DNA of 64,000 nucleotides from Candidatus Omnitrophota bacterium (GTDB lineage Bacteria; Omnitrophota; Gorgyraeia; 2-01-FULL-45-10): positions 69,849 through 133,848 of the forward strand of contig JAPLME010000012.1 in the NCBI GenBank assembly GCA_026387175.1. The letters run 5' to 3'. The notes beneath the pieces are model-generated. The model searched no databases and was not told the origin of the DNA. It saw only the letters and a list, made by a program, of their open reading frames with translations. Shown one piece after another: positions 1 to 64,000 of the stretch (positions are counted from its first letter, which is position 1; every line of letters starts with the position of its first letter). Position numbers and translations under genes: made by a program.

Positions 1-287
1 TTTTAAATAATACGAAGATCTCCGACGCCCTGTCCGGTAATAAGGTAAGAGTCGGCATGACTAAAAAGGAGCTTGTCGCCCAGATCGGGTATCCGCCCGA
101 CGGTGCGATCGGGCAGGGCCCGCTCTTCTCCAACTTTGTCCAGTCCAGAGCAACGGCCGCGGGCAAGGAGGAGTCCTGGACCTATCAGATCAGTAAGACG
201 GTTGACGGCGTGAAAAGCGTTACCTTCAAGATCGTCGATGGAAAGGTCGCCGCGTGGAACGAGTGGCTGGACACAGGCAGAAAATAA
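1..287 (+). CDS. partial (5'-truncated by window) small lipoprotein with SmpA/OmlA (BamE-like) fold
   Basis: Frame is open from nt 3 to the stop at 287. Motif GMTKKELVAQIGYPPD matches the BamE-family G-M-T-k-x-x-V-x-x-x-l-G-x-P start of the domain. Confidence 0.45.
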   Translation, partial: LNNTKISDALSGNKVRVGMTKKELVAQIGYPPDGAIGQGPLFSNFVQSRATAAGKEESWTYQISKTVDGVKSVTFKIVDGKVAAWNEWLDTGRK

Positions 288-316
288 GTTTTTAACTTTA
301 GGGATGGTTCATAAAG

Positions 317-1690
317 ATGACTAAATTAAATTGTTGGGAATACAAAAAGTGCGGGAGGGAAAAAGGCGGCTCCAAAGCCGCTAAGTTAGGTATATGTCCT
401 TCTTATCCCGATCATGGTCGAGATTGCTGGTTTGTTGCCGGGACACTTTGTGGGGGTAAGATTCAGGGGACTTCTGCTGAAAAGTTCGGCAATTGCCAAA
501 AGTGTGATTTCTTTAAGAAAGCTACGAAAAATCAAGAAGGGCTGATTAACGCACTTAGTGAAAAATATGCTTTGAGTAACAATATTTTACTCAATACCAA
601 TGATTCTGTGATCGAAGTAGATAAGAATCAAGCCATTACTTTTATCAATAAAACCTGCCTTAAAAAGACCGGATATAAGCAGGAAGAGGTCTTGGGGAGA
701 ATTAAAGCTAATGAGTTATGGCAAGGCCGCGGCAGGAAGGGCCATATTCCTGAAAAATGTTTAAAAGGAAGCCGAGTGATTAAACCTATAAAGCGCCTAC
801 TTGAAAATAGACAAGGAGATAAAAAGTGGTTTCTTGTCAGCGCCGGACCATTAATAAATGTTTTGGGGACGGTAAAAGGCGCGTTTGTCGTATATACCGA
901 TATTGATCTTATGGTAAAACAAAACGAAGAAATCAAAAGAAAAAATAAAGAATTAAAGAAACTTGATCAACTAAAATCACAATTTGTTGCTAATGTTTCA
1001 CATGAATTCAAAACCCCCCTTGCCATTATTAAGGGGTCTTTAACCATTATTCTTGATGGGCTGGTAGGCCGAATAACACCCGAACAAGAAAGCATGCTTA
1101 AGGCGGGAAAAAATAATATAGAGCGCCTCATTCGATTAGTTATGAATATCCTGGATGTTTCCAAAATAGAATCAGGAAAGATGAAGATGAAGGTGGTTCC
1201 GGTAAATATCTCTACGTTAGTGGAAGAAGTATTGGAAGACTATAAAGACGAACTGCTTAAAAGGCACCTGGTTCTTAAATATGAAGGTCGCCTTTCCGGG
1301 GAACAGGTTACTCGACAACTTTTAGCCGATAGAGACATGATGATTCAGGTTATTACAAATTTATTAACTAACGCGATTAAATATACCCCTGATAATGGGA
1401 TTATCAGCGTTAAAATCAAAGGGGATAAAGAGAAAGTTCGATTAGAGATTGCTGATACCGGTCCAGGTATTCCGAAGAAGTATGTCAATAAGATATTTGA
1501 TAAATTTGAACGTATTACCGCTGAAAAAGAAGAGGGTACAGGATTGGGCCTTCCAATAGCAAAAGATATTGTCAATCTTCACAAAGGAAAGATTTGGGTA
1601 GAAAGCGATATTGGGAAGGGTAGTCGTTTTATCGTTATTTTGCCGCTCGCTTCAACAAGAAGCCGAATGAGCTTAATAAAAAAAACATGA
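317..1690 (+). CDS. sensor histidine kinase: N-terminal Cys-rich domain with two C-W motifs, PAS, HisKA, HATPase_c
   Basis: N-terminus NCWEYKKCG...CPSYPDHGRDCWFVAGTLCGG...CQKCD (8 Cys, two CW dipeptides). H-box SHEFKTPLAIIKG. N/G1/G2 boxes NLLTNAIKYTPDNG, DTGPGIP, GTGLGLPIAK. Confidence 0.85.
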   Translation: MTKLNCWEYKKCGREKGGSKAAKLGICPSYPDHGRDCWFVAGTLCGGKIQGTSAEKFGNCQKCDFFKKATKNQEGLINALSEKYALSNNILLNTNDSVIEVDKNQAITFINKTCLKKTGYKQEEVLGRIKANELWQGRGRKGHIPEKCLKGSRVIKPIKRLLENRQGDKKWFLVSAGPLINVLGTVKGAFVVYTDIDLMVKQNEEIKRKNKELKKLDQLKSQFVANVSHEFKTPLAIIKGSLTIILDGLVGRITPEQESMLKAGKNNIERLIRLVMNILDVSKIESGKMKMKVVPVNISTLVEEVLEDYKDELLKRHLVLKYEGRLSGEQVTRQLLADRDMMIQVITNLLTNAIKYTPDNGIISVKIKGDKEKVRLEIADTGPGIPKKYVNKIFDKFERITAEKEEGTGLGLPIAKDIVNLHKGKIWVESDIGKGSRFIVILPLASTRSRMSLIKKT

Positions 1691-1753
1691 TAAGAGGACA
1701 GTTAATCAAGGGACAGATATGGTATAATTTATCTTATGGAAATGAGGTGAAAA

Positions 1754-2977
1754 ATGATCCCCCAGCAAAATAATCAACTGAAGCTTTTAAAGCTGCGAAA
1801 ACGCCTTAATCAGTTGTCTCTGGAAGACTCTCACACCGGACTTTATAATCATCGCTATCTTATGTACAGGATAGATGCCGAGTTCGCCCGCGCAAAAAGA
1901 TTTAATCTGAAACTCTCTGTAATGATGATGGACCTGGACTATTTTAAATCGATAAACGATACGTATGGCCATCGCTTTGGGGATGTGATCCTGTGCCAAT
2001 TCGCTTTGCAGCTTAAGAAGATCCTCCGTAAGGGAGACGTTATTGCGAGATTCGGCGGGGATGAATTCGTCGTTATACTTATAGATACTGATAATGTCAC
2101 CGCAGAGTCTGTCGGTCAAAAGATAATTGAGCGAATTAACGAATATGCTTTCGGCAATAAAAAATATTCAATAAATCTTAGGGTGAGCATAGGCATCTCG
2201 TCGTATCCTATGCACAACGTCCAAAAAGCCATCGATTTGATCGATATAGCCGACAAACATCTTAATATAGCTAAAGAGCTCGGAGGGGGCAGGTTAGTAC
2301 TGTCTCCGGACACCAAACAAGAGATATCTAAATACAACCAGGAAGGTATCCAGGTCTCTCTTGTAAAAAAGAGGATAGCTAATCTGGCAAAAAGGGCAAA
2401 CCGAAGTTTTGTTGAGGCGATATATGCCTTGGCAAAGGCGTTGGAGTTTAAAGATCGCTACAGCGTAAAGAATGTGGAAAAGAGTTTATATTATGCCCAA
2501 GAGATCGCTAAGAGATCTGGTTTTGTATCGCGAGACATCGATCTTATAAGGCACGCCGCCATGCTGCACGATCTGGGAAAGATTGGCATAAAAGAAAAGG
2601 TCTTGTTTAAAAAAAGGCGGCTGTCGAAGTCGGAATTTGAAAAGGCCAAGATGCACCCACAAATCGCCGTTGATATTATCAGGCCTATCCATTTCTTAAA
2701 AGATGTTATACCATGGATCCTGCACCATCATGAAAGATGGGATGGTAAGGGTTACCCGGACGGCCTGAAAGGAGAAGATATACCGCTGGGCTCTCGCATC
2801 ATTGCGATAACGGACGTTTATCAAGCATTGAGTTCCGATAGGGTATATAGGAAGGCATACGGTAAAAAGAAGGCTATAAATATAATAAAAGAGTGGGCAG
2901 GCACTAAATTCGATCCTCGCCTTGTTGATATATTTCTCGATATTCTCCAGTTAGAGAAGAAAAATAAAAGGGCATAA
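1754..2977 (+). CDS. GGDEF diguanylate cyclase fused to HD-GYP phosphodiesterase domain
   Basis: RFGGDEFVVIL active-site motif. Downstream HD motif HAAMLHDLGKIGI and HHERWDGKGYPDGL (GYP). SD gaggtga upstream of ATG. Confidence 0.85.
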   Translation: MIPQQNNQLKLLKLRKRLNQLSLEDSHTGLYNHRYLMYRIDAEFARAKRFNLKLSVMMMDLDYFKSINDTYGHRFGDVILCQFALQLKKILRKGDVIARFGGDEFVVILIDTDNVTAESVGQKIIERINEYAFGNKKYSINLRVSIGISSYPMHNVQKAIDLIDIADKHLNIAKELGGGRLVLSPDTKQEISKYNQEGIQVSLVKKRIANLAKRANRSFVEAIYALAKALEFKDRYSVKNVEKSLYYAQEIAKRSGFVSRDIDLIRHAAMLHDLGKIGIKEKVLFKKRRLSKSEFEKAKMHPQIAVDIIRPIHFLKDVIPWILHHHERWDGKGYPDGLKGEDIPLGSRIIAITDVYQALSSDRVYRKAYGKKKAINIIKEWAGTKFDPRLVDIFLDILQLEKKNKRA

Positions 2978-3192
2978 GCGAGGCCCAACAATGTCAAGCC
3001 GAGCACGATAAGAGTGAAGCTTGAAATTCTACGGTAAAGTAGTTAGTGAAACCTCACTTCGCGTTAATGGAGCAGGCATTAGCATATTATCTTTTAGGAT
3101 TGACCTATTTATGCCAAAGTGGTACGATTTATCATCGGTCGGGCCGTAAAGAGGGCTATGTGCCGGAGACGGTAAAAACAAGGAGGGCAGTA

Positions 3193-3537
3193 ATGAAAAA
3201 GATAGCAATTGTTTTGCTGGCGCTTGCATTCGTCAGCCCTGCGATTTTTGCGCAGACGGCGACCCCAGAGAAAAAATCTGTTGCGGAAAAGGCAAGCACG
3301 GTTGTAGGTAAAATAGTCGATGTTACGGTGGCAGATCCTGCGAAAGGCGTCACCGCAGGAGTCATAACCGTTGCAGACGAGACGGGGAAAACTACCACCT
3401 TTACGGTAAAAGCGACCGCAAAGATTCTCGCGCACACCTTGGATGTCATTACCTTAAATAAATTAAAGGTAGGAGATAAGGTTAAAATAGAAACATCTTC
3501 AGCAAACGATGCGCAGTCAATAAAAGTTGTAAGATAA
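3193..3537 (+). CDS. small secreted protein (signal peptide), unknown function
   Basis: AGGAGGG SD at 3181-3187, ATG 3193. MKKIAIVLLALAFVSPAIFAQ signal peptide. The track's upstream extension (3046) lacks an SD. Confidence 0.5.
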   Translation: MKKIAIVLLALAFVSPAIFAQTATPEKKSVAEKASTVVGKIVDVTVADPAKGVTAGVITVADETGKTTTFTVKATAKILAHTLDVITLNKLKVGDKVKIETSSANDAQSIKVVR

Positions 3538-3560
3538 AGAAAATATATCACAATCGTAGA

Positions 3561-3598
3561 GGACGTTCTTACCTACCTGTCGGTAGGTAAGAACGTCC
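3561..3598. repeat. perfect 17-bp stem / 4-nt loop hairpin (possible terminator or protein-binding site)
   Basis: ggacgttcttacctacc-tgtc-ggtaggtaagaacgtcc. No U-tract follows on either strand. Confidence 0.5.
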
Positions 3599-3679
3599 CC
3601 TACGTTGTAGATAAACCTGATGGCTAATCTGTTACGTTGACCAAAGTTAAATATCAAAAAGTAATATTTCAAAATCATA

Positions 3680-3712
3680 AAAAGACCTCTAAAGTTGAGA
3701 GGTCTTTTTTGT
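3680..3712 (+). terminator. rho-independent terminator
   Basis: aaaagacctct-aaagtt-gagaggtctttttt: GC stem plus T-run. Confidence 0.6.
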
Positions 3713-3770
3713 TCCCAAAATTTATGGTATAATCAAAAAAATTGCTTCACAATGACATTTGAATACCCAT

Positions 3771-4727
3771 ATGAAACCCATGAAAAATCAACGTTCCAAA
3801 AAACCCACGATGTCGTTCCCTAGGTATGGAAAATATACGCCGCTCCTCTCAGAGCTGTTTACAAGATTGGGTGCGAACGTCATAATACCTCCTCCCATAA
3901 CAAAACGCACTACGGAGCTGGGAACGCTCTATTCTCCTTCGGAAGTATGCTATCCATTCAAAATCACGCTTGGCACACTGATAGAGGCGTCGGAGCTGGG
4001 CGCCGAGTCTGTCGTCATGGCCAATTCGGAAGGCTGGTGCATTTTACGCTGCTATAACATCGTACAGGCTGAGATCATGAAGGCACATGGCTATAAAGCC
4101 GCGATGGCTCCCATATGTATACGTAAACCTATTAAATTCGTGCGCGACGCTAAACGGCTCATCCCGGGATTATCTGTTTTTAAACTCACAAAGGAGATGT
4201 ATAGGTTTTTTAAAAAAGTGAAAGAGCTCGATAAGATCGAGGGCTCGATTAACAAGAATGCGGATATAAAGATAGGGATAGCGGGCGAGGTGTATGTCTG
4301 CAATGAAAATACGGTCAATATGGATATAGTAAAAAAACTTCAGGCATTAGGCGTCTTTGTGGACAGATGGTTATGTCTTTCCAATAATGTCTCGATGCTT
4401 TTTCAGGACATGTTCGGCGTCAGTAATATTTCTAAATATTCCAGGTTGGCAAAGAAATATTTTCCGGTCCGGATAGGAGGGCATGCCAATGAGAATCTGG
4501 TCAAGCTGATAAAATATGCCGAGGAGGGTTACGACGGCGCGATAATGCTTAAACCGTTCGCGTGTAATCCCGAAACAGTCATCGAGCCGATAGTGGACCG
4601 CATAAGCCGCGATTACGATATGCCGATACTATGCCTTAGCATCGATGAGTCCACCCTGGAGACGCATTTTCAGACCAGAGTCGAATCATTCGTTGACATG
4701 CTTAAGATGAGAAAGGCTTTAATATGA
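3771..4727 (+). CDS. putative partner of CoA-enzyme activase (DUF2229-like / 2-hydroxyacyl-CoA dehydratase-associated family), start uncertain
   Basis: Sequence style YSPSEVCYPFKITLGTLIEA and location directly upstream of, and 4-nt overlapping, a BadF/BadG ATPase. Track start 3759 is a TTG. ATG at 3771, 3780 and 3810 are alternative starts. TATAAT at 3727. Confidence 0.5.
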   Translation: MKPMKNQRSKKPTMSFPRYGKYTPLLSELFTRLGANVIIPPPITKRTTELGTLYSPSEVCYPFKITLGTLIEASELGAESVVMANSEGWCILRCYNIVQAEIMKAHGYKAAMAPICIRKPIKFVRDAKRLIPGLSVFKLTKEMYRFFKKVKELDKIEGSINKNADIKIGIAGEVYVCNENTVNMDIVKKLQALGVFVDRWLCLSNNVSMLFQDMFGVSNISKYSRLAKKYFPVRIGGHANENLVKLIKYAEEGYDGAIMLKPFACNPETVIEPIVDRISRDYDMPILCLSIDESTLETHFQTRVESFVDMLKMRKALI

Positions 4728-5683
4728 AATTCTTCCTCGGAGTGGATATAGGGTCTGTCTCCGTCAAGATGGCTGTATTGAATGAAGAGAAGGCCCTGAT
4801 GGGAAGCGTATATGTGGAAACTGCCGGCGCGCCCCTTGAAGCTCTGTGCAAAGCGGCGGCAGAGATAAAAAATACTGTTGAAAAACATTCGGCGCAAATA
4901 TGCGGCATAGGTATCACCGGAAGCAGCAGAAAGCTGGCAGCGCTTGTTCTGGGGGCGGACGTAATAAAAAATGAGGTTACTGCGCAAACCGTGGCCGCTT
5001 TACATTACGATCCGCGCATAGCTACCGTAATAGAAATCGGCGGGCAAGATTCAAAGGTTATACTCCTTAAGGACGGCATACCTACCTGGCATAACCTTAA
5101 TACGTTATGCGCGGCGGGCACCGGATCGTTCCTTGCCTCGCAGGCAATACGGCTTGGCATCCCGATAGAGGAATTTGGAAACTACGCCCTTCGATCGACA
5201 GTCAGGGTAAACATCGCTTCGAAGTGCACAGTATTCTCGGAAAGCGATATGATACATAAGGCGGCGCTTGGCTGTCGAAAGGAAGATATAATAAACGGCC
5301 TTTGCGAAGGCCTGGCGCGAAATTTTATAAATAATGTGGCGCGCAACAGAGAAATGCCCGATCCCGTTATTTTCGTCGGAGGCGTAGCGTCGAATATAGG
5401 TGTAGTTCGCGCATTTGAGGCGGCGCTCAAGACCAGGATAACCGTACCTGAAGAACACCGGATCACCGGATGCGTAGCTATGGCGCTTCTGGCTCTAAGG
5501 AGCGGCATAAAAGAATCGGCGTTTAAAGGCTTTGGCCTGCTCGACAAAGAAGTAAGGGCCGGCTTCTTTTTATGCGAAGACTGCCCAAACCAGTGTGAGA
5601 TAACCAGGGTTAATGTTGAAGAGAAAAGCGTCGGCTGTTTTGGCTCCAGATGCGGGAAACATAACAGCGCGCTTTCAGCATAA
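4724..5683 (+). CDS. BadF/BadG/BcrA/BcrD-type ATPase (CoA-substrate-specific enzyme activase-like) with C-terminal Cys cluster
   Basis: MKFFLGVDIGSVSVKMAVL (actin-fold phosphate-1 motif) and GIGITGSSRK. C-terminal CEDCPNQCEI...CFGSRCG. Confidence 0.8.
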   Translation: MKFFLGVDIGSVSVKMAVLNEEKALMGSVYVETAGAPLEALCKAAAEIKNTVEKHSAQICGIGITGSSRKLAALVLGADVIKNEVTAQTVAALHYDPRIATVIEIGGQDSKVILLKDGIPTWHNLNTLCAAGTGSFLASQAIRLGIPIEEFGNYALRSTVRVNIASKCTVFSESDMIHKAALGCRKEDIINGLCEGLARNFINNVARNREMPDPVIFVGGVASNIGVVRAFEAALKTRITVPEEHRITGCVAMALLALRSGIKESAFKGFGLLDKEVRAGFFLCEDCPNQCEITRVNVEEKSVGCFGSRCGKHNSALSA

Positions 5684-5724
5684 ACTGGTTTATGGTATAA
5701 TTATAAAAATTACCGAGGTGAGAA

Positions 5725-6066
5725 ATGCTCAGAGGCTGTATAGTTATTTTAATCCTGACGTTCGGAATATTGATATTTTCTCCCTCCTGCCCTAAAGATA
5801 GTCTTGCCCAACAAAACATACGCGCCGTGGAAGGCAAGATATACGCGATAGATACATTCAAATCCACCGTTACCGTGAAGTCACTCATGCTCGCTCCGGT
5901 TATCAAATATAGCGATGTCACTCTCTTCGTCGGGCCCAATACGAAAATAAAGCGTTTAGGCAGTGACATAAGCATTTTCGATCTTACTATGGGTTGCCCT
6001 GTAAATGTCCAATATGCCGATAAAGTTGGCACCCCGGAAGCATTATCGATCACGGTTACTAAATGA
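5725..6066 (+). CDS. secreted/lipoprotein-like hypothetical protein
   Basis: SD gaggtgag. Hydrophobic N-terminus LILTFGILIFSPSCP (lipobox-like Cys). Confidence 0.5.
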   Translation: MLRGCIVILILTFGILIFSPSCPKDSLAQQNIRAVEGKIYAIDTFKSTVTVKSLMLAPVIKYSDVTLFVGPNTKIKRLGSDISIFDLTMGCPVNVQYADKVGTPEALSITVTK

Positions 6067-6083
6067 TGATAAGGAGATACCAG

Positions 6084-6959
6084 ATGAATAGAAGCGTGTT
6101 TATTGCCGGGGCGGTTCTTTTTGCCGGCTTAATTTTTGCCGGCTTATCCTGTGCCGCGGACGCCCCGAAACTGACCGCAGGTCATGTTGAGCGGGTGGTA
6201 GCGGATGCCGTTAAGCTCCTCCAGGAGAAAGGGGAAAGCGCTTTTCCTGAATTCAAGAAAGAAGTGGAGAGGTGGGAAGTAGGCGATACATATATATTCG
6301 TTCTCGACACAGACGGAAATATGGTCATTCATCCGGACCCCGCGCTTGAAGGAAAGAATCAGATAAATCTTAAAGATATGGTCGGCAGGCCGATAACAAA
6401 GATGTTTATAGAAACGACTTCCGATAAAGACGGCGTGGGCTGGGTGCATTATATGTGGCCGAGGCCCAACGGGATATTCCCCACATGGAAGAGCACTTTC
6501 GTCAGAAGGGTGACCGCGCCGTCCGGGAAGACGTATATTGTCGGCTGCGGCATATATAACATGAAAATGGAAGAGGAATTTATCGTGGACGAAGTGAACG
6601 ATGCGGCGGCGCTTATCGAGCAAAAAGGAGGGGCTGCGTTCGACGTATTGCGCGATAAGACAGGGCCGTTCGTTTTCTTCGATACATACATATTTGTGGA
6701 TGCGCCGGACGGCACAGAGCTGGTGAACGGCGGCTTTCCCGGTATCGAGGGGAAGAATATCATGGATTTTAAAGACGTTAACGGCAAATACCTGGTGCGC
6801 GATTATATAAACCTGGCGCTTAAAGACGGTGAGGGATGGATAAAATATTTCTGGCCAAAACCGGGAAGCGACGTGCCTTCTGAAAAGCGCACCTATGTGA
6901 AAAAAGTAAAGTACGGCGATGAGACATTTATAGTAGGATGCGGCGCGTATCTGGAATAA
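6084..6959 (+). CDS. periplasmic tandem single-Cache (sCache_2-like) domain protein
   Basis: AAGGAGA SD then ATG 6084 and a signal peptide. Two internally repeated ~130-aa units (…GDTYIFVLDTDGNMVIHP… and …FDTYIFVDAPDGTELVNG…, each ending …IVGCGIY / IVGCGAY) are typical of Cache_2. Confidence 0.7.
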   Translation: MNRSVFIAGAVLFAGLIFAGLSCAADAPKLTAGHVERVVADAVKLLQEKGESAFPEFKKEVERWEVGDTYIFVLDTDGNMVIHPDPALEGKNQINLKDMVGRPITKMFIETTSDKDGVGWVHYMWPRPNGIFPTWKSTFVRRVTAPSGKTYIVGCGIYNMKMEEEFIVDEVNDAAALIEQKGGAAFDVLRDKTGPFVFFDTYIFVDAPDGTELVNGGFPGIEGKNIMDFKDVNGKYLVRDYINLALKDGEGWIKYFWPKPGSDVPSEKRTYVKKVKYGDETFIVGCGAYLE

Positions 6960-6966
6960 ATGGAAG

Positions 6967-7368
6967 ATGATAAAAAAACTCATAAGGACGATCGCTGTTA
7001 TAGAATTGTCAATAGGCGCCTTCACCATATGCGGTATCACGATATACGGGTTACTTGCGATATCGAGAAAGCCGCTTAATGTATTTATATTCGTTTTCCT
7101 GGCAGGCGTGGCATCCAGCGTTATCGGGATGGGGCTTTTCAATTATAAACACTGGGCGAGAAATTTATTAATCTTCTTCTCCGGATATATCATTCTTATC
7201 AAGATAATGATTTTCGCAGATCTACTACACTTAAATGGGGAGATAATGACATTTCCTCCGGCCAGTTTAAAAAATTACATCTCGATAGCATACCATGGTT
7301 TCATAGTGCTGTTTCTCACCAGACAGACCGTCAAAGAGTGCTTTATTAAAAATGAGCTCCGCAATTAA
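6967..7368 (+). CDS. small integral membrane protein, unknown function
   Basis: 3-4 hydrophobic helices. Overlaps the next gene by 17 nt. Confidence 0.45.
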   Translation: MIKKLIRTIAVIELSIGAFTICGITIYGLLAISRKPLNVFIFVFLAGVASSVIGMGLFNYKHWARNLLIFFSGYIILIKIMIFADLLHLNGEIMTFPPASLKNYISIAYHGFIVLFLTRQTVKECFIKNELRN

Positions 7369-8086
7369 TAAATTTGCTTTAGAACGCGCTTTGTCGAAAA
7401 TGGGCGTGGCTTCTCGCAGTCAGACCCGGGAATGGATCCTGGAGGGGCGGCTAAAAGTTAATGGAAAGACGGTTAAAGACCCTCTTCGCATTGTTCTTCC
7501 CGGGAAAGATAAAATTACTTTGGACGGAAAGGAAGCGCGGAAAAAGACCCGGGAGACGATCCTGCTGTATAAGCCGAGATCCGTTGTGACGACTCGGTCT
7601 GATGAGCATGGCCGCCGCACGATTTTTAATCTGCTACCCGAAGAGCTGCAATCTCTTCATCCGGTGGGCCGTCTGGATATGGCTACTACCGGGCTGCTAC
7701 TGTTGACCAATGATACGAAGCTTTCAGCTTATTTGGCCGACCCCGCCAATGCTATTGTGCGCGTCTATGCGGTATCCGTTAAGGGTAAGGTCACGGACGC
7801 GGAAGTCCGTAAACTTATCGAGGGTGTTTGGGACCGCGGCGAATTTTTAAAACCGTTAAAGCTAACCCTGCGTAAATCCAGCAATAGAGAGTCCCATCTG
7901 ATCATGGAATTAACTGAAGGGAAAAACAGAGAGATCCGAAGGATATTTGAATCTATCGGCCATGAGGTGACGAGTCTTAAGCGCATTGCCTTCGGTGCCC
8001 TGAAGCTTGGAGACATGCAGCCGGGTGAGTTTCGCCACCTGACGCCGGAAGAGATCAGGGCATTCTTAATTTATATTGATTTATAA
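7352..8086 (+). CDS. RsuA/RluB-family rRNA pseudouridine synthase (S4 domain + PseudoU_synth_2)
   Basis: S4-like N-terminus (LERALSKMGVASRSQ...GRLKVNGK). Catalytic region HPVGRLDMATTGLLLLTNDTKL with the conserved Asp. Confidence 0.9.
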   Translation: MSSAINKFALERALSKMGVASRSQTREWILEGRLKVNGKTVKDPLRIVLPGKDKITLDGKEARKKTRETILLYKPRSVVTTRSDEHGRRTIFNLLPEELQSLHPVGRLDMATTGLLLLTNDTKLSAYLADPANAIVRVYAVSVKGKVTDAEVRKLIEGVWDRGEFLKPLKLTLRKSSNRESHLIMELTEGKNREIRRIFESIGHEVTSLKRIAFGALKLGDMQPGEFRHLTPEEIRAFLIYIDL

Positions 8087-8109
8087 TGAGCACAATGTTA
8101 TAACTAATG

Positions 8110-8265
8110 AAGTTTTAGCATCCCGGAACACGGCGTAAATCCGTGGCGGACCCACCGCTGTAATCGGTACGATGCGCATAGCAATAATAGCTAGCCACTT
8201 TTAACTAATGTTAGAGGGAAGGCATGCGCATCTGGAAAGAACCGTAAGCCAGAAGACCTGCTAAA
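8110..8265 (+). promoter_or_regulatory. cobalamin (B12) riboswitch aptamer
   Basis: CCCGGAACACGGCGTAAATCCGTGGCGGACCCACCGCTGTAA ... TAGCCACTT ... GAGGGAAGGC ... AAGCCAGAAGACCTGC matches the RF00174 cores (GGUGAAAUCC / CNGCAACUGUAA / GCCACUG / GGGAAGGC / B12-box AGYCAGGAGACCUGCC) in the correct order. Confidence 0.8.
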
Positions 8266-8290
8266 GCTGTAGAAAACCGAATCCAACGGC

Positions 8291-8345
8291 AAAGGATTTT
8301 GGCGAAGCGTATAGACGCTTTGTCAGAGTCCTTTTTTATTTTTAT
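8291..8345 (+). terminator. intrinsic terminator (probable riboswitch expression platform)
   Basis: AAAGGA..GGCGAAGCGT-atag-ACGCTTTGTC..TCCTTTTTTATTTTTAT: a 10-bp stem (2 G-U pairs) inside an outer AAAGGA/TCCTTT stem, followed by a U-tract. Confidence 0.55.
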
Positions 8346-8362
8346 ATTCAATAAACCAAAAA

Positions 8363-8415
8363 GGCCGATGTCAGAGACATCGGCACTTAGCCTGTAATAC
8401 GGCTGAATAAACTTG
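8363..8415 (+). repeat. copy 1 of a conserved ~53-nt two-hairpin leader motif (recurs at 32619-32722)
   Basis: ggCCGATGTCagaGACATCGGcacttAGCCtgtaatacGGCTgaataaacttg, followed by GGAGGA SD and ATG 8424. Confidence 0.75.
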
Positions 8416-8423
8416 GAGGACGT

Positions 8424-8558
8424 ATGAATAGGAACAGAAAAAGCAATAAGGGCGGGACGAAAAAAAATAGAAATGATATTATCGCGAGCCGGAAAACTTG
8501 CACGGCCGACGGGACAGGTTTGTCGCATTACGTTCTGATGGACAAGAAGACCAAATAA
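8424..8558 (+). CDS. small basic peptide (44 aa), candidate RiPP precursor; below the ORF-track size cutoff
   Basis: ATG 8424 is 7 nt after GGAGGA. Translation MNRNRKSNKGGTKKNRNDIIASRKTCTADGTGLSHYVLMDKKTK, TAA at 8556. Only 4 nt from the radical SAM gene. Confidence 0.45.
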   Translation: MNRNRKSNKGGTKKNRNDIIASRKTCTADGTGLSHYVLMDKKTK

Positions 8559-8562
8559 GGTA

Positions 8563-9930
8563 ATGGATCGTTTTGTCAATTCAGGGGACGGCCCGGCATT
8601 CCAGCCGATAGAGATAGGCCATCCGCGTTATATTGGGCTCATAGATCCCGATACCGCATTTTGGTCATTGGTTGAACGCGGTAAACTATCTGATATTATG
8701 CGTGACAGTGAACTGTTGAGGGCCTACCGTAAGAAAAGGGAAAGTTTTCGCGCGGAGATGGATCGTCTCCGTTTTGGTCTGAGACCGTCCGCGGTATATT
8801 TTAATATTACCGAAAGATGTAATCTTAATTGCCGCTATTGTTATATTCCCGAACATATGCGCCGCAATGGCAGGCACATGTCCGAAAAGACCGTGATCGA
8901 TGCCCTTCAATTATTGAAAGCATACTTTAAAACGTCGGCCGGTAATGCCTCATTACCTAAAATAATATTTCACGGAGCCGAACCTCTGCTGAATAAAAAG
9001 GCATTGAGAGCCGCTATCGAAAAGTTTAGCGGGGACTTTATGTTTGGCATACAAACGAACACCGTTTTATTGGATGCCGAAATGGTTTCGTTTTTGAAAT
9101 CCAACAAAGTAAGCATCGGTATCTCACTTGATGGCCCGACGGCCGAAACAGTTAACAGGACCAGGGCGAGCTGGTCCGGCGAAGGTGTATTTCACAGCGT
9201 TATAGAGGCGATGAAGTTGCTCAGGGGTTATGATGCATGGAGCGCGATATGCACGATCACAACTGAAAATGTGCGCTCCCTTCCCGGTCTTACAGCTTTT
9301 TTACATAAGAACGAAGTTCCCACCTGTCTTTTAAATGTTGTTCGATGTACTCTTCCTTCCGCTCGAAAAATTAAACCTGCGGATGCGCTTGCCGCGCGAT
9401 ATTTTATTAAAGCTCTCGAGACGAGCCATAGACTTTATAAAGAGAGCGGCCGCAAGCTTGTGGTGGCTAACTTTGCCAATATACTGATAAGCATCCTTGC
9501 CCCAACAGCTCGCAGATTGATGTGCGATATCTCGCCGTGTGGGGGAGGAAGAAGCTTTTTTGCCTTAGTGCCAAACGGCGACATATTTCCCTGCAGCGAA
9601 TTTATCGGGTTGAAACGTTTTAAAGGCGGCAATATTTTTAAGGATAGTGTAAAAAATATTTTAAAAAGTGATCCATTTAAGCTGGTTACAGAAAGAAAAG
9701 TAGAGAAGATCGAACCATGCCGCCGATGCGCTATCCGGCATTTTTGCGGCTCGCCCTGTCCCGCCGAAGCGTATGAAATGAACGGCGGAATGAATAAAAC
9801 GGGTTCGTTCTGCGAATTCTATGAAGAACAGACCCGTTTTGCATTTCGGCTCATAGCGGATAACAGGCATGAAGCTTTTCTATGGGATGGCTGGGATAGG
9901 GGCACCAAAGAAATCTTTAATGTCACATAG
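8563..9930 (+). CDS. radical SAM enzyme with C-terminal SPASM/twitch domain (anSME-like peptide-modifying family)
   Basis: NITERCNLNCRYCY (CX3CX2C) at ~aa 85. C-terminal CDISPCGGG...CSEF...CRRCAIRHFCGSPCPAEAY (CX2CX5CX3C). ~85-aa N-terminal extension could be a peptide-recognition domain. Confidence 0.85.
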   Translation: MDRFVNSGDGPAFQPIEIGHPRYIGLIDPDTAFWSLVERGKLSDIMRDSELLRAYRKKRESFRAEMDRLRFGLRPSAVYFNITERCNLNCRYCYIPEHMRRNGRHMSEKTVIDALQLLKAYFKTSAGNASLPKIIFHGAEPLLNKKALRAAIEKFSGDFMFGIQTNTVLLDAEMVSFLKSNKVSIGISLDGPTAETVNRTRASWSGEGVFHSVIEAMKLLRGYDAWSAICTITTENVRSLPGLTAFLHKNEVPTCLLNVVRCTLPSARKIKPADALAARYFIKALETSHRLYKESGRKLVVANFANILISILAPTARRLMCDISPCGGGRSFFALVPNGDIFPCSEFIGLKRFKGGNIFKDSVKNILKSDPFKLVTERKVEKIEPCRRCAIRHFCGSPCPAEAYEMNGGMNKTGSFCEFYEEQTRFAFRLIADNRHEAFLWDGWDRGTKEIFNVT

Positions 9931-9995
9931 CCGCATTAAGCATAACCCATCGAAATTTATCTTGCATATTTTGAAAATTGGCAGTATTCTTGGGA

Positions 9996-10457
9996 ATGAT
10001 GAGTCACTTCTACTTACTAAACAAAAAAGGCTTTGCCCTTCTTGAGGTTTTAATAGGCGTCATCATTTTAAGTGTAGGCCTATTTACCGTAGGGGCTGTT
10101 TTTTTCGGAGAGTTTGGCACTATTAATAAGCTGAGCGAAACGCTGGTGGCTACCTTAGCGGTTCAGGAAGAAATCGATAAAATCAGGGCCCTGCCTTTTA
10201 ACAATATCGCCGCGTATACATGTTCAGGATATAACGCGGCGGATCCTATGTGCCCCTCCGGCTTTAAATATCTGGCAAATAAAAGCCCCGTCTGCACAGT
10301 ATTGGTTGACGGATGCGCAAACGCGGTTGATAATTTTAGCGGCGACGCAAATATTAAAAAAGTTTCAGTTACCGCGACCTGGAATTCTGCCTCAGGGAGA
10401 ATATTGTCAAAAAGCCTGGTAACTCTGATAACTTATCAGGGCATCGATAAGTGGTGA
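9996..10457 (+). CDS. prepilin-type N-terminal cleavage/methylation domain protein (pseudopilin/minor pilin)
   Basis: LNKKGFALLEVLIGVIILSV = G|FxLLE class III signal. Track start 9978 is a TTG. ATG at 9996. Confidence 0.7.
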   Translation: MMSHFYLLNKKGFALLEVLIGVIILSVGLFTVGAVFFGEFGTINKLSETLVATLAVQEEIDKIRALPFNNIAAYTCSGYNAADPMCPSGFKYLANKSPVCTVLVDGCANAVDNFSGDANIKKVSVTATWNSASGRILSKSLVTLITYQGIDKW

Positions 10458-10470
10458 AAACGAGGAAAAT

Positions 10471-11154
10471 TTGAATAAACGAAAGAGCGGATTTACAATG
10501 GTTGAGATTCAGATAGCGGCATTTATCGCTTCTATCATATTATTAGCCGCTGTTTCTTTGTACACGATGTATTGGCGGACTTTCGTAACGGACAGCGCTT
10601 ATCTGGACGTTTATTCAAGTTCAAGAATCGCGGTGGACCACATGGTAAGAGATATCAGGTGCGCGGCGCAAGTAGTGACGAACTATGGTTCTTATACGAC
10701 CACCGACAATACCATCGTTCTTCAGGTCCCTTCTATAGATAACTCGAACCCACCGATCACTATAAACTCTATAACCTCAGACACAAATCTTTATTACGAT
10801 TATATAATTTATACATTGATCTATAATAATAATCTGCAAAGCTACGATCTGTACAGAATTGTCCAAATAGACGGGAAGTTCACTACCGCCGGAGACTCGT
10901 ATTATCATAAAAACGGCAGGGTAAATGAAAATCGCGCCGTAGCCCACCATTGCGGCACTAATTCCGGAAACTTACTGACTTTCAGCTCCGGAAGCGTCGG
11001 TGGCACAACGTTATCACATGTTACATATCTGTCGGATGTCAATACCATAGGTATCTCTTTGCCGATTAATGAAAAAATGCTTTCTTTAAGCGGATCGGGA
11101 ACGAACACGGCGCAGATGATCCCGACAGCGGTAGTCAGGATGCGTAATAAATAA
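10471..11154 (+). CDS. prepilin-type N-terminal cleavage/methylation domain protein (pseudopilin/minor pilin)
   Basis: KRKSGFTMVEIQIAAFIASIILLAA. TTG start preceded by GAGGA. Confidence 0.7.
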   Translation: MNKRKSGFTMVEIQIAAFIASIILLAAVSLYTMYWRTFVTDSAYLDVYSSSRIAVDHMVRDIRCAAQVVTNYGSYTTTDNTIVLQVPSIDNSNPPITINSITSDTNLYYDYIIYTLIYNNNLQSYDLYRIVQIDGKFTTAGDSYYHKNGRVNENRAVAHHCGTNSGNLLTFSSGSVGGTTLSHVTYLSDVNTIGISLPINEKMLSLSGSGTNTAQMIPTAVVRMRNK

Positions 11155-11156
11155 AT

Positions 11157-12431
11157 ATGAATTCCAATAAACATAAAAATCCGGACGGCTTTATATTAGT
11201 TACCTCTCTTTTAATAGTAGCCATATTGCTTATACTGGTATCAGCCTGCATGGCCAGGCTTGTCACCGAATATGGGCTTGCGGCAAAATTTTATAATTCG
11301 ACCGCTGCCTTCGATTTGGGAGAAGTAGGATTAGAGCGGGCAATTTGGCATTACTTAAATAATAATCTTACCGGCTGGACTCCTTCGCCGGATCCGTCCC
11401 ACCCAGGTAATACACTATACACCCTTCCTCACCAGTTTCTTAAGGCGCATGTCGGAAGCGTCTATCTTAACATAGGGGAATACGACGCAAGCATTTCAAT
11501 TTCCGCCGATGGGACGGCTGCCGTTATCTCCGCTAATGGGTATGTGCCAAATTACTCATCATATAGCGCAAAAAGAACGTTGGGGGCTACATACAAAAAA
11601 TGGGGCGCTTTTACACACGCTGTCTCCAGCCTTCATAATATTACGATGAGCGGTCAGGCCAAAGCGGATAGCTATGATTCTTCGAAAGGGGCCTATAATT
11701 GTATATTATCGGGTGGGTCCAGAAATATCGGACAAAAAGGCAGTATGGCGTCTAACGGTTCGATAACCCTGAGCGGAGAAGTATATATCAATGGAGACGC
11801 GACTCCAGGATCCGGCCATCCATTTCCGGCCAGCCCCTCGCCTTCGACTTATATATCGGGTAAATACGGAACCATGTCGACCCCGATAACAGTTGATGCG
11901 GCTATGACTTCAGCCCTGGCTTCGACCATTGCCGCTACAAAAACAAGCAATAGCAACAGCGGTATCACCATTACTCATAACGGCACTACAACGCCTTACA
12001 CCGGAGGAAACAATCTTTCCGTAAGCGGCCAGGATGTAATGACAATACCCGGCGGCACATATTATTTTACAGCGATAAGCACGAGCGGCCAGGCGCAGAT
12101 TAATGTTACAGGGCCCTCAGTTATATATGTGGATGGCGGCAGTATAAATATTTCCGGGCAGGGAATTGTAAATAGCGGGCAGCCGAAAGATATGCAAATC
12201 TACTCTACAGGTTCTACTGTCAGTTTATCGGGTCAGGCCGCTGTTACCGGAGCCATATATGCCCCTTCCGCTACTATTACCCTGAGCGGACAGGAGAATT
12301 TTTATGGCTCTATTTTTTGCGGCTCCGATGTCGATAGCGGCCAAGCGGTGGTACATTATGATACTAGCCTGTCAAGCGTGACGCCATCTTTTGCGACGAA
12401 TGGAGTGACTTCCTGGGCGGATATAAAATAA
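11157..12431 (+). CDS. large PilX-like minor pilin / pseudopilin with Ser/Thr/Gly-rich beta-rich C-terminal region
   Basis: N-terminus NPDGFILVTSLLIVAILLILVSAC (PilX-N-like, no Glu5). 424 aa, S/T/G-rich. Confidence 0.5.
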   Translation: MNSNKHKNPDGFILVTSLLIVAILLILVSACMARLVTEYGLAAKFYNSTAAFDLGEVGLERAIWHYLNNNLTGWTPSPDPSHPGNTLYTLPHQFLKAHVGSVYLNIGEYDASISISADGTAAVISANGYVPNYSSYSAKRTLGATYKKWGAFTHAVSSLHNITMSGQAKADSYDSSKGAYNCILSGGSRNIGQKGSMASNGSITLSGEVYINGDATPGSGHPFPASPSPSTYISGKYGTMSTPITVDAAMTSALASTIAATKTSNSNSGITITHNGTTTPYTGGNNLSVSGQDVMTIPGGTYYFTAISTSGQAQINVTGPSVIYVDGGSINISGQGIVNSGQPKDMQIYSTGSTVSLSGQAAVTGAIYAPSATITLSGQENFYGSIFCGSDVDSGQAVVHYDTSLSSVTPSFATNGVTSWADIK

Positions 12432-12622
12432 GCTGATATTGCGCAATAAACATGATGATTCTCGATGCGCATTATTCTCTTTACAGGGGAAGAGCTCCAA
12501 GATACAATAAAACAAATTTAATATACCGCACTATGTTGTGCGGGTAGATACGTAATGAACGCAGGCGTTCACTTTGGCAAAGCAGATAAGCCAGATTGAG
12601 CGCTATTTTTTTGTCCAATTTA

Positions 12623-12648
12623 TATTCAATTGTGTACACAATTGAATA
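12623..12648. promoter_or_regulatory. 26-bp perfect palindrome 17 nt upstream of amt start (candidate operator)
   Basis: TATTCAATTGTGT|ACACAATTGAATA, followed by AAGGGAGGG SD and ATG 12665. Confidence 0.4.
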
Positions 12649-12664
12649 ACCACAAAGGGAGGGT

Positions 12665-13903
12665 ATGATGATAAATTCCGGTGACACGGCGTGGGTCCTG
12701 ATAGCTACCGCGCTCGTAATGCTTATGACTATCCCGGGCCTCGCGCTTTTTTACGGCGGCCTGGTGCGAAGGAAGAATGTCCTTGCTACCATGATGCAGT
12801 CTTTTTTTGTATTGTGCCTAATAAGCTTGCAATGGATATTGTTTGGGTATAGTCTATCCTTTGGGCCCGACAAATGGCACCTGATAGGGAACCTGTCATG
12901 GTTTGGCCTGAACGGTGTTGGCGCGAGCCCGAATGCCACTTATGCCGCGACCATTCCCCACATTCTCTTTATGGCATTTCAAATGATGTTCGCGGTAATC
13001 ACCCCCGGGCTTATAACAGGCGCATTTGCCGAAAGAATGAAATTTTCCACATATGTGGTCTTCACTTTATTGTGGGCAACCCTTGTATATAATCCTGTGT
13101 GCCACTGGATCTGGGGCGCCGGCGGATGGCTGGGCAAGATGGGCGTAATGGATTTTGCCGGAGGGCTTGTCGTGCATGTTACAGCGGGTTTTTCGGCGCT
13201 TGTATGCGCGCTGTATATGGGATCGAGAAGAGGGTATGGTAAGGAGCCCATGCCGCCGCATAATCTCCCATTGACCATTATAGGCGCCGGGCTTCTATGG
13301 TTCGGCTGGTTCGGATTTAATGCCGGAAGCGCGCTGGGAGCAAATGCTGTCGCGGCGACAACGTTCGTTGTAACCAATACAGCCGCCGCTACCGCCGCGC
13401 TTACCTGGATGCTGATCGAATGGAAAATTACCGGAAAACCCACCCTCCTCGGTGGAGCTACCGGCGCCGTAGCGGGGCTGGCGACCATAACTCCCGCGTC
13501 CGGCTTTGTGAGTCCGATTTCGGCTATTATCATCGGCATCGCGGCCTCCCTGATATGCTATTTTTCAGTCGCCGTGGTGAAGCTTAAATTCTCTTACGAT
13601 GACTCACTTGACGCGTTTGGCGTGCATGGCATCGGAGGGCTGGTCGGCGTTATCTTTACGGGAGCCCTTGCTCAGAAGATATTAAACCCCGCGGGCAACA
13701 ACGGCCTGTTCTTTGGGAACGTCCCACAGCTTGGCATTCAGGCATTCGGCTCATTAATTGTTATCATCTACTCTGTCGGCATGACATTCGCGATGCTTAA
13801 AATACTCGATCTCACCATGGGGCTCAGGGTGAGCGACGAGGAAGAGGTGATAGGCCTTGATATCACTCAGCACGAAGAGAGCGCATACACATTATTAGAC
13901 TAA
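12665..13903 (+). CDS. amt: ammonium transporter (Amt family)
   Basis: N-terminus [36 protein letters not shown] is the Amt signature. 11 TM. Followed by a PII gene. Confidence 0.9.
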
Positions 13904-13913
13904 GGAGAAAAAT

Positions 13914-14255
13914 ATGAAATTGATAATAGCCGTAATTCAGCCGCATAAGCTTGAAGATGTCATGCAGGAACTTGACAAGAGCGAGATCCATCTAAGGACC
14001 GTTTCCAATGTTCTGGGGTGCGGGAGGCAGAAGGGCCGGACGGAAGTATACCGCGGGAGAAAAGAGACGGGAAACCTTCTTAAAAAGGTCCGCATCGAGA
14101 TCGCCGTTAACGAAAAATTTGTCGAACCGGCTATAGCGGCGATAACGCGCGGCGCCAGGACCGGTAATATAGGCGACGGTAAGATATTTGTGCTGGATCT
14201 TGAGGAATGCGTAAGGATACGAACGAATGAAAAAGGCAGCGAAGCCATAGGGTAG
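13914..14255 (+). CDS. glnK: nitrogen regulatory protein P-II (GlnK, amt-linked)
   Basis: [16 protein letters not shown]...VLGCGRQKG...YRG...[11 protein letters not shown]; 113 aa; classic amt-glnK pairing. Confidence 0.9.
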
Positions 14256-14261
14256 AACCAT

Positions 14262-14924
14262 ATGCGCACTTTTGTTATAGGCGATATTCATGGTGCCTAT
14301 CAAGCGTTTTTGCAATGCTTGAAAAAGGCGGATTTCAACAAGAATAAGGATCATTTGATCTGTCTTGGCGATGTCTGCGATCGCGGGCCGCATGTTAAAG
14401 AATGCATCGATGAATTATTGAGCATCCAAAAGCGCACTTATCTTTTAGGTAATCATGATGCGTGGGCCCTGGACTGGGCCATTAAAGGTATATCTGTCAG
14501 GGAATGGCTGGAGCAGGGCGGCTCTGATACGATAGCTTCATATAAAGACGGTGGAATGCCTGTGGAACATATTCGGTTACTTGCCCAGGCGCCGTTATGG
14601 TTATTAGACAAAAACCGCCTGTTCCTTCATGCCGGGTTTGATGTAGATAATGGGCTGGAAGGCACCCCAAAGAATGTGATACTTTGGGATCGGGAGCTCC
14701 TCTGCAGGGCAAAATTATTACATCAGTCCTGCCCGGAATTTAAATTTGGCGGTTACGATGAAATATTTGTCGGGCACACCCCGACGTTGATATTCAATAA
14801 AGACACCCCTCAGAAATTCTGCAATGTGTGGGCTATCGATACCGGCGCCGTATGGAGCGGTAAATTAACGATAATGGATGTCGATACGAAAGAATACTGG
14901 CAATCAACCCCGGCAGCATTGTGA
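14262..14924 (+). CDS. metallophosphoesterase, PPP-family Ser/Thr phosphatase / ApaH-like
   Basis: GDIHG, GDVCDRGP, GNHD motifs in canonical order. Confidence 0.75.
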   Translation: MRTFVIGDIHGAYQAFLQCLKKADFNKNKDHLICLGDVCDRGPHVKECIDELLSIQKRTYLLGNHDAWALDWAIKGISVREWLEQGGSDTIASYKDGGMPVEHIRLLAQAPLWLLDKNRLFLHAGFDVDNGLEGTPKNVILWDRELLCRAKLLHQSCPEFKFGGYDEIFVGHTPTLIFNKDTPQKFCNVWAIDTGAVWSGKLTIMDVDTKEYWQSTPAAL

Positions 14925-14942
14925 TAGATTCTTCCTTAACTT

Positions 14943-14978
14943 ATTGACACATTTTCACCGTAGTAGTACCATATGAAT
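14943..14978 (+). promoter_or_regulatory. sigma70-like promoter candidate
   Basis: TTGACA, 17-nt spacer, TACCAT, about 12 nt before the receiver gene. Confidence 0.3.
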
Positions 14979-14989
14979 AGAGGGAATAT

Positions 14990-15364
14990 ATGAAGAAAAA
15001 GATAATGGTTATTGACGATGAAGAGGGTTTCACGGCACTGATCAAGACGACTCTTGAGGAAAGAGGAAATTACGAAGTCCGGACAGAAAATAACGCGTTG
15101 CTGGCAATTCCCGCCGTTCGAGAATTCAGGCCGGACCTGATATTGCTGGATATAATGATGCCGGGTGATATAGACGGCGCTGAAATAGCCAGAAGGATCG
15201 AAAACGATAGAAGTGTTAAAAATATCCCAATGGTATTTCTGACCGCGGTAGCGACGGGAGAAGAAGTGGAATCCGGAGGCGGTTTCATAGGCGGGCATCC
15301 TTTTATAGCCAAACCGGTAAACATAAAAAAACTTATCGAATATCTTGAAAAAAAGCTGTCATAA
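14990..15364 (+). CDS. stand-alone CheY-like response regulator receiver domain
   Basis: MVIDDEEG...DLILLDIMMPGDIDG...: phospho-acceptor Asp context. 124 aa. Confidence 0.8.
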   Translation: MKKKIMVIDDEEGFTALIKTTLEERGNYEVRTENNALLAIPAVREFRPDLILLDIMMPGDIDGAEIARRIENDRSVKNIPMVFLTAVATGEEVESGGGFIGGHPFIAKPVNIKKLIEYLEKKLS

Positions 15365-15371
15365 ATTTTAG

Positions 15372-16934
15372 ATGATAAAACGGATCATATTCGCCCTGAT
15401 AATAGTTGTCGCGTTCTTCGGTTTGGTCGAGCTCTCCTTCCGTATATTTCTCTTCCCCGGTTCCTATGATTATATAGAGCGATGTGTAATGGACCAGGGT
15501 CTTCATCAAAGGAAGGCCCACGACGAATACCGGATATTTCTATTCGGAGAGTCCACTATGCATGGGCACTACCTGTATCCCCGCTCAACTATCAAGACAT
15601 GGATGAAGCTTTATCTGCAGGATCTTTTGCCTGAGACGGCAGCGCATCGCGTCACTATTACCAATTTCGGGCGGCTCGGCGAAGGCAGCGATTTCATAAC
15701 ACAAGCTTTCATCGAAACGATCCCTTATAAGCCGGATCTCGCCATATTCTATATTGCGCATAACGACTATACTCTGATCAGGCACAGGGAGGCCTATTTC
15801 AAACCGATACCGTTTAAAGAGAAGATGAAGCATTTTTTCGGGGAGATACCCAAGAAGAGCTCATTCCTTACGTTTATGAACAGGTTGTATATCTCGGCGC
15901 GCGGTAAGGCGCGCGCGGCAAAAGACAGCCGCCGCAAAGTCGATGACGGATGGTATACCGAAAGCCAGAGGCCGGTTTCTTATAATCAGGAGGAGATGCT
16001 CCTCTACCCGGACTCGCGAGAATTTAATATTATTAAAGAGCGGTTCGAGGCAAACATAAATAAAGCCATACGTTTGGCCGGGTCCCATTCTATAAAGACT
16101 ATATTTTTTGAAGGTGTGGCAAAATGGACAGGATATGAACCCGTGCGGTCGGTACATAACAGGTTGCTTACAGGAGATGCGCTTAACAGGTGGAATGATA
16201 TAGATAAAAGGGCGGAGGAGTTTTTTAGGGATAATAAATTCCAGAACGCGATGGCCCTGTATCAGGAGTGCCTTAATATCGACAACGCATATGCTCTTAC
16301 CTATTATCGTATCGGTCAGTGCTATGAGCATATGGGCGATGCGGCGCAGGCGAACAAATATTATATAATGGCCAATGACAAAGATTGTTTCCCCATCCGC
16401 GGGCCGTCGGTCGTTAACCGTTTTTACGAAAGCGTCCGTGATGCCGGCATACAGGATGTCAGCGTCATACGGACGCGGGATATCTTTGAACAGAATTCCC
16501 CGGGGGGTATAATCGGGGACGATCTGATCGCGGATCAGATACATCCAACGATAAAAGGTCAGGCGCTGATGGCGCTGGAGATAATCCGCGTTATGTACCA
16601 GAACGATCTTATTATCCCCAAGGAGGAATGGCGGTGGAATAAGCTTAAGAGCCCGGAGGAAATGATGGGAGAGCTCGGTCTCGAGCAGGCGTTTAAATTC
16701 AATATGTATATAACGCTGGCCGGTTATGTCGAGAGGCGGTATGATAAGGCCGCGGAATTTTTAGAAAAGGCTGTCGAGATAAAACCGAATTCGATATTTG
16801 CGAACAGCTGGCTCGCCTGGGCATATTGGAAGGAAGGCAATAAAACGAAAGCGTTCGAAATATATGAAAAATTGCGCGGGCAGGCCCCTGACGAAGCGGC
16901 CAAGTTTTTTAAAGAGCATCCCGAAATCGAATAA
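15372..16934 (+). CDS. membrane-anchored protein with SGNH-hydrolase-like N-terminal region and C-terminal TPR repeats
   Basis: N-terminal TM helix. TPR-like ALYQECLNIDNAYALTYYRIGQCYEHMGD and AEFLEKAVEIKPNSIFANSWLAWAYWKEG. Confidence 0.55.
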   Translation: MIKRIIFALIIVVAFFGLVELSFRIFLFPGSYDYIERCVMDQGLHQRKAHDEYRIFLFGESTMHGHYLYPRSTIKTWMKLYLQDLLPETAAHRVTITNFGRLGEGSDFITQAFIETIPYKPDLAIFYIAHNDYTLIRHREAYFKPIPFKEKMKHFFGEIPKKSSFLTFMNRLYISARGKARAAKDSRRKVDDGWYTESQRPVSYNQEEMLLYPDSREFNIIKERFEANINKAIRLAGSHSIKTIFFEGVAKWTGYEPVRSVHNRLLTGDALNRWNDIDKRAEEFFRDNKFQNAMALYQECLNIDNAYALTYYRIGQCYEHMGDAAQANKYYIMANDKDCFPIRGPSVVNRFYESVRDAGIQDVSVIRTRDIFEQNSPGGIIGDDLIADQIHPTIKGQALMALEIIRVMYQNDLIIPKEEWRWNKLKSPEEMMGELGLEQAFKFNMYITLAGYVERRYDKAAEFLEKAVEIKPNSIFANSWLAWAYWKEGNKTKAFEIYEKLRGQAPDEAAKFFKEHPEIE

Positions 16935-17292
16935 ATCTTGTTTATCGCCTCTACGGGGGGTATAATAGAAATCCGTGAATTCAAAACCTGTTTATATAGC
17001 CTTAATTTGTGTATTAATACTCTTATTGGGCCTCTGTGTAAAAAACACCGTCGCGGAAACCCCGGATAAGGGTAAAGAATTCGTATTACAGGCATTTTGC
17101 TTATCCGTTCAAATTATTTTTGATCATTACGCCTCTTTCTCTATCTGGTTTATTATAGCATTCGCTTTTGTTATATTTCCGCGGGGATTTCTTATACAAT
17201 GCATAGGCAGGCATGAACAATCCCCGCCCGGCACCCTTCGAGTCACAACGTTTTAAATTTTCGCACATTAAATTAAAAATAAAAGGAGATAC

Positions 17293-17505
17293 ATGAAAAA
17301 GTCACTGTTTGCTTTATTCGCGGCATTATTGGTAAGTTCGTTATGTTTTGCTGAACAGGCGCCTGTCGCCGCTCCCGGCGACCAGACGAAGACGGTTGAA
17401 ACCAAAAAGCAGAACGCCGTTAAAAAATCTGTAAAGCCGAGGGTAAAAAAATCGGTTAGCAAAGTTCAAAAAACAGATAAAGTAGACAATACAGTAAAAA
17501 AATAA
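17293..17505 (+). CDS. small secreted Lys-rich protein
   Basis: AAAAGGAGA SD. Signal peptide MKKSLFALFAALLVSSLCFA. K-rich tail. Confidence 0.5.
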   Translation: MKKSLFALFAALLVSSLCFAEQAPVAAPGDQTKTVETKKQNAVKKSVKPRVKKSVSKVQKTDKVDNTVKK

Positions 17506-17535
17506 AAAATTTTACGGTCAGATCGGTCGAGAAGG

Positions 17536-17572
17536 GCGTAAGAGGTTACAATCTTACGCCTTTCTTTTGACT
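17536..17572 (+). terminator. hairpin terminator candidate
   Basis: ggcgtaagaggttacaatcttacgcc followed by tttctttt. Confidence 0.45.
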
Positions 17573-17604
17573 TTATTCGGGAAAAGAGGTACATTTTATA
17601 TTGT

Positions 17605-19032
17605 ATGGAAGATCATATCATTACGGAAAAGAGCGGGCAGAATTGGCTTATCGCGATCATCTCCCTGACAGTATTCATGTTCTGCATAGATTACAGTATG
17701 TTAAATATTTCGCTGCCTGTGATCGCGAAGTATTTTAATGCCACTATCGGCCATGTCTCAAGGCTGCCGCTGGCGTATCTACTGGTGGTTACGAGCACCG
17801 TCCTTTTATTCGGCAAACTCGGGGACATCGCGGGATTTAAAAAAATATTTGTAACCGGCCTGGTTATTTTTGTGACCGGAACGCTCCTATGCGGTATCGC
17901 GCCTACATTAAATATCCTTCTGGGATTAAGAGTATATCAGTGCATCGGCGAGGCGATGTTTAGCCCGATAGGGATCGCCATCGTGACGGTCTTTTTGCCA
18001 TCAACGATCAAAGGCAGGGCGCTGGGTATTATGGCTACGGCGCAGGGGCTCGGTTTTTGCCTGGGCCCTGTTTTAGGAGGCTATATTAATGACCATCTGG
18101 GCTGGCACAGCATATTCTTTGTTAACATTCCACTCGGGATATTTGCGATCGTCGCGGCCATTAAGCTGATCCCATCCAAACAGCCTGTTCCGGAGGATAG
18201 GCGCGTGGATTTTTTTGGCGCGAGCCTGATATTCATATGTTTGTCGACCCTGATCTATGCCCTAAATTCGATTTCAGGTATGGGACTGAAAAACCCGGTG
18301 ATAATATCTAGTTTCGTGATATCGGCCGTTACGTTCATCTTATTTATAATGCAGGAAAAGAGAGCGTCGAATCCCATACTTGATCTTTCGCTTTTTTCAA
18401 ACCGCGATTTCGCGTTTGCCACCGTTTCGGCATTCTGTGTCATCTTTGTGTATATGGGGTTAATTTTTCTTCTCCCATTCTATCTGAACATGGTGCGGGG
18501 CCTAGACATCATGCATTCCGGGCTCATGCTTATGATCCCGGCGCTCATGGTGATAATCTCCGCGCCGATAGCAGGGCTCATCTCCGACAGGCTGGGCTCC
18601 AGATCGATATGCACTTTCGGCATATCGATGACGACTTTAGCGTTTTTTATGTTTTCTCTGCTTAAGCCGGATACCCCTCTATCGCATCTCATGCCTTCAT
18701 TGATAATAGCGGGTATAGCGATAGGGTGTTTTTTGCCCGCGAATAATAAATTGGTCATGGCCCTGGCGCCTTCGGATAAGCAGGGGATGGCATCCGCCGT
18801 ATATAAAATACTTAACAGCACCGGCGGTGTATTCGGAATAGCCATATTACCTCTTATTATCATGACTACAATTCGCGCTCAAATAGCGCTCGCGCGTATA
18901 AATATGTCGGCGGTTAAAGAGCACCCTGAAATTTTAATAATGGGCTTCGATGCCGCTTTTAAATTCGGCATGATAGTCTGTCTGGCCGGTTTGGTGTTTA
19001 CTGTTTTGGCGAAAGATAAAAAGGCACAGTGA
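17605..19032 (+). CDS. MFS transporter, 14-TMS DHA2/EmrB-like drug:H+ antiporter family
   Basis: 475 aa, ~14 hydrophobic helices. MFS motif-A-like GKLGDIAGFKK. Confidence 0.85.
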   Translation: MEDHIITEKSGQNWLIAIISLTVFMFCIDYSMLNISLPVIAKYFNATIGHVSRLPLAYLLVVTSTVLLFGKLGDIAGFKKIFVTGLVIFVTGTLLCGIAPTLNILLGLRVYQCIGEAMFSPIGIAIVTVFLPSTIKGRALGIMATAQGLGFCLGPVLGGYINDHLGWHSIFFVNIPLGIFAIVAAIKLIPSKQPVPEDRRVDFFGASLIFICLSTLIYALNSISGMGLKNPVIISSFVISAVTFILFIMQEKRASNPILDLSLFSNRDFAFATVSAFCVIFVYMGLIFLLPFYLNMVRGLDIMHSGLMLMIPALMVIISAPIAGLISDRLGSRSICTFGISMTTLAFFMFSLLKPDTPLSHLMPSLIIAGIAIGCFLPANNKLVMALAPSDKQGMASAVYKILNSTGGVFGIAILPLIIMTTIRAQIALARINMSAVKEHPEILIMGFDAAFKFGMIVCLAGLVFTVLAKDKKAQ

Positions 19033-19871
19033 AGCTTACAATCGCAAAGAGCGCGGGTTTCTGTTTCGGCGTGAAGAGAGCGCTTGCTATCGCCCTCGAG
19101 GCCGCGAATCAGGGGCGTGAAGTCTATATGCTCGGCGACATCGTGCACAACGAAGTCGTTGTGGAGAAGATGAAGGCTTCCGGCATCAAGAAGATAGCCA
19201 AGCCGCTGAAAGGCGCAGGGAAGAGGGCGCTTCTTATCCGGGCGCATGGCGCCGGACGGTATACTATCGCGAGCGCCCGGCGCGCGGGATATGAGATCAT
19301 CGACGCGACGTGCCCGATGGTAAAAGAGATACACGCTATCGCAAAGTCCCTGGAACAGGATAAGCGGACGGTCATAATCATAGGCGATAAAAAGCACGAT
19401 GAGGTCCGCGGCATAATTGGCCAGCTTAATAATAAACCCGTCATTATAAGCTCACGCTCGGACGTTTTCCGTAAAGCGCTACAACATATCGATAGGGCCG
19501 GCGTTGTTGTCCAATCGACACAGGAAGAGGCGAAGGTGCTCGATATCGTCAGCGCCTTACGAAAACGCGTAAAAGATCTCGTCTTTAAAAATACAATATG
19601 TAATCCTACCAGGATAAAACAGAAAGAAGCTAAAAGCCTTCCCGCGGAAAACGGTGTCGTGATAGTGGTCGGGTCCAAGTCGAGCGCGAATACGAAACGC
19701 CTTTATCAGATAGCCAGGTCCCTTAACAAAAGAACTTACTGGGTGAATTCTCCGGGCGAGATCAAGCCCGCATGGTTTAAAGGCGCAAAATCGGTTGGTA
19801 TTACCGCCGGAGCGTCCACTCCGGAAAGTTCGATAAGAGATGTCGTAAAAAGCATATGCTTAATAAGTTAA
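19029..19871 (+). CDS. ispH: 4-hydroxy-3-methylbut-2-enyl diphosphate reductase (IspH/LytB)
   Basis: GTG start. KSAGFCFGVKRALAIA LytB signature, conserved Cys, and SSNT-like motif GSKSSANTKRL. Confidence 0.9.
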   Translation: MKLTIAKSAGFCFGVKRALAIALEAANQGREVYMLGDIVHNEVVVEKMKASGIKKIAKPLKGAGKRALLIRAHGAGRYTIASARRAGYEIIDATCPMVKEIHAIAKSLEQDKRTVIIIGDKKHDEVRGIIGQLNNKPVIISSRSDVFRKALQHIDRAGVVVQSTQEEAKVLDIVSALRKRVKDLVFKNTICNPTRIKQKEAKSLPAENGVVIVVGSKSSANTKRLYQIARSLNKRTYWVNSPGEIKPAWFKGAKSVGITAGASTPESSIRDVVKSICLIS

Positions 19872-20569
19872 AGAAGGATCTGCGTGCTCAGGCGGATCCT
19901 GAGAAAGCAAAGATACTTCAGCGGTTCTTCAAAACAGCCGCGGGAGAGTACGGAGAAGGCGATGTATTTTTAGGCCTTGTGGTCCCGAAGATAAGGGCTC
20001 TGTCAAAAAAATACGCCCACCTCGATATCCGCAACACCGAAATATTATTAAGATCGCCTATTCATGAGGAAAGGCTCTCGGCCCTACTCATACTTGTATT
20101 GAAATTTGAGAAAGGCAGCGCCCGGGAGAAGGCGGAGATATACCGGACCTATCTGAAAAATACCGAATACATAAATAGCTGGGACCTTGTGGACCTTACC
20201 GCCGACCGTATTGCGGGCGCGTTTCTGAAAGACAGAGATAAGGCCATTTTATATAAACTCGCCCGTTCTGAGAATATGTGGGAACGCCGCATAGCGATAA
20301 TAGCGACGTTCCATTTTATCAAGAACGGTTCATTCAGGCATACATTCGCGATCGCGAAAGTCCTTCTCAGCGACGATCATGACCTGATCCATAAGGCTGT
20401 CGGATGGATGCTTCGGGAAACAGGGAAGCGCATTGATATGGCTGCCGAAGAACGTTTTTTGGAAAATTATTATAAGAAGATGCCGCGTACTATGCTGCGT
20501 TACGCGATCGAACGTTTTCCGGAATCAAAACGTAAAGCCTACCTGAAGGGGCGCGGTCCCCGGACATAA
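19856..20569 (+). CDS. DNA alkylation repair enzyme (AlkD-like HEAT-repeat glycosylase family)
   Basis: LRAQADPEKAKILQRFFKT...W.LVD...: PF08713-like layout. 237 aa. Confidence 0.7.
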   Translation: MLNKLKKDLRAQADPEKAKILQRFFKTAAGEYGEGDVFLGLVVPKIRALSKKYAHLDIRNTEILLRSPIHEERLSALLILVLKFEKGSAREKAEIYRTYLKNTEYINSWDLVDLTADRIAGAFLKDRDKAILYKLARSENMWERRIAIIATFHFIKNGSFRHTFAIAKVLLSDDHDLIHKAVGWMLRETGKRIDMAAEERFLENYYKKMPRTMLRYAIERFPESKRKAYLKGRGPRT

Positions 20570-20602
20570 AAAAGAGCGGCAGTGATGCCGCTCTTTTTTA
20601 TT
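20570..20602. terminator. bidirectional intrinsic terminator between convergent genes
   Basis: AAAAAGAGCGGC-agtgat-GCCGCTCTTTTTTATTTAT: A-run 5' and T-run 3'. Confidence 0.6.
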
Positions 20603-20617
20603 TATATGAAGAAACGA

Positions 20618-20965
20618 TTAATAATCATCCCCTGTTGTAGCCTGCTCCGCAGTATCAGAAACCGCTTCAACGGTATTACCGGCTGCGTCGGTTACACCCT
20701 TGGTAACCTTTGCGGCAGTATCAGAAACAGCGGTGACAGCGTCACCGGTCTTTCCGGTCACTTCCTTAGTGGCATTTACGGTAGTGTCGGAAACGGTGCT
20801 TACTGTATCGCCGGTCACTTCGCCGACTTTCTTTGTGGTATCCGCGGCGGCAGAGACTACTTTACCGACCGGGCCCTTCTTATCCTGGTCCACAGCCATG
20901 GCGCATACGGTCATTACAAACATGCCGATCACCAATACCATGACTAAACTCATTAAACGCTTCAT
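20618..20965 (-). CDS. secreted low-complexity repeat protein (VSDT..K.VTG.TGD repeats)
   Basis: Minus strand: AAGGGGG SD, ATG (20965) or GTG (20971). Signal peptide MKRLMSLVMVLVIGMFVMTVCAMA. + strand ORFs 20582 and 20700 are shadows. Confidence 0.55.
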   Translation of the reverse strand: MKRLMSLVMVLVIGMFVMTVCAMAVDQDKKGPVGKVVSAAADTTKKVGEVTGDTVSTVSDTTVNATKEVTGKTGDAVTAVSDTAAKVTKGVTDAAGNTVEAVSDTAEQATTGDDY

Positions 20966-21072
20966 TCTCACTCACCCCCTTTAAAATTAATGCGTATAGT
21001 ATATATCTTTTCCGAAACGAAAAGCAATAAATAAGTGAAATTTATCTTCAATGGTGATATATTGAGTACGAC

Positions 21073-21147
21073 GCGCCTGTAGCGTAACGGATAACGCGTT
21101 GGCCTCCGAAGCCATGTATGGCAGTTCGATTCTGCCCAGGCGCGCCA
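21073..21147 (+). tRNA. tRNA-Arg (anticodon CCG)
   Basis: Cloverleaf: acceptor GCGCCTG/CAGGCGC; D-stem GCGT/ACGC; anticodon arm TTGGC-CTCCGAA-GCCAT; T-arm GGCAG-TTCGATT-CTGCC; discriminator G plus encoded CCA. Confidence 0.85.
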
Positions 21148-21212
21148 TTTAAGCAAAATGTTGAATTTAGAATCACTTTGTATTAAAATATGAAAAACAG
21201 GAGAGGTGAGAT

Positions 21213-21602
21213 ATGAGAAAGTTGATTATAGCCATGCTGATACTTGCAGGCACCGCGTCTTTTTCTTTCGCTGATGAGGGCGAGCAATCGGCGGCTCAAG
21301 AGGCGCCTAAAAAAGTCATCAAAGAGGTGACGCTAAGGACCGGGTCTACTGATTTTGTCACAGGCAAAGTCGACAGCGTAATGCCCGCCGATCTATTGAC
21401 CAGGCCAAGGGCGAAGATCGTCATCGTCGATGGCTCCGGCAATTCACAGGAATTTGCCATTAAAACGCTTGCTGTTATATATGATTCAACCGGCCGTTTT
21501 TTGACCCTTAGCGATGTACATCCGGCTCAGGAAGTCCAAGTGAATTATATAACCAAAGCCGATAAAACAAGAGAAGCTGCCTCTATAAAGATCCTGAAGT
21601 AG
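21213..21602 (+). CDS. secreted hypothetical protein
   Basis: GGAGAGGTGAG SD. Signal peptide MRKLIIAMLILAGTASFSFA. Confidence 0.5.
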   Translation: MRKLIIAMLILAGTASFSFADEGEQSAAQEAPKKVIKEVTLRTGSTDFVTGKVDSVMPADLLTRPRAKIVIVDGSGNSQEFAIKTLAVIYDSTGRFLTLSDVHPAQEVQVNYITKADKTREAASIKILK

Positions 21603-21724
21603 CGCTTCATGAAGCCATAAGAGCTGTTTTTTCTTGAATAACCAGGTTTTTAAGTCTATACTATCCGAAAGCGATTAAATGATTAAAGATCAATTAATGA
21701 TTATAACCAGAAGAGAGGTATGAT

Positions 21725-22696
21725 ATGAAATCAAACAGGATCAGCCGGATAGTAATTTCATTGATGATATTTTCGTTCTTATCCGGTTCCGCGTTCGTGC
21801 TGGCCCAATCGTCGCGGGAAGATGGCCGGGCAAAGGATATGCAAAAATTACAGGAAAAGTTCAGCTGGTGGGGAACGAGCGACGCTCAGCCCGCTCCTGT
21901 AAGGGACGCCGAGAAGGGCGGTTACTGGTGGATGCCGAAACACCCCGGGCCCAAATCTCCGAAGAGATGGGGTAACGGCGGCTATATTTATGTCTATAAA
22001 ATAATTTTCGATTATAAAGAAGAGGAATTACCGCCCGCGAAGCCGAAAGAGATGAGGCCGTCATTGCTCATTAAGAAGATCATCAAGAACGTTAAAGTTT
22101 ATTTCGATTACGATAAAGCGGACATCAGGGACGATGCGGCGAAGATCCTGGCTAACGCGGCCGATCTTGTGAAGCGCAACGAGGGATCGAGCATACTTAT
22201 AAGCGGGAACTGCGACGCCCGCGGCAGCGAGAAGTATAATGAAAAGCTGGGCAAAAAGAGAGGCCAGGCCGTTAAAGATTACATGCTTGAGCACGGAGTG
22301 ACGGATGAGCGCATAAAGATCATAAGCCGCGGCAAGCTCGACGCCATAGCTCCGGTGACGGACCTCGAGGGAATGCAGAAGGACCGCAATGCCCAATTTA
22401 TGGTCGCGGAAGTGGAGGAAGTCATGATACCCGCTCCCGGCGAAGTCAAGGAGCCGGGCGCCGTATCCGTCGAAGAAGGCAAATATATGGTCGAGAAGGA
22501 AGAGACCGTAGAGTCGGAGCCGAAAGTTTCGACGAAAGAATATGTGACGAAGAAGGGCGATACCCTGTGGAAGATCGCCGAAGAGGTTTACGGAAACGGC
22601 CGTAAATGGAAGAATATATACCGTTTCAATAAAGATAAGATAAAAGATCCGAACCGCCTTAAGGCCGGAGTGACGCTTACTATACCTATCGAATAG
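21725..22696 (+). CDS. OmpA/MotB-family peptidoglycan-binding protein with C-terminal LysM domain
   Basis: VYFDYDKADIRDDAAKILANAADLV...ILISGNCDARGSEKYNEKLGKKRGQAVKDYM (OmpA_C). C-terminal YVTKKGDTLWKIAEEVYGNGRKWKNIYRFN (LysM). Confidence 0.8.
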   Translation: MKSNRISRIVISLMIFSFLSGSAFVLAQSSREDGRAKDMQKLQEKFSWWGTSDAQPAPVRDAEKGGYWWMPKHPGPKSPKRWGNGGYIYVYKIIFDYKEEELPPAKPKEMRPSLLIKKIIKNVKVYFDYDKADIRDDAAKILANAADLVKRNEGSSILISGNCDARGSEKYNEKLGKKRGQAVKDYMLEHGVTDERIKIISRGKLDAIAPVTDLEGMQKDRNAQFMVAEVEEVMIPAPGEVKEPGAVSVEEGKYMVEKEETVESEPKVSTKEYVTKKGDTLWKIAEEVYGNGRKWKNIYRFNKDKIKDPNRLKAGVTLTIPIE

Positions 22697-22699
22697 TCG

Positions 22700-23068
22700 A
22701 TGAGAAATATAGCGTTAATAGCGGCAGTCATAGTTATCATCTCCCCGGCTCAAATCCGGGCCGGGGGGATCGATTCACTGGTAGAGGTCGGTAAGTCGAT
22801 GGCCGATATTAACGCGGCTATGGACGAAGAGACCAGGGCTTTTAACCGTGTTAAAGAGGCAATCGATACCGGCATTATCAAAAAAGGCATATCGGAAGCC
22901 GAGGTCAGATCACGATGTGGAGAGCCCGTTATCGCGAATGACGACTCCGCTACCAAGAGAGAGAAATGGGTATATAAACCGGCCACCTCATCGTTCTTTA
23001 AAGGCATCCGCATATACCTCTTCTTTGATGATACGGGCGCTTTAGATGAGATCAGGACTTTGCAATAG
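22700..23068 (+). CDS. secreted hypothetical protein
   Basis: N-terminal hydrophobic signal. 122 aa. Confidence 0.45.
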   Translation: MRNIALIAAVIVIISPAQIRAGGIDSLVEVGKSMADINAAMDEETRAFNRVKEAIDTGIIKKGISEAEVRSRCGEPVIANDDSATKREKWVYKPATSSFFKGIRIYLFFDDTGALDEIRTLQ

Positions 23069-23182
23069 CGGCCATTGGCTCTTTTTTTGCTTATCCCAAG
23101 AACCTTCCGGCAATATGTCCGAATGTAAAATTCATTTACTATAGTATGTCGTGCTGATATACCAGAAAAAGGAGAGTTCCGT

Positions 23183-23503
23183 ATGGCAACATATGATGAT
23201 TTCAAAAAATTAGAATTCAAAGTAGCAAAAATTAAAGACGTGGTCGAACATCCGAACGCCGACAGGCTTTATATCGTGACGGTAGATCTTGGCGATAAGA
23301 CTAAACAGGTGATCGCGGGCATCAGGAACACGTATAAAAAAGAAGATCTGGTGGGCCGCCAGGTGGTTGTGGTGGACAATTTGGATCCAGCGGTCCTGCG
23401 GGGAGTCGAAAGTCAGGGCATGATACTGGCTGCCTCCGACGAGAACGGCAGTTCGATAGTGACTTTGGCCAGAGAAACGAAATTGGGAAGTATAGTAAAA
23501 TAG
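23183..23503 (+). CDS. tRNA-binding domain protein (CsaA/Trbp111-like, MetRS C-terminal-domain family)
   Basis: FKVAKIKDVVEHPNADRLYIVTVDLGDKTKQVIAGI...VVDNLDP...GVESQGMILAA: OB-fold tRNA-binding signature. Confidence 0.8.
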   Translation: MATYDDFKKLEFKVAKIKDVVEHPNADRLYIVTVDLGDKTKQVIAGIRNTYKKEDLVGRQVVVVDNLDPAVLRGVESQGMILAASDENGSSIVTLARETKLGSIVK

Positions 23504-23513
23504 AGATATTGGG

Positions 23514-23590
23514 GCGCCCGTAGCTCAACTGGATAGAGTAACTGGCTACGAACCAGTAGGTTGGCCGTTCGAGCCGGCCCGGGCGCGCCA
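23514..23590 (+). tRNA. tRNA-Arg (anticodon ACG)
   Basis: Acceptor GCGCCCG/CGGGCGC; D-arm GCTC-AACTGGATA-GAGT; anticodon arm ACTGG-CTACGAA-CCAGT; T-arm GGCCG-TTCGAGC-CGGCC; discriminator G plus CCA. Confidence 0.85.
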
Positions 23591-23605
23591 TCCTCCTTCG
23601 CAGAA

Positions 23606-24070
23606 ATGAATATGCCTATTAGCGATAACATATATATGTCGGAGGCTATTAAGGAAGCGGTGAAGGCGTTCGACGCCGACGAGGTGCCCGTCGGAGCTGT
23701 CATTGTGCATAACGGCAGGGTCATTGCCAGGGCGCATAACCAGATTAAGCTATTGAAGGATCCTACGGCGCATGCCGAGATGATAGCTATCACACAGGCC
23801 GCCTCTCATCTTTCCAGCGAACGGCTATTGGAAACCACTTTATATTCTACGGTCGAGCCCTGCGCGATGTGCGCCGGGGCGATGGTTTTGGGCAGGATCA
23901 AAAGGCTGGTATACGGCGCCGAAGATCCCAAGACGGGCGCCTCCGGATCCGTCATGAATGTCGTGAATAACAGGAAATTGAACCACAGGATATCCGTGGT
24001 TAAAGGTGTGATGGAGAAAGAGAGTTCAGCTCTTCTTAAAGAGTTCTTCGCCTTAAAGAGAAAGAAATAG
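23606..24070 (+). CDS. tadA: tRNA-specific adenosine deaminase (TadA, A34-to-I in tRNA-Arg ACG)
   Basis: HAEMIAI (zinc His/Glu) and VEPCAMCAGAM (PCxxC) CDA-fold motifs. Start ATG 23606; the track ORF start 23561 lies inside the tRNA. Confidence 0.85.
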   Translation: MNMPISDNIYMSEAIKEAVKAFDADEVPVGAVIVHNGRVIARAHNQIKLLKDPTAHAEMIAITQAASHLSSERLLETTLYSTVEPCAMCAGAMVLGRIKRLVYGAEDPKTGASGSVMNVVNNRKLNHRISVVKGVMEKESSALLKEFFALKRKK

Positions 24071-24101
24071 AGCCGTTTCATTTTTTCATGGAGGGAGCTA
24101 T

Positions 24102-24533
24102 ATGAAGAGAATCGCTTATATTTTTTTTGCGGTTTGTCTCATTGGATTAATCCCGATTCAGTGTCCGGCCGAGGATCAAAGCGGAATGGAATATGGTGAT
24201 ACCCCTGCTTCACCTGATGGCACTTATACCACTGCCTCGCCTGATAGTACCTATGCCTCATCTGATAACAAAGAAGCCAATATAGAGATACCTCCGGGTA
24301 TGGAGCTGAGGATGATGGGCAGTATCAAGATGATAGTACCGAAGGGCACCCAGCTCCACAAAAAAGGCAGCCTCGTGGTTATGGAGGGGCCGGATGAATA
24401 CGCGGCCAGGAATATCTACGAGATGAACGGCCGTCTCGTGGGGCTGGAAGCGCGGCAGCTGAATATCGAAAAGGAGCTGGAAGGTTTAAGGCAGGCCGTA
24501 TTAAAACAGCAGAAGAAACCCGCCGGTCAATAG
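24102..24533 (+). CDS. secreted hypothetical protein
   Basis: GGAGGGAG SD. Signal peptide MKRIAYIFFAVCLIGLIPIQCPA. Confidence 0.45.
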   Translation: MKRIAYIFFAVCLIGLIPIQCPAEDQSGMEYGDTPASPDGTYTTASPDSTYASSDNKEANIEIPPGMELRMMGSIKMIVPKGTQLHKKGSLVVMEGPDEYAARNIYEMNGRLVGLEARQLNIEKELEGLRQAVLKQQKKPAGQ

Positions 24534-24708
24534 CCGCCGGCCCGGACTTTATTGTTTGACATCCCACCGTCGTTAATATAGAATAATTTCACTATAATAT
24601 ACAATAAAATGGCTAATAAACGAAGATTACTCATCGGATCGTCATTCCAGAGAAAAGACCTAATTTTTTCTTTCCACTCAAAAACTAAGCGCTTGAGGAG
24701 GTAATATC

Positions 24709-25089
24709 ATGACAGGAGTCGGTATGGGAGAGCTCATCTGGTTAATATTAGCTGTCCTGTTAGGGCTGGGTGTGGTTATCGCCTGGATCATTAAAGCCGA
24801 GATAAGCCGCAACTTTTTCAGGCTTGAGGTAAAAAAATTAAGATCGCAATTGGAATCTTCGGATCGCGAGAAGGTCGTGATGATCGAGGAGATGCAGGCT
24901 TTTAAAGAAAGCGCCGGCGCGCCCGTGAATACCGGCACCCCGAGTGATGCGGACCCCGGAAAAATGATGATCGGCAAAATGGTGGAGAGGACCGGGGAGC
25001 TTGAGAAGGAGAACGAGAGGCTAAAGAAAGAACTTAGCGAGGCGAAGAGCTCGCTGGAAGAAGTTTATAAGGCGCTATGCAGTAAGTAG
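24709..25089 (+). CDS. small membrane-anchored coiled-coil protein
   Basis: GAGGAGG SD. N-terminal TM LIWLILAVLLGLGVVIAWII. C-terminal heptad-rich ELEKENERLKKELSEAKSSLEEV. Confidence 0.45.
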   Translation: MTGVGMGELIWLILAVLLGLGVVIAWIIKAEISRNFFRLEVKKLRSQLESSDREKVVMIEEMQAFKESAGAPVNTGTPSDADPGKMMIGKMVERTGELEKENERLKKELSEAKSSLEEVYKALCSK

Positions 25090-25108
25090 GGCCCCGGAGA
25101 CCAAGAGT

Positions 25109-26941
25109 ATGGAAATAAGCGATATGAAGAGACAGATCCTGGAGAAGCTCAAAGAGAAGCGCTCGAGCGCTCCGGCCGTTGTCGATACCGGGAAACCGGC
25201 TATAAGCCGGGAGGAGATATTAAACGCGATAAAGAGGCCGTTCGGCACATTGCGGCCCGAAGGACGTATTGTCATAAAGAAAGACGAGGAGCTTTTAAAA
25301 CGATACGAGAGTCTTAAGGCAGAGCTGGATCGGAAGACCGCCGTTGTTCAGGATCTGGAGAGGCGCTTGAAAGAGGAAAAAGGCCGCGCAGCCGCATTAG
25401 CCGAGACCGTGAAAGCCAGAGATGATAAGGCCGCCCATGCCAGCAGGTTATCCAAAGAGCTTGAAGATATCAGGAAGATCAGCGAGGAACAGCGCTTAAG
25501 ACACGAGAACCTGCAGGCCGAGCACAAGAAAGCGACGCTGAGCAGGGACGAGACGGCGAAGCTGCTCAAGATACTGCGTTCCGAGGCCGATGTGAAGGAG
25601 CGGACCATTCGCGACCTCCAGAAAAAAGTAACGAGGCTGGATGAGCTGGAAGAGATGCTTCGAGTAAAGAATAATAAGACGGCGGAGACAGCGAAGGTAT
25701 ATAAAGAACTTGAAGAAGCCAAGAAGCTGAACGATGAATACCGGGCGAAGATAGAAAGCGTTCGGGCGGAAAAGCGCGATGAAGAGGCGTTGCGGAGCGA
25801 AAAGATCAAAGACGAGCTGGTGCGTAAAGACGCGTTTGTACTGGATCTGCAAAAGAAATTCGCGACCGAGATCGATGAAATTACGAAGGACCGGGACAGG
25901 ACCGCATCGAATGTGGAATCGTTAAGATCAAAGCTTTACGCCGCGACAAAAGAGATAAAAGAGCAGAGCGTTAAGATGTCGCAGCTTGAAGAAGCCTCGA
26001 GGGCTAAGGACAAAAGGATACTGGAGACGGAGAAGCTGCATGCGGCGCTTGATCTCGCGAAGAGCGAGATGGAATCGAAGCTTCTGGCGGCCGAAAATGA
26101 TAATAAAAATCTCAATGAGAGGTACGCCAAGTCAAATGATGAGCTTGGGGCCGGCATAACCAGGATAGAGCAGGCCGAGAAATCTTATAAGGAGCTTGAG
26201 GCCTCTTATGGCGAGATCAGTTCCGAGCTCCAGGCAAGCCTTCGCGGCAAGAAAGAGCTCGAGGCTAAACTTGAGCAGGCGCATATAGAGCTGGAAGCGA
26301 AGACGACCCGCCTTGCGGAGGCCGATAAATTATATAAAGAGCTCGACTCAAGCGTGCGCGAGTTGACATCGAAACTTCAGGCAAACCAGCACCACACTAA
26401 AGAGGTGGAGGCCTCTAATGAAGATCTTGCGCTCAGGCTTTCAAACGCTAATCGCGATAGAAAAGAGTTTGAGGCGCGCATAACCGAGCTCGAATCAGAA
26501 GCCGAAGCAAAAACAGTTCGTCTTGAGAGCGCGGATAAATTACACAAGGAACTGGAATCTATAATAAAGGACGCTGAAGCGAAGCTTCAGGCGAGCCAGC
26601 ACAGGGTCGGTGATCTGGAAAAGGAAACGGCTCTTCTTGCGGAATCGTTGAAGGCCTCCAATCTTAAGCTGAAAGAAGTTGAGGATGAAGCGAAGAGTGA
26701 GATGGAGAAGCTTCGCGCGGAGCTGGGACCTCTCAAGAATACCGTTATACAAAAAGAGAAGAATGAGCTTGAGCTTAGAAGTTCAATAGAACATCTAGAG
26801 GTCGAGATGCAGGCGCGCGATTCTAAGATCGAAGGAGATCTTAGATATACCGAAAAGGTCATAAAAGAGATCAGCGAACTTCGTAAGAAAGTGGCGGCCC
26901 TTCAGAGGCAATCCGAGAGGACAAAGAGTGCAGGCGCTTAA
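25109..26941 (+). CDS. 610-aa coiled-coil protein with internal ~60-aa repeats
   Basis: Almost entirely E/K/L/A/R-rich heptads. Repeated EAKT[TV]RL..ADKL[YH]KEL..S...KLQA.QH blocks. 14-nt overlap with the ParA-like gene. Confidence 0.6.
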   Translation: MEISDMKRQILEKLKEKRSSAPAVVDTGKPAISREEILNAIKRPFGTLRPEGRIVIKKDEELLKRYESLKAELDRKTAVVQDLERRLKEEKGRAAALAETVKARDDKAAHASRLSKELEDIRKISEEQRLRHENLQAEHKKATLSRDETAKLLKILRSEADVKERTIRDLQKKVTRLDELEEMLRVKNNKTAETAKVYKELEEAKKLNDEYRAKIESVRAEKRDEEALRSEKIKDELVRKDAFVLDLQKKFATEIDEITKDRDRTASNVESLRSKLYAATKEIKEQSVKMSQLEEASRAKDKRILETEKLHAALDLAKSEMESKLLAAENDNKNLNERYAKSNDELGAGITRIEQAEKSYKELEASYGEISSELQASLRGKKELEAKLEQAHIELEAKTTRLAEADKLYKELDSSVRELTSKLQANQHHTKEVEASNEDLALRLSNANRDRKEFEARITELESEAEAKTVRLESADKLHKELESIIKDAEAKLQASQHRVGDLEKETALLAESLKASNLKLKEVEDEAKSEMEKLRAELGPLKNTVIQKEKNELELRSSIEHLEVEMQARDSKIEGDLRYTEKVIKEISELRKKVAALQRQSERTKSAGA

Positions 26942-27761
26942 CGGCAAACTGGACAAGATGTTTGGATGGTGGAAGGGAGAGTTTTCCGTCACAAGCGGCA
27001 AGACCGCCAAGAAACAGCTTTTCCTGAACTATAAGGGCGGTACCGGCAAAACCTCTATATCCGCGGCATATGGATATTATCTTGCGATGACGGGAAAGAG
27101 AGTGCTGATGATAGACCTGGACGCCCAGGCGCACCTGACCACCTGTTTAAACCAGAAGACCGCGCGCCATGAGAAGAGCCTGTACAGCGTGCTGATACGT
27201 TCCGCGCGGATCTCGGACGTCATAGTCGGCACGTCTCTGCCTACGCTGAAGCTTGCGCCGTCATCAATATCGCTCTCGGCTCTAGAGATGCCTTTATTCA
27301 AGATGCCGTACAGAGAATTCAGGTTACGCCGCGCGATAAAAGAGATAGAGCGCGAATTCGACTTCATAATAATAGACTCGAGCCCCAATATAGGGCTCGT
27401 AAGCCTGAACGCTATACTCGCCTCGAACGAGATACTGGTGCCTCTTCTCGCGGATTTTCTCTCGTTTCACGGGCTCAAGATACTTATGGAGACGCTCGCT
27501 TCGGTGCAGGACGATTTTAATTTTTATTTCAAAAAAATTAATATATTTTTAAACAGGTTTAACCCCGGCTACTCTATATGCAATGAATGCCTGGAAGCCG
27601 TGCGTAAGTATTATCCGGGTTATGCGCTCAAGACGGTAATAGAAGAATCGCATGAGATGATGGATGCCTCGAGCTTCGGAAAATCGATATTCGAGTTCAG
27701 TCCGGATTCGAAAGCCGCCCAAAATATTAAAGATCTTGTGCGGGAAGTCAACGGAATCTAA
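26928..27761 (+). CDS. ParA/MinD-family P-loop ATPase
   Basis: Deviant Walker A NYKGGTGKTSISAAYGYYLAMTGKRVLMIDLDAQ. Walker B-like FDFIIIDSSP. Confidence 0.8.
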   Translation: MQALNGKLDKMFGWWKGEFSVTSGKTAKKQLFLNYKGGTGKTSISAAYGYYLAMTGKRVLMIDLDAQAHLTTCLNQKTARHEKSLYSVLIRSARISDVIVGTSLPTLKLAPSSISLSALEMPLFKMPYREFRLRRAIKEIEREFDFIIIDSSPNIGLVSLNAILASNEILVPLLADFLSFHGLKILMETLASVQDDFNFYFKKINIFLNRFNPGYSICNECLEAVRKYYPGYALKTVIEESHEMMDASSFGKSIFEFSPDSKAAQNIKDLVREVNGI

Positions 27762-27797
27762 TCTGGTTAGAGACTCAAGAATTCAAGGGAGATCGTT

Positions 27798-28250
27798 ATG
27801 AAAACAAAGTTCGATGATAACGTCGCGCAGAATATACCGGTAACTAAAAATTCCGCCGAGCCGGAGCTGCCATGGAAGCTTTCCGAATCGGAGATAACCC
27901 GGATAGAAGCTACCGACGAGGAACATAAGAGCGCGATAACGGCCCCCCCGCTGCATGTGAGGGCGATATTCGTGGTGCTTTTGGTGCTCACCATATTCGT
28001 TGTGATACTGAACAGCGTAGTCAATATGACCATCGATAACGCCGAGATGAGGCTTAATATGTCAAAAAAAGAGAAACAGGTCGTCTCTATACAGACTGCG
28101 CTGACGAATGCCGCGAGCGAAAAAGCGGCCCTGAGCGATACCGCCGCAAAGCTTGAAAAACGCGTCAGTGATCTTAACGCTCAGAAAGAACTCTACACCG
28201 CGGTCATAGAGACATTGACAAAAAAGACGGATGATACACAGACCAACTAA
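27798..28250 (+). CDS. membrane-anchored coiled-coil protein
   Basis: GGGAGATCG..ATG. Single TM IFVVLLVLTIFVVILNSVV. C-terminal heptads. Confidence 0.45.
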   Translation: MKTKFDDNVAQNIPVTKNSAEPELPWKLSESEITRIEATDEEHKSAITAPPLHVRAIFVVLLVLTIFVVILNSVVNMTIDNAEMRLNMSKKEKQVVSIQTALTNAASEKAALSDTAAKLEKRVSDLNAQKELYTAVIETLTKKTDDTQTN

Positions 28251-28275
28251 AACCTAAACTAAACCCCGGGGGTCT

Positions 28276-30879
28276 ATGTTATTTAGAAGACTTGCTTTAT
28301 TTATAATTATATCCTTTCTGGGAATTTCGGCGGCATTCTGCCAGAACCTTGCATGGGAAGATCTCAGTAAACAATCATGGGAGTCCGCTAAAAAGGGTAA
28401 TTTCCCGGAAGCCATTGATGTCGCGATCAAAGCGCTGAATGTCGCCACCGAGCGGTATGGCCCGCGGCATAATAACGTCATAATATCCCTGAACCAGATA
28501 GCGTCTATATATAAGGCGCACGAAAGATACAGGGAGGCGGAACCGTTTTTAAAGAAAGCGCTCGCCGTGAGAGCTCTTTTGGTAAGTGACCCTATTTCTA
28601 GAGAGGATTACGCGGACATATATACGGCCATGAAGAACCTTTACGATATATATAAACTTCAGAATAAATTAGCGCGGGCGGGAAAAGTTTTGAATCGCGC
28701 TATAATGATCGAAGAGAAGTTCGCGTTCAGGAACAATTCCGGCGTTGAATCGGACATAAGAGAGCTGATATCCATATATGAGGCTCAGGATAAGCCGCAG
28801 AGGACAGAGCCTCTATATAAGAAGCTGATGGAGCTGGAAGAGAAACGGTATGGCGCTCATAGCGCCGAGGTCACCAATACGATGAATAATCTGGCTTCCG
28901 CTTACAGGGCCATGAAAAAATATTCGCAAGCCGAACCGCTTCTCAGGTCCGTAATAGAATCGGCCGAGAGTGTTCACGACGGCCCCGCCAGCCAGAATCT
29001 CCCGACATATCTTAATAACCTCGGGACAGTCTATTTCTATCAGGGGAAACTTGCCGAAGCGGAACCGCTTTTTAAGAGAGCGCTTGATATAGATGAGAAG
29101 GCCCTGGGAGCAGCTTCACCCGACATCGTCACAGACCTGAATAACATTGCCACTCTTTATTCATATCAAAAAAAATATCAGGAAGCGGAAGAGCTTTATA
29201 ACAGAGTCCTCGATATAAATGAGAAGGCGTACGGCGCCGACAGCGCCAAACTGATAAAATATATGAATAATATCGCGGCGATATTAACGTACCAGAAGAA
29301 ATATAATGACGCGGAAGGTCTTTATAAGAAAACGCTGGAGATAAGCGAGAAGTCGTTAGGGCCCGATCATTCCACCACAGCCATAGCTCTAAATAATCTG
29401 GCGTTTGTGTATGAAGCCAGAGAAGAATACGCCGAGGCCGAAAGGCTTTATTCCAGATCGGCCCTGATATGCGAGAAGGACCTCGATAAAAATTACTCTA
29501 CGATGAAGACAGCTATTAATAACCTCGTCGCTATCTACAAGATCCAGAACAGGACGCCCGAGGCCGAACAGGCTCTGCGCAGATTGATCGCCGCGCGCGA
29601 AGGCGCTAAAAAAAAAGATAATTCCGATTCCATCCCTGCCATAAAAGAGCTGATCGCGTTATACGCCTCCCAAAATAATTTTAAGATGATGGAAGACAGC
29701 TACCTGAAACTTATACTTATGGAAGCGAATGTCTTTGGCCCCGAAAGCGCGGAGCTTATTAACACAATGAACGAGTTGGCGGGTATTTACAGGAGCCGGA
29801 AAAAAATGTCCGAGGCGGAACCGCTGCTTAAAAGGGTGGTGGCGATAGCTCAAGACGTCGAAGGGCTGCCAGGGTCGAGCCTCTCAATCTATCTTAATAA
29901 CCTCGGCGCTTCATATTTTTATCAGGGCAAATTCGCTGAAGCCGAGCCCATTCTTAAAAAAGCGCTTGTCCTGGACGAAAAAGCGCTGGGCAAAGACAGC
30001 TCCGAGATGATAACGCCTCTCAATAACCTTGCCACCGTGTATTCCTATCAGAAGAAATACAGAGAAGCGGAAGCTCTTTACAATAGGGTTCTTGAGATAT
30101 CCAAAAAGACGTTAGGCCCGGAGAACATCGGCACAAGCTCAGCGCTCAATAATCTGGCCTATCTTTATGAGTCGGAGGAAAATTACGACGAAGCTGCGAA
30201 GTTTTATAACAGTGCCGTAGAGATATGCGAAAAAGACATGAAGGGCAATTATTCCGAACTTAAGTATTCGCTCAACGGCCTCGCCAACATTTACAGAAGC
30301 CAGGGCAAATATGAAGATGCCGAATCGTATTTGAAGAAAATCCTCGCGATAGAGGAAAAGGTCGCGGGAGCCCAGAGCGCGGATCTAGCGGATACGTTGA
30401 ATTCTCTCGCCAGGCTTTACAGGGCGCAGGGGCGTTATTCGGAAGCGGAGGCTGCGCTCAAGAACGCTATAGAGATAGGCGAAAAGGCCCTGGGGGCGAA
30501 TAGCCCGTCCATGAAACCTTACCTGAACAATCTTGCTACAGTATATTTTTATCAGAAAAGGTATGATGACGCGGAGCCGCTCCTTGAAAAGGTCCTTGAT
30601 ATAGATGAACAGTCAACGGGCATGGACAGCGCCGGCCTTATAAAAGACCTGAATAATCTGGCGGCGGTGTATTCGAGCCAGAAAAAATTCGGAGACGCCG
30701 AGTTACTTTACGCAAGGGCGGCATATATATGCCAGAATTTCAGCAATGACCCGAGAGAGCTTTCCAGCGTGCTCGAAAACATGGCCAATATGTACGAGCT
30801 GAGCGATGATTCAGGAAGAGCTGATACATTACGGAAGCAATCCGAAGCAATAACCGCAAAAATAGCAACTCCGCAGTAA
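28276..30879 (+). CDS. secreted 867-aa tetratricopeptide (TPR_10/12, kinesin-light-chain-like) repeat protein
   Basis: Signal peptide, then more than 15 repeats of NNLA..Y..Q.KY.EAEPL..RAL.I.EKALG. Confidence 0.8.
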   Translation: MLFRRLALFIIISFLGISAAFCQNLAWEDLSKQSWESAKKGNFPEAIDVAIKALNVATERYGPRHNNVIISLNQIASIYKAHERYREAEPFLKKALAVRALLVSDPISREDYADIYTAMKNLYDIYKLQNKLARAGKVLNRAIMIEEKFAFRNNSGVESDIRELISIYEAQDKPQRTEPLYKKLMELEEKRYGAHSAEVTNTMNNLASAYRAMKKYSQAEPLLRSVIESAESVHDGPASQNLPTYLNNLGTVYFYQGKLAEAEPLFKRALDIDEKALGAASPDIVTDLNNIATLYSYQKKYQEAEELYNRVLDINEKAYGADSAKLIKYMNNIAAILTYQKKYNDAEGLYKKTLEISEKSLGPDHSTTAIALNNLAFVYEAREEYAEAERLYSRSALICEKDLDKNYSTMKTAINNLVAIYKIQNRTPEAEQALRRLIAAREGAKKKDNSDSIPAIKELIALYASQNNFKMMEDSYLKLILMEANVFGPESAELINTMNELAGIYRSRKKMSEAEPLLKRVVAIAQDVEGLPGSSLSIYLNNLGASYFYQGKFAEAEPILKKALVLDEKALGKDSSEMITPLNNLATVYSYQKKYREAEALYNRVLEISKKTLGPENIGTSSALNNLAYLYESEENYDEAAKFYNSAVEICEKDMKGNYSELKYSLNGLANIYRSQGKYEDAESYLKKILAIEEKVAGAQSADLADTLNSLARLYRAQGRYSEAEAALKNAIEIGEKALGANSPSMKPYLNNLATVYFYQKRYDDAEPLLEKVLDIDEQSTGMDSAGLIKDLNNLAAVYSSQKKFGDAELLYARAAYICQNFSNDPRELSSVLENMANMYELSDDSGRADTLRKQSEAITAKIATPQ

Positions 30880-31000
30880 AGCGCCAGTTAAAGCCACTGT
30901 TAACCATGAAAAAGTAAGCTTTATATCCCATCTCCTTAAATAGTCTTGTGATATACTTCTAATTGGGTTAAGTAATTATAAAGTTAACCAATTTAAAAGT

Positions 31001-31381
31001 ATGGATAAAATAAAATTATCGATTTCCATATTATTGATAGTAGCCGTCGCAAGCTCCCTGGGCTTTGCGGAAATATTTGAGACGGGTATTGCGAGTTATT
31101 ACTCTTATGAATGCGCGAAATCTCCCATGGCAAATGGTAAGCCATTCGATCCGGAGAAGAGGACATGCGCGAGCTGGTTTTACGATTTTGGGACGGTGTT
31201 ATCCGTGCAAAGCCTCGATACCGGACGCTCTACGTATGTTGTTGTGACAGACCGCGGGCCGAATAAAAGGCTTGTGAAAAAAGGAAGAGTGATAGACTTA
31301 TCAAAGAGAGCATTCGAAGATATCTGCGATTTAAAGAAAGGTTTTACACGAGTTATCATCACTGTAAAGACCCGCCTATAG
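31001..31381 (+). CDS. RlpA-like double-psi beta-barrel (DPBB) domain protein
   Basis: GIASYYS...G...TCASW...GTVLSV....GRSTYVVVTDRGP....RVIDLSKRAFE.I matches the RlpA/DPBB_1 pattern. Signal peptide. Confidence 0.7.
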   Translation: MDKIKLSISILLIVAVASSLGFAEIFETGIASYYSYECAKSPMANGKPFDPEKRTCASWFYDFGTVLSVQSLDTGRSTYVVVTDRGPNKRLVKKGRVIDLSKRAFEDICDLKKGFTRVIITVKTRL

Positions 31382-31402
31382 ATAATAATATTATCAAATC
31401 TT

Positions 31403-31437
31403 GACAATACTATATTCATTAGGTATACTTAATTCAA
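31403..31437 (+). promoter_or_regulatory. sigma70-like promoter candidate
   Basis: TTGACA, 17 nt, TATACT, about 55 nt upstream of ATG 31492. Confidence 0.3.
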
Positions 31438-31491
31438 AAGTTAGTTACTAACTTCAGGAAGTTATGGTTTTTTATATATGGAGTTAAGAAA

Positions 31492-32616
31492 ATGAAAATA
31501 GAGAGAAATTATTTTTTCACCTGTCAAGAGCTGAATGACAAAGAAAAAAGGAATTTGTTAATATACGACTTGATAAGAAAAAAAGGCGTGATATCCCGGG
31601 CGGAGATTACTAAAGCCACCGGGATAAACGCGGTATCGGTCTCCAATTACGTAAATAATTTTATTGAAAAGAAGATGGTTCTCGAAAAAGGATTTGATGT
31701 ATCCTCCGGCGGAAGAAAGCCGGAACTCGTTGAGCTCGATTCCGAATCGAACTACGTTATAGGTATAAATATCGGTAAGGCTAATATACGGAGCGTGGTC
31801 GCGGATATCGGATTAAGCGTGAAAGCCAGGAAGCAGGTTTCCAGGCCATCGGACCGGGGAATGTCCGGAGAGATCGTTAAATTAATAGAAGAGATCATCC
31901 GCGATTCCAAGATCAGCGCTTCAAATATAAAAGCTATAGGACTGGGCGTATCGGCCGCAAAATTTGATCAGGCCGCCGGCGTAATCAAAAAAGAGACCGG
32001 CATAGACGCGTATGCAGGTCCTTCCGCTGTGTGCGCGGCTTTCGCGGAGAAGCGCTTTAATAAGGCCGCGGAAAACTTCGAGAATATGTTATATATATAT
32101 TCGGACGTCGGCGAAGGCGTTATGACGCGCGGCGAAGCGTATCTGAGCGCGTCGGAAGATGCGGAGCTTTTGGACGGGAAGCTCAGGTACTTAAGGCCAT
32201 GGGATGATTATTTAAGCATAGTGGAGAGCGCGAAGCGCGAAGTGGCCAGAGGCGTGGGGACCAAAATCGTGAGCCTGGCCAGCGGAAGAATGGATAACAT
32301 AACAAAAGAAGTAGTAGTAGCTGCCGCGAAAGCCGATGACGAAGTCGCGCTTAACATAGCGTTCGGCGTCGGTATAAACCTGGGACTAAGGATAGCGTAT
32401 CTAATCAATCTTTTCACCCCCGAAGTTATAGTGATAGGGGACGGCCTCCAGGATACCGGCGATATAATATTCATGCCGCTCAAAAAGATGATAGAGCGGC
32501 TATCTTATAGAAACAATATGAAAAATCTGAAGATAATATTGGGCGCTTTCGGTGAAGACGCGCCTGAAATCGGAGCGGCATCGCTCGCTGTCAGAGAAAT
32601 ATTTCTTAAAGCGTAA
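31492..32616 (+). CDS. ROK-like transcriptional regulator / sugar-kinase-fold protein with N-terminal wHTH
   Basis: N-terminal LLIYDLIRKKGVISRAEITKATGINAVSVSNYVNNF (MarR-like wHTH), followed by an actin-like ATPase fold (VIGINIG...). Canonical ROK Zn motif not evident. Confidence 0.55.
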   Translation: MKIERNYFFTCQELNDKEKRNLLIYDLIRKKGVISRAEITKATGINAVSVSNYVNNFIEKKMVLEKGFDVSSGGRKPELVELDSESNYVIGINIGKANIRSVVADIGLSVKARKQVSRPSDRGMSGEIVKLIEEIIRDSKISASNIKAIGLGVSAAKFDQAAGVIKKETGIDAYAGPSAVCAAFAEKRFNKAAENFENMLYIYSDVGEGVMTRGEAYLSASEDAELLDGKLRYLRPWDDYLSIVESAKREVARGVGTKIVSLASGRMDNITKEVVVAAAKADDEVALNIAFGVGINLGLRIAYLINLFTPEVIVIGDGLQDTGDIIFMPLKKMIERLSYRNNMKNLKIILGAFGEDAPEIGAASLAVREIFLKA

Positions 32617-32618
32617 AA

Positions 32619-32722
32619 GGCCGATGTCGGAGACATCGGCACTTAGCTTGTAATGCGGCTTAATAAACTTGACCGATGTCGGAGACATCGGCACTTAGCC
32701 TGTAATATGGCTGAATAAACTT
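32619..32722 (+). repeat. two tandem copies of the ~53-nt two-hairpin leader motif (copies 2 and 3)
   Basis: 32619-32671 and 32672-32722 each read CCGATGTCggaGACATCGG-cactt-AGCYtgtaatRYGGCT-Kaataaacttg. The last copy is followed by GGAGGA and ATG 32734. Confidence 0.75.
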
Positions 32723-32733
32723 GGAGGAAAAGT

Positions 32734-33087
32734 ATGTCTGAAGAGAAAAATTGCAGGCTCTGCGGAAAACCGTTCCTTGCCAATAAGTACAGACCCAATC
32801 AGACGATCTGTTCTTCGCTCGAATGCCAATATCAGAGGCAGCTGGAGAATATGAAACAGTGGCGCGATCGAAACCCCCAGTACTTCAAGTATAAAGAAAG
32901 CCAGGATTCCTCCTGGAAAGAGACCTGCAGGCAGCGATCGCTCGAATGGCGCAAGCGCCATATGGACTATCTGAAACTCTACAGAGAAGAGCATAGAGAG
33001 CGCCATCGTAATTACATGAGAGATTACATGAGGCAGTATAGAAAGCAGAAGGGCGTCGGGGAAACAAAAGACTGGAAGGCCGAATAA
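32734..33087 (+). CDS. zinc-ribbon protein with extremely basic Arg/Tyr/Lys/Glu-rich C-terminal region
   Basis: CRLCGKPF...CSSLECQYQRQ (C4), then RKRHMDYLKLYREEHRERHRNYMRDYMRQYRKQKG. Confidence 0.5.
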   Translation: MSEEKNCRLCGKPFLANKYRPNQTICSSLECQYQRQLENMKQWRDRNPQYFKYKESQDSSWKETCRQRSLEWRKRHMDYLKLYREEHRERHRNYMRDYMRQYRKQKGVGETKDWKAE

Positions 33088-33095
33088 ACTTTCCC

Positions 33096-35099
33096 ATGCC
33101 CATATTTAAACACGCGGTAAAGATCATAATATCAGCCACACTTATTTTCGGCTTATCGGCCTGGAGCACCGTTTTCGCGAGCCAGCTTGGTTCTAAAGAA
33201 GAACTTAATCTGGACCTTAATCCCGTCGTGCCTGAGGCCGAGACCTCTGAACCGAAGGCTCCCGCAAAAACAACTCCACAGCCTACAATTGTAAAAAAGG
33301 CCCCCGCGCCGATCCCTGAGCTTCCCAAAAAAGAGATTGCCGAACAGAAGCCGGACATGAATAAAGCCGCCGTGGCGCCTGTAGTGTCGCCGAAAGCGCC
33401 AGTGGTTGCGCCAAAAACACCGGCAGTCGCGCCGAAAGCAATGCCGAAAGATACGGTGAAGAAGGCCGAGCCTGTCGCGCCGCAGACAATAAAAACTCAG
33501 CCGATAAAAGTGACAGAGAAAAGCGCTGAAGAGATGAAGCCGCCGGAAGTGAAGAAGCCGGTAGAGAGTAAAGTCGAGATCATAAAGCCTCCCAAAATAA
33601 GTAAAGTAAGCAGGAAGCCTTATGAGAAGGGATCGGGAATTGTCAATAAATGGTTTGGCCTCGAAACCGGAGTGGAAAAGATGGGCTCGCCCCGCGGCGT
33701 CAATCCGCAGATAAATCCGGTTCCGAGCTTCGGCGACGTATTTACTCTTGACGATTGTATAAGCATCGCGATAAAGAATGACATCCCTTTACAGGTATCG
33801 GAGAAGAGCGTAAAGCTCGCGCAGATGAGAATTATTGAGGCCCGGCGCAATATGCTGCCTTCGGTCACCGTAGCCTTTGAGCCATACACCGGAAAAGTCA
33901 ATGAACGGAACTATATAGGGAGAAAACAGTACATAGAGGGCAAACAGCCGCTCTACCACGGCGGTGAATTATACTACACTTTAAAACAGGCAGAGACAAA
34001 CCTTGAGATAACGAAGACCGAAGGGGATAAGATAAAAAATGAGCTCGTGCTCCAGGTCAAAAAGGCTTACTATACTCTCGCGAAGACGGAGGATAACCTG
34101 CGTATGCAGACAGAGCTCTCCGGCGAAGTCGAACGTATTTTCCAAATGGTCAACGACCAGTATGATGCCAATGTCGCTTCCAAACTGGAGCTTCTTAATG
34201 TGAGCTCGCAGGCAAGCCAGGTCAAATTTCAATTCGCTTCCGCGGAAGGCGATGTCTCTGTGGCGGAATTGATATTAAAGCAGGCGATGAATATAGATCC
34301 GGAAATAAAGATAAACGTGAAACCAAAACTCGCGTTTAATAGAGTAAAAGTGAGATATGAAGACGCGCTGACGGCAGCTTTTATGAACAGGCCGGAGGTG
34401 AAGACCAACCTGCTGATGATAGAATATTATACTTACGGCAAAAAGATAGCCGCATCCAAGAGCCTGCCAAAAGTAGATCTTATGGGAAGCTGGGGCTACG
34501 CGAAGGAATATTTTACACCACTGGATAACGCGTGGGCCGATACAGGTTTTCCCGGACAGACCCCTATATATCCGGAGCAGAAGCTCGAAGAGCAGTGGTA
34601 CGCCGGAGTAAAGGCATCGGTTCCGTTCTGGGGATCCACCGCGGAATATTCCTTTACCAAAGAACAGTGGACTCCGGTGATAAGCGCGTACCAGGGGACA
34701 GAGGCCACCACAAATTCTTATAAACTGAAGCTCTTCGACAATCTCGCCATGTACTCCGATAAACAGCTCTCGGAAGTAGACTTTGACAGGGCAAGACAGG
34801 AACTTAACAAGATAAAGCAGGATGTCACTCTCGAGGTGAAAGAACAGTGTTTCAATTACCAGAAAGCGCTTATACAGCTCGATACGGCTTCCAATAAAGT
34901 AAGGTACCAGGAAAATGACTTCGAATTTACGAAAACGAAACGCTCGCTCGATGAGGCGCCGGACTCCGGCGTCATAGAGAGCATGATAAAGCTTTTTCAG
35001 GAGAGATTCGGGTATGTGCAGGCTTTAGCGGATTGTCATACGGCCATAGCAAGTATAAATAAAGCGATCGGCATCGAAGATTATTTTAAGGATGAATAA
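33096..35099 (+). CDS. TolC-like outer membrane efflux protein (OEP) with Pro/Ala/Lys-rich N-terminal extension
   Basis: Signal peptide. ~150-aa PAK-rich low-complexity region. Then two OEP repeats (LTLDDCISIAIKNDIPLQVSEKSVKLAQMRIIEARRNMLPSV...). Confidence 0.8.
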   Translation: MPIFKHAVKIIISATLIFGLSAWSTVFASQLGSKEELNLDLNPVVPEAETSEPKAPAKTTPQPTIVKKAPAPIPELPKKEIAEQKPDMNKAAVAPVVSPKAPVVAPKTPAVAPKAMPKDTVKKAEPVAPQTIKTQPIKVTEKSAEEMKPPEVKKPVESKVEIIKPPKISKVSRKPYEKGSGIVNKWFGLETGVEKMGSPRGVNPQINPVPSFGDVFTLDDCISIAIKNDIPLQVSEKSVKLAQMRIIEARRNMLPSVTVAFEPYTGKVNERNYIGRKQYIEGKQPLYHGGELYYTLKQAETNLEITKTEGDKIKNELVLQVKKAYYTLAKTEDNLRMQTELSGEVERIFQMVNDQYDANVASKLELLNVSSQASQVKFQFASAEGDVSVAELILKQAMNIDPEIKINVKPKLAFNRVKVRYEDALTAAFMNRPEVKTNLLMIEYYTYGKKIAASKSLPKVDLMGSWGYAKEYFTPLDNAWADTGFPGQTPIYPEQKLEEQWYAGVKASVPFWGSTAEYSFTKEQWTPVISAYQGTEATTNSYKLKLFDNLAMYSDKQLSEVDFDRARQELNKIKQDVTLEVKEQCFNYQKALIQLDTASNKVRYQENDFEFTKTKRSLDEAPDSGVIESMIKLFQERFGYVQALADCHTAIASINKAIGIEDYFKDE

Positions 35100-35135
35100 A
35101 ATTTATCAGGACACAAAAAAAGGGGCGCTTCATAT

Positions 35136-36338
35136 ATGGACATAAAAAATAAGAAGAAATTTCTTTTTATCGCGATTGTCGCGGTAGTGGCGGTGGTAAT
35201 CCTGGTAAGGACGACCGGGAACATCCAGAAGGCGATATTCAAGAAAAAACCCAGCGCCGCCGGCAAGGTCCCCGCCGTAAGTTTCGAAGAGGAAGTTACG
35301 CCGGTAAAGGTCTATAAGGTCAGGCGCATGGATTTTAAAGATACGCTGCCGGCCATAGGAAACATAAAAGGTTTCAAAGAAGTCGATCTTCGCTTTCAGG
35401 CGGCGGGCGTTATAGAGAGCATGAACTTTGAGGAAGGCGAGAAGATCCAGGAAGGCGACATCATAGCGAGCGTTGTGCAGAAGGACGCGCTCTTAAAACT
35501 AAAATATGCTGAAGTTGAATTGAATAAAAATAAGAGGCTCTTCGAGATAGGGGCGATATCGCCCTTGAAGATGGAGCAGGCCAAGCTTGAATACGAATCC
35601 GCGAAATCGGATCTCGACAAGACAAATATATACGCGATGTACAACGGTTTTATGGGACCAAAGACTTTAGATGTCGGCAGTTACGTAAATCCCAGTACCA
35701 GCGATAAGGTCGGAACATTTATAGTTATGGATAAAGTATACGCCGAGTTCAGCATAATAGAGAAGGACATGCCTAATGTCACATTGGGCCAGAAAGTGGA
35801 TGTATTCGCCGAATCCTATCCCAATAAATCTTTCAGCGGCACTGTCGACAGGATCTCTCCTATTATTGAGGGCCGTTCGCGCACGATGACTATAAAGGTA
35901 GAGCTTGATAATAAAGACGGAATCTTGAAACCCGGATTATTCATCAGGGCGCTCATCTATACGTATGACAAGAAGGACGCGATAGTGGTGCCGACATCCG
36001 CGATGAAGAAGAAGGACGCCGATGTCTTTGTTTACATCGTGACTAAGGAGGAGCCGAAGAAAGAGGTAGTTGAGGAGAAGCCGAAAGAGAAGAAGCGCGG
36101 GCTCTTCGGATTCATGGCCGGAAAGAAGAAGGAGGAGCCGAAGAAAGAGCCGATGGTGAAAGAGAAAGAGGCCCAGTTCGGCACCGTCGAAGTGAGAAAG
36201 ATCAAGATGGGCCATACCACACCGGATCTTATGGAAGTCGACGACGGCGTGAAAGAGGACGATCTCGTGATAGTGGAGGTCCAGGAAGAATTTAAGGATA
36301 AAGCCCGGGTAGAGATATCAGAAGTGCAGGAGACGTAA
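35136..36338 (+). CDS. RND efflux membrane-fusion (periplasmic adaptor) protein, HlyD family, with K/E-rich insertion
   Basis: N-terminal TM. Biotinyl-lipoyl-like and beta-barrel MFP motifs (GNIKGFKEVDLRFQAAGVIESMNFEEGEKIQEGDIIASV). EEPKKE repeats near the C-terminus. Confidence 0.85.
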   Translation: MDIKNKKKFLFIAIVAVVAVVILVRTTGNIQKAIFKKKPSAAGKVPAVSFEEEVTPVKVYKVRRMDFKDTLPAIGNIKGFKEVDLRFQAAGVIESMNFEEGEKIQEGDIIASVVQKDALLKLKYAEVELNKNKRLFEIGAISPLKMEQAKLEYESAKSDLDKTNIYAMYNGFMGPKTLDVGSYVNPSTSDKVGTFIVMDKVYAEFSIIEKDMPNVTLGQKVDVFAESYPNKSFSGTVDRISPIIEGRSRTMTIKVELDNKDGILKPGLFIRALIYTYDKKDAIVVPTSAMKKKDADVFVYIVTKEEPKKEVVEEKPKEKKRGLFGFMAGKKKEEPKKEPMVKEKEAQFGTVEVRKIKMGHTTPDLMEVDDGVKEDDLVIVEVQEEFKDKARVEISEVQET

Positions 36339-36342
36339 TCTT

Positions 36343-36412
36343 TAAAATAGGGACAGCGCCCTATTTGTTTTCGAATAAGTCCGGAAAAATAGGGCGCTGT
36401 CCCTATTTTTCA
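36343..36412 (+). terminator. palindromic double hairpin with T-tract between MFP and RND genes (intra-operon attenuator/terminator candidate)
   Basis: aaaATAGGGacagcgCCCTATtt ... aaATAGGGcgctgtCCCTATTTTT. The two arms are exact reverse complements. Confidence 0.45.
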
Positions 36413-36426
36413 AGAGAAAATAACCA

Positions 36427-39400
36427 ATGAGCCTTCCGTCTTTTTCCATCAATAGACCTGTCACGATGCTGATGATCTATACGATGCTCCTTTTGTTGGG
36501 CATAGTATGCATGATGCAGCTGCCGGTGGAACTATATCCTAATATAAGTTTCGGCGAGATAAGCATAATAATCGAGGTGCGAGGCGGCATTCCGCCCACA
36601 GAAGTCGAATCGATGGTGACGAAACTCGTCGAGGAGGGCGTGGGCAGCGTAACGCATCTGGAAGAGATGCTTTCGATATCCAAAGAGGGCGAATCGACGG
36701 TTGTCCTGAGTTTCACGCCGGGAATAGCCATGGAGTTCGCCGCGCTCGAGGTTCGTGAAAAATTCGCCCGTGTCAAGAATAAGCTCCCCAAAGAGATAGA
36801 AAAACCGATCATAGCCCAGTTCAAACGCTCCGATGTCCCCATAGTTATCATTTCTATAACGAGCCTGAAGCGCACTACCGAAGAGATCCGGAAGATCGTG
36901 GACGAGAATGTGCGCGAGGTGATAAAACGCATACCCGGCGTAGCCGATGCGGAGGTCGCCGGCGGGAGAGAACGCAAGATCCTGATAGAGGCCGATCAAA
37001 GAAAGATGGCCGCGTATAATCTTTCGCTGGATCGTATCATCGCTATGATAGGCGCCAATAATCTGAACCTGCTATCCGGCGATATAGAGCGCGCTAAAGA
37101 CAAGTATCTCATAAGAACGATCGGTCTTTACAGGACGGTAGATGATATAAAGAATATTCCTGTAACGGCCCTGCCCGACGGAACGATGGTACGCCTTAAG
37201 GATGTGGCAAGTGTGCTTGATTCTTACCTCGACCCTACAGGATACGCCCGCGTCAATGTGCGCCCCGTCGTATCGATATATGTGCAGAAGGAGTCGACCG
37301 CCAACACCATTAAGGTCGCACAAGCGATTGTAGCGGAAGTCGACCGCTTACGCGGGATATTGCCCAAGGACCTGCAGCTGGTAATAACGAGTAATCAGGC
37401 GGATTTTATAGAAAAATCCATCGAAAATCTTAAGGTGGCCCTTCTTCAGGGAGCCGGCCTTATTATAATAGTTCTCTCGTACTTCATGATAAAACTGAGC
37501 AGGAAAGCAATGCTGTTGGTAACAGCTCTTTTAATCACGATTCTTTTCATACCCACGAAATTCTTATATATACTCCTGGTGGTAATGGTAATAGCGGCGA
37601 TCGCGATCAAGAAAGTGCGGCCGGTCCTGATAGTGAGCTCGGCGATTCCCATTTCCATTATCATCACTTTTATATTCATGTGGATGGTGAAGCTGTCGAT
37701 AAACTTCATGACGCTCTTTGGCTTGGCGCTCGGGGTAGGTATGCTCGTCGATAACGCCATAGTCGTATTTGAAAATATAGCCCATAAACATGAAAAAGGC
37801 ATAAGCGGGATCCCCGCGGCGATAGAGGGCACCGAAGAAGTATGGGTGGCGATACTTGCCGGCACGCTTACGCACGTCTCAGTATTCCTGCCGATGATCT
37901 TTGTGGGACAGGAAATAAAACTGCTTTACGGCGGCGTTGCCTGGACGGTGACGATCTCACTTTTTATATCGCTCTTCGTCGCTATCACGGTCGTGCCGCT
38001 CCTTTCCTCAAGAACACGCTTTTCGATCGAAGATATACCGAAAGGTTACGGAAAGGCCAATGTGGTTGGCTTCATGAAGGCGCTGTATGCCGCCCAGCGC
38101 AGGGGCGTTATTTACGTCATAAGGAATATAAGGAACGTATATATTATAGCGTTTATAGCATTTTTGATCGCACTCTTCGGCTTAGGCAGGCTCGGCATGG
38201 AATTCATGGGCACTACCGAACAGAACAAGTTCACCATATTCATAGAATTACCTACGGGGGCCAAGCTTGACGCTACCGATTCGATAGTTAAAAAAGTCGA
38301 AGCTATAGTCAAGGAAATCCCCGAAGTCAAAACGTTCTCGGCCCGCGTCGAGCCGTGGTCAAGCAAGGTCTATGTGGAGCTTGTAAGCCTTCTAAGGCGC
38401 AAGCGTTCCGTCGCCGAAGTCATTGAGTCCCTCCGTCCTAAGGTTGAAAAATTTAGGCCTGCGTTCATATACTTCGAGGAAGAGCAGGAGGTCGGCACAA
38501 AAGAGGTGATAGTGGAACTATTCGGTTACGAGTATGACACTATGCGTGAAGTGGCGATATCGATGGCGACGCGCCTCGGGGCCGTAAAAGGCTTCACAGA
38601 TACCAAGATAAGGATGAGGGAAGGGCGCCCTGAGCTCGGGCTAAGGGTGGATAAAAAGAAGGCCTACATATTCGATATGACGACTACCGATATAGCCGAT
38701 GCCGTGCATGCCCAGATGAGAGGATTGCGCGCGACACTTTTCCACACGGCATCGAGCGAGGTCGAGACCATAGCGCGGCTTGACGAGAAATACCGTAAAA
38801 CGTTTAAAGATGTTCACAAGCTCATGTTCATAAATAAGAATGACGAAAGGATATATCTCGATCAGGTGGCTGATTTTAAATATGGCCTTGGCCCCAGCGA
38901 AATATGGCGCAAGAACAAGACCAGAATGATACAGGTGAGCGCCAATATAGGTAAATATCCGCTGAGTAAAGCCGCGACACTTGCCAAGGAGGCCTTCGGC
39001 GACTTGAAGCTTCCGGATGGTTATTATTACAGGATCGGCGGTAACTACCCTACTATGATGGCCACCCAGAAGCAGTTCAAGATAATAATCTGGCTGATAG
39101 TGGTACTTATATATCTGGTGCTGGCATCGCTCTTTGAGTCGTATCACCAGCCGTTCATAATAATGGTTTCGGTGCCGCTCGCGCTTATAGGTGTTACGAT
39201 AGCGCTCTACGTGACCGGTAAATCAGTGGGGATGGGCGTCCTGGTGGGGATAATGATGCTCGGCGGCATCGTGGTCAATAACGCTATACTCCTGATCGAT
39301 CACGCTAACAACCTGCGCAGGCAGAAAGTTAATTACCTGAAAGCGGTAATAATAGCGTCAAGAGACAGGCTCAGGCCGATACTTATGACCACAATGACCA

Positions 39401-39615
39401 CGCTCCTGGGGTTACTGCCTATGGCTGTCAGCACCTCGGAAGGGTCTAACCTGTGGAGCCCGCTGGCCATAACAGTCGGAGGAGGCCTCACCAGCTCTAC
39501 GATCCTTACGCTTCTTATAGTACCCAGCGTATACATTGTGTCTGAAAATGCGGGCATCCGTATAAAAGAACTAACGGGGAAGATCCGCATATTCAAGCCA
39601 CGTGATAAGACATAA
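36427..39615 (+). CDS. RND efflux permease (AcrB/MdtB-like), subunit 1
   Basis: MSLPSFSINRPVTMLMIYTMLLLLGIVCMMQLPVELYP is a canonical AcrB N-terminus. 1062 aa, 12 TM. Confidence 0.9.
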   Translation: MSLPSFSINRPVTMLMIYTMLLLLGIVCMMQLPVELYPNISFGEISIIIEVRGGIPPTEVESMVTKLVEEGVGSVTHLEEMLSISKEGESTVVLSFTPGIAMEFAALEVREKFARVKNKLPKEIEKPIIAQFKRSDVPIVIISITSLKRTTEEIRKIVDENVREVIKRIPGVADAEVAGGRERKILIEADQRKMAAYNLSLDRIIAMIGANNLNLLSGDIERAKDKYLIRTIGLYRTVDDIKNIPVTALPDGTMVRLKDVASVLDSYLDPTGYARVNVRPVVSIYVQKESTANTIKVAQAIVAEVDRLRGILPKDLQLVITSNQADFIEKSIENLKVALLQGAGLIIIVLSYFMIKLSRKAMLLVTALLITILFIPTKFLYILLVVMVIAAIAIKKVRPVLIVSSAIPISIIITFIFMWMVKLSINFMTLFGLALGVGMLVDNAIVVFENIAHKHEKGISGIPAAIEGTEEVWVAILAGTLTHVSVFLPMIFVGQEIKLLYGGVAWTVTISLFISLFVAITVVPLLSSRTRFSIEDIPKGYGKANVVGFMKALYAAQRRGVIYVIRNIRNVYIIAFIAFLIALFGLGRLGMEFMGTTEQNKFTIFIELPTGAKLDATDSIVKKVEAIVKEIPEVKTFSARVEPWSSKVYVELVSLLRRKRSVAEVIESLRPKVEKFRPAFIYFEEEQEVGTKEVIVELFGYEYDTMREVAISMATRLGAVKGFTDTKIRMREGRPELGLRVDKKKAYIFDMTTTDIADAVHAQMRGLRATLFHTASSEVETIARLDEKYRKTFKDVHKLMFINKNDERIYLDQVADFKYGLGPSEIWRKNKTRMIQVSANIGKYPLSKAATLAKEAFGDLKLPDGYYYRIGGNYPTMMATQKQFKIIIWLIVVLIYLVLASLFESYHQPFIIMVSVPLALIGVTIALYVTGKSVGMGVLVGIMMLGGIVVNNAILLIDHANNLRRQKVNYLKAVIIASRDRLRPILMTTMTTLLGLLPMAVSTSEGSNLWSPLAITVGGGLTSSTILTLLIVPSVYIVSENAGIRIKELTGKIRIFKPRDKT

Positions 39616-39679
39616 AATCTGATCCACCGAGGGATTGGTCTTGACAAGCTTGACTACTTAAACTTATAATAAAAATTAT

Positions 39680-42600
39680 ATGAGTCTATCCCAATTTTCT
39701 ATAGAGAGACCTGTGACAATCATAATGATTGTCTCAGGAATTTTGATATTTGGCTGTATTTCGTTAGGATTATTGCCCCAGGAACTGTTCCCGCAGATAG
39801 TATATCCACAGCTCACAGTCGTTACCCCTTATGAGAACGCCGCGCCGGAAGAGATAGAGACCCTTATAACTAAGCCGATAGAAGAGGCGGTCGGTACCGT
39901 TGCCGGCGTAAAAAGAATACGCTCCATATCGAAGGAAGGTCTGTCTCTTGTCATAGCCGAATTCGGATGGAGCCAGAATATAAACTTCGCCGCTCTCGGG
40001 ATGAGGGAAAAGATAGATCTCGTGAAGGAGAGGCTGCCCAGAGAAGCGGAAGAACCTATCGTATTAGCCTATAACCCTTTCGACAAACCCATCCTGCTTT
40101 TGAGCGTGACCTCCAGTTCCGAGAGCCGTTCGCCCGTAAATTTAAGGCGCCTGGCGAAGAAGATGATAAAAGACGAGATCGAGAAAGTCGAAGGGGTCGC
40201 GTCGGCAACCATCTCCGGCGGGCTCGAGCGCGAGATCCTGGTCGACATTAACCAGGGCAGGCTTCAATCACGGCAGATACCTATCCTCGATGTGTCGAAA
40301 GCCGTAAGCAACGCAAACCTCAACTACCCTGCCGGCACTATCAAAGAAAGCTTTTATGAATATCTTATCAGGACGCTCGGTGAATTTGAAAAGGTCAGCG
40401 ATGTAGAGACCGTCCCTGTCGGCTCCGAAGAAGCGCGGGGACAGCAGCCCCAGCAGCAGGAAGATGAGCCGGGTAAGCCCTCAAAAAGAAATGTCAGCAA
40501 GGATAAGCGGCTCATTTACCTCCGGGACATAGCGACCATCACCGATGATGTCAAGGAGCGGACGAGTTATTCTAGGTACAATGGTAAAGAGAACATATCG
40601 ATAGCCATACAGAAACAGGCGCTCGGTAATACCGTCAGGATCATCGACAGGGTAAAAAAGAAACTCGAGGAGCTTAAAGGAGACCTGCCCAAGGATATCA
40701 GCTTCAAGGTTGTATATGATCAGTCCGGTTTTATAAAAGATTCCATCAACGGCGTATGGGACGCTGCCTGGCAGGGGGCCGTTCTCGTAATAATAGTTCT
40801 GTATTATTTTTTAAGAAACGCCAAGAGTTCCCTTATAGTCGCGTTTACTATCCCCATATCGATAATGGCAACATTTTCTTTAATGTTCCTCTCAGGCGTA
40901 TCGATAAATATGATGTCATTGAGCGGATTAGCTTTTGGCGTCGGCAGCCTTGTCGATGCCGCAATTGTCGTTATTGAAAATATATTCAGCCACATGCAGT
41001 CCGGTGAAGATCCGAAAAAAGCAGCTATTATCGGAGCAAACGAAGTCTCCACCGCGGTGGCAGGGGCTATATTAACCACAGTGGTGGTCTTCCTGCCGCT
41101 GATATTTGTCGTCGGAATTGTCGGCCAGATAACAAAAGATTTTGCCCTCACGGTGACATTCTCGCTTATGACTTCGTGGGTCGCCTCCATGACGATAATC
41201 CCTCTTCTCGCCTCAAGAGGCTTGAAGATATTGGATAAAGATCCGAAGACCGTCGCGATAGTGCGTCACTTCTACGAAAAGCAGACAGTAAAATATGTAA
41301 ACGCGCCGGGGAAATATATATTTCAGACATTTATTGTATTCCTGTTATCGCTCACACTTTTCATATTCATGGATAAAGAGCTGATGCCGAAGGTAGACCA
41401 GGGCCAGTTTACCGTAAAGATCGATATGCCGGCGGGAACCAGGTTAGAGGTTACCAATACGGTCTCCGAAAAGATAGAAAAATTCCTTTTAACAATACCG
41501 GAGGTGGAAGCTGTCAGCGCAACGGTGGGCTCCACGAAAGAATCCTCGACGAAAAGTATCGTAGACCGCTTAAACTATAATCAAGCTGAGATAGTCGTAT
41601 CTCTTAAGAAGAAAAGGAAGCTGAAGAGCTCCGATGTAGTTCAGATAGTAAAGAGCCACTTGGCCACCATGAAACTTGAAGGAGCGCGCATAGATTACGT
41701 ATTGCAGGAAAACGTCCTGGCGGCAGGCACGGCGGTACAAGCGCCTGTGACCATAGAAATAAAGGGAAATGACTTAAAGGTCCTGGAAAATTTAGCCCGT
41801 GAGGTGCAAAAGGCCTTAGGAAGTATCAAGGGGATATACGGCGTTAAAAATAACCTGTCAGAACCTTCCCCGGAAATCAAAGTCTATATAGATAAAGATA
41901 AGGCCTCTCTTTACGGCCTCTCGGTTACGGATATAGCGCAGACCTCCCTGATAGGGCTGAAAGGCTTTGTTTCCAGCAAGCTGAAAGATAAGGGAGAAGA
42001 ATATGATATTCGAGTGCGCCTGAGGAAACAGGATAGGGACAATTTCGATAAACTTGCAAGGATCGAGCTGCAAACACCGACAGGCGCTAAAATACAATTA
42101 TCGAGCGTGGCCAGTTTCACAAGGGGTAAAGGCCCCAGTGAAATAATAAGGATGGAGCAGGAGAGGGTGGTATTGGTCTATGCCAATATTTATGATAGGG
42201 CCTTAAAAGACGTTACCTCCGATGTAGACAATATATTAACCAAAATTCATGTCCCGAATAACTATACCTTCAAACTGGCGGGCGAATCGGAAGAGATGAA
42301 GACATCTTTCGATAGTTTAAGAAACGCCATAATTGCCGCGTTTCTACTGGTGTATATGATAATGGCGGCGCTATTCGAATCTTTATGGCAGCCTTTCGTC
42401 GTAATGTTCAGTATACCTCTGTCACTTATAGGAGTCGCATGGGGACTATTCATTACCCATACAAGCGTGAGCGCATATGTATTGATAGGCATTGGGATAC
42501 TTGGCGGAATAGACGTAGCCCACACGGTGGTCTTGATCGACTGTATTAATCTGTATATATCAAGAGGAATGAGTACCAAAGAAGCTGCTTTAGCCGCCAG

Positions 42601-42838
42601 TATCTCCAGAGTCAGGCCTATACTTATGACAGCGTTTTCGACGATACTGGGGCTTGTACCTATGGCATTTTTAGGCGGCGAAGGCGCGGAACTCCGCGCA
42701 CCTATGGCCATAACGGTTATGGCCGGCCTTACAGTCGCGACATTTCGCACACTTACGGTAATTCCGGCAATCTATTTAAGTGTTACAAACATAGGAAAAA
42801 AACTTTTTAAGAGAAAAATAACAGAGCCAAGCTTATAA
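39680..42838 (+). CDS. RND efflux permease, subunit 2 (tandem paralogue, MdtBC-like arrangement)
   Basis: MSLSQFSIERPVTIIMIVSGILIFGCISLGLLPQELFPQ. 1052 aa. Confidence 0.9.
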   Translation: MSLSQFSIERPVTIIMIVSGILIFGCISLGLLPQELFPQIVYPQLTVVTPYENAAPEEIETLITKPIEEAVGTVAGVKRIRSISKEGLSLVIAEFGWSQNINFAALGMREKIDLVKERLPREAEEPIVLAYNPFDKPILLLSVTSSSESRSPVNLRRLAKKMIKDEIEKVEGVASATISGGLEREILVDINQGRLQSRQIPILDVSKAVSNANLNYPAGTIKESFYEYLIRTLGEFEKVSDVETVPVGSEEARGQQPQQQEDEPGKPSKRNVSKDKRLIYLRDIATITDDVKERTSYSRYNGKENISIAIQKQALGNTVRIIDRVKKKLEELKGDLPKDISFKVVYDQSGFIKDSINGVWDAAWQGAVLVIIVLYYFLRNAKSSLIVAFTIPISIMATFSLMFLSGVSINMMSLSGLAFGVGSLVDAAIVVIENIFSHMQSGEDPKKAAIIGANEVSTAVAGAILTTVVVFLPLIFVVGIVGQITKDFALTVTFSLMTSWVASMTIIPLLASRGLKILDKDPKTVAIVRHFYEKQTVKYVNAPGKYIFQTFIVFLLSLTLFIFMDKELMPKVDQGQFTVKIDMPAGTRLEVTNTVSEKIEKFLLTIPEVEAVSATVGSTKESSTKSIVDRLNYNQAEIVVSLKKKRKLKSSDVVQIVKSHLATMKLEGARIDYVLQENVLAAGTAVQAPVTIEIKGNDLKVLENLAREVQKALGSIKGIYGVKNNLSEPSPEIKVYIDKDKASLYGLSVTDIAQTSLIGLKGFVSSKLKDKGEEYDIRVRLRKQDRDNFDKLARIELQTPTGAKIQLSSVASFTRGKGPSEIIRMEQERVVLVYANIYDRALKDVTSDVDNILTKIHVPNNYTFKLAGESEEMKTSFDSLRNAIIAAFLLVYMIMAALFESLWQPFVVMFSIPLSLIGVAWGLFITHTSVSAYVLIGIGILGGIDVAHTVVLIDCINLYISRGMSTKEAALAASISRVRPILMTAFSTILGLVPMAFLGGEGAELRAPMAITVMAGLTVATFRTLTVIPAIYLSVTNIGKKLFKRKITEPSL

Positions 42839-43032
42839 ACCGCGAAGATCGGAAATGACGTCCCATCATACAGTTCCGCTTCAATCGCCACAGGTGTTTT
42901 CCGCAGCATAAAATGCAAAGTAGCCGCAGGCTAAAGAGCACTGTTTTTTAAGCTAGGTTTTCATAGACGTAACTAGCTATAAAATAAGCAAGTTACAATT
43001 GGATTAAGAGCTAAAAAAGGTAGATATTAAGA

Positions 43033-43062
43033 CTTGACAAAGGTTGCATGTATGATATACTT
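43033..43062 (+). promoter_or_regulatory. sigma70-like promoter candidate for the giant gene
   Basis: TTGACA, 17 nt, TATACT, within the 350-bp gap after the RND genes. Confidence 0.3.
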
Positions 43063-43188
43063 AGTATGTAAATATGAATAGAAAGGCAGATAGTAAAAAT
43101 TTGAAAAGGTTTTTGATAACAAGCGTGGCGCATAGTTTCTTTATATTATAGTGGTATCATATAATTAGCTACAAGAGGGCGGCCTCTA

Positions 43189-46100
43189 ATGGATATCCGA
43201 AACGACGAAAAGACTATTGATTCGGCCAGAGAAGAACTTGGCTCGAAATCTTTGATAATGGACTTACAAAGTCCTCGGCATAAGATATGGATGCGTGCTA
43301 TAGCGGTAATTCTCGTCGTCACATTTATAAATCAGGATATCATATGGGCGCAGGATGGAGCTCCTGTCTGGTCCAAAGGACAGAATGGGAGCTTTTCTTT
43401 TAAGCCGCCCGTCAATGTAAACAGTCCGATCAATGTCCCCAAGGATGTCGCCGTCACTAAGGAAGTCTATACCGCTCCCGGCGATAAGACTATCATAAAC
43501 ATCCAGGATGCCCACTCATCTCTCGGCGCCCAGGAGTCGATAGCTTCAGTGCTCGACTCATTAGTGACTAATTATGACCTAAAGCTTATAGCTATAGAAG
43601 GCTCTTCAGGTTACATAGATACGTCCATCCTCAGGGCTTTTTCAAACGAAAATGTCAGAAAAGGAACCGCAAGCTACTTGGTTAAAGAAGGCAGGATGTC
43701 AGCGGGCGAATTCTTCACTGTCACATCGAATAAGCCGGTGGCCCTCTACGGAATCGAAGACAAGCCCCTATACCAGGAAAACCTTGAACAATTCAGAGCT
43801 GTTTACCAGGCAAACAGTGAAATCAGGAAAGACATTGAAAACCTGCTCTCATCGCTTAAAACCCTCCAAGATAAGATCTATTCCCAGGAGTTGAAAGACC
43901 TTACCACCAATTCGGTTCTGCACAAGGACGGCAAGCTTACATTCACCGAGAGGTGGAGCCTGGTGAAGGCCCTTGCTGATAGGACCGGCTCTGACTACAA
44001 GAGATACGAGAACTTGACCAAGCTTGTCGAGTCTCTGAAACTGGAGAAAGATATCAGTTTCGAGAAGGCTAATAAGGAGAGAGACTCTCTTATAGACGCG
44101 CTTAGCAAAAAGGCCTCCAAGCAGGACCTGGAACAGATAGTCCTGAAATCGCTTTCATACAAGACCGGCAAGATTTCACATGGTGAGTATTATGTCTTCC
44201 TGCAGGAACAGGCCGAGAAGGCCGGCATTGACGCGGAGCCTTATAAGAACCTGATATCATACACAAATTACATTACGCTCTATGAATCGATAGATCTCAC
44301 CGCCATCTTCGAAGAGGTGAGGGATTTTGAAGACCAGATAAAAGAAAAACTCTTCACCGGAGAAGACCAGAAGAAGCTTTACGAGATAACGAAGTGCATG
44401 GAATATTTGAGAGATATCTTTGACCTGAAGCTGACTAACGGTGACTTTGAATATCTGGCCAAGAATATCGAGCACTGCAACGCTGGCTTTGTGGCATCCT
44501 TCATAAGGGACGCCTCGATAAAATACGGCGTTACGATCGACACGGATTACGATCTCGGTAAGATATTCGGCGCTCTCCCCCAAGCGATGGATTTCTACAG
44601 GACGGCCGAGAAGAGAAATCATACGATACTCGCCAACACAATTGCCACAATGAAAGAGCGTAATCAGAACGTAGCGGCTCTTATAACAGGCGGTTACCAC
44701 TCGCAGGGCATAACGGAACTATTAAGACAGAACCGCACATCCTATATTGTAATACTCCCGAAGTTCGACGCCTCGAAGGGCGAGAGGCCATATGTGGCGA
44801 TCCTTACGAATAAATCAGCTCCGTACGAGAAACTCCTCAAGAGCGGACAATACTTCATCGCCACGAGCGCGTATCTGGCCGGAATAAGCAAACTCAATGA
44901 GGATGTCAATAATCTGCCGGCGGGCAAAGATTCAAAGGAGTTGATTAATAGCTCGGAATTTAAGGAGCTGCGGGCTAGGCTCGCTGATAGTTTGATCGCG
45001 TCCTTATTACAGTCAGTTACTGGCGCCGCAGGTGTAGATGCGGCTGTCCTGGCGTTTAAGAAGAGACAGCAAGTTAATTTATTAGGCGCCGGCAGGGAAA
45101 TGAAAGCCGCGGTCGAGCAATATCTGAGAGACTATACAATGCTTCTAGAGCGAGAAGGAGCAGGATTTCGTGATGCAAATGTTAAGCCGCTCTCTCCTGA
45201 AGTATTGCAAGAGCTGGTTCGCGAAGTTATATTGGATTATGCGGGTTTTGATATTTCCGCAGAGGAGCCGACGGAAGCTAAGGGCCTAGCCACCGAAAAA
45301 GTTATTCCGCTGGTTGAAGAGCGGATAAAAGGACTAACCAAGAGAATAGAAGTGCTCGAAGATCAGGACAAGCAGGCGAAGATCGATAAGATAATAGACA
45401 TTGTGAAGTCCGCGGCCAATCTTGAATCGAGCGACTGGAAAGAGAAGGTTGCCACTGCGGTTGCCACCGAGTTACGGCGCAAGGGTTTGGGCACAGAAGA
45501 GCAGGATAATATTACAAACCGGATTATAACGGATCTCGAGCAGCAGGCCGTTGCGGCGGCGAAACCGGTTGTAGTTGCCGTGCCTGCAGCTCAGACTCCT
45601 GCAGTTCCGATGGTTTTAAGTCAAGCGCCGACAGCTGTTGAGCCGGCCGCATTGCCTGCGCCAACTATGCTTGATCAGGGCGGAAAAGATCTTGCAGGGA
45701 AGCTTGCTGAGGCAATCGGTAAGCAGTTAGATATTATAGAAGAAAATATGAATGGTATACCATGGGGAGAGAAAAACTTAAGCGCTGATACCATGAAAAA
45801 GCTGCAACAGATGAAAGAAGCTGGACTCGGAATAACTAAGATTATAGACCAAACAGCTAAAAACATAGACTTATCTCCTCACCAAAGGGCGTTAATCGAT
45901 ACTATATCGCGTGGTGGGGAAATTAAGTTTTATGATTTAAAGAACGGCATTGCGCCTTTAGTTTCATATCTAGACATGATTATAAAAGATGAAAATGCGC
46001 ACGAATTGCTAACAAAAATTTTGGAAAGATGTAAACAAACTGTTTCTTATCTAAAGAGGGCTTCGTTTGAGAATGAGCCAATGGCAGTTTTAACTATTAG

Positions 46101-49100
46101 AATTTCCGGAGAAGAGCTTAACTTCGTACAGTTACGTGATTGGAAAAAAGAGCCGCCAGAAACTCCGGAAGAATGGAAGGGTAAGTTAGCTCAGGATGGA
46201 TTAAACGCGCGAGAGATAGATGCAAAGTTAAAAGAGCTTGCCGATAAAACAGTTATTGCACCAACCCCTCCTATAAAGCCCACTCCAACGGTTAGCGAAT
46301 CAGCCGCACAGCGGGTTATATTAGATTTCTCAAGCAAAAATGCTAAGTTGGCCTTTGACGCGCTTATTGAGACCTTGAAAACCGAAACCGTCGATACTGA
46401 AAAAGCTATTATAGATAGCATGATTCCAAAGAATAGCACCCCCGACCAGCCGACCACGGTCTTGCATTTAGCCGGAGCAGAACAAAGAGGTTTTAACGAC
46501 TTTTTACGGAATGAAGTAGAGGTGAAGAGAAATGCAAAGCTTATAGGGCTTGACTTAAATTATTCACTAGCTGATGAGGAAAAGAAGTTATTTATAGGAG
46601 ACATTACAGGAGATAACTCTCGCAAAATAGCCGATGGATCGGTTAACACTATAATATCCGTAAATTTCTTTAATGCGGAGTGCTATAAGTTATATGAAAA
46701 AGCCCGCGAAACACCACTCTCCGAAACGGACTATTATATTAATATCGCGGCGGAAATTTACAGAATGTTAAGAAACGGCGGAAAGCTTTATATTGCCGGT
46801 TCTAGTGTGACCAGTGAGTTTGAAAAAGCATTCAAAGCAGAATCCTTCAAGATGATGCCGCTGGACGATACCATGCCTGGATTTTATGAAATAATCAAGA
46901 TCGCGAAAGCCGGCCCGGAGACACCCGGCGGACCTAGCGAACGCGTCGGGTCCGTGGCAGGAGAAACTCCTGTCGCACCGCCGGCAGTGCAAGCGGCTCA
47001 AAGAATTTTAGTCGAAGTTTGTGGAAAAGCAGGCTATCCATTCGTCAATATTTTATTAACATTTATCCTTACACTATTTATACTTGTCTCAAGCTCAGTT
47101 TACTCAATAGCCGCTCCGGCGCGAACTGTTCCGGGAGGTCCACAGATAAAACTGGCACAAGCAGTAAAAATGCCTACGGCGGTACGAACTAAGGCCCCGG
47201 TAAAAGCGCAACCTGCGCCGGTACAGGCTGTTAAGCCGCCGTCTTTGGTGGCCGAAAAGCAGTTCGCGCTTGACCAGAAAAAGCTCCGGGATGCGATCGA
47301 TACTTATTTCGCAAAAATGGCTTCTTCGCAGTATTTCATGTATAGAGCTCCACGCCTCAACTCCGAAAGCAAGATGATAGAAAACCCTCTCCTTATAGAT
47401 GCATTCGTCAATAACCGGGGAAAGTTAGCTCTAAAAGATTTTCGTGGTGTTCCCGGCCTGGAAAATATGCCTGAAACCAGGATAGATAACATCAACCGCA
47501 TCATCGATGAAATATGGAGGAGCGTTGACAAGACGGCCCTGCCGGAATATATAAAAGGTAAGCTGGTGCTGGACAGGAAAACAGGACGATTATCGCCGGT
47601 AGAGGAGCTTCAGAAGACGCTGTTTGCGCTCTCTGTTCTTGCTCCCGATACGTATGAGTATCTGAAAAATGATAATGCGCCTATTGTTTTGGTTGATACC
47701 GATTGGTTTTCCGGCGCCACTAAAGGCGATACTTTTTTCGGCATGATAGCGCGCAATCCTCGCGGAGTGAAAATAGAGCTAAGCAGCCGGAATAACACCG
47801 TTAAAAGAGTCGGGACGGCCGTTCATGAGGCCATTCATCGTAAGAGAGGCGATGTTGCCACAGGTTATTTTAGCCTCTATCTTAAAACGTTGGGCCGCAT
47901 CCGGGAGCTTTTTGTCAGCCTCCCTTCGTTCGAAAAAGAGCCAATTAAGAAACAGCAGGATTTTTATAAGAAAGAATTGCTCATAAATGTGTCGGCAGAG
48001 GTTTTAAACAATGCCTATTTAAGCCAGCGCTGGTGGCTGGGCCTGATCGGTGTCATGGCCTGGGTATTGACGATTATTACGCCTGCCGTATTGATTGCGA
48101 AACTCATTGTCTCTTTGGTCTCGAGCAAAAAAGAAGGTGCTGGGAGACGTCCCGGGCCCACCACATTTATGCTGGCATTCATTTTACCGCTCATCGCGAC
48201 CGGTCTCGCGGGACTGCCCGTGATAGGCCAGCAAGTGAACAATTTTGCCGGTATGCTCTTTTCGCCGATACCATTGCCGGAGATCGCTCCCGGAGAAAAG
48301 GTCGCCGCTAAGAAGAAAGCAGGTTCGGATGTCCAGACAATAGTTGACAGGACTATCGGGAAATTTTACGCCGGCATAAACGCGCCTCCCGTGGTGCTCG
48401 ATAATAACCTCTTTGACCGTTTCTGCGCGTTCGATCCGGAAGACGGCACCATTCATATAAGTCCCAGAGCGTATGATCCTAAAACCGGAAGGGTAATAGA
48501 AGAGGTAAGACTCTTCCACCTGCCGCATGAAGCATTCCACTATGCTTTGCAGATGACACCCATTAATAAGAATGAGAAAGCGCATGAGATCGCAGCCACA
48601 TATCTCGCCCTCCTTAATATAATCACCAATCGCAGCAGCTTGACAAAATTGATAAATGCTGCAAATCCCGTAGATGGGCGTGAGGTCTCTGCCGGCATGA
48701 AGGGGATAGTTAAGTATTTTGAAAGCTTCGGATTCGATGTAAAGAATATAAATAATTACCGCGCCCTCTTATCCGCTTTAAACGTCGATGGATTAAGAGG
48801 GATCGCTTCATACCTTGCCTCGACCAACCCTGATTTTAGAAATATTTCCGATAGAGATATGGCTTCGGCTGTAAGGCTCATTAGCTCTAAGCCTCAGGAT
48901 GGGATATTCAAACCCTTAAAGAAATTAGATGCCCTCGGGATTAATAAAAAAGGTTATCTTGCAAACCCATACCTGTATGCCGATAAGCTGGTGCGGTTCG
49001 AAGATGCCGGAGTTAAGCTGAGCGCCAAGAATTTAAGTCTACTCTCATTAGGTAGAGATAATATAAAGCCGTATGTAGAAATAGCGTTAGCTAGTGGTAT

Positions 49101-52100
49101 CAACCCCAATGACATGACTCTCGCCATATTGAGAGCGCAAAAGGCTGAGGTGGCGGTGCCTGCCGCTGCGCCGGCTATATTATTAGAGGAAGCCAAGGCT
49201 CCGGCACCGGTTGAGCCGGCTGAATTACAGTTGCCCGCCGCAATACCGCCAGTTGTGGAGATTATCCCCGGTGAAACTGACATTCAGAAAAAAGCTCTTC
49301 AGGTGTTCGGAGAAGTTCGCGGGATACCTGCGGAGAAATTGAGTTATAGGAAGGGACAGATAGAAGCGGTCGAGGCGATGAAAGAAGGGAAATTCGCTGA
49401 ACTGCGAACAGGCGGTGGTAAGACGCTTACCGAGGGCGTGACTGCGCTCGAAGTGCTCAATGATCCTATTCGGCAAACGGTATGGCCGGGTGAAAAAGTC
49501 CTGATAATGACTCACGAAGACAATCTTACCGAACAGGCAATGGTGAAGGATAAGATGGGCGCTATATTGAGCAAGTGCGGCGCTGTGACAGGGTTTATTC
49601 TTCCGAAAGTTATGGCTAATGGAAGCGTTGCCGAGATCGGCGTAATATTCGAGAATGGGGTGGAAGTTGAGAGTGAGGCCGCTATCGACAAGGTTTTCGA
49701 GCGCTGCGATATCATATATGGTAAGTGGGACAGGTTCGTCCATCGTAATATGAAGGAGAGGCTTGGGACCGATACTCTCGAGATGAATACGAACAAGTAT
49801 TTTACACTCTTTGATGAGGCGGATCTGATGCTCGTATTTGGTTCCGCGACGCCGTGCATTATATCAGGCAAAGATATGGACGATGCTGAGAAGCGCCTTG
49901 CTGTACGCAAGGGGATAAACAGTATAGTTAAAGAGATGGTATTAAAAAATCAAAAACGCTATTTATATATTCCGCAAGGGACAAGAGAAGCATATTTGAC
50001 TGACAGCGGAGAGCAGGCAATCGAGAAGAAGATCCGGGAATTATATAAAGACAATGAATATAAAGAGCTTCTAGATATAGCGGTTAAAAACTGGAAGATC
50101 TTTGCCATGGACGCGTTACAGGCGAACCTTTTCTATAAAGTTGACGAACAGTACTTCCTTAGAACGGATGAGAAGGGAAAAGTCATTGGTGTTGATGTTT
50201 GCGACACGGACACTAAAGCCAGAAAGACCGGCATGTCTTTTGGCGAAGGTCTTCAGCAAGCCATAGAAATTTCCGCAGGTGTAGCGGACGCGAATTTAAC
50301 TCCCGAAACGTATACTTCGATGTCGATGGCTATAGGCAATTTCCTCTCGAGAGATATTATCACAGATTACGCGGGCGCCAGCGGCACAATGGAAAAAGAG
50401 CGTTTTGAGAATATGTATATGGATAAACACGGCAAAATCAAAACCGTGCTCAAGATAGAAGGTGAATCACAGACGCTGGATAAGAGTGCCGGCCACACGG
50501 GATTTAATACAAGGGAAGAGAAGTGGGCGGCCCTGATAGATAGATTGCCTGCAAAGATGTCCCTTGGACAGCCAATCCTAATAAAGATTGAATCGGATGC
50601 CGAGATGGCAGAGCTAAAGAAGTATATAGAGGCTAATATGGCTTCTATGCTGGCTGAGCGAGGAACGATAATAAATCTGGCCAGCGGCAGGAATGCTGCA
50701 GAGTTTACTGAAAATATAGCCAAAGCCGGATATGGAAATGTTATAACGATAGTTACCAATATAGCGCATCGCGGTATCGATATAGAGATAAAGGGCCGTT
50801 TCCTTAATAATGACGGAACCGAAGGCGCCAAAGTGCCGCCGATAGATAAAGATGCCCCCGGGTTGCACGTAATATCGACTTATTTGGATGAACCTGAGGC
50901 ATTCGAGATCCAAACTCAGGGCCGCGCGGATAGAGGCGCCAATAAAGGTTCGTGGGAAGGGCTATTCTCGTTAGATGAAAAAATATTTACTGAGCATGTC
51001 ACTCTATTGGACCAGCAGATAGCCGCGCTGCGTAATGCGGTGGGGAAAGGTGATAAGACCGCTATCGACGGGCTTATGGCAGCGGATGGGCGCACAGTAA
51101 GACTGGGTTTAATAGCTGAGATCAGAGACAGGATAGTGAGTGAGCAGAGCCGCAATGATGAGAAACGCCGCGAATATGAGAACGAGGTATTCGCATATCA
51201 GGAAAAGATCCTGGGTCTTCTTAATATAACAACATCGCGTGACGAATTTATAAAATTCCTTAAGGCGATAGGCGCCTATGATGGTATAGTGAATAATCTC
51301 AAAGAGGGTGAGACGATCGATGAGAAGATAGCCGTTCTGGCACAGTTGACTGTTTCCGTGCTGACCGATGAGATGAGTAAATTCCAGACGGAACAGCAGG
51401 TTATCCGGAAACGGCTTGACTATCTGGCCCGGGAAGCAAGGCTGGGATTGAGGCCCGCTCTTATACAGTTCAATAAGGAGATAGCGAACCTGGCGTTACT
51501 TGCCAGGACTTTTGACGCCAGGATAAAAGATGCCAAAGCATTCGTGTCCGCCATTATTGCCCAGGACATGGGAGATAAAGTCGAGAATGTGGCGGAGACC
51601 GGGAAACGGAGCTTGCGCGATCTTATCTCCACCAACTTTATCAAAACATTCGCATCCATAATTATGATCGTAGGAGCAGGTTTCCTGACGGCTAAATACG
51701 GCTTCTCTTCGCTGGCTGATAGCATACTGCAGCCCTTAGTCACGCTGTTGACGGCGCATCCTCTCCTAGCCGGTATTGCCGCGGCGATGATGCTCATCTC
51801 GGCTGTATATTTAAAACAGCTTTACGGTAAGAAGATAGGCGTGCTCGATACATCTAATACGGAGTTCCTGAGATTCACAGTCGGCGTAGGCAGAGGGAAC
51901 TTCTTCAAGGCTTTTGGCCGATGGACAGGCATAATGGCCTTACAGATCCTTGCAGGTCCCGGACTATTTGTTGGCGCCGGCACGCTGATAGCCGCGATAG
52001 CACATCCTATACTTGCGGTGGGATCAGTAGCGCTTCCGCTTGCGCTGGTCACAGTAACACTTGCGCTCGCGGCCAATATAACCCTTATCGCGATATTTAA

Positions 52101-55100
52101 GTCGAAACTCGAAACAGTCAGAGATATCACGCCTACGCGCTTCCAATCAGGGTTCAATACATTCGTGAGGGCGCTGGCCATTTCTATAGGCGTCGTCTTT
52201 GCATTGCAGATGGCCGGCGGTATTCTCGCCACCACTCTCATCTCGCTTGGTTTTATAGTCGTGACTGCGGTGGTTGCCGGCTTGGTGGCCAGAAGTATCG
52301 AGAATAGATCTTACAGAGCGAAACTGCCGGTATTTATAGGCGGAGCCTACGGTATTATCGCGGCAGTGGGTCTTATAGTCTTGTCCGCAATATTCGGAAC
52401 GCCCGCTGTATTCTCCTCGGCCCTTATCATGCCGCTCATATCCATTCCGGTCGCGGTTATCGGGATAGCGATGATGATATTGCAGGTGGTCCAGGCGCGC
52501 AAGGTGGCCTTGGAAGCTGAACGCGCCGGCCAGAGTTACTGGAGAACTTTAGCGGAATCGTTCGTGCCAAATTCGCGCAATATATTGATGTACGCTATGT
52601 CGCTACCGGCCGTGTTTATACTATTCAGCGGAGCTGTTCCAGCGCTGATATTTGTGGGCGCGGTAGGGTTTGGAACTCTCCTTATTAATAAATACAGCGT
52701 GAACATCGAGAAGATGACCGGCCGTAAGATGTCGGAAACTATTTCAGGAATGGCAGGACAGGCTATAATGTTATCGGCAGGCGCCGCTCCGATGGTGGCC
52801 TACCCGCAGGCCGCGTATTCTGCGCAGGTGGAGAGCTTAAAGGCCGGTCTGAAGCAGGGCGCGATGGACCGAGCTGCCATAGCCGCCGCTGAAACTATAG
52901 GCAAATATTCTCCGAAGCAGTTCTCCGGATTCGAAAGATTGAGCAATAATATTAGCAGTGTTTTTGATGATATCATGAATGGGAAAGCGGTTGTGGCGCC
53001 TGAAACACTTCAAATTACCGCACCCGCGGCTCCGCAAGTTACTGAAAAAGCTATTGAAGAGCAAGTGAAGCCGAAGGAGAAGCCTCAGGTCGGCGAAACC
53101 CCCGGTGGCGGCACTGCAGGACAGGGCCCTGCAGCAGGGCCCGGCGCGGGTGGAATTCCTCCGCCACCGCCTGTTATTCCCGAAGTGCAACCTGCTCCTG
53201 AGCAGATTTCGCCTGTGCCTACGCCTGTAAGGATGGAAAAACCGGATCTTGCGAGTGTCTTGAAGGATGCCCGGGAAAGTAACCTCGCTGTCGCGAAACT
53301 CGTATCCCCGCTCGCAAATTTTATAAATCAGGGTAATGTTATAAGCAATGTTGGTGGCCCCACCGATAACCCAAACATCCTGATAATCCGAAATATTCTT
53401 AAAGCTCTGGATTATAATCTAGACGGAGAGGCTGTCGCAGCGCTCCAGGAAAAGCATAACCTCGCGAAACAAGATGGAAAGATCGGCCGCGAAACTATGG
53501 CTGCGCTAATAGGAGAGCTATTAGCGCTGGATAACAGCGCGGATGTCGCTAAAACGATAAGCAAGAACACCGCTATGGAAATAGCGTCCCTTCGGGAAAA
53601 AGCGGCAGAGGTCGAAAAGAAGCAATTTGCCGGCGCGGCAGGGGTTAATCAAGCTGGAGCTAATCCAAAACTTCTTGATAATATGGCAGCGCTCCAAGAG
53701 GAGATATACGCTAAGTATGGCTGGCGGTTCTACAAGCTTAGCGTAGTGCGGACGAAAGAAAGAGAAGCCATGGTCGTTAAGAAACACTATAAGGATCTTA
53801 AGTATAAGGATAGCGAGAAGATAGCGGAGCTCGCCGATTATATCATTGATCCCGCAAATTCTCTGCTTCCCGCTGATGAGGCGAATCAACTTAAGGCGAG
53901 ATATCCTGATGTTGAGCGGCTTATTAACAACAGCCCGCATGTTAGAGGGATCGCCATGGATATCTATTTAATAGATGAAAATGGGATAGTTCGCGATTCA
54001 CATGTTTCCGCTAATCGTTATATGTATGATATAGTCGGCAAGCTTGCGGCGGAAAAATACGGCATGATATATGGCGGCAATTTCAAAGGCCTATTCAAAG
54101 ACGACACTATGCATTTCCAGCTTGATCCTCGTAATCTAGCAATTGAACTGGCCAAAGAGGAAGCTGCCGCGGCCAAAGAGCCAAAGAAGGTTACGAAGAA
54201 GGCAATGGAAAGAAAGCCTCGCGCCGGGCTTGACGAAGCATTCAAGAGAATAGAGAATTGGGCAGGAAAGGTGGCAGCCACCGTTAAGTCTGCAGCCGAT
54301 AAATTAACATTAACGCCTATGGGATTTCCGATCTGGGGAACTTCGGCCGCATGCAGTCCGTCGAACGGGGAATATTTAATTGCCGGAGGCCCGCTTGGCA
54401 GTATAGGTAAAGCTGACAAGTGCTATGTTTTTGGTAGAGAAGGAATTATAGCCCCTCATGCGAGTTTCCTCGCCCTTGACGTAGCGCCTGCTGAAGCGAT
54501 GTGGAATATAGACGAAATGATAAAATTATATCCTCAGGTGCTCGGTAAATACGGAATGTATGATTCCGTAAATGCGAAGAACGAACAATCCTCCAGACAG
54601 TATGTAGCGGTCAACCAGGCCATGAGTTTCATAGCTATGGTCAATTGCCTAAAAGGTGGAGTTATACAAGACCGTTTTGCCTCAAATGCAGCTATCAAAA
54701 AGTCAATCAGCTTATTGAACGAGACGTTCGACAAGATAGAGACTCCTGCCGGCCTATCACTCGATAGAAACATTTCTTCGGAAGACAGGAATAGGCTTCT
54801 GAGTATAGCTCAAAAGACCTGGGACTACTTTAAAGATAACGTTAATGAGAGCACAAACTGGCTGCCGCCAAACATGATAGATTCGCGAGGAGCCGCCGTT
54901 AAGCATACTTCCATAACCGACATAGGGCTCTACCTTACAAGCATTGTCGGAGCAAAAGAATTAGGGCTTATCGATGAGGCTGAGGCCAGGACCAGGATCA
55001 TCAACACTATAAATACTCTCAAGAAATTGGACAAGTGGAACGGGCTATACCGGAACTATTATCATACGGATGACTTGAAGTCCGTGACAAAGGGAGACAG

Positions 55101-58100
55101 GCACATCTCTACCGTTGACAATGGATGGCTCGCCGCAGGCCTTATAATTGCCGGTGAGACATTCCCTGGATTACAGGCAGAGACGGCAAACATCGTCATG
55201 AACATGAAGTTCGATAAGTTGTATGATGCTAAAGAGCAAAAGTTCGCCAATGGATATGACGAAGATACAGGGCTGACAAAGTCGCACTATGGACTTATCT
55301 ATACCGAGATACGCCCGGCGTTACTGATAGCGATAGCAAAAGGCGATATACCTAAAGAAGCCTGGCTGAAGACATCTAAGACATTACCCGAAGCGTGGGA
55401 TTGGCAGGCCCAGAAACCGAAAGAAGGCTATTACGAACACCGGGTTAAGACGGGCGTAGGAGTTGAGACGGCCCATTTCATCCCTTCATGGAACGGCACT
55501 ATGTTCGAGGGTCTGATGCCGAACATGATTTTAAATAATAGAACGCTTTCACCGAACGGCTACGCGAAACAGGACGCGATGTATGTATTCCTGCAGAAGT
55601 ATTTCGCTACGGGATTCCGCGAGGTAGCGCCGCCGGTTACTGAAACGCCAACACCAGTTACCCAGCCACAGGTGGCACCAGCGCCAGCTGCTCCGGAAAA
55701 GGGAGAGATACCGCAGTTCGCGGATCTTGCGAATGCTTTAAAATATGCCCGGGAAAATAATCCTGCCGTCGCAATCCTTATATCGAGACCATCTAACTTC
55801 ATAAATCAGGGTAATGTTATAAAGAGGACCAAGAGCCCTGGTATTGATCCAAACACTAAAGTGATTCAGGGCGCTTTGATCTCGCTCGGCTATGATCTAC
55901 CGAAGTATAAAGATGACGGAATATACTGGACGGAGACGGAAGCCGCGGTTAGAAAATTCCAGGAAGATCACAGACTAGCAAAGCGTGATGGAAAAGTCGG
56001 CCGCGAGACGATGACTTCCTTAATAAGAGAGCTGCTATTACGCGAGAGTAAGGCAAGACCTACTCCAATTGAGACGGCCGTTACTCCGGTTGCTCCATCT
56101 GCTAAGCCGATCGTTATCGCAGCTCCCAAGCCTGCTGTTACCGCGGTCCCTTCACCCGCCAAGCCGGCCGTGACCGTTCCGCAGGCTAAGCCAACTGTTA
56201 CTGCAGTTCCCCGGCCCGCTGAACCGGCTGTGGCTATCGCACCGGCTAAGCCAGCTGTCTCCGTGGTTCCTTCATCCGCCAAGCCGGCCGTTACCGCGGC
56301 GCCTAAGCTCGCTAAACCGCAAGTCAGCCCGGCTCCGGAAACCGCTGTAGCCGCAACTCCGGCGGAGTTAAAAGCCGCGCGGCAAGCACTCTTCAGAAAG
56401 AAGGGAGAGTATGGCGCTGAACTATCGAAAGCAACCAGAAAGCTTGACGAACTAAAAGAGGTTAAGGTAAGAGCCTCTGCGCAGATTAGCGGTAATCTTA
56501 AAGAGCTTGACAGGGAAACAATTCCTGCCGGGGCATTGGTCCCGACCGGTCCGCAGCGTAGGGTATCGTTCAGGGATGCTTCTGAAAATAGCACTGCATC
56601 AGCTGATGCCGAGATGAAGAGGCTCAGGATAACAAGGCAGGAACTTCTCGCGAAGCGCACATCGCGGTTATATTGGCCGGAAGTCATCGGTTTTGCGGGC
56701 ATTGGTTTCCCGGGGGCCGCATTTGTAGGAGTGACTGTAAGTCATTGGCTGAAATACCCTGGACGAGAGACTATAGTAGAGAGCGCCGAAATGAAAACTG
56801 AGCGGGCGAAGCAGGAAGAAGCCTTGTTCAAGAGGCAGCTTCTCTTCGGATTGACCAGGGCGTTCGGCCTTTGCCAGATAGCGGAAAAGGAGCTTGACGC
56901 CGCCCAGGTCTCATATAAAACAAGCTTAGAAGCGCTAAAGACGGCGCTTGCGCAGTTTGAAAAAGGGGAACTTACGAAGGGCGAGCTGGAGAATTTAAAA
57001 GCGAAACAGAACGAAGCGAACGTCAGGTATCTGAAAGCGCAGCAGGCATCGAGAAACGCGAGAGAGCTGGTAAAGTCATTAGCAGGCTATGACGTTAGAG
57101 AAGGAGTGGAGATAGATACTTCAGTTTCGCCGGATAAAGAATTTGCCAGGGAACTGGAAAAATTGGAAGACAGGAACAGGCAACCCCGTATATTACTTAA
57201 AGTCTTGGGTATTAAGGACCAGACATTGAATACCCTTTTCGCTATGGAGCAGCGTAATACAGCAGTAAAGTTAAATGCCCGCGCGACGCTCAATTTAGGC
57301 GCTGTAACGAGCGCCAATTTCGGAGTCGGATTTGAGATCACTCTCGGTAAAGATGTAGATCTCCAGCTCCGCCAATTAGAGGAGAGGCTGGCGGAAGGCA
57401 AATATATTCAGGAATTGAGAAACATGTACTTGGAAAGTGCCGAACTGATGCATGGTTTGAAACTGTATAACGACACATTAGCGCGGCTCGTAAAGATAGC
57501 TAAGAACGCGAGAGAAAAGGCGGAAGAAGATAAAGTAAAAGCTAAAAATAATATTATTTCACAGGATGATTATCTAAAGAAAGAATTGGAAGCGATAAGA
57601 GCCGAGGTGCTGGTAAAACAATTCAAGGCTTTGATAAAAAATGTTCGCAGCATGCTGGCGGAACTGGGCATCGAATCAAATGACATACCCCGCAATCTCT
57701 CGGAGGAGAATATGCTCGTCGCCGCTAAAGAGTTGATGCGGCGCAGAGCCAACGAATCGATATTATATCTAAAGGCATTAAAGACTCCCGAGAGCACACT
57801 TCGGAAGATAGACGAAAACGTCAATAACCTTTTAGCGGATAGATCGTTCTATCGCGAGGCCACGAACAGATGGGTAGTAGAGGAAGCGGAGATCTTCGAA
57901 AAGATACAGAAGAGAATAGTTTCGGAAGAGATTATGAAGAACAAGTCTTTAAAAGAACGCGTTCAGACATTGAGCGCCGGCTATACATATACAAGAGAAC
58001 AAGCTGTTGCGCAGCAGACTCTTTCCACAGGACAGGCGCCTATCGGAGGAGGAGGCGGCGCGCCGATAATTCAGCCGTGGCCGTCAACAGCCGTTTCTTC

Positions 58101-61100
58101 TACAGGAGCCGCTCCTTCTGCAGGAAGCAACCCTTCCACAGGAGCCGCTCCTTCGGAGCCGAGCGCTGCCACTACGTCCGGCACGCTTTCAATGGGCGCC
58201 GTTATACGAGTAGCCGATCCCGCATTCAAAGCGAGAATTGCTTACAGAGGCAGCCTCCAAGAAATGTTCAATGCGTATGTAAGGGCGGCAAAGAGCGATC
58301 AGATGATAGAGGCTGAGAGGGCTCAGATCGATGAAGAATTGCTAAAATTCGAACTGCGGGAAGCCAAGAAAAGGCTGGATCTGGCGGTAAGATTAAGAGA
58401 GCTTCGCGATCGCCAGGATAAGGATCAGAAAGTAAGGATAGATGCCGCCGGAAAAGATTTCGACGTTCATAATAACGAACTTCAGGCGAAGAACGATGTT
58501 GCCGATCTTGAACGAAGGCTCAAAGAAATACAATTTAAATATTCCGTGAGAAAGAGTTCGCTTAAATACGGCGTGGATCTTACCGCGGAAGTCGATAAGC
58601 TCATAAAGACATTGGAGTCGATAGATCGGGTGGTCGATATAGCCGATAAGGGAGAGCCATATGATCTTTCTATAACTGGAGAAAATAATATAAAGAATAA
58701 GAGCTGGTGGATAGGCTTGCAGTTGCCTTTCCCCATATGGTTTACAAGCAGGTGGGCCGCTAAAAAGATCAATGTCAAACAAGTGAAAAAAGACCAGCAG
58801 TTGGAGCAGGAGAAAGCAGCGAGTGTAATAATAGGGTGGATAAATGATGATCTGAAAACCGATAATGATCTTACAACCGCCAAGGCGAATGTTAAAGGGG
58901 CGGAGGAGATGATAGCGAAGATCACCAAAGAATTAGACAGGTTAAAAGGAAAAGGCTCGCGAGAAGATATCGTTCTTCGTATAGAGATGGACCTTGCCAG
59001 ATCCAGGATGGCGCTGGAAAATGCAAAAGGAGTTTTAAAGAAAGCAGGGCTCGTAAAAGAACGATCGAAGAAGATCCTTACGGCACTGGACAACTCTCTC
59101 AGAAGAACAGACGATGTTTTGATGGAGTCGCCTTCTGTGACTAAGCTAAAAGATTTTGCGAGAGAGGCATTGAGCCAAAAACGCAGAGGCGACAAGATCT
59201 CGATCACATGGGAAAAGTTTAAAGAGCTGGCGGAAAAGAATGCTGTCCCGGTCAAAATCGCTACCACCGAAAAAGAGAAGAGCGAACTGGAGCTGACGAA
59301 GAAAAAATTGACGGCCCGTCTACCGTACCTCTTCCTTGGAGCCCCTTATGCGCCGGGCGCCGGAAACGACACTTTCCGCTATGGCCTTACGGCTTATACC
59401 GACCCTTCAAGATGGTTTGAGCTCACCAACCCCGCCATTAAAGAGGCCAGGCTCGAAGATATGATAAAACAATTGGATAGCGAAAAGGAAAAGCTTAACA
59501 CGAGATTAGATATAGACGGCGCATACGGAGCCTACAGAGTCGCGCTTGTGAAAGCGGAATCCCTGAAATCTATACTTAAGAAGATGAGAGAGCAAAGATC
59601 GCGCATGGAAGCGCATACCAGGATATATCCAGAATCCGGCGGCGAAGCAGTCAATAGATATGATGTCCTTATCGCGGATACGGAAAAGACGCTGAGAGAT
59701 ACGACGGCTCAGATCAATGATCTCAAGATAAAGATGATGAATATGCTGCAGAGCGTAGGCGATATAGATTTTAAGGATGAGTCCGGCAGATCCGTAGGAT
59801 TGGAGAAGGTAGATTTTGATGCTATCTGGCCCAAAATAGAGGCCGGCCACCCCGATATAAAAGCGCTCAAACTTAGAATAGATAAAGAAGAAGTCTCCGC
59901 AAGGGCCGTATTGCGCGACAATTGGTGGACGGAGCTTTCAATTTCGCTCGTAAACAGCGAAAAATTAACGCCAGGGCTGAATTTAGTTTTAAATGTCAGG
60001 TTGAACCCGAGCTATTGGGAAAATAACGCGGAAAAGATCAGGGTAAAGGAAGTAAAGGAAGAGCTTAGAAAGAACCTTTTTGAATTAAGGCGTAAGATAG
60101 ATGACTCTATATCGAGACGCGCCAATCTTATTGCATCGATAAAGTTGGCAGAAGGTGTTTACAAAGAGAGAGCGCGTATGGTGGTGGAGGAAAGAAAGAA
60201 CTACCTCAACACCACTATTCCCACGGACAAATTACGCGAGAGAGAATACGATCTTCTGGAGGCCCAGAAGGAATACTTTGCGCAGCTTGCGGAACTCCGT
60301 ACAATAGACGCGCAGTTAAAAGATATTGTGGAAAAAGTAGGCGGCAGGATAGAAGAGACCGGCGTGGAAGAGGTTAGGAAAGATATAGTGCGTACTGAGG
60401 AACTCAGCAATGATTTTGCGGATCTCGGCGCGCAGATAGCTATGGCGGAACAGGCCAGACGAGTGGCTTCAAGGGGGATCAAATGGGTCGATAAAGCTTT
60501 AAATAGATTATCGAAAGGCATTACGCCGGAAGACGATCTGGCCGCAGCTCTCGTAAAGACGATGGAGAAGAGTGCTTCGATCGAAGTCAACGCAGCCAAT
60601 TTAAAAGAAGCCGGATATATATCCAGGGAGAAAATGGCCGAGATAGCCGTGCTTATGGGAATGCCGAAGACCCGGGCCCAGGAGCTTGAACGCGTTCAGG
60701 ATCTTCTCAGAGTAGTCTTTGATAGATATAGAAAAGCGCATAACATGACAAAAGATGAAATGTCGGCATATATAGGCAACTTCATATATTTCGCCCGGAC
60801 CATCCTGCCCAAAGTCAAGACAATCGAAACGTTACCCGAATTTGTCGGCACCCAATTCGCGTTCGTGGATAGAGATGAAACCTTAAGTTACAAAAAGCTC
60901 GGGCTGGTAAGCTACTACGCAAGGCGGGCGACCCTTCTTCTGTCGCCGGGATACAGTTGCGAAGGGAAAGGCCAGGGCGCGGCCAGAGATACGCTAGTGA
61001 AGAAAGAGGCCCCTGAAGATATCAAATTCTTAAATATGTATGACAGGATGGCCAAAGGCGGGACCTTAACCGCCGCCGATTACGAGCAATATATAAAATG

Positions 61101-64000
61101 GCACGATGAATTTGTAGCGAAGTTTGACGAGTCCGAATGGGCCAAGTTCACTTTGGACGAGATAACCGTGATGTCGAACCGCGCGAAGGAGTTCGCGACG
61201 CTTCTCCAGAAAAAGGGCCTTTACCTCTTCGGCGACATGAAAGACAAGGGTATCCTAAGCCTCATAGCGAGCCTTATTAAAGTAAACGGCTGGGAAGGAA
61301 AGATGCCGTCGGTGGTCGATACGGTCGCCGCTGTATCGCCAGCTGTGAACAAGTTCTACGGCGAAGTGACGGCCAAAGAGATAGCGAGTACACCAGAAGG
61401 CGCCAAGCTGAAGATGCTTTCCGGGTTAGTGAGCACGGAATCCGACAAAGAGAAGCTGGAATTTTATAAGAATGAATACAGTAAAACCCTTAAAGAGGCA
61501 AAAGAATCGCTAGCGCTCGGCAGGGCCATCTCGTGGGCACGTTTTGTGCTGGACAGGAACCTCGCCCCCGAAGATATGGATATGATGTTCCGCAGATTAT
61601 CCAATCTATCCGCTATAGATAAATACCTGATCGGGACAAAATCCGAGAAAGAGGGGCAGAAGATCGCCATAGTGATAGATCTGGTTACAAATCATAGGGT
61701 CTACAAAGATTTCTTCAATAAAGATGGCACTGTCAAAGATGAGGCGAAGGTTAAGAAGCTGTTTAGTATCTTCGGCAATCTTTCGGCTCTTGACCCTACG
61801 CTAAAAGCTTACGGGTATGCGGCACCTTCCGAGAGAAACGGAATGAAGATAGCGATCGCAAGGGATATCGCCCTTCAGACCGATGCCGATGCATGGAGCG
61901 CGTTTTTTGACTTAGAGGGCCGTATTATAAATCCCGGCAATGTGGATAAGCTGGTTAAATCCTTTACCAATATCTTTGTCCTCGATAGCCTGGGTTATCT
62001 CAAAAACGCAGGCTACGCGAAAAAATCCGATAAAGAAGGTGTGAGAATGGCCATAGCCAGAGACCTGGTCCTGAGGCCAAACGCTTGGAAGAGCTTCTTC
62101 GATCCTGACGGCAATATAGTCGATCAAGAGAAGGTCAAAACTTTATTCAATGTGATACTACCTAACATTGCCAAAGGCCTCGTTTCCGAAAAGATCGAGG
62201 TGCCCGGCACTGAATATGAAAAGACCGGATATATCATGGCCATAGCCAGAGACCTTGTAGAATATCCGCAGAAATGGTCGGGTTTCTTTGACGCAAAAGG
62301 CAACATAATAAAAGAAAATAATTATGTCAAAACCCTGTTCGAGGTTATTCTAAAGAATAAAGATATTCTAGAGAGTTACATGCTTCATATAGACGATAGA
62401 AAAAAAGGATCGACAGGATTTTATACAAAATCCTCTCGGCTTGAGAGAAGCGGTATGCTTACTCCGATGGCGAGAGACCTTACTACTACAGGCATAGATT
62501 CGAAAGAAAAACTGATAGAAGAGCTGGATTACAGAAAAGAGATTTTCAAGGCAGCGAATTCAAACGACGTAAAGTTATTTGATGAGCACCTTCCTTATCT
62601 TTCCGTATACACCAGGAAAGTATTTAAAGAATACGGAGACATATATAAAGACAAGACAGGAAAAGAGCTTACTCTGGACATACTGTTTAAGAATATCGCT
62701 TATGCTCGAGATACGGTCTATCCGATGGCAGGAAAAGATCTCTTAGAAGATTTGAAGGGTAAGCGCGAAAGTTGGGAGACAGATAGCGAAAGAAAGGCAC
62801 TGCTTAAACACATTGAGATGCTTAGGAATGAAGAGATAAATTTTGAATCGGCGGTTTATCTTGGCACAAAATATATGGTCTTAAAAGGCTATACGATAGA
62901 AGACGATAAGAGTAAGGAAACATATTTCCAGGAAGTCAAAAACAGGTTATATTTCCAGGCCGTGTATATGGCCAATAATGAAAATGAAAGATTGCAGCAA
63001 GGCGAGATAGGCCAGCTGCTTACTTTCCGTGCAACGGATAACTATAGCAGAATAGACATGGGTAAATTCATAAAATATGCGTCTGTATTCATCAGGAAAG
63101 AAAAAGAACTGTTAAATTCATTAGTTAAAAAGTTCGGGGAAGAGGCAATGGGAGCGTATCAATTTGCCACTAGAGGCCAGCGGTCCGGATTTATTACCTA
63201 TATGCATCGCAAAGGCTGGGACCAGAAAAAGATGGACGAGATATTTAAAGATATCGAATTCATCCAGATGGAAGAATACACTGCCACAAGTAATAAAAAG
63301 TTTATCGGATGGGAGAATATATTCCCTGTTCTTTATCAGTTGCGCGGTGATGGTGATAAGCCGCTCGATATGTGGGAGCAAAAACGCGCGCACCTCAGGT
63401 TCCAAAGCACTTTTAAACAGGATTACGCATTTATGTACGCAGGGCCTTATGAACCGCTCGCTCAGCTTATGAGAAAATGGAAGGGTGACTTTGGTGAGTT
63501 GCCATCCGCGGCTGAAAGATCGGATACTTTAAAAGTCATGGGTCTCTTGCCCGAAAAATTGCGTGATGATAATACGGAATTGCCCGAGACAAGGCTCCGT
63601 CAGGCTAAGTTAGGCGAATTCACCGAAGAGCTTGGCAGTATATATAAATCATTCGCTGTTCTCATGGCAGGACCTGTTTATGAAAAGGATATGAATGCAG
63701 ATATCCTGGCCGGACTAGAGGAACCTTGGAAAGATATGAGAGAATTTGTTGGCGATAAACTCATGAGATTTATCACCGACAAAACAGACCGATACTACAG
63801 GATAGAAGATAATCATGAAAGGCTGAACTTAAAGGAAGAGACATTAAGGCACTATCGGTATGAACTAAAGGATGAAAAGAAGAATAGGGAGAAAGGGAAT
63901 ACCGACATTCTATTGGATCCGGCCAGAAGAGCGGAAGCCATTGCCAGGCTGCAGAGGAAAGCCGAGGAGAAGACACCAGAGAAAGAAAGTTATAAGATAA
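43189..64000 (+). CDS. giant multidomain protein, 3'-truncated by window end (at least 6,937 codons in-window)
   Basis: ATG 43189 is 9 nt after AGAGGG. Reading triplets in that phase gives sensible protein with no stop through 64000; phase was rechecked at 43189, 48031, 49321, 57841 and 63931. The ORF track shows no stop-terminated + ORF in this phase anywhere in 20.8 kb, and only short out-of-phase or antisense ORFs. Confidence 0.85.
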   Translation, partial: MDIRNDEKTIDSAREELGSKSLIMDLQSPRHKIWMRAIAVILVVTFINQDIIWAQDGAPVWSKGQNGSFSFKPPVNVNSPINVPKDVAVTKEVYTAPGDKTIINIQDAHSSLGAQESIASVLDSLVTNYDLKLIAIEGSSGYIDTSILRAFSNENVRKGTASYLVKEGRMSAGEFFTVTSNKPVALYGIEDKPLYQENLEQFRAVYQANSEIRKDIENLLSSLKTLQDKIYSQELKDLTTNSVLHKDGKLTFTERWSLVKALADRTGSDYKRYENLTKLVESLKLEKDISFEKANKERDSLIDALSKKASKQDLEQIVLKSLSYKTGKISHGEYYVFLQEQAEKAGIDAEPYKNLISYTNYITLYESIDLTAIFEEVRDFEDQIKEKLFTGEDQKKLYEITKCMEYLRDIFDLKLTNGDFEYLAKNIEHCNAGFVASFIRDASIKYGVTIDTDYDLGKIFGALPQAMDFYRTAEKRNHTILANTIATMKERNQNVAALITGGYHSQGITELLRQNRTSYIVILPKFDASKGERPYVAILTNKSAPYEKLLKSGQYFIATSAYLAGISKLNEDVNNLPAGKDSKELINSSEFKELRARLADSLIASLLQSVTGAAGVDAAVLAFKKRQQVNLLGAGREMKAAVEQYLRDYTMLLEREGAGFRDANVKPLSPEVLQELVREVILDYAGFDISAEEPTEAKGLATEKVIPLVEERIKGLTKRIEVLEDQDKQAKIDKIIDIVKSAANLESSDWKEKVATAVATELRRKGLGTEEQDNITNRIITDLEQQAVAAAKPVVVAVPAAQTPAVPMVLSQAPTAVEPAALPAPTMLDQGGKDLAGKLAEAIGKQLDIIEENMNGIPWGEKNLSADTMKKLQQMKEAGLGITKIIDQTAKNIDLSPHQRALIDTISRGGEIKFYDLKNGIAPLVSYLDMIIKDENAHELLTKILERCKQTVSYLKRASFENEPMAVLTIRISGEELNFVQLRDWKKEPPETPEEWKGKLAQDGLNAREIDAKLKELADKTVIAPTPPIKPTPTVSESAAQRVILDFSSKNAKLAFDALIETLKTETVDTEKAIIDSMIPKNSTPDQPTTVLHLAGAEQRGFNDFLRNEVEVKRNAKLIGLDLNYSLADEEKKLFIGDITGDNSRKIADGSVNTIISVNFFNAECYKLYEKARETPLSETDYYINIAAEIYRMLRNGGKLYIAGSSVTSEFEKAFKAESFKMMPLDDTMPGFYEIIKIAKAGPETPGGPSERVGSVAGETPVAPPAVQAAQRILVEVCGKAGYPFVNILLTFILTLFILVSSSVYSIAAPARTVPGGPQIKLAQAVKMPTAVRTKAPVKAQPAPVQAVKPPSLVAEKQFALDQKKLRDAIDTYFAKMASSQYFMYRAPRLNSESKMIENPLLIDAFVNNRGKLALKDFRGVPGLENMPETRIDNINRIIDEIWRSVDKTALPEYIKGKLVLDRKTGRLSPVEELQKTLFALSVLAPDTYEYLKNDNAPIVLVDTDWFSGATKGDTFFGMIARNPRGVKIELSSRNNTVKRVGTAVHEAIHRKRGDVATGYFSLYLKTLGRIRELFVSLPSFEKEPIKKQQDFYKKELLINVSAEVLNNAYLSQRWWLGLIGVMAWVLTIITPAVLIAKLIVSLVSSKKEGAGRRPGPTTFMLAFILPLIATGLAGLPVIGQQVNNFAGMLFSPIPLPEIAPGEKVAAKKKAGSDVQTIVDRTIGKFYAGINAPPVVLDNNLFDRFCAFDPEDGTIHISPRAYDPKTGRVIEEVRLFHLPHEAFHYALQMTPINKNEKAHEIAATYLALLNIITNRSSLTKLINAANPVDGREVSAGMKGIVKYFESFGFDVKNINNYRALLSALNVDGLRGIASYLASTNPDFRNISDRDMASAVRLISSKPQDGIFKPLKKLDALGINKKGYLANPYLYADKLVRFEDAGVKLSAKNLSLLSLGRDNIKPYVEIALASGINPNDMTLAILRAQKAEVAVPAAAPAILLEEAKAPAPVEPAELQLPAAIPPVVEIIPGETDIQKKALQVFGEVRGIPAEKLSYRKGQIEAVEAMKEGKFAELRTGGGKTLTEGVTALEVLNDPIRQTVWPGEKVLIMTHEDNLTEQAMVKDKMGAILSKCGAVTGFILPKVMANGSVAEIGVIFENGVEVESEAAIDKVFERCDIIYGKWDRFVHRNMKERLGTDTLEMNTNKYFTLFDEADLMLVFGSATPCIISGKDMDDAEKRLAVRKGINSIVKEMVLKNQKRYLYIPQGTREAYLTDSGEQAIEKKIRELYKDNEYKELLDIAVKNWKIFAMDALQANLFYKVDEQYFLRTDEKGKVIGVDVCDTDTKARKTGMSFGEGLQQAIEISAGVADANLTPETYTSMSMAIGNFLSRDIITDYAGASGTMEKERFENMYMDKHGKIKTVLKIEGESQTLDKSAGHTGFNTREEKWAALIDRLPAKMSLGQPILIKIESDAEMAELKKYIEANMASMLAERGTIINLASGRNAAEFTENIAKAGYGNVITIVTNIAHRGIDIEIKGRFLNNDGTEGAKVPPIDKDAPGLHVISTYLDEPEAFEIQTQGRADRGANKGSWEGLFSLDEKIFTEHVTLLDQQIAALRNAVGKGDKTAIDGLMAADGRTVRLGLIAEIRDRIVSEQSRNDEKRREYENEVFAYQEKILGLLNITTSRDEFIKFLKAIGAYDGIVNNLKEGETIDEKIAVLAQLTVSVLTDEMSKFQTEQQVIRKRLDYLAREARLGLRPALIQFNKEIANLALLARTFDARIKDAKAFVSAIIAQDMGDKVENVAETGKRSLRDLISTNFIKTFASIIMIVGAGFLTAKYGFSSLADSILQPLVTLLTAHPLLAGIAAAMMLISAVYLKQLYGKKIGVLDTSNTEFLRFTVGVGRGNFFKAFGRWTGIMALQILAGPGLFVGAGTLIAAIAHPILAVGSVALPLALVTVTLALAANITLIAIFKSKLETVRDITPTRFQSGFNTFVRALAISIGVVFALQMAGGILATTLISLGFIVVTAVVAGLVARSIENRSYRAKLPVFIGGAYGIIAAVGLIVLSAIFGTPAVFSSALIMPLISIPVAVIGIAMMILQVVQARKVALEAERAGQSYWRTLAESFVPNSRNILMYAMSLPAVFILFSGAVPALIFVGAVGFGTLLINKYSVNIEKMTGRKMSETISGMAGQAIMLSAGAAPMVAYPQAAYSAQVESLKAGLKQGAMDRAAIAAAETIGKYSPKQFSGFERLSNNISSVFDDIMNGKAVVAPETLQITAPAAPQVTEKAIEEQVKPKEKPQVGETPGGGTAGQGPAAGPGAGGIPPPPPVIPEVQPAPEQISPVPTPVRMEKPDLASVLKDARESNLAVAKLVSPLANFINQGNVISNVGGPTDNPNILIIRNILKALDYNLDGEAVAALQEKHNLAKQDGKIGRETMAALIGELLALDNSADVAKTISKNTAMEIASLREKAAEVEKKQFAGAAGVNQAGANPKLLDNMAALQEEIYAKYGWRFYKLSVVRTKEREAMVVKKHYKDLKYKDSEKIAELADYIIDPANSLLPADEANQLKARYPDVERLINNSPHVRGIAMDIYLIDENGIVRDSHVSANRYMYDIVGKLAAEKYGMIYGGNFKGLFKDDTMHFQLDPRNLAIELAKEEAAAAKEPKKVTKKAMERKPRAGLDEAFKRIENWAGKVAATVKSAADKLTLTPMGFPIWGTSAACSPSNGEYLIAGGPLGSIGKADKCYVFGREGIIAPHASFLALDVAPAEAMWNIDEMIKLYPQVLGKYGMYDSVNAKNEQSSRQYVAVNQAMSFIAMVNCLKGGVIQDRFASNAAIKKSISLLNETFDKIETPAGLSLDRNISSEDRNRLLSIAQKTWDYFKDNVNESTNWLPPNMIDSRGAAVKHTSITDIGLYLTSIVGAKELGLIDEAEARTRIINTINTLKKLDKWNGLYRNYYHTDDLKSVTKGDRHISTVDNGWLAAGLIIAGETFPGLQAETANIVMNMKFDKLYDAKEQKFANGYDEDTGLTKSHYGLIYTEIRPALLIAIAKGDIPKEAWLKTSKTLPEAWDWQAQKPKEGYYEHRVKTGVGVETAHFIPSWNGTMFEGLMPNMILNNRTLSPNGYAKQDAMYVFLQKYFATGFREVAPPVTETPTPVTQPQVAPAPAAPEKGEIPQFADLANALKYARENNPAVAILISRPSNFINQGNVIKRTKSPGIDPNTKVIQGALISLGYDLPKYKDDGIYWTETEAAVRKFQEDHRLAKRDGKVGRETMTSLIRELLLRESKARPTPIETAVTPVAPSAKPIVIAAPKPAVTAVPSPAKPAVTVPQAKPTVTAVPRPAEPAVAIAPAKPAVSVVPSSAKPAVTAAPKLAKPQVSPAPETAVAATPAELKAARQALFRKKGEYGAELSKATRKLDELKEVKVRASAQISGNLKELDRETIPAGALVPTGPQRRVSFRDASENSTASADAEMKRLRITRQELLAKRTSRLYWPEVIGFAGIGFPGAAFVGVTVSHWLKYPGRETIVESAEMKTERAKQEEALFKRQLLFGLTRAFGLCQIAEKELDAAQVSYKTSLEALKTALAQFEKGELTKGELENLKAKQNEANVRYLKAQQASRNARELVKSLAGYDVREGVEIDTSVSPDKEFARELEKLEDRNRQPRILLKVLGIKDQTLNTLFAMEQRNTAVKLNARATLNLGAVTSANFGVGFEITLGKDVDLQLRQLEERLAEGKYIQELRNMYLESAELMHGLKLYNDTLARLVKIAKNAREKAEEDKVKAKNNIISQDDYLKKELEAIRAEVLVKQFKALIKNVRSMLAELGIESNDIPRNLSEENMLVAAKELMRRRANESILYLKALKTPESTLRKIDENVNNLLADRSFYREATNRWVVEEAEIFEKIQKRIVSEEIMKNKSLKERVQTLSAGYTYTREQAVAQQTLSTGQAPIGGGGGAPIIQPWPSTAVSSTGAAPSAGSNPSTGAAPSEPSAATTSGTLSMGAVIRVADPAFKARIAYRGSLQEMFNAYVRAAKSDQMIEAERAQIDEELLKFELREAKKRLDLAVRLRELRDRQDKDQKVRIDAAGKDFDVHNNELQAKNDVADLERRLKEIQFKYSVRKSSLKYGVDLTAEVDKLIKTLESIDRVVDIADKGEPYDLSITGENNIKNKSWWIGLQLPFPIWFTSRWAAKKINVKQVKKDQQLEQEKAASVIIGWINDDLKTDNDLTTAKANVKGAEEMIAKITKELDRLKGKGSREDIVLRIEMDLARSRMALENAKGVLKKAGLVKERSKKILTALDNSLRRTDDVLMESPSVTKLKDFAREALSQKRRGDKISITWEKFKELAEKNAVPVKIATTEKEKSELELTKKKLTARLPYLFLGAPYAPGAGNDTFRYGLTAYTDPSRWFELTNPAIKEARLEDMIKQLDSEKEKLNTRLDIDGAYGAYRVALVKAESLKSILKKMREQRSRMEAHTRIYPESGGEAVNRYDVLIADTEKTLRDTTAQINDLKIKMMNMLQSVGDIDFKDESGRSVGLEKVDFDAIWPKIEAGHPDIKALKLRIDKEEVSARAVLRDNWWTELSISLVNSEKLTPGLNLVLNVRLNPSYWENNAEKIRVKEVKEELRKNLFELRRKIDDSISRRANLIASIKLAEGVYKERARMVVEERKNYLNTTIPTDKLREREYDLLEAQKEYFAQLAELRTIDAQLKDIVEKVGGRIEETGVEEVRKDIVRTEELSNDFADLGAQIAMAEQARRVASRGIKWVDKALNRLSKGITPEDDLAAALVKTMEKSASIEVNAANLKEAGYISREKMAEIAVLMGMPKTRAQELERVQDLLRVVFDRYRKAHNMTKDEMSAYIGNFIYFARTILPKVKTIETLPEFVGTQFAFVDRDETLSYKKLGLVSYYARRATLLLSPGYSCEGKGQGAARDTLVKKEAPEDIKFLNMYDRMAKGGTLTAADYEQYIKWHDEFVAKFDESEWAKFTLDEITVMSNRAKEFATLLQKKGLYLFGDMKDKGILSLIASLIKVNGWEGKMPSVVDTVAAVSPAVNKFYGEVTAKEIASTPEGAKLKMLSGLVSTESDKEKLEFYKNEYSKTLKEAKESLALGRAISWARFVLDRNLAPEDMDMMFRRLSNLSAIDKYLIGTKSEKEGQKIAIVIDLVTNHRVYKDFFNKDGTVKDEAKVKKLFSIFGNLSALDPTLKAYGYAAPSERNGMKIAIARDIALQTDADAWSAFFDLEGRIINPGNVDKLVKSFTNIFVLDSLGYLKNAGYAKKSDKEGVRMAIARDLVLRPNAWKSFFDPDGNIVDQEKVKTLFNVILPNIAKGLVSEKIEVPGTEYEKTGYIMAIARDLVEYPQKWSGFFDAKGNIIKENNYVKTLFEVILKNKDILESYMLHIDDRKKGSTGFYTKSSRLERSGMLTPMARDLTTTGIDSKEKLIEELDYRKEIFKAANSNDVKLFDEHLPYLSVYTRKVFKEYGDIYKDKTGKELTLDILFKNIAYARDTVYPMAGKDLLEDLKGKRESWETDSERKALLKHIEMLRNEEINFESAVYLGTKYMVLKGYTIEDDKSKETYFQEVKNRLYFQAVYMANNENERLQQGEIGQLLTFRATDNYSRIDMGKFIKYASVFIRKEKELLNSLVKKFGEEAMGAYQFATRGQRSGFITYMHRKGWDQKKMDEIFKDIEFIQMEEYTATSNKKFIGWENIFPVLYQLRGDGDKPLDMWEQKRAHLRFQSTFKQDYAFMYAGPYEPLAQLMRKWKGDFGELPSAAERSDTLKVMGLLPEKLRDDNTELPETRLRQAKLGEFTEELGSIYKSFAVLMAGPVYEKDMNADILAGLEEPWKDMREFVGDKLMRFITDKTDRYYRIEDNHERLNLKEETLRHYRYELKDEKKNREKGNTDILLDPARRAEAIARLQRKAEEKTPEKESYKI
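46450..46810 (+). other. giant protein sub-region: class-I SAM-methyltransferase-like fold (degenerate)
   Basis: VLHLAGAEQRG...KLIGLDLN....LFIGDITGDNSRKIADGSVNTIISVNFF......INIAAEIYRMLRNGGKLYIAG follows the motif I / post-I / II / III spacing of Methyltransf_11-type domains. Confidence 0.4.
49290..50990 (+). other. giant protein sub-region: SecA-homologous ATPase motor (NBD1-PPXD-NBD2)
   Basis: Motifs in SecA order: AELRTGGGKTLT; IIYGKWDRFVHRNM; LFDEADLMLVFGSATPCIISG; MSFGEGLQQAIEISAGV; YAGASGTM; TNIAHRGIDI; QTQGRADRGANKGSWEGLFSLDE. Confidence 0.8.
51630..52810 (+). other. giant protein sub-region: polytopic membrane domain (~8-10 TM helices)
   Basis: Consecutive 20-25-aa hydrophobic stretches (FASIIMIVGAGFLTA..., IMALQILAGPGLFVGAGTLIAAIA..., ALAISIGVVFALQMAGGILATTLISLGFIVVTAVVAGLVA..., and others). 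Confidence 0.65.
53230..53520 (+). other. giant protein sub-region: PG_binding_1-like domain, copy 1
   Basis: NFINQGNVI...ILIIRNILKALDYNLDGEAVAALQEKHNLAKQDGKIGRETMAALIGEL. Confidence 0.55.
53650..54130 (+). other. giant protein sub-region: M15-family zinc D,D/L,D-peptidase-like domain
   Basis: SPHVRGIAMDIYL fits the SxHxxGxAxD zinc motif. DDTMHFQLD fits the C-terminal His of VanY/M15_4-type peptidases. Confidence 0.55.
54290..55610 (+). other. giant protein sub-region: alpha/alpha-barrel glycoside-hydrolase-like domain (GH144/putative-glucoamylase-like)
   Basis: STNWLPPNMIDSRGAAVKHTSITDIGLYLTSIVGAKELGLI...NGWLAAGLIIAGETF...W resembles DUF3131/glucoamylase-like patterns. Recalled from memory, weaker than the other calls. 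Confidence 0.4.
55720..56040 (+). other. giant protein sub-region: PG_binding_1-like domain, copy 2
   Basis: NFINQGNVI...VIQGALISLGYDLPKYKDDGIYWTETEAAVRKFQEDHRLAKRDGKVGRETMTSLIREL. Confidence 0.65.
56050..56340 (+). repeat. in-frame tandem ~33-nt repeats encoding (P/S)AKPAVTAVP units
   Basis: AKPIVIAAPKPAVTAVPSPAKPAVTVPQAKPTVTAVPRPAEPAVAIAPAKPAVSVVPSSAKPAVTAAPKLAKPQV. Confidence 0.7.
56800..60400 (+). other. giant protein sub-region: several TolC/OEP-like repeats
   Basis: ATLNLGAVTSANFGVGFEITLGKD, KNKSWWIGLQLPFPIWF, DNWWTELSISLVNSEKLTPGLNLVLNVRL, each followed by helical QL..LE..L..G.IS..D.L-type segments characteristic of the OEP family (PF02321). Confidence 0.55.
61650..62480 (+). repeat. 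four in-frame ~58-aa tandem repeats ([GN]xKIAIARD[IL]..x..W..FFDxxGNI.......VKxLF.)
   Basis: QKIAIVIDLV...FFNKDGTV; MKIAIARDIALQTDADAWSAFFDLEGRII; VRMAIARDLVLRPNAWKSFFDPDGNIV; YIMAIARDLVEYPQKWSGFFDAKGNII. Confidence 0.65.

Follow-up and report, generated by a model that had tools for sequence, protein, structure and literature searches.

A corrinoid riboswitch with predicted activating polarity heads the cbpA-cbpB peptide cassette of a Candidatus Omnitrophota bacterium

The window analyzed here, a stretch of 64,000 nucleotides from a Candidatus Omnitrophota bacterium (contig JAPLME010000012.1), shows a corrinoid riboswitch that is almost certainly genuine and heads a cassette of two genes, cbpA and cbpB, which encode a short precursor peptide and a radical SAM/SPASM enzyme. 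The cassette is very probably tied to cobamide metabolism, and its riboswitch is probably of ON polarity, activated by corrinoids. Taken as a whole, the explanation that we are inclined to prefer is a corrinoid-activated cassette of late cobamide assembly or salvage, in which CbpB modifies CbpA. RF00174 and the CbpA and CbpB families were already known; on our best reading, a predicted ON polarity and a link to late cobamide metabolism are added here. In the literature library searched, no paper was found on the radical SAM system CbpA/CbpB or under the names TIGR04163, TIGR04164 and cobo_pep, and none on the family, its regulation or its product.

A Rfam covariance-model search showed a RF00174 match at 8099-8279 of the forward strand, with 71.6 bits (gathering score of 31.5), an E-value of 1e-15 and coverage of the full model (1-189). 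The original prediction had read a cobalamin-riboswitch aptamer from its core motifs and proposed RF00174 as the check; the score exceeds the threshold and all the quoted motifs were located: GCCACT (8194-8199), GGGAAGGC (8216-8223) and the B12 box AAGCCAGAAGACCTGC (8246-8261). P1 is formed by approximately 8111-8120 with 8259-8268, and L5, ACCCA (8150-8154), has the CCC of the RF00174 model. The aptamer is homologous to those of 57 related loci, and the fold of the whole leader shows a z of -7 relative to shuffles. It has the standard RF00174 fold, from which corrinoid binding is predicted. Upstream, a candidate sigma-70 promoter (8077-8104, forward strand) was read from the sequence, with a -35 TTGATT (8077-8082), a 16-nt spacer and an extended -10 TGtTATAAC (8096-8104). 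It overlaps with the stop codon of a pseudouridine synthase gene that lies upstream, and is missing from the promoter scan because its -10 ends in C; the predicted start, at about 8110-8112, falls on the first base of P1. Our best reading is that this putative promoter, the riboswitch, cbpA and cbpB constitute a single transcription unit.

The gene cbpA (8424-8558, forward strand; 8415-8558 with its SD sequence GGAGG at 8415-8419) encodes a precursor peptide of 44 amino acid residues, which scores 57.8 bits with TIGR04164 (cut-off of 35) and is identical to a protein named CbpA in NCBI. The gene cbpB (8563-9930, forward strand) starts 4 nt past the cbpA stop codon, so the arrangement of a 44-residue peptide followed by an enzyme, noticed previously, was found as described. 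It encodes a predicted radical SAM/SPASM peptide maturase of 455 residues, named CbpB in NCBI, with 660.6 bits for TIGR04163 (cut-off of 375) and matches to Pfam Radical_SAM and SPASM. Both proteins are above the curated cut-offs of TIGR04164 ('cobo_pep') and TIGR04163 ('rSAM_cobopep') and show no family-level difference. These short names presumably refer to occurrence in cobalamin operons, and curators would therefore have noticed the cobalamin link.

The CX3CX2C motif of CbpB, previously placed at about residue 85, is C86/C90/C93, and the full seven-cysteine SPASM set (C326, C344, C386, C389, C395, C399 and C417) corresponds to two auxiliary clusters. No Pfam match to a B12-binding domain was found in CbpB, which was not assigned to the class B radical SAM enzymes, and in its AF2 model (pLDDT of 82.6) the N-terminus is a small domain of three strands and two helices; the earlier description of a SPASM radical SAM enzyme lacking an N-terminal B12-binding domain agrees with both results. 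Residues 14-71 form an RRE-like domain. In CbpA, a conserved core, DIIASRKTCTADGTGLSHYVLMDKKTK, is kept in 65 distinct sequences, and 24 core residues are almost invariant across more than 10 phyla; the peptide combines a near-invariant C-x-A-x-G-T-G-L-S-H-Y core with a conserved [DK][VI]IAxRK segment. It has a single Cys, replaced by Ser in two of about 95 sequences, both from related Elusimicrobia. The Asp of C-T-A-D in the window CbpA is not conserved.

The CbpA/CbpB family contains more than 2,600 protein clusters, from many anaerobic and candidate phyla. Seventy-one related loci, from more than 10 phyla, could be assessed: in 57 of them an aptamer precedes cbpB by less than 700 nt; 11 lie among cobT/cobS/cbiB/cobD/btuFCD genes or have the aptamer elsewhere in the locus; and three show neither an aptamer nor such genes. 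CobT, CobS, CbiB and CobD of the related loci score above curated cut-offs, and in Smithella-type loci cobT lies directly after cbpB. No part other than the riboswitch, cbpA and cbpB is universal. A metagenome scan found the same riboswitch subclass directly before cobT in 6 of 62 loci and directly before a MDR oxidoreductase gene in nine; in one locus of the latter kind (L129) a TrpD-like phosphoribosyltransferase gene comes next. The original prediction had considered the gene set unexpected under a B12 riboswitch and had suggested a B12-independent substitute pathway. The set is no isolated oddity, since it belongs to a curated family and recurs as a unit with its riboswitch, and the second suggestion does not fit with cbpAB lying within cobT/cobS/cbiB/cobD/btuFCD operons elsewhere. 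Recurrence with the riboswitch and embedding in cob/btu operons therefore argue for a system associated with the B12 pathway, not for a substitute.

The expression platform is composed of a hairpin, P13 (8277-8302), and an intrinsic terminator (8291-8345), both on the forward strand. P13, the predicted antiterminator and predicted kissing-loop partner of L5, is a conserved 8-bp hairpin just after P1, with the 5' arm CCGAAUCC (8277-8284), the loop L13 AACGGCAAA (8285-8293), which is near-invariant as GAUGGNAAA in the class, and the 3' arm GGAUUUUGG (8294-8302). Across the class, 95.3% of its cells are paired, three pairs show compensatory changes and none of 500 shuffles reaches its score; P13 is also present when the window RNA is folded as a nascent transcript. 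The terminator, whose limits had been proposed correctly, has a 20-bp stem (8291-8334) and a U tract, UUUUUUAUUUUUA (8335-8345), with about -24.5 kcal/mol for the stem region of the window platform. Its first 12 nt (8291-8302) are the AAA of L13 plus the P13 3' arm, so that 9 nt are common to P13 and terminator. Since the P13 3' arm belongs to the terminator 5' arm, the two structures exclude each other, and all of the 50 loci compared show an overlap of 5 nt or more (median of 8). Median energies across loci are -10.6 kcal/mol for P13 and -24.9 kcal/mol for the terminator.

A hairpin with a U tract was found in 51 of 58 loci, with stems that vary in sequence. Seven aptamer-bearing loci, mostly of Alphaproteobacteria, keep P13 and a second hairpin and have no U tract; constrained folds of the alphaproteobacterial platforms of this kind did not clearly separate the two states by how accessible the SD is. 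L5 agrees with the published UCCCG consensus, in the class form (U/A)CCC(G/A), and the (U/C)GG of L13 can pair with its CC(G/A) in 50 of 51 loci. The predicted L5-L13 pairing of the window shows two G-C pairs and a C.A mismatch at the third position, unique among the 51 loci. Near-invariance of both loops leaves a covariation test of this pairing without statistical power; the first L5 base is weakly associated with the variable L13 base, and phylogeny confounds this association. A divergent riboswitch before cob genes in locus L002, used as internal control, shows the four-strand repressing topology.

Characterised RF00174 members almost all repress, and OFF is the classical expectation. According to a rule defined by mutagenesis, a corrinoid riboswitch is activating when the 3' side of P13 is also the terminator's 5' side, so that only one of them can form (PMC10653944). 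In contrast, 38 repressing riboswitches show a P13-terminator spacing of 0-82 nt with no overlap, and seven of 12 synthetic designs based on the overlap rule activated (PMC10653944/PMC10327014). The only known natural activating corrinoid riboswitch, described in 2023, precedes cobT of Alkalihalobacillus halodurans (Procknow et al. 2023, mBio 14:e01588-23; PMC10653944) and responds to cobinamide, an incomplete corrinoid, as its ligand (PMC10653944). Like the window, it shows a RF00174-type aptamer with a CCC-containing L5, a P13 that follows P1 directly and has (A)UGG(C) in a loop of 9-10 nt, and a P13 3' arm that is the terminator 5' arm, with no separate antiterminator. Its platform, UGAGG-CAUGGCAUAC-CCUCA continued by GCUU, shares this topology and has a similar L13 (xAUGGCAxA). 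The two differ in that P13 has 5 bp in A. halodurans and 8 bp in the cbpA class, and in their aptamer sequences; the former controls cobT, whereas the cbpA class usually precedes cbpA-cbpB. Furthermore, A. halodurans is one Bacillus-type example in which activation was shown, while the cbpA class, where it is predicted, extends over many Gram-negative and candidate phyla. Repressing cobalamin riboswitches such as those of P. megaterium metE and B. subtilis btuF share with the window the aptamer family, a UCCCG-type L5, P13/L13 and a U-tract intrinsic terminator; however, their P13 and terminator are compatible, and the P13 3' side joins with the terminator 5' side in a separate antiterminator (four strands), whereas in the window class P13 competes directly with the terminator (three strands).

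By this comparison, the much more stable terminator would form in the absence of ligand and transcription would end at 8335-8345, whereas on corrinoid binding the L5-L13 kissing loop would be expected to hold P13 together, block the base of the terminator and let RNA polymerase continue into cbpA-cbpB. Since P13 would be kept by a ligand-dependent kissing loop, the prediction is that ligand turns the switch ON. A single natural example that has been dissected, together with synthetic designs, suggests this polarity by analogy; the kissing loop and the identity of the ligand are likewise predicted. The B12-dependent repression assumed in the original prediction is doubtful, given that the arm shared by P13 and terminator in every one of the 50 loci is the activating signature (PMC10653944) and the same subclass fronts cobT.

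The main alternative, close to that earlier view, is a classical OFF switch, in which corrinoid would favour the terminator and cbpAB would be made only under B12 scarcity, the peptide helping to scavenge corrinoids or cobalt or to economise on them, for instance as a corrinoid- or cobalt-binding peptide. We consider it unlikely, although nearly all tested RF00174 riboswitches repress: among 86 corrinoid reporters, 38 repressed GFP upon corrinoid addition, 37 of them with terminators (PMC9600662). Moreover, the operon partners of cbpAB in other lineages include cobT/cobS/cbiB/cobD/btuFCD and genes for TonB-dependent receptors, and B12 typically represses genes of these kinds. In the window, folded as nascent RNA, the B12 box can also base-pair with the 5' arm of the terminator; however, this pairing is not conserved (mean z of about 0 across 36 loci), and for this reason the B12 box was dropped as antiterminator and switching mechanism. 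P13 is the sole conserved competitor of the terminator; since the aptamer does not include its 5' arm, the ligand has no evident way to remove it. At the median energies given above, P13 could not resist the terminator unless stabilised, and the known stabiliser is a ligand-dependent kissing loop. The position of the same subclass before cobT, as in the experimentally activating example, also speaks against repression.

In a second alternative, the riboswitch would be uncoupled in this genome, with the aptamer as a relic and cbpAB driven independently by a REP-like insertion and a promoter-like site. A 48-nt double-hairpin repeat (REP/MITE-like; 8363-8410, forward strand) is indeed inserted in the cbpA 5' UTR between terminator and SD, and makes the window leader about 50 nt longer than at other loci; two further copies lie at 32619-32666 and 32671-32718, with none expected by chance. 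A hexamer pair, TTGTCA-17-TATATT (8320-8348), matches the promoter consensus at 10 of 12 positions; the window is the only locus whose predicted kissing loop shows a C.A mismatch, and its closest relative, L001 (81% identity), has no riboswitch. Uncoupling is nevertheless very improbable: aptamer, P13 and terminator are intact and score as in other loci, sites resembling promoters abound in this AT-rich stretch (20 found, 10.7 expected), and the hexamer pair is built from the T-rich 3' side of the terminator. The repeat lies outside the riboswitch and has no forward-strand U tract, so read-through would not be stopped there. Concerning an additional terminator or promoter before 8424, which had been named as a point to check, no forward-strand terminator was found between the riboswitch terminator and cbpA, while the promoter-like pair at 8320-8348 is present. 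A supposed minus-strand terminator at 8384-8364 was rejected, being one hairpin of the 48-nt element repeated at 32.6 kb. Small ORFs of the type 'MVKGFDRR..VGTLFF', recurrent in the aptamer-cbpA interval, were likewise rejected as leader peptide: they are translations of the conserved P13/terminator RNA, and their AUG is absent in the window, L002 and L003.

Outside its family, the best structure and sequence matches of CbpB are CteB, aligned over the full length, and anSME. CteB/SCIFF maturase (PDB: 5wgg and 5why) and PapB share with CbpB an RRE-like N-terminus, the radical SAM core and the two auxiliary clusters of a SPASM domain; however, identity is 19-20%, CbpB is far below the cut-offs of those families, and the SCIFF and PapA precursors have several Cys where CbpA has one. 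The anSME enzymes (PDB: 4k36-4k39), second-best structural match with a TM of about 0.77 to target, share the SPASM fold, and their substrate, like CbpA, has Cys or Ser with Ala/Pro at +2 (C-x-A/P-x). In contrast, no sulfatase is present, the C-x-A-x-G motif of CbpA ends in Gly and not in Arg, and anSME is without the N-terminal peptide-binding-type domain of CbpB; the anSME-type model TIGR03942 scores 124 bits on CbpB, below its cut-off of 349. The Ser-for-Cys variants were rejected as evidence of anSME-like chemistry, two being too few. We propose that the RRE-like domain would dock the [DK][VI]IAxRK segment of CbpA and that the 5'-deoxyadenosyl radical, with the two auxiliary Fe-S clusters, would modify its C-x-A-x-G-T-G-L-S-H-Y core. 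The chemistry may act at the single Cys, as a thioether cross-link or a Cbeta oxidation, an assignment that is tentative at most.

Modified CbpA would act inside the cell, in late cobamide metabolism, with candidate tasks in assembling the nucleotide loop or the lower ligand, in salvage or in dealing with incomplete corrinoids; this role is purely inferential. PqqA/PqqE and MftA/MftC offer a parallel, with a very short conserved precursor beside a radical SAM/SPASM enzyme, and PqqE is found among the CbpB structural matches (rank 45). Those systems have no exporter, and what they make serves a metabolic pathway within the cell. They differ in needing further tailoring genes (pqqBCDF and mftBDEF), whereas cbpAB has two conserved genes only. 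By contrast, a secreted antimicrobial or signalling RiPP of sactipeptide or ranthipeptide type, timed by corrinoid status and with no cobamide role, is a very improbable reading: the best CbpB relatives outside the family are RiPP maturases (PapB, DynA, SCIFF maturase and CteB) and a short precursor beside its maturase is the typical RiPP cluster layout, but the CbpA core is almost invariant where antimicrobial RiPP cores usually diversify, CbpA has only one Cys where the thioether cross-links of such peptides usually draw on several Cys donors, the pair lies repeatedly inside cob/btu operons and adjoins cobT, and no conserved leader peptidase, exporter or immunity gene was found near cbpAB, the leader peptidase and exporter that mark sactipeptide or ranthipeptide clusters having been sought in 80 loci.

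Extending the preferred, corrinoid-activated reading, we tentatively suggest that the cbpA-associated riboswitches and their siblings before cobT and the MDR/TrpD-like pair could form a large and broad natural class of corrinoid-activated switches sensing incomplete corrinoids, with CbpA/CbpB as peptide component of nucleotide-loop or lower-ligand assembly, or of incomplete-corrinoid handling, in anaerobes. Corrinoid riboswitches are among the commonest riboswitches, with one natural activating example so far. Should activation hold for the cbpA class, the P13/terminator topology would reveal whether regulation is positive or negative, and a widespread regulon would be turned on by corrinoids, perhaps incomplete ones such as cobinamide; B12-riboswitch regulons in genome annotation and microbial B12 cross-feeding models would then need reinterpretation. 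CbpA/CbpB would be a candidate for a missing part of cobamide salvage or late assembly; its cultivable carriers include Paramagnetospirillum magneticum and Terasakiella.

Downstream of cbpB, on the forward strand, three genes had been read as pseudopilins. The first (9978-10457) passes TIGR02532 and the second (10471-11154) has a prepilin-type N-terminal signal, slightly below the Pfam threshold, so the claim stands for these two; the third (11157-12431) is a DUF7305 gene with no N-methyl match. Their inclusion in the riboswitch-controlled set is not borne out, as they are not conserved neighbours. Prepilin-type genes near cbpAB are confined to the window and three closely related Smithella loci, and on this ground a functional link was rejected and the genes were treated as incidental.

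The DNA upstream of cbpA shows a cobalamin riboswitch on the + strand at 8099-8279, which matches Rfam RF00174 over the entire model with 71.6 bits against a gathering score of 31.5. The original prediction of this riboswitch was therefore confirmed, together with its core motifs GCCACT (8194-8199), GGGAAGGC (8216-8223) and the B12 box (8246-8261), all on the + strand. A 20-bp terminator hairpin (8291-8334, + strand) is followed by UUUUUUAUUUUUA, and the leader folds much more strongly than shuffled sequence (z = -7). A plausible promoter, as read from the sequence (TTGATT, 16 nt, TGtTATAAC; 8077-8104, + strand), ends where P1 starts. A further promoter-like pair at 8320-8348 is built from the terminator's own sequence, in a region with about twice the promoter-like matches expected from shuffling, and may allow some riboswitch-independent transcription. 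The hairpin at 8363-8384, which scored as a minus-strand terminator, was rejected as such: it belongs to a repeat of 48 nt with two hairpins (GGCCGATGTCRGAGACATCGGCACTTAGCCTGTAATACGGCTGAATAA) that occupies 8363-8410 in the cbpA 5' UTR and recurs as two tandem copies (32619-32666 and 32671-32718) after an ORF ending at 32616. The copy at 8363-8410 has no U tract on the + strand and is a REP/MITE-like insertion, because of which the leader is about 50 nt longer in this genome.

The Shine-Dalgarno sequence GGAGG (8415-8419, + strand) precedes cbpA (8424-8558, + strand), which encodes a 44-residue peptide of family TIGR04164 (57.8 bits, cut-off 35). Four bases past its stop starts cbpB (8563-9930, + strand), which encodes a 455-residue radical SAM/SPASM enzyme of family TIGR04163 (660.6 bits, cut-off 375), and identical proteins from a Candidatus Omnitrophica MAG are present at NCBI under the names CbpA and CbpB. 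CbpB shows CX3CX2C at C86/C90/C93 and the full 7-Cys SPASM motif, and, as had been stated from the sequence, a search for a B12-binding domain in it found none. AlphaFold2 (model pLDDT 82.6) gives its N-terminus as a small three-stranded domain with two helices, similar to a RiPP recognition element. The best solved relatives of CbpB are CteB, the SCIFF thioether maturase, which aligns over the full length, and anSME.

Screening of one genome per species identified 80 loci with CbpB relatives of 49-81% identity, in Omnitrophota, Planctomycetota, Syntrophales and other Desulfobacterota, Nitrospirota, Nitrospinota, Elusimicrobiota, Chloroflexota, Verrucomicrobiota/Lentisphaerota, Alphaproteobacteria, Melainabacteria and Actinomycetota. 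Almost all contain a cbpA ORF. Aptamers were searched with Rfam and with an nhmmer profile made from the Rfam-confirmed matches. As in the window, in 57 of the 80 loci a same-strand aptamer precedes cbpB by less than 700 nt. Another 11 have no nearby aptamer, but either cobalamin genes around them or an aptamer at another place in the locus; three have neither aptamer nor cobalamin genes, and in nine the upstream DNA was too short for judging. Clustering of all neighboring ORFs found only the riboswitch, cbpA and cbpB to be universal, and no conserved peptidase or exporter near them. Where a proximal aptamer is lacking, cbpA and cbpB sit within operons that read cobT-cobS-cbiB-cobD-(AsnB-like)-cbpA-cbpB-btuF-(small radical SAM)-btuF-btuC-btuD-TonB receptor, with CobT, CobS, CbiB and CobD above curated cut-offs, and in Smithella and Syntrophaceae cobT directly follows cbpB. 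Two independent links, the proximal riboswitch and the embedding among cob and btu genes, thus connect the cassette formed by cbpA and cbpB with cobamide metabolism. They argue against its suggested role as a B12-independent substitute, and the cassette is not the unexpected riboswitch target it had been taken for.

The embedded cassettes (L033, L034 and L038-L041; e.g., 3977-4927 of L034 and 5644-6372 of L039, in the coordinates of each locus) have an asparagine-synthase C-terminal-domain protein before cbpA, with a zinc ribbon and no glutaminase domain, and a small MoaA/PflA-like radical SAM protein among the btuF genes; both may be further partners of CbpA and CbpB. The closest relative (L001, 5066-5950; 81% identity, Omnitrophica) is without riboswitch; an ArsP-permease/thioredoxin/DsbD_2 cluster lies before its cbpA. 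The aptamer of L072 (3690-7358) is located 2.1 kb upstream, beyond an ORF on the opposite strand, and cbpB of this locus is in two ORFs, by frameshift or assembly error. In L059 (7385-7490, Chthoniobacteraceae) the strand opposite to cbpB carries a group II intron domain (RF00029, 46.8 bits) immediately after that gene.

A strong hairpin with a U tract is found between aptamer and cbpA in 51 of 58 aptamer-bearing loci; terminator stems vary in sequence among loci and keep their pairing. The other seven show no U tract, and five loci of Alphaproteobacteria (L063, L067, L078, L080 and L031; e.g., L078 5745-5835) keep the upstream platform hairpin and a second hairpin without one. This platform hairpin, a second conserved element between P1 and the terminator, has 8 bp and a 9-nt loop, GAUGGNAAA, that hardly varies; the window version reads CCGAAUCC-AACGGCAAA-GGAUUUUGG (8277-8302, + strand). 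In 40 distinct sequences 95.3% of its cells are paired and three pairs vary on both sides (e.g., G-C in 22 and A-U in 14); none of 500 shuffles reached its covariation score, and slid registers scored far lower. By its position and loop content, the hairpin is assigned to P13/L13. The aptamer loop L5, predicted to kiss L13, matches the published consensus (UCCCG in 30, ACCCG in 17, ACCCA in three and UCCCA in one), and its CC(G/A) can pair with (U/C)GG of L13 in 50 of 51 loci. In the window, the third predicted kissing pair is a C.A mismatch, and L5 and L13 are too invariant for a covariation test. The P13 5' arm lies outside the aptamer, whereas its 3' arm is the beginning of the terminator 5' arm, with an overlap of at least 5 nt in 50/50 loci (median 8) and median energies of -24.9 kcal/mol for the terminator and -10.6 kcal/mol for P13. 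A pairing between B12 box and terminator, present in the nascent fold of the window, was discarded since it is not conserved among loci.

Platform logic was defined by Procknow et al. (PMC10653944), who disrupted and restored base pairs. In their repressing riboswitch P13 and terminator coexist and a separate antiterminator is formed by P13's 3' side together with the terminator's 5' side, whereas in the activating one P13, held by the kissing loop, serves as antiterminator; seven of 12 synthetic platforms built on the activating rule activated. The activating riboswitch of A. halodurans (UGAGG-CAUGGCAUAC-CCUCA, then GCUUAUUUAAGCUGGGG-U6) shares with the cbpA class a similar L13 and the three-strand layout, in which the P13 3' arm doubles as terminator 5' arm. 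When metagenomes were scanned for the B12 box together with the L13/P13 3' arm, 62 loci were found, with cbpA downstream in 45, cobT directly downstream in six (CobT of L124, 444.8 bits against a cut-off of 319), a Zn-dependent MDR oxidoreductase in nine and a transposase in one; one was too short for judging. The riboswitch subclass is therefore not cbpA-specific, and it fronts cobT like the experimentally activating A. halodurans example. From the overlap of P13 and terminator, the Procknow rule and the cobT-fronting members we predict that corrinoid binding quite probably switches cbpA-cbpB on, and the overlap in all 50 loci speaks against the B12-dependent repression first proposed. By analogy, an incomplete corrinoid may be the ligand. 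The divergent L002 riboswitch that precedes cob genes served as internal control and is of the four-strand repressing type. L002 (5201-5625) and L003 carry two divergent cobalamin riboswitches with some 65 nt between them: on the minus strand the one before the cob operon, which has this four-strand layout, and on the plus strand the one before cbpAB, which has the three-strand activating layout. The pair would have opposite predicted signs within one intergenic region.

The MDR oxidoreductase (L129 3541-5779, also L092, L098, L101, L107, L113, L122, L126 and L138) is threonine-dehydrogenase-like and is preceded by the subclass in which P13 overlaps the terminator; in L129 a TrpD-like phosphoribosyltransferase (TIGR01245, 251 bits) follows. 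These genes may form a route under corrinoid control, perhaps one for making a linker or activating a base.

The core [DK][VI]IAxRKxCxAxGTGLSHY[IV]LMD[KR]KxK is common to 65 distinct CbpA sequences, with R-3, G+4, G+6, L+7 and H+9 invariant. Of these, 63 have the core Cys, as do all 30 further distinct metagenome sequences, and the two others, from Elusimicrobia, have Ser in its place; the Asp in C-T-A-D of the window CbpA is not conserved. The N-terminal part is short, Lys-rich and variable, and reading of the sequence found neither a signal peptide-like segment nor a Gly-Gly type cleavage site. In the most economical mechanism, the RRE-like domain of CbpB would bind the VIAxRK stretch and the enzyme would then modify the Cys...GTGLSHY core. 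Two modifications are equally open candidates: the single Cys may form a thioether cross-link, to which the similarity to CteB/PapB/SCIFF points, or Cys or Ser may be oxidized to formylglycine, as suggested by the similarity to anSME, by the rare variant with Ser and by Ala/Pro at +2. The near-invariance of CbpA across many phyla is more in keeping with a peptide that has a set molecular partner than with an antimicrobial. By context, namely the predicted co-induction with cobT or the position among genes for nucleotide-loop assembly and corrinoid transport, the putative role is in late steps of cobamide assembly, in salvage or in dealing with incomplete corrinoids; speculatively, the invariant His could be an axial ligand of the corrin.

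All components are of described kinds (RF00174, the CbpA/CbpB NCBIfam families and the P13-as-antiterminator design of 2023), and the window is a typical member of a curated system. A literature search found nothing on CbpA/CbpB and one example of a natural activating corrinoid riboswitch. Added here are the activating topology across the whole riboswitch-cbpA class and the riboswitch subclass that this class and cobT have in common; the predicted ON response is the opposite of how a B12 riboswitch is read by default, and it lends itself to direct testing.

Beyond the window, pseudopilin genes turned up only beside three closely related Smithella loci, where the prepilin-type (T2SS/T4P-like) cluster is upstream of the cassette (L073 182-5426), while in the window it is downstream (9978-12431); this adjacency is probably coincidental. 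The remaining neighborhood is unrelated housekeeping, with an RluB-like synthase, a Cache-domain protein, amtB-glnB, signaling proteins and ispH. The amtB-glnB pair (ammonium transporter and P-II; 12665-14255) lies downstream of the pilin-like genes, and two tRNA genes are located at 21073-21144 and 23514-23587.

Follow-up and report, generated by a model that had tools for sequence, protein, structure and literature searches.

A 52-nt two-hairpin insertion at ribosome-binding sites of Omnitrophota genes, probably a non-autonomous mobile element

The 64,000-nt stretch of Candidatus Omnitrophota DNA analysed here, which we call the window, contains two places at which a short two-hairpin unit lies directly in front of a gene (Table 1). 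At the first of these the gene is cbpA, which is conserved in L140-L144 (loci other than those of the window are given by L numbers) and whose product is the precursor of a modified peptide (RiPP) and not an RNA-binding protein. Unit 1 lies downstream of both the cobalamin riboswitch and its intrinsic terminator, and the same riboswitch and terminator are present in the orthologs L140 and L141, where the site of the unit is empty. The riboswitch leader is thus pre-existing, and unit 1 was inserted further downstream within it. At the second place a head-to-tail pair of units separates a ROK-family gene (31492-32616; ROK by Pfam), whose stop codon ends 3 nt before unit 2 starts, from the gene of a Cys-rich protein of 117 aa. 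This protein matches no family in Pfam or NCBIfam, but has 173 homologs, every named one of them from Omnitrophota, and its gene leads an efflux cluster of OEP, HlyD and two RND genes. The antisense open reading frames at 8211..8579 and 32500..32694 can reasonably be regarded as artefacts, as an earlier note on this DNA had suggested, since they run antisense to the riboswitch, cbpA or the element.

A search with a 27-nt core pattern, allowing up to 3 mismatches, gives three units in the window and 0 matches in 100 shuffles. The covariance model R1, built from 126 family members, scores the three units as listed in Table 1, and the runner-up in the whole window reaches 15.4 bits with filters off. 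Each unit is 52 nt long and has the form G/A-CC...CTTG, with unit 3 having A rather than G as its first base. The last base of the terminal unit at each place is also the G that opens the SD sequence GGAGGA, and the ATG follows 8-10 nt beyond. Relative to shuffles, stretches of 72-126 nt that contain units reach folding z-scores of -4 to -5. The earlier note had already described three copies, with boundaries that agree with ours to within 1 nt, and its account of two hairpins (the first of which we find to have 9 bp), of GGAGGA followed by ATG at 8424 and 32734, and of an arrangement that is not CRISPR-like is upheld.

Table 1. Positions of the units and of the neighbouring features in the window.
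Feature	Position	Strand	Basis or remark
Cobalamin riboswitch aptamer	8099-8279	+	Rfam RF00174, 71.6 bits (gathering threshold 31.5)
Intrinsic terminator of cobalamin riboswitch	8291-8334, then T-run	+	Terminator scan
Unit 1	8364..8415	+	52 nt; R1 67.5 bits; fold
Unit 1, hairpin 1	8364-8384	+	9 bp, AGA loop
Unit 1, linker ACUU	8385-8388	+	
Unit 1, hairpin 2	8389-8404	+	
Unit 1, tail GAAUAAACUUG	8405-8415	+	
SD GGAGGA of cbpA	8415-8420	+	First G is final base of unit 1
cbpA start codon	8424-8426	+	Sequence
cbpA, 44-aa RiPP precursor CbpA	8424..8558	+	NCBIfam TIGR04164 cobo_pep, 57.8 bits (cutoff 35)
Unit 2, first of head-to-tail pair	32620..32671	+	R1 67.6 bits
Unit 3, second of pair	32672..32723	+	R1 63.9 bits; final G opens SD
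SD GGAGGA of 117-aa gene	32723-32728	+	Sequence
117-aa gene start codon	32734-32736	+	Sequence
117-aa Cys-rich basic protein	32734..33087	+	pI 9.65; CxxC motif in N-terminal part

A metagenome scan shows how the units are placed elsewhere. It gave 153 copies in 121 unique arrays of one to four head-to-tail units (80 single, 36 double, 3 triple and 2 quadruple). Because the linker, the tail and the outer stem of hairpin 2 were held constant in the pattern used to find these loci, the conservation of those parts is overestimated, and only the tandem-neighbour units are free of this bias. In 89 of 115 arrays (77%) the unit adjoins an SD-like 4-mer and is followed after 7-14 nt by a start codon, which was counted if its ORF had at least 30 codons. 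The same arrangement occurs at only 0.7% of 40,000 random positions, and only 8 of the 115 arrays have a start of this kind on the antisense side. The placement exactly before SD and start codon that had been noticed in the window is therefore found across the family. Family-wide, start codons are most often found 8-11 nt from the end of the unit, and the flanks read A-rich sequence plus G, then the unit, then GAGG; about 10-20% of arrays lack an adjoining SD. The units are placed before many functionally unrelated genes of Omnitrophota: 97 downstream proteins, NusB, L21, FtsH, MreB, GAPDH, IlvC and pilins among them, match 126 Pfam families, none of which has more than 3 members among them.

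That the 52-nt unit is an insertion is shown by four comparisons between filled and empty orthologous sites. The empty sites are clean at mreB and at the two window loci, as in aaaaaGGGAGGgcgtATG compared with aaaaaGG[unit]AGGacgtATG. At cbpA the window is filled, whereas L140 (CbpB 88% identical) and L141 are empty, the site in L140 reading caataaaccaaaaaGGGAGGgcgtATG. Between the ROK gene and the 117-aa gene the window, L045 and L044 are filled and L124-L139 are empty, with the sequence gcgTAAaacGGAGGagaataatATG in L124-L127 and similar sites in L133-L139. The mreB site is filled in L047 and empty in L145 (MreB 97% identical), L146 (94%) and L148 (91%), and the promoter TTGACA-17-TAATAT is kept in the filled and in all empty loci. 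Finally, the unit of L114 is missing in front of gene 23183 of the window. L145, with its empty mreB site, and L002, with a unit before nusB, belong to one MAG. Unit sites have been gained or lost between close relatives, and for each difference we infer the direction, gain or precise loss. Terminal inverted repeats are absent from the unit, and its insertion sites show no demonstrable target duplication. In about 340 kb of relatives picked by protein rather than by element, in 20-kb samples, the covariance model found no unit, and the distribution is therefore patchy.

The units are also structured. Two-sided changes occur in 9 of the 9 pairs of hairpin 1, with 89 cells compared with 24 in shuffled controls, a value that 0 of 500 shuffles reached. 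In hairpin 2 the pairs vary between C-G and U-G and among A-U, G-U and G-C, and the G-U wobble pairs identify the sense strand as the folding strand. The compensatory changes in hairpin 1 bear out the structured character of the units proposed in the earlier note. Its argument that such a substitution pattern points to a structured RNA and away from a mobile element nevertheless fails, both because the four filled/empty comparisons show insertion and because single-strand-DNA transposons equally predict covarying hairpins and G-T wobble on one strand. The family has subfamilies with linked diagnostic positions, the TC arm being linked to the T tail (Fisher p = 2e-5). The loop-2 sequence TGTAAT is shared by the window units and L060 and by no other unit in the sample, and one heterodimer of two distinct unit types recurs before rplU, serA and another gene. 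The majority 'TC' subfamily has an anti-SD-like CCUC, a motif that might pair with GGAGG and that the subfamily of the window lacks.

Among described systems the closest analogue is the Neisseria REP2 class. REP2 and the Borrelia plasmid IR are, like the unit, interspersed in sense orientation just upstream of many unrelated genes, have a pair of internal stem-loops close to the 5' end, supply the RBS, are without terminal inverted repeats and have no relation to classical REP; compared by description, they differ in bringing a promoter, a complete RBS and the ATG (Delihas 2011, PMC3184786). The Omnitrophota unit, at 52 nt, brings no promoter, no start codon and only the first G of the SD, and it stacks head-to-tail and is inserted into a pre-existing SD. 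REP/BIME with RAYT, and IS200/IS605 with their minimal palindrome-associated derivatives, resemble it as short, hairpin-forming interspersed elements without terminal inverted repeats or sizeable target duplication, with strand-specific action and scar-free empty sites, and with stem-loop-dependent recognition, so that their stems covary (PMC2817692). In contrast to these, the unit has no 5' GTAG and no alternating orientation, consists of two dissimilar hairpins, has a functional motif, the SD, as its target, and is present in tens of copies per genome and not in the hundreds of REP. Its hairpin 1 abuts the left boundary, unlike in IS608, where about 19 nt separate the cleavage site from the hairpin.

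The TAACTGA heptamers of marine Beggiatoaceae, cyanobacteria and Bacteroidetes likewise form tandem 'forward' repeats before the start codons of unrelated genes, with strain-variable copy number and a proposed post-transcriptional action, but they are unstructured, usually replace the SD and stop about 1 nt short of the start codon (PMC4679880), whereas the unit is a structured module of 52 nt that leaves a canonical SD in place. The Rickettsia palindromic elements (RPE) enter genes in frame (PMC10969869), in contrast to the extragenic, SD-targeted units. Relatives from GC-rich genomes that share hairpin 1 and CACTT (L003, L005-L008) do lie within long ORFs, to which they add the short peptide PMSETSALGASETLIR, much like RPE (PMC10969869); this intragenic reading is uncertain, since long open frames are readily formed in such genomes. 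Classical MITEs (Correia, Nezha, RUP and others) are also small, non-autonomous, recognised by filled and empty orthologous sites, co-transcribed and able to alter the expression of adjacent genes, but their terminal inverted repeats, target-site duplications and insertion in either orientation have no counterpart in the unit.

We consider it possible, though rather unlikely, that the units are primarily cis-acting RNA modules selected by the host for what they do in the mRNA, forming a post-transcriptional regulon whose insertional origin is secondary; this reading is compatible with a mobile element. Such a module could bind a global RNA-binding protein or RNase, or serve as a processing or stabilising signal, and one example would be a CsrA-like protein on the GGA of the hairpin-1 loop and the GGA of the SD about 42 nt away. 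The consistent sense orientation argues for it, as do the persistence of a TC/TC internal loop beside 4 inner bp that covary, the predicted pairing of TC-type units with the SD and the loop GGA in 64 of 126 distinct units. Decayed copies are absent, model scores being either at least 45 or below 28 bits (with full-length hits at 58 bits or more in all except two), and the unpaired linker CACUUAG and the tail UAAUAAACUUG, both fixed in the search pattern, are nearly invariant and more conserved than the stems, which covary. In conservation the units equal or exceed the surrounding sequence: those of the window are about 80-88% identical to units of other loci, compared with 74% between the window and L045 over 2.4 kb spanning the shared site. 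All three findings are also compatible with purifying selection for a function in the host. However, the downstream genes have no common function, close relatives with 97% identical MreB or 88% identical CbpB do without the unit at the same genes, and the relatives sampled in 20-kb pieces are free of it. The hairpin-1 loops vary (GGA, AGA, UAAA, UGA, GGU), so that a GGA-dependent binder cannot serve all copies; the predicted SD accessibility is not improved by the unit, and no trans-acting factor was identified.

It is improbable that the unit acts for the upstream gene, as a REP-like 3' element that blocks 3' exonucleases or insulates cistrons and abuts the SD only incidentally in compact genomes. 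Roughly 40 arrays start 0-7 nt past the stop codon of a same-strand ORF, and hairpin 1 is stable (-14 to -16 kcal/mol for perfect stems), but a large share of arrays have no same-strand ORF end within 10 nt upstream, and many of these, L047, L041, L010 and L060 among them, follow a promoter that can be recognised and have no cistron before them. It is the 3' end of the unit whose position is fixed with respect to SD and start, whereas the spacing from the upstream stop results from stop codons that overlap the original SD context, as in TAAGGAGG. The 'REP-like insulator' that the earlier note held in reserve came nearer the mark than its main proposal, but GTAG, alternating orientation and very high copy number, which define REP, are all missing. 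That main proposal, in which the 5'-UTR element would serve small, highly basic nucleic-acid-binding proteins specifically, for autoregulation or as an sRNA target, now has next to no credibility. Both window products are indeed small and basic, though a pI well above 10 holds for the first (10.5) and not for the second (9.65), but of the 97 downstream proteins, whose median length is about 176 aa, only 6% exceed a pI of 10 and 33% are acidic. The spread over Pfam families, the RiPP precursor under a cobalamin riboswitch and the orthologs of both window genes that lack the unit contradict it further. Just as implausible is a portable promoter that would give -35 and -10 elements to the downstream gene. 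The terminal CTTG does supply the TTG of a TTGACA-17-TATAAT-like site in about six arrays (L048 twice, L012, L053, L094, L122), but no sigma-70 hexamers lie within the unit, and a start site there would leave the transcript without its SD. Many units lie between cistrons or stand behind a conserved promoter that is also present at empty sites, and since consensus promoters sit upstream of the unit, it is not itself the promoter.

The reading that we favour, and judge probable, is that the unit is a non-autonomous insertion element of a subset of Omnitrophota genomes, which enters the 5' edge of the SD in one orientation only, that of the downstream gene. The pre-insertion site would be [A-rich]G^GAGG, and the incoming unit, G/A-CC...AAUAAACUUG, would restore GGAGG with its own final G, so that the downstream gene would keep a functional RBS with an A/U-rich tract in front. 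Because the target would be rebuilt, a further unit could enter the same site, giving head-to-tail arrays with a 52-nt period. The anatomy of the unit tentatively suggests mobilisation through a folded single strand in the HUH/Y1 'peel-and-paste' style of IS200/IS605 and RAYT, which would account for the covarying hairpins, the G-T wobble on one strand, the scar-free empty sites and the strict orientation. No transposase (RAYT or TnpA) or other mobilising gene was identified; a tblastn search of 1.2 Mb with IS608 and IS200 TnpA queries, which is a weak test, gave no match.

Judging from their position, the units are probably co-transcribed, either in intercistronic spacers, where a unit would start 0-7 nt after the upstream stop codon, or in 5'-UTRs, where it would start some 10-45 nt after a sigma-70-type -10 box. 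The consequences for the mRNA may differ between subfamilies. Units of the 'TC' subfamily are predicted to mask the SD in part, its accessibility being 0.39 for singles and 0.33 for arrays, compared with 0.45 and 0.53 respectively. Units with perfect stems, the type found in the window, are predicted to leave SD accessibility unchanged (0.56, compared with 0.57 for the reconstructed empty site), and where they lie near the transcription start they would put a stable hairpin near the 5' end of the mRNA.

Three copies of a 52-nt two-hairpin unit are present in the window, within one base of where the earlier note had placed them. A 27-nt core pattern allowing up to three mismatches has exactly three matches in the window and none in 100 dinucleotide-preserving shuffles, a repeat finder groups the three copies into one family (D3), and a covariance model recovers the three window copies only, at 64-68 bits, with the next match at 15 bits (filters off). 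The stretches of 72-126 nt that contain units fold into two hairpins with z-scores of -4 to -5 relative to shuffles. At each window locus the terminal G of the last unit is also the first G of GGAGGA, the Shine-Dalgarno (SD) sequence, and the genes near the units are all on the plus strand. At gathering thresholds Rfam reports only Cobalamin and two tRNAs in the whole window, none of them at a unit, and the only match to the unit in a permissive search is P26 on the opposite strand, at 21.5 bits against a gathering threshold of 36, so that a known RNA family was rejected.

Coordinates of the repeat units and of associated features in the window and in other loci (L-numbers, from other genomes or metagenomes)
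Feature	Sequence	Position	Strand	Remark
Unit 1	window	8364-8415	+	ATG at 8424
Unit 2	window	32620-32671	+	first of a head-to-tail pair
Unit 3	window	32672-32723	+	ATG at 32734
Cobalamin riboswitch aptamer	window	8099-8279		RF00174, 71.6 bits
Terminator	window	8291-8334		20-bp stem, then T-run; from a scan of the window
CbpA/CbpB pair	window	8424-9930	+	
Stop codon of ROK-family gene	window	32616	+	
Antisense terminator-like site	window	8364-8384	-	A/T-rich tract from the A-rich leader
Antisense terminator-like site	window	32672-32692	-	A/T-rich tract from the preceding unit's AAUAAACUUG tail
Tandem paralogous RND permease genes	window	36427-39615, 39680-42838		after OEP and HlyD-like genes
ORF of >6,900 codons	window	43165-64000	+	runs past window end; internal repeats, e.g. 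56115-56329, 53243/55721
867-aa ORF	window	28276-30879		at least 9 copies of a 126-nt (42-codon) periodic repeat
~63-nt element	L003	631-654		
~63-nt element	L005	7370-7393		
~63-nt element	L006	1330-1353		
~63-nt element	L007	3259-3282		
~63-nt element	L008	6937-6960		
RNase P RNA gene bracketed by units	L012	248-1090		
RNase P RNA gene	L012	974-426	-	RF00010, 174.7 bits
Unit with tRNA fragment	L019	150-275	-	
Duplicated composite module	L048	3020-3230, 4290-4490		
LAGLIDADG-like and GIY-YIG ORFs (examples)	L133	2557-5211, 13245-13565		

The first copy lies within the order aptamer, terminator, unit, SD, 44-aa gene, radical-SAM/SPASM gene. The 44-aa gene encodes the modified-peptide precursor CbpA (NCBIfam TIGR04164; 57.8 bits, cutoff 35) and the radical-SAM/SPASM gene its maturase CbpB (NCBIfam TIGR04163, 660 bits), and this pair is controlled by the cobalamin riboswitch and the intrinsic terminator. 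The window genome belongs to Omnitrophota, CbpB having 100% identity to a protein from a 'Candidatus Omnitrophica bacterium' MAG. The C-terminus of CbpA is conserved among the retrieved orthologs as ...RKTC(T/S)(A/V)DGTGLSHYVLMDKK(T/A)K; the riboswitch is missing from L142-L144. Copies 2 and 3 occupy the gap that separates a ROK-family stop codon from the gene of a 117-aa Cys-rich protein, which has 173 homologs, the named ones all from Omnitrophota, and which heads a cluster of TolC-like, HlyD-like and two RND permease genes. This efflux cluster, including the 117-aa gene and the upstream ROK gene, is syntenic on many Omnitrophota contigs (L124-L139). Elsewhere in the window, the 126-nt repeats of the 867-aa ORF form families D1 and D2. 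The N-terminus encoded by the ORF of >6,900 codons is signal-like, and in L041 the 5'-UTR of its homolog includes a 52-nt unit that follows a consensus TTGACA-17-TATAAT promoter; the window start of this giant gene was set aside as a further empty site relative to L041 because the N-terminus is too diverged for alignment.

A scan of a genome collection, with hairpin 1 and CACTT as the query, found one complete unit, in another Omnitrophota MAG and directly before the SD of nusB, and a related element in GC-rich MAGs. A metagenome scan gave 115 stretches; its pattern specified nothing but GGCACTTAGC, the outer hairpin-2 stem and the tail, and was silent on the sequence 3' of the unit. These stretches hold 153 copies in 121 distinct arrays, of which 80 are single, 36 double, 3 triple and 2 quadruple; the units are head-to-tail in 41 of 41 multi-unit arrays, with a period of 52-53 nt. 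In 100 of the 115 arrays with enough downstream sequence, the start codon of an ORF of at least 30 codons follows 7-14 nt past the terminal G, with a peak at 8-11 nt, and in 89 an SD-like 4-mer (GAGG, GAGA, GGGG or GGAG) also adjoins the terminal G. The corresponding values for 40,000 random positions in the same loci are 12.7% for a start and 0.7% for a start with an SD-like 4-mer, and on the antisense side a comparable start is found for only 8 of the 115 arrays. About 40 arrays start 0-7 nt past the stop codon of an ORF on the same strand, an adjacency explained by the overlap of stop codon and SD context in compact operons, for example UAAGGAGG. Many others (L047, L041, L010, L060) lie ~10-45 nt 3' of the -10 box of a recognisable TTGACA-17-TATAAT promoter. 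Because it is found after stop codons or downstream of promoters, the unit is neither promoter nor terminator: judged by its position, it is a transcribed spacer that fills most of the 5'-UTR or intercistronic region. The exceptions, ~10-20% of arrays, are followed by a promoter-like site that uses the unit-end TTG, by a hairpin or by a tRNA fragment. A phage or plasmid origin was rejected, as a viral contig collection gave 0 matches to the unit.

The structure and position that the earlier note described, two hairpins immediately before SD and start codon, thus hold and generalise strikingly across the family. Its view of a regulatory leader for small, highly basic proteins does not. The 97 distinct downstream proteins match 126 Pfam families with at most three members each, so that no one family is linked to the unit; among them are NusB, L21, FtsH, MreB, PanB, CobT, IlvC, GAPDH, DUF2582, DUF2934 and pilin-like proteins. 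A pI above 10 is found in only 6% of them, one third are acidic, and the second window protein itself has a pI of 9.65; the apparent link to basic proteins is a coincidence of the window.

Orthologous loci, retrieved through their proteins and not by means of the element, show that the unit is an insertion. Filled sites, with a unit, and empty sites, without one, could be compared at four loci: cbpA, the ROK/117-aa gene, mreB, and L114 against window gene 23183, which has the same layout at lower resolution. At cbpA the empty site of L140, whose CbpB is 88% identical, reads ...gtctttttttattgtcgagttcaataaaccaaaaaGGGAGGgcgtATG, and the filled site of the window reads ...gtccttttttatttttatattcaataaaccaaaaaGG[52 nt]AGGacgtATG, with riboswitch and terminator present in both. 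At the ROK/117-aa gene the empty sites are gcgTAAaacGGAGGagaataatATG (L124-L127), gcaTAAcggtagagaGAGGTGgaatATG (L133-L136) and gcgTAAgaaagaGAGGTagggtATG (L138, L139), and the filled sites are gcgTAAaaGG[2 units]AGGaaaagtATG in the window and gcgTAAaGG[1 unit]AGGtggatATG in L045; L044 has two units of another subtype. At mreB the promoter TTGACA-17-TAATAT is kept in L047, L145, L146 and L148, and only L047 has a unit, between a short leader and GGAGA. The site is empty in L145, where MreB is 97% identical, and the same MAG has a unit at nusB. A promoter role for the unit is ruled out by the conserved consensus promoters upstream of filled and empty sites alike, and by the many intercistronic units.

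Excising exactly the 52-nt units leaves [A-rich]GGAGG, and there are no duplicated bases: TAAaacGGAGG corresponds to TAAaaG[units]GAGG and aaaaaGGGAGG to aaaaaG[unit]GAGG, so that a target duplication would amount to one ambiguous G at most. The flank profile over all arrays is the same, with 50-68% A at five upstream positions, then G, the unit, and G-A-G-G. Compared in this way at the level of sequence, the unit is shown to be inserted at the SD's 5' edge in one specific orientation; the direction of gain or loss is inferred.

The unit consists of hairpin 1 (9 bp: G/A-CC-NNNN-TC, a loop of 3-4 nt and the complementary arm with terminal GGC), the linker ACUU, hairpin 2 (AGCY-loop-RGCU) and the tail KAAUAAACUUG. 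When 126 distinct units are aligned, 9 of 9 pairs of hairpin 1 have changed on both sides. The doubly changed cells number 89, the shuffled controls have 24 ± 4, and 0 of 500 shuffles reach the observed value; in slid registers the pairing falls to 24-43%; stem variants include GAUGUC/GACAUC, GAGGUC/GACCUC, GAUAUC/GAUAUC and UAUGUC/GACAUA. In hairpin 2 the search pattern determined the outer three pairs; the inner pairs vary, as C-G/U-G (88/25) and A-U/G-U/G-C (66/37/6), with wobble pairs possible on the sense strand only. The unpaired linker and tail are conserved more than the stems, but because the loci were ascertained by a sequence pattern, the conservation of linker, outer stem of hairpin 2 and tail is inflated. 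In the majority subfamily, here called TC-type (81 of 126 units), pairs 4 and 5 consist of U-C facing C-U (GCCUCGGUC...GACCUCGGC), an internal loop that is kept although the inner four pairs covary. The TC arm is linked to a T tail (68 of 78 units against 25 of 48 of the rest; Fisher p = 2e-5), and the loop-2 TGTAAT of the window's three units, which have a perfect stem, recurs only in L060 within the sample.

The distribution is patchy: in ~340 kb of relatives that were retrieved through their proteins, the covariance model detects no unit. In unit-bearing loci the model scores are either at least 45 or below 28 bits, and all but two full-length matches score at least 58, which leaves no sign of decayed copies. 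The window and L045 are 74% identical over 2.4 kb across their shared site, where the units differ in hairpin-1 type, loop 2 and copy number; window units and units at other loci have ~80-88% aligned identity. The same heterodimer, in which a UCGACC/GGUCUC unit comes after a UAAA-loop unit, stands before rplU, serA and a third gene. Such features characterise copies that derive from few source copies and move as DNA, although the lack of decay could also be explained by purifying selection. Strict homogenisation within a genome is ruled out by the several hairpin-1 types on one 830-kb contig, whose MreB has named close homologs only in Omnitrophota. With at least six of the listed loci coming from this contig, and 2 arrays in the 64 kb of the window, the data suggest tens of copies per genome, an estimate that, like the phyletic range, is based on fragments and not on complete genomes.

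Partition-function folding of 104 natural contexts and of the reconstructed empty sites predicts an SD accessibility of 0.43 for filled vs 0.48 for empty sites with 30 nt of upstream context, and of 0.41 vs 0.42 with 120 nt. As no gain in accessibility is predicted, a translation insulator or enhancer that opens the SD was rejected. The subfamilies are predicted to differ: perfect-stem units, with a hairpin 1 of -14 to -16 kcal/mol, leave the accessibility unchanged (0.56 vs 0.57 for empty sites), whereas TC-type units lower it (0.39 vs 0.45 for singles, 0.33 vs 0.53 for arrays). In the latter hairpin 1 is weaker (-7.8 kcal/mol), and the 5' GCCUC pairs with the SD GAGGU in the minimum-energy fold. 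When a unit follows a stop codon, the terminating ribosome would cover the 5' arm, and we hypothesise that in TC-type units this could free the SD and so preserve translational coupling. In units behind a promoter, hairpin 1 lies within a few nt of the predicted transcript 5' end. Where decay depends on the 5' end, a hairpin near the mRNA 5' end is expected to stabilise the message, and promoter-proximal copies of hairpin 1 would do so. Read antisense, hairpin 1 and the flanking A/T-rich complement score like an intrinsic terminator at two places in the window, and the insertions may therefore also block antisense transcription.

How could such a unit move? Its terminal G rebuilds GGAGG, and the unit thereby restores its own target, which explains the head-to-tail arrays. 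The unit might be mobilised in trans by an enzyme acting on folded single strands; the sense strand of genes co-oriented with replication would also be the lagging-strand template. Such mobilisation would account for the covarying stems and the wobble pairs on one strand, and also for the lack of terminal inverted repeats and target duplication, the scar-free empty sites and the fixed orientation. These folded-single-strand properties are listed for IS200/IS605 and RAYT systems (PMC2817692). The unit shares those of a minimal IS200/IS605 element (no terminal inverted repeats or duplication, subterminal hairpins, fixed orientation), which are necessary features but not sufficient ones. Neither a Y1 HUH transposase nor a full-length parent with the same ends was seen in 1.2 Mb of loci, where tblastn with IS608 and IS200 TnpA queries, a weak test, gave no match. 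Since no such enzyme was found, our confidence in the enzymatic step is low, and other site-specific systems are possible movers as well. An autonomous parent in L048, where two arrays stand 1.27 kb apart, is rejected: what the arrays flank is duplicated promoter-leader modules of two paralogous genes and not a transposase. An IS91-type CTTG target is ruled out by empty sites that have no CTTG.

The closest described systems are Neisseria REP2 and Borrelia IR, repeats that lie directly upstream of unrelated genes with two 5' stem-loops and that include promoter, RBS and ATG (PMC3184786). Like REP2, the unit has two internal stem-loops towards its 5' end and stands directly upstream of ORFs, but its promoter lies upstream of it and is conserved at empty sites, it has no ATG, and it gives only the first G of the SD, the next bases varying as GAGG, GAGA, GGGG or GGAG. 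REP/BIME elements have a conserved 5' GTAG or similar next to the palindrome (PMC2817692), whereas the units have no GTAG and start with G/A-CC at the stem foot, preceded by an A-rich stretch and G. They also alternate in orientation, while unit arrays are all head-to-tail, and exceed 100 copies per genome, while the unit, judged from fragments only, looks less abundant; a RAYT gene flanked by repeats, as expected for them, was not matched in the same weak search of 1.2 Mb. Filled and empty orthologous sites are MITE-like, yet classical MITEs mismatch the unit on three counts: terminal inverted repeats (the 5' end GCCNNNGTC and 3' end AATAAACTTG are not complementary), target duplication (exact 52-nt removal best matches the empty sites) and orientation. 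The TAACTGA heptamer arrays of Beggiatoaceae are likewise tandem, forward and placed before start codons, but they are unstructured and usually replace the SD (PMC4679880), whereas the unit is structured and retains it. A CsrA/RsmA target leader would combine GGA in a loop with GGA at the SD; the latter is usually present in the flank profiles, and the hairpin-1 loop has GGA in 64 of 126 distinct units, the others having AGA, UAAA, UGA, GGU and so on. From these matches and mismatches with known systems the unit emerges as a small non-autonomous interspersed element.

In L048 a composite module is duplicated before two paralogous ~340-aa genes; its parts are an incomplete unit tail, a complete unit, a promoter-like TTGACA-17-TATATT whose TTG is supplied by the end of the unit, and a short leader carrying a terminator-like hairpin. 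In L054 a unit stands directly before a third paralog of these genes. In L012 a two-unit array diverges from the 5' side of the RNase P RNA gene and a single unit lies ~130 nt past its 3' end on the same strand. In L019 a unit adjoins what appears to be the first 35-40 nt of a tRNA (acceptor and D arms) with the remainder missing, where ARAGORN and Rfam call no gene; the fragment may be the remnant of an integration site. As this sole apparent case is only a 5' half, tRNA-adjacent RNA 'punctuation' was rejected.

GC-rich MAGs, including Lindowbacteria, have a ~63-nt element, GATCCGG-CCGATGTCGGAGACATCGG-CACTT-GGGGCGTCGGAGACGC-TGATCCGG, that has an exact 24-mer in common with the window units. 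It lies within long open frames, in L006 for example in one of a CobT-like gene, and would contribute the peptide PMSETSALGASETLIR, resembling the in-frame insertions of Rickettsia palindromic elements. One relative (L133-L135) has LAGLIDADG-like and GIY-YIG ORFs among housekeeping and efflux genes, one GIY-YIG ORF sitting between a membrane-fusion gene and an RND gene, which suggests that homing-endonuclease-type insertions are present in these genomes.

The best overall reading is that the unit is a mini-transposon with ribosome-binding sites as its targets, and it may have co-opted effects on mRNA. In its full form the proposal is a tentative one that we consider somewhat doubtful: a mobile element with the SD as integration site, GGAGG being read possibly by anti-SD-like pairing or as single-stranded DNA of the lagging-strand template, would enter in the sense orientation without duplication, and its own terminus would rebuild the site. 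It would thus spread as a near-neutral 'portable 5'-UTR', of which the subfamily with CCUC in both arms of hairpin 1 was maybe co-opted for SD masking and could restore translational coupling or tune dozens of unrelated genes.

Small interspersed repeats are common in bacteria, and the finding is not categorically new; what is distinctive is the targeting and regeneration of the SD, a target logic that is unusual and easily tested. In the literature we found no description of the unit, of Omnitrophota repeats or of a small repeat that lands on and repairs an RBS, and reviews of bacterial small repeats and MITEs do not mention an RBS-targeting repeat. The finding informs both mobile-DNA biology and RNA-motif discovery, for which it is a caution: covariation, strand specificity and constant placement ahead of start codons can all be the product of a mobile element. 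Should the targeting be real, it would be a new target-site logic for mobile DNA, offering a safe harbour before most genes, and would provide natural, self-contained cassettes of hairpin, A/U tract and SD whose effects on translation and mRNA stability can be tested. It would also explain 52-nt steps of change in 5'-UTRs and spacers between close relatives in this uncultivated phylum.

Follow-up and report, generated by a model that had tools for sequence, protein, structure and literature searches.

The window, a 64,000-nucleotide stretch of a Candidatus Omnitrophota contig, very probably carries a CbpA/CbpB cassette: a translationally coupled two-gene operon, encoding a small peptide and an enzyme inferred to modify that peptide, placed under a cobalamin riboswitch. 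The initial annotation had proposed a precursor peptide paired with a radical SAM/SPASM maturase, and the two curated families to which the products belong, TIGR04164 and TIGR04163, agree with that proposal. The riboswitch, which had escaped this earlier sequence-only reading, is the most informative feature of the locus. Coordinates of all features are given in Table 1.

Table 1 Features of the cbpAB locus in the window.
Feature	Position	Strand	Description
Cobalamin riboswitch aptamer (RF00174)	8099..8279	+	Rfam, 71.6 bits (gathering threshold 31.5), E = 1e-15
Expression platform / intrinsic terminator	8291..8347	+	20-bp hairpin (8291-8334) followed by a T-run; terminator scan
Shine-Dalgarno GGAGGA of cbpA	8415..8420	+	3 nt 5' of the ATG; read from the sequence
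cbpA	8424..8558	+	ATG 8424, TAA 8556-8558; 44 aa, MNRNRKSNKGGTKKNRNDIIASRKTCTADGTGLSHYVLMDKKTK
CbpB N-terminal domain, residues 1 to ~76	8563..8790	+	Predicted beta-beta-beta-alpha-alpha topology
cbpB	8563..9930	+	455-aa radical SAM/SPASM enzyme; ATG 8563; TIGR04163 and Pfam
Radical SAM motif C86-x3-C90-x2-C93	8818..8841	+	Read from the translation; invariant in 22 homologues
SPASM region	9523..9813	+	Eight Cys: C321, C326, C344, C386, C389, C395, C399, C417

The pair is of a known kind and is correctly named in the public record. Proteins identical to the 44-aa and 455-aa products are found in an NCBI Candidatus Omnitrophica MAG, named 'modified peptide precursor CbpA' and 'peptide-modifying radical SAM enzyme CbpB', respectively. 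The small ORF had been described as unannotated, which holds for the ORF track used at the time but not for NCBI. Both families have been part of TIGRFAMs/NCBIfam for years and were defined by comparative genomics alone. A full-text literature search, with most subscription journals outside its coverage, returned no paper on the CbpA/CbpB system, and the cassette is unmentioned in PMC10878165 and PMC545781. With both genes already correctly named, the finding in the window adds little by itself. The family is nonetheless worth an experiment, given its almost frozen core and enzyme, its wide spread, a B12 riboswitch almost everywhere and its cob neighbours.

Both reading frames were found where the initial annotation had placed them, the 44-aa ORF starting at ATG 8424 (8424-8558) and the radical SAM gene downstream of it (8563-9930). 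The spacing between GGAGGA (8415-8420) and the ATG, previously put at 7 nt, is 3 nt (cgt). Against TIGR04164, the peptide scored 57.8 bits (cut-off 35; E = 5e-16), with residues 20-43 aligned to positions 2-25 of the 25-position profile. Residues 1-18 form a variable N-terminus rich in Lys and Asn; residues 18-44 (DIIASRKTCTADGTGLSHYVLMDKKTK) make up the conserved unit, which matched the family pattern IAxRKxCxAxGxGLSH[Y/F][I/V]L in the version IIASRKTCTADGTGLSHYVL. Across 80 fetched homologous loci from more than 10 phyla, the near-invariant core read vIAxRKxCxAxGtGLSH[Y/F]ILmD and was nearly unchanged from Omnitrophota to Alphaproteobacteria. R, C, G, G, L, S and H of the unit were invariant in the 80 loci; G.GLSH[Y/F] belonged to the pattern used to search for CbpA, and the invariant R and C lay outside it. 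Each conserved unit contained one Cys, and the Tyr position of the core was occupied by Phe in Blastochloris. A CbpA profile search returned 2606 protein clusters at E <= 1, and tandem copies of the entire peptide unit occurred in other genomes. The cbpA gene is genuinely coding, since column entropy among 80 core sequences was highest at third codon positions (0.49, 0.36 and 1.29 bits for positions 1, 2 and 3, respectively). The invariant R, C, G, L, S and H were each encoded by several synonymous codons.

The cbpA and cbpB genes are universally linked in the survey. A search for the same gene order in relatives had been suggested earlier, with loss of the small ORF as a possible refutation; the ORF was retained directly 5' of cbpB in 80/80 loci. 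The cbpA stop codon lies 4 nt before the cbpB ATG in the window, as initially reported and taken to suggest coupling. Stop and start overlapped by 1 nt in 35 loci and by 4 nt in nine, and were overlapping or no more than ~20 nt apart in most, so that the predicted translational coupling is a trait of the family. Relatives occurred in at least 595 species-level genomes, and cultured carriers include Paramagnetospirillum magneticum, Blastochloris sulfoviridis, Fundidesulfovibrio putealis and Sedimenticola hydrogenitrophicus.

CbpB scored 660.6 bits against TIGR04163 (cut-off 375), its residues 13-440 spanning the profile from end to end (1-428 of 428), and Pfam identified Radical_SAM and SPASM domains, the latter at residues 326-389. 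The CX3CX2C motif and C-terminal SPASM cysteines recognised in the initial annotation correspond to C86/C90/C93 and to eight cysteines arranged as C321, C326, C344, C386-x2-C389-x5-C395-x3-C399 and C417, all invariant in 22 homologues. Identity between phyla was 59-66%, with a mean column identity of 74%. Among solved structures, the AlphaFold model of CbpB (pLDDT 78.5, pTM 0.82) was most similar to CteB (E = 2e-16), followed by TigE, anSME and ChlB, and a PDB profile search likewise returned CteB (1e-28) and anSME (6e-26). The NCBIfam runners-up were all peptide maturases, namely PapB, DynA, HxsB, QhpD and the SCIFF maturase. Synteny and family annotation, both of them evidence from context, suggest that CbpB modifies CbpA.

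The N-terminal extension of CbpB measures about 75 aa before the radical SAM core, somewhat less than the ~85 aa first estimated. Strands were predicted at residues 14-16, 23-28 and 33-38 and helices at residues 39-48 and 50-71 of the model, and the invariant residues were G19, H20, T31-A32-F33-W34, E65 and L69-R70-F71. The suggestion that this domain is RRE-like was not borne out, as Pfam, PDB profile and fold comparisons yielded no significant RRE or PqqD match. With Pfam at E <= 10, none of 16 homologous N-terminal domains matched PqqD, and a PDB sequence-profile search with residues 1-82 produced zero matches.

Upstream of cbpA, the RF00174 covariance model was matched in full (1-189). The region 8270-8440 folded at -57.7 kcal/mol (z = -6.5 versus shuffles), and the terminator hairpin and T-run aligned with those of the Omnitrophota relatives L001 and L002. 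A riboswitch preceded cbpA in 76/79 judgeable fetched loci as well as in the window, including Paramagnetospirillum-type and Sedimenticola loci. The aptamer core was detected by regular expression in 75/80 fetched loci, with an aptamer also present in L077, and Rfam confirmed the aptamer in 16/20 sampled loci (2 of these cut at a contig edge). No riboswitch was detected in L061, L071 and L076, where the upstream sequence was intact, and for L063 the searches, taken alone and not with inspection by eye, gave no match either. Of 76 sequences with a riboswitch (75 from fetched loci, plus the window), 69 had a strong hairpin and U-run between aptamer and cbpA. As aptamer and intrinsic terminator lie directly 5' of cbpA, cbpAB is predicted to be expressed only under B12 scarcity.

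Gene order, coupling and the upstream cobalamin riboswitch are the same in the Omnitrophota cassette as in the rest of the family, and nothing essential differs. The Omnitrophota CbpA has a longer Asn/Lys/Arg-rich N-terminus, and in it Tyr is followed by Val (SHYVL) and not by Ile; CbpB is ~10-18 aa shorter at the N-terminus. The terminator and the ribosome-binding site are separated by an additional ~75 nt, which include a 9-bp hairpin.

Cobamide genes (CobT, CobS, CobC, CobU, CbiB, CobD/Q or CobO) occurred in the flanks of 20/80 loci. In six, cobT followed cbpB on the same strand at a distance of 17-164 nt; these belonged to Syntrophales, Dehalococcoidales, Kiritimatiellaeota and one bacterium MAG of unassigned phylum. 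Locus L074 had cobS and cobC besides cobT after cbpA-cbpB. Several Planctomycetota loci showed back-to-back riboswitches, with cbpAB running in one direction and a cob operon in the other. All-against-all clustering of 959 ORFs from the 80 loci found only cob genes to recur, plus scattered ABC and RND components; MacB/LolD-like ABC ATPases or RND adaptor proteins flanked ~10 loci. When the first gene after cbpB was assigned to Pfam families in 67 loci, DBI_PRT (CobT) was found in six and every other family in two at most. No cobamide gene was nearby in the other 60/80 loci, and tblastn gave no match to CobT, CobS, CobC, CobU, CbiB, CobD/Q, CobO or an ABC ATPase within the 64-kb window; the functional link to B12 therefore comes mainly from the riboswitch. 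Neither the 80-locus clustering nor the downstream Pfam tally revealed a conserved peptidase, exporter or immunity gene near cbpAB, and a conserved leader cleavage motif of CbpA was not found in the surveyed loci. Pfam identified no sulfatase in the ten flanking ORFs of the window (3759-8086 and 9978-14924), nor was a sulfatase or other protein substrate a conserved neighbour in the surveyed loci.

The following mechanism is proposed. Binding of a cobamide to the aptamer would let the terminator at 8291-8347 form and end transcription before cbpA, and scarcity of B12 would allow the bicistronic cbpA-cbpB mRNA to be made. CbpB would hold one SAM-cleaving [4Fe-4S] cluster, and its eight SPASM cysteines make two auxiliary clusters probable. 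Its 5'-deoxyadenosyl radical would take a hydrogen from the CbpA block R-K-x-C-x-A-x-G-t-G-L-S-H-[Y/F]-I-L. We favour the formation of one intramolecular thioether, linking the sole Cys of CbpA to a residue in GTGLSHY. In CteB structures an open iron site reportedly binds the substrate cysteine; the eight conserved SPASM cysteines of CbpB resemble anSME rather than CteB, which weakens the thioether proposal. Formylglycine from the CbpA Cys or a His/Tyr carbon cross-link are alternatives. Sulfatases carry the motif C-x-[P/A]-x-R, which C-x-[A/P]-x-G of CbpA recalls, and this likeness is the basis for the formylglycine alternative.

The product would most likely be intracellular and take part in a B12-shortage response, in which cobamides are handled, salvaged or assembled; a role as a secreted antibiotic is less likely, since no peptidase, exporter or immunity gene accompanies the pair, the enzyme and the core of the peptide hardly vary between phyla, and the sole recurrent neighbours are nucleotide-loop/salvage genes, especially cobT. 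Conservation, riboswitch and cob neighbours together argue for a housekeeping, B12-related role over an antibiotic. More specifically, and only tentatively, CbpAB may be a peptide-based component of B12 economy, in which a modified His/Tyr/Cys peptide binds or processes corrinoids or cobalt under cobamide starvation. Such a peptide could be an intracellular corrinoid carrier to CobT/CobS, or a source or scaffold of a lower-ligand-related moiety. If this is true, cobamide salvage or assembly would for the first time be seen to involve a RiPP-type molecule. That the CbpA Tyr might give rise to a phenolic lower ligand (p-cresol) was also considered, and rejected because of the Phe in Blastochloris.

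The locus could be read in four other ways, and these are weighed here against the same evidence. One is that the CbpAB product replaces B12: a cofactor derived from the peptide, or a small modified protein, would enable a B12-independent route when cobamide is short. The regulatory logic would match that of metE or nrdDG behind B12 riboswitches. Replacements for B12-dependent enzymes that work without B12 are among the targets repressed by such riboswitches, and NrdDG is documented behind B12 elements (PMC545781). B12-repressed expression is the constant feature of the cassette and 60/80 loci have no cobamide gene nearby, both as expected of a substitute. The extreme conservation of the core likewise recalls the cofactor-type peptides PqqA and MftA. 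This explanation is nevertheless rather unlikely, as no conserved candidate partner enzyme stands next to the cassette and the neighbours that do recur assemble or salvage cobamides, with cobT in the same operon in six loci. A conventional secreted antimicrobial RiPP of sactipeptide or ranthipeptide type is very improbable. Such a product is suggested by the thioether-forming CteB being the best structural match, by the ranthipeptide maturase PapB being the best non-cognate HMM, and by the ABC ATPases or RND adaptors flanking ~10 loci. The HMM scores, however, fell far under the curated cut-offs (PapB NF047865, 147.6 versus 340 bits; SCIFF maturase TIGR03974, 109.1 versus 425; StsB, 75.8 versus 625), and one Cys per CbpA unit contrasts with the Cys-rich precursors of sactipeptide and ranthipeptide systems. 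The surveyed loci also had no conserved cleavage motif, peptidase, exporter or immunity gene, the core is near-invariant across phyla, unlike bacteriocins, and B12 control has no obvious rationale for an antibiotic. The bacteriocin reading was dropped on account of the invariant core, the absence of conserved export and immunity genes from these loci and B12 control.

An enzyme acting on a sulfatase protein had been named in the initial annotation as the outcome that would speak against a peptide substrate, and we regard this, with CbpB as an anSME and the small ORF as incidental, as extremely improbable. The peptide is favoured as substrate by the score against TIGR03942 (124.1 versus a cut-off of 349.45 bits) and PRK13758 (76 versus 441), by the lack of a sulfatase in the ten flanking ORFs and as a conserved neighbour, and by the small ORF accompanying cbpB in 80/80 loci, often with overlapping stop and start. 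These weigh against the good structural and sequence relationship to anSME, the same eight-cysteine SPASM pattern, and the resemblance of CbpA C-x-[A/P]-x-G to the sulfatase motif; C-x-A-x-G of CbpA is, however, without the Arg of that motif. There is practically no likelihood that the 44-codon ORF goes untranslated, as a chance ORF or a piece of the riboswitch expression platform, even though it is short and sits inside a leader region rich in RNA structure. Third-position entropy was ~3 times that of positions 1 and 2, invariant residues varied in their codons, the translation matched the TIGR04164 HMM (at the E value given above), and the ORF lies 3' of the terminator with a GGAGGA of its own. 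The tandem duplication of whole peptide units in other genomes is equally contrary to an untranslated ORF.

The preferred reading, a CbpA/CbpB cassette with a B12-related role, can be compared with several known systems. The CteB/SCIFF maturase, PapB and QhpD are, like CbpB, radical SAM/SPASM enzymes with an extra N-terminal domain, and they act on a small peptide encoded adjacently, as proposed for CbpB. CteB is the closest solved structure, matching CbpB over nearly its whole length (TM ~0.65-0.70). In contrast to CteB and the sactipeptide synthases, CbpB has no recognisable RRE in its N-terminal domain and a full set of eight SPASM cysteines. The cassette also differs from those of sactipeptides and ranthipeptides in being riboswitch-controlled, in coming without export or protease genes and in its one-Cys substrate. 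The core fold and the eight-cysteine auxiliary pattern are shared with anSME (PDB 4K36-4K39), and we take the SPASM spacing of CbpB to parallel the auxiliary-cluster cysteines in these structures. The anSME enzymes are without the N-terminal domain; ~390 columns aligned, compared with ~460 for CteB. The proposed substrate of CbpB, a peptide of 44 aa, lacks the Arg found in the sulfatase motif.

CbpA/CbpB also resembles PqqA/PqqE and MftA/MftC, in which a tiny precursor with a near-invariant core is encoded next to a radical SAM/SPASM enzyme and the spread is wide and patchy. It is distinguished from these pairs in that no PqqD-like chaperone was detected, separate or fused, no conserved downstream tailoring or protease genes were present, and the proposed site of modification does not fall at the very C-terminus. 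Anaerobic genes for benzimidazole lower ligands form the bza operon, beside cobT and behind a B12 riboswitch; BzaA, BzaB and BzaF are ThiC-like and unrelated to CbpA/CbpB. Most cbpAB cassettes stand alone, unlike the bza operon. A bza-like operon logic is seen in the six loci where a B12 riboswitch is followed by cbpA-cbpB and then by cobT.

Both genes of the pair belong to a known family. The enzyme CbpB matched the NCBIfam equivalog TIGR04163 ('peptide-modifying radical SAM enzyme CbpB') over the whole profile (660.6 bits, cut-off 375) and the peptide CbpA matched TIGR04164 ('modified peptide precursor CbpA'; 57.8 bits, cut-off 35). All other peptide-maturase and sulfatase-maturase models scored far under their own cut-offs for CbpB, including PapB (147.6 bits, cut-off 340), DynA (131 bits, cut-off 450), anSME (124 bits, cut-off 349) and the SCIFF maturase (109 bits, cut-off 425). 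Identical CbpA and CbpB sequences, from a 251-kb contig of a Candidatus Omnitrophica MAG, already carry these names in the protein database. The pair, whose small ORF was called unannotated in the initial annotation, is therefore neither unannotated nor new; it had been annotated before, as part of a family whose definition comes from comparative genomics. Its interpretation as a RiPP precursor and maturase was essentially right. Full-text searching, whose coverage excludes most subscription journals, found no literature on CbpA/CbpB.

The earlier translation of the small ORF was exact, as was the 4-nt gap separating it from the radical SAM start. The spacing between GGAGGA and the ATG, given as 7 nt, required correction to 3 nt. 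Translation and Pfam (Radical_SAM and SPASM) likewise confirmed the reported cysteine motifs, namely C86-x3-C90-x2-C93 and, within eight further cysteines in the C-terminal third (C321, C326, C344, C386-x2-C389-x5-C395-x3-C399, C417), the SPASM set. None of the radical SAM and SPASM cysteines varied among 22 aligned homologues.

Coordinates of the cbpAB cassette and of other features in the window
Feature	Position	Strand	Details
Two adjoining genes	3759-5683	+	resemble a 2-hydroxyacyl-CoA dehydratase-type component (HGD-D/DUF2229) and a BadF/BcrA-type ATPase activator
Cobalamin riboswitch aptamer, complete	8099-8279	+	Rfam 71.6 bits, gathering score 31.5
Intrinsic terminator	8291-8334	+	coordinates are those of the 20-bp hairpin; T-run follows; 3' of aptamer
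Stretch between terminator and cbpA ribosome-binding site	8348-8414		~75 nt
Perfect 9-bp hairpin	8364-8384		GCCGATGTC-aga-GACATCGGC
GGAGGA	8415-8420	+	upstream of cbpA
cbpA	8424-8558	+	44 codons, ends TAA; read from sequence
cbpB	8563-9930	+	455 codons
Three pilin-like genes	9978-12431	+	straight after cbpB; two with N-terminal methylation motifs, one with DUF7305
Single long ORF	43165-64000	+	at least 6945 codons, continues past window end

With each GTDB species represented by one genome, a scan identified at least 595 stretches that encode relatives of CbpB, and the best 80 were fetched (the L-numbered loci). These came from Omnitrophota, Planctomycetota, Syntrophales/Smithella and other Desulfobacterota, Verrucomicrobiota, Kiritimatiellia, Nitrospirota, Nitrospinota, Myxococcota, Dehalococcoidia, Firmicutes MAGs, Armatimonadota and Alphaproteobacteria. 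A pattern search placed cbpA directly 5' of cbpB in 79 loci, and the remaining one (L077, Blastochloris sulfoviridis) also carries the gene, with Tyr replaced by Phe. Conservation of the small ORF, on which the initial annotation had staked its reading, thus held in 80/80 fetched loci. The conserved unit of CbpA reads V-I-A-x-R-K-x-C-x-A-x-G-T-G-L-S-H-Y-I-L-M-D-K-K, and its Arg and Cys were invariant across the 80 core sequences despite lying outside the search pattern. Column entropy at codon positions 1/2/3 (0.49/0.36/1.29 bits), together with synonymous codon use at invariant residues (Leu CTN and TTG, Ser TCN and AGC, Arg CGN and AGG), indicates at the sequence level that this unit is translated. 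The stop of cbpA overlapped the start of cbpB by 1 nt in 35 fetched loci and by 4 nt in nine; translational coupling, as had been suggested for the window pair, is therefore a family trait.

The N-terminal part of CbpA varied in length and sequence and was mostly Lys-rich. A profile built from 44 CbpA sequences retrieved 2606 protein clusters at E ≤ 1, the top matches being single ORFs in which the entire unit (VIAxRKxCxxxGxGLSHYIL...) is present twice in tandem, as in L046 (7759-7956) and the protein matches P0139-P0152 (e.g. P0142, Sedimenticola hydrogenitrophicus). Since the whole unit, including VIAxRK, is duplicated, the recognition element probably lies within it rather than in the variable N-terminus, and the tandem copies suggest a self-contained substrate module. 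In the Blastochloris peptide (L077, 7669-7956; GTGLSHFVLMD), Phe replaces an otherwise invariant Tyr, so the phenolic hydroxyl is probably not essential.

A cobalamin riboswitch (RF00174), absent from the initial annotation, begins 13 nt beyond the stop codon of the pseudouridine synthase gene that lies upstream. The fold containing its terminator hairpin was more stable than shuffles (z = -6.5), and hairpin and T-run aligned with two Omnitrophota relatives (L001, L002). The stretch following the terminator is missing from both relatives; it holds two small hairpins, the perfect one being terminator-like when read on the minus strand. The L001 contig also bears a group I intron match (RF00028, 7475-7738, + strand; 62.6 bits versus 50).

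Using an HMM built from 15 aptamers, a same-strand riboswitch was detected directly 5' of cbpA in 75 fetched loci. In L077, where the pattern search had overlooked the variant cbpA, the HMM placed a riboswitch 5' of cbpB. L014 ends at a contig edge and was left out of this judgement, and neither the HMM nor the Rfam gathering score revealed a riboswitch upstream of cbpA-cbpB in L061, L063, L071 and L076. In L071 and L076 a divergent ABC-transporter ATPase occupies its place. Of the 76 sequences with a riboswitch (the window and 75 fetched loci), 69 had a strong hairpin followed by a U-run between the aptamer and cbpA; those without were mostly high-GC genomes, where this simple criterion may fail. 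A Paramagnetospirillum magneticum-type locus and Sedimenticola, which are isolate or isolate-like assemblies, likewise have riboswitch, cbpA and cbpB as a stand-alone cassette. Cobalamin riboswitches act as OFF switches, so by analogy the cassette should be transcribed only at cobamide scarcity.

Clustering of 959 ORFs from the 80 loci revealed no widely conserved neighbour. The recurrent ones were late cobamide genes (CobT, CobS, CobC, CobU, CbiB, a CobD-CobQ fusion and CobO, confirmed by NCBIfam), at least one of which occurred in the flanks of 20/80 loci. In six loci (Syntrophales, Dehalococcoidales, Kiritimatiellaeota and one MAG of unassigned phylum) cobT lay 17-164 nt beyond the end of cbpB, in the same orientation. 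Planctomycetota loci have a divergent second riboswitch at the head of a cob operon that runs the opposite way. Divergent, back-to-back cobalamin riboswitches were seen in L003-L006, L013, L017, L062 and L066, the second lying on the minus strand ~100-250 nt upstream of the first; one drives cbpAB and the other a cob operon (cobC, cobU, cobT, cobS, cobD/Q, cbiB, cobO).

In the window itself, a Cache-domain protein, a small membrane protein and the pseudouridine synthase (RsuA/RluB-type) are encoded upstream of the cassette, and three pilin-like proteins, an ammonium transporter and a phosphoesterase downstream. No terminator was evident after cbpB, pilin-like genes were not conserved beside cbpAB across the 80 loci, and the cobamide gene set, queried by tblastn against all 64 kb, returned no match. 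The long ORF at the window's end resembles a gene for a giant protein and was missing from the ORF list, which omits ORFs reaching that end.

CbpB identity was 59-66% across phyla, and no conserved peptidase, dedicated exporter or immunity gene occurred near the cassette in the 80 loci. The near-invariance of peptide and enzyme across phyla, the missing export and processing genes and the riboswitch lead us to argue for a conserved function within the cell that is tied to B12 shortage, not for a secreted antibiotic. The cob-gene neighbours, cobT above all, make handling or assembly of cobamides the favoured function. A B12-sparing function, on the model of nrdDG placed under B12 elements (PMC545781), is a less likely alternative that finds support in most cassettes standing alone. 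The window pair by itself is of low to moderate interest; the family as a whole is a good experimental target, since nearly all its members are linked to B12 regulation and we found no explanation for this.

The AlphaFold model of CbpB (22-sequence alignment as input; pLDDT 78.5, pTM 0.82) matched the sactionine-forming maturase CteB (5WHY, 5WGG) over nearly the whole chain (Foldseek E = 2e-16, ~460 aligned columns). Next best, at full length, was TigE (8VPO), a cyclopropylglycine synthase by our reading of PMC10878394, and anSME (4K38), an anaerobic sulfatase maturase, aligned over ~390 columns. The other radical SAM peptide maturases ChlB (9GMC), SkfB and SuiB matched more weakly. In a sequence-profile search of the PDB, the alignments to CteB and anSME started only at the radical SAM core. 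The N-terminal ~75 residues, earlier proposed to be RRE-like, had three predicted strands and, after them, two predicted helices, with G19, H20, T31-A32-F33-W34, E65 and L69-R70-F71 invariant. This domain had no PqqD match in Pfam even at E ≤ 10, no match among PDB sequences and, modelled separately, no significant Foldseek match (top non-significant matches, the TbiB1 RRE and CteB). No RRE was recognisable in it by these searches; it occupies the place of the RRE in CteB and TigE and may bind the peptide.

Beyond the directly established family membership, coding status, linkage, coupling and riboswitch with terminator, we propose that B12 would repress transcription of the cassette and that CbpB would abstract hydrogen from the conserved unit of CbpA. 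A single modification would result, involving the sole cysteine or the His-Tyr pair. A thioether is our first guess because the closest characterised relatives (CteB, PapB, QhpD) form thioethers. A His/aromatic cross-link of the dynobactin type is a further candidate; DynA was the second-best non-cognate model for CbpB, and such a link would survive the Tyr-to-Phe change in Blastochloris. Oxidation of the cysteine to formylglycine would also fit by analogy. The residue two after this cysteine (Ala in 66, Pro in seven and Thr in six of 80 sequences) recalls the sulfatase motif C-x-[P/A]-x-R, and CbpB, like anSME, has all eight SPASM cysteines.
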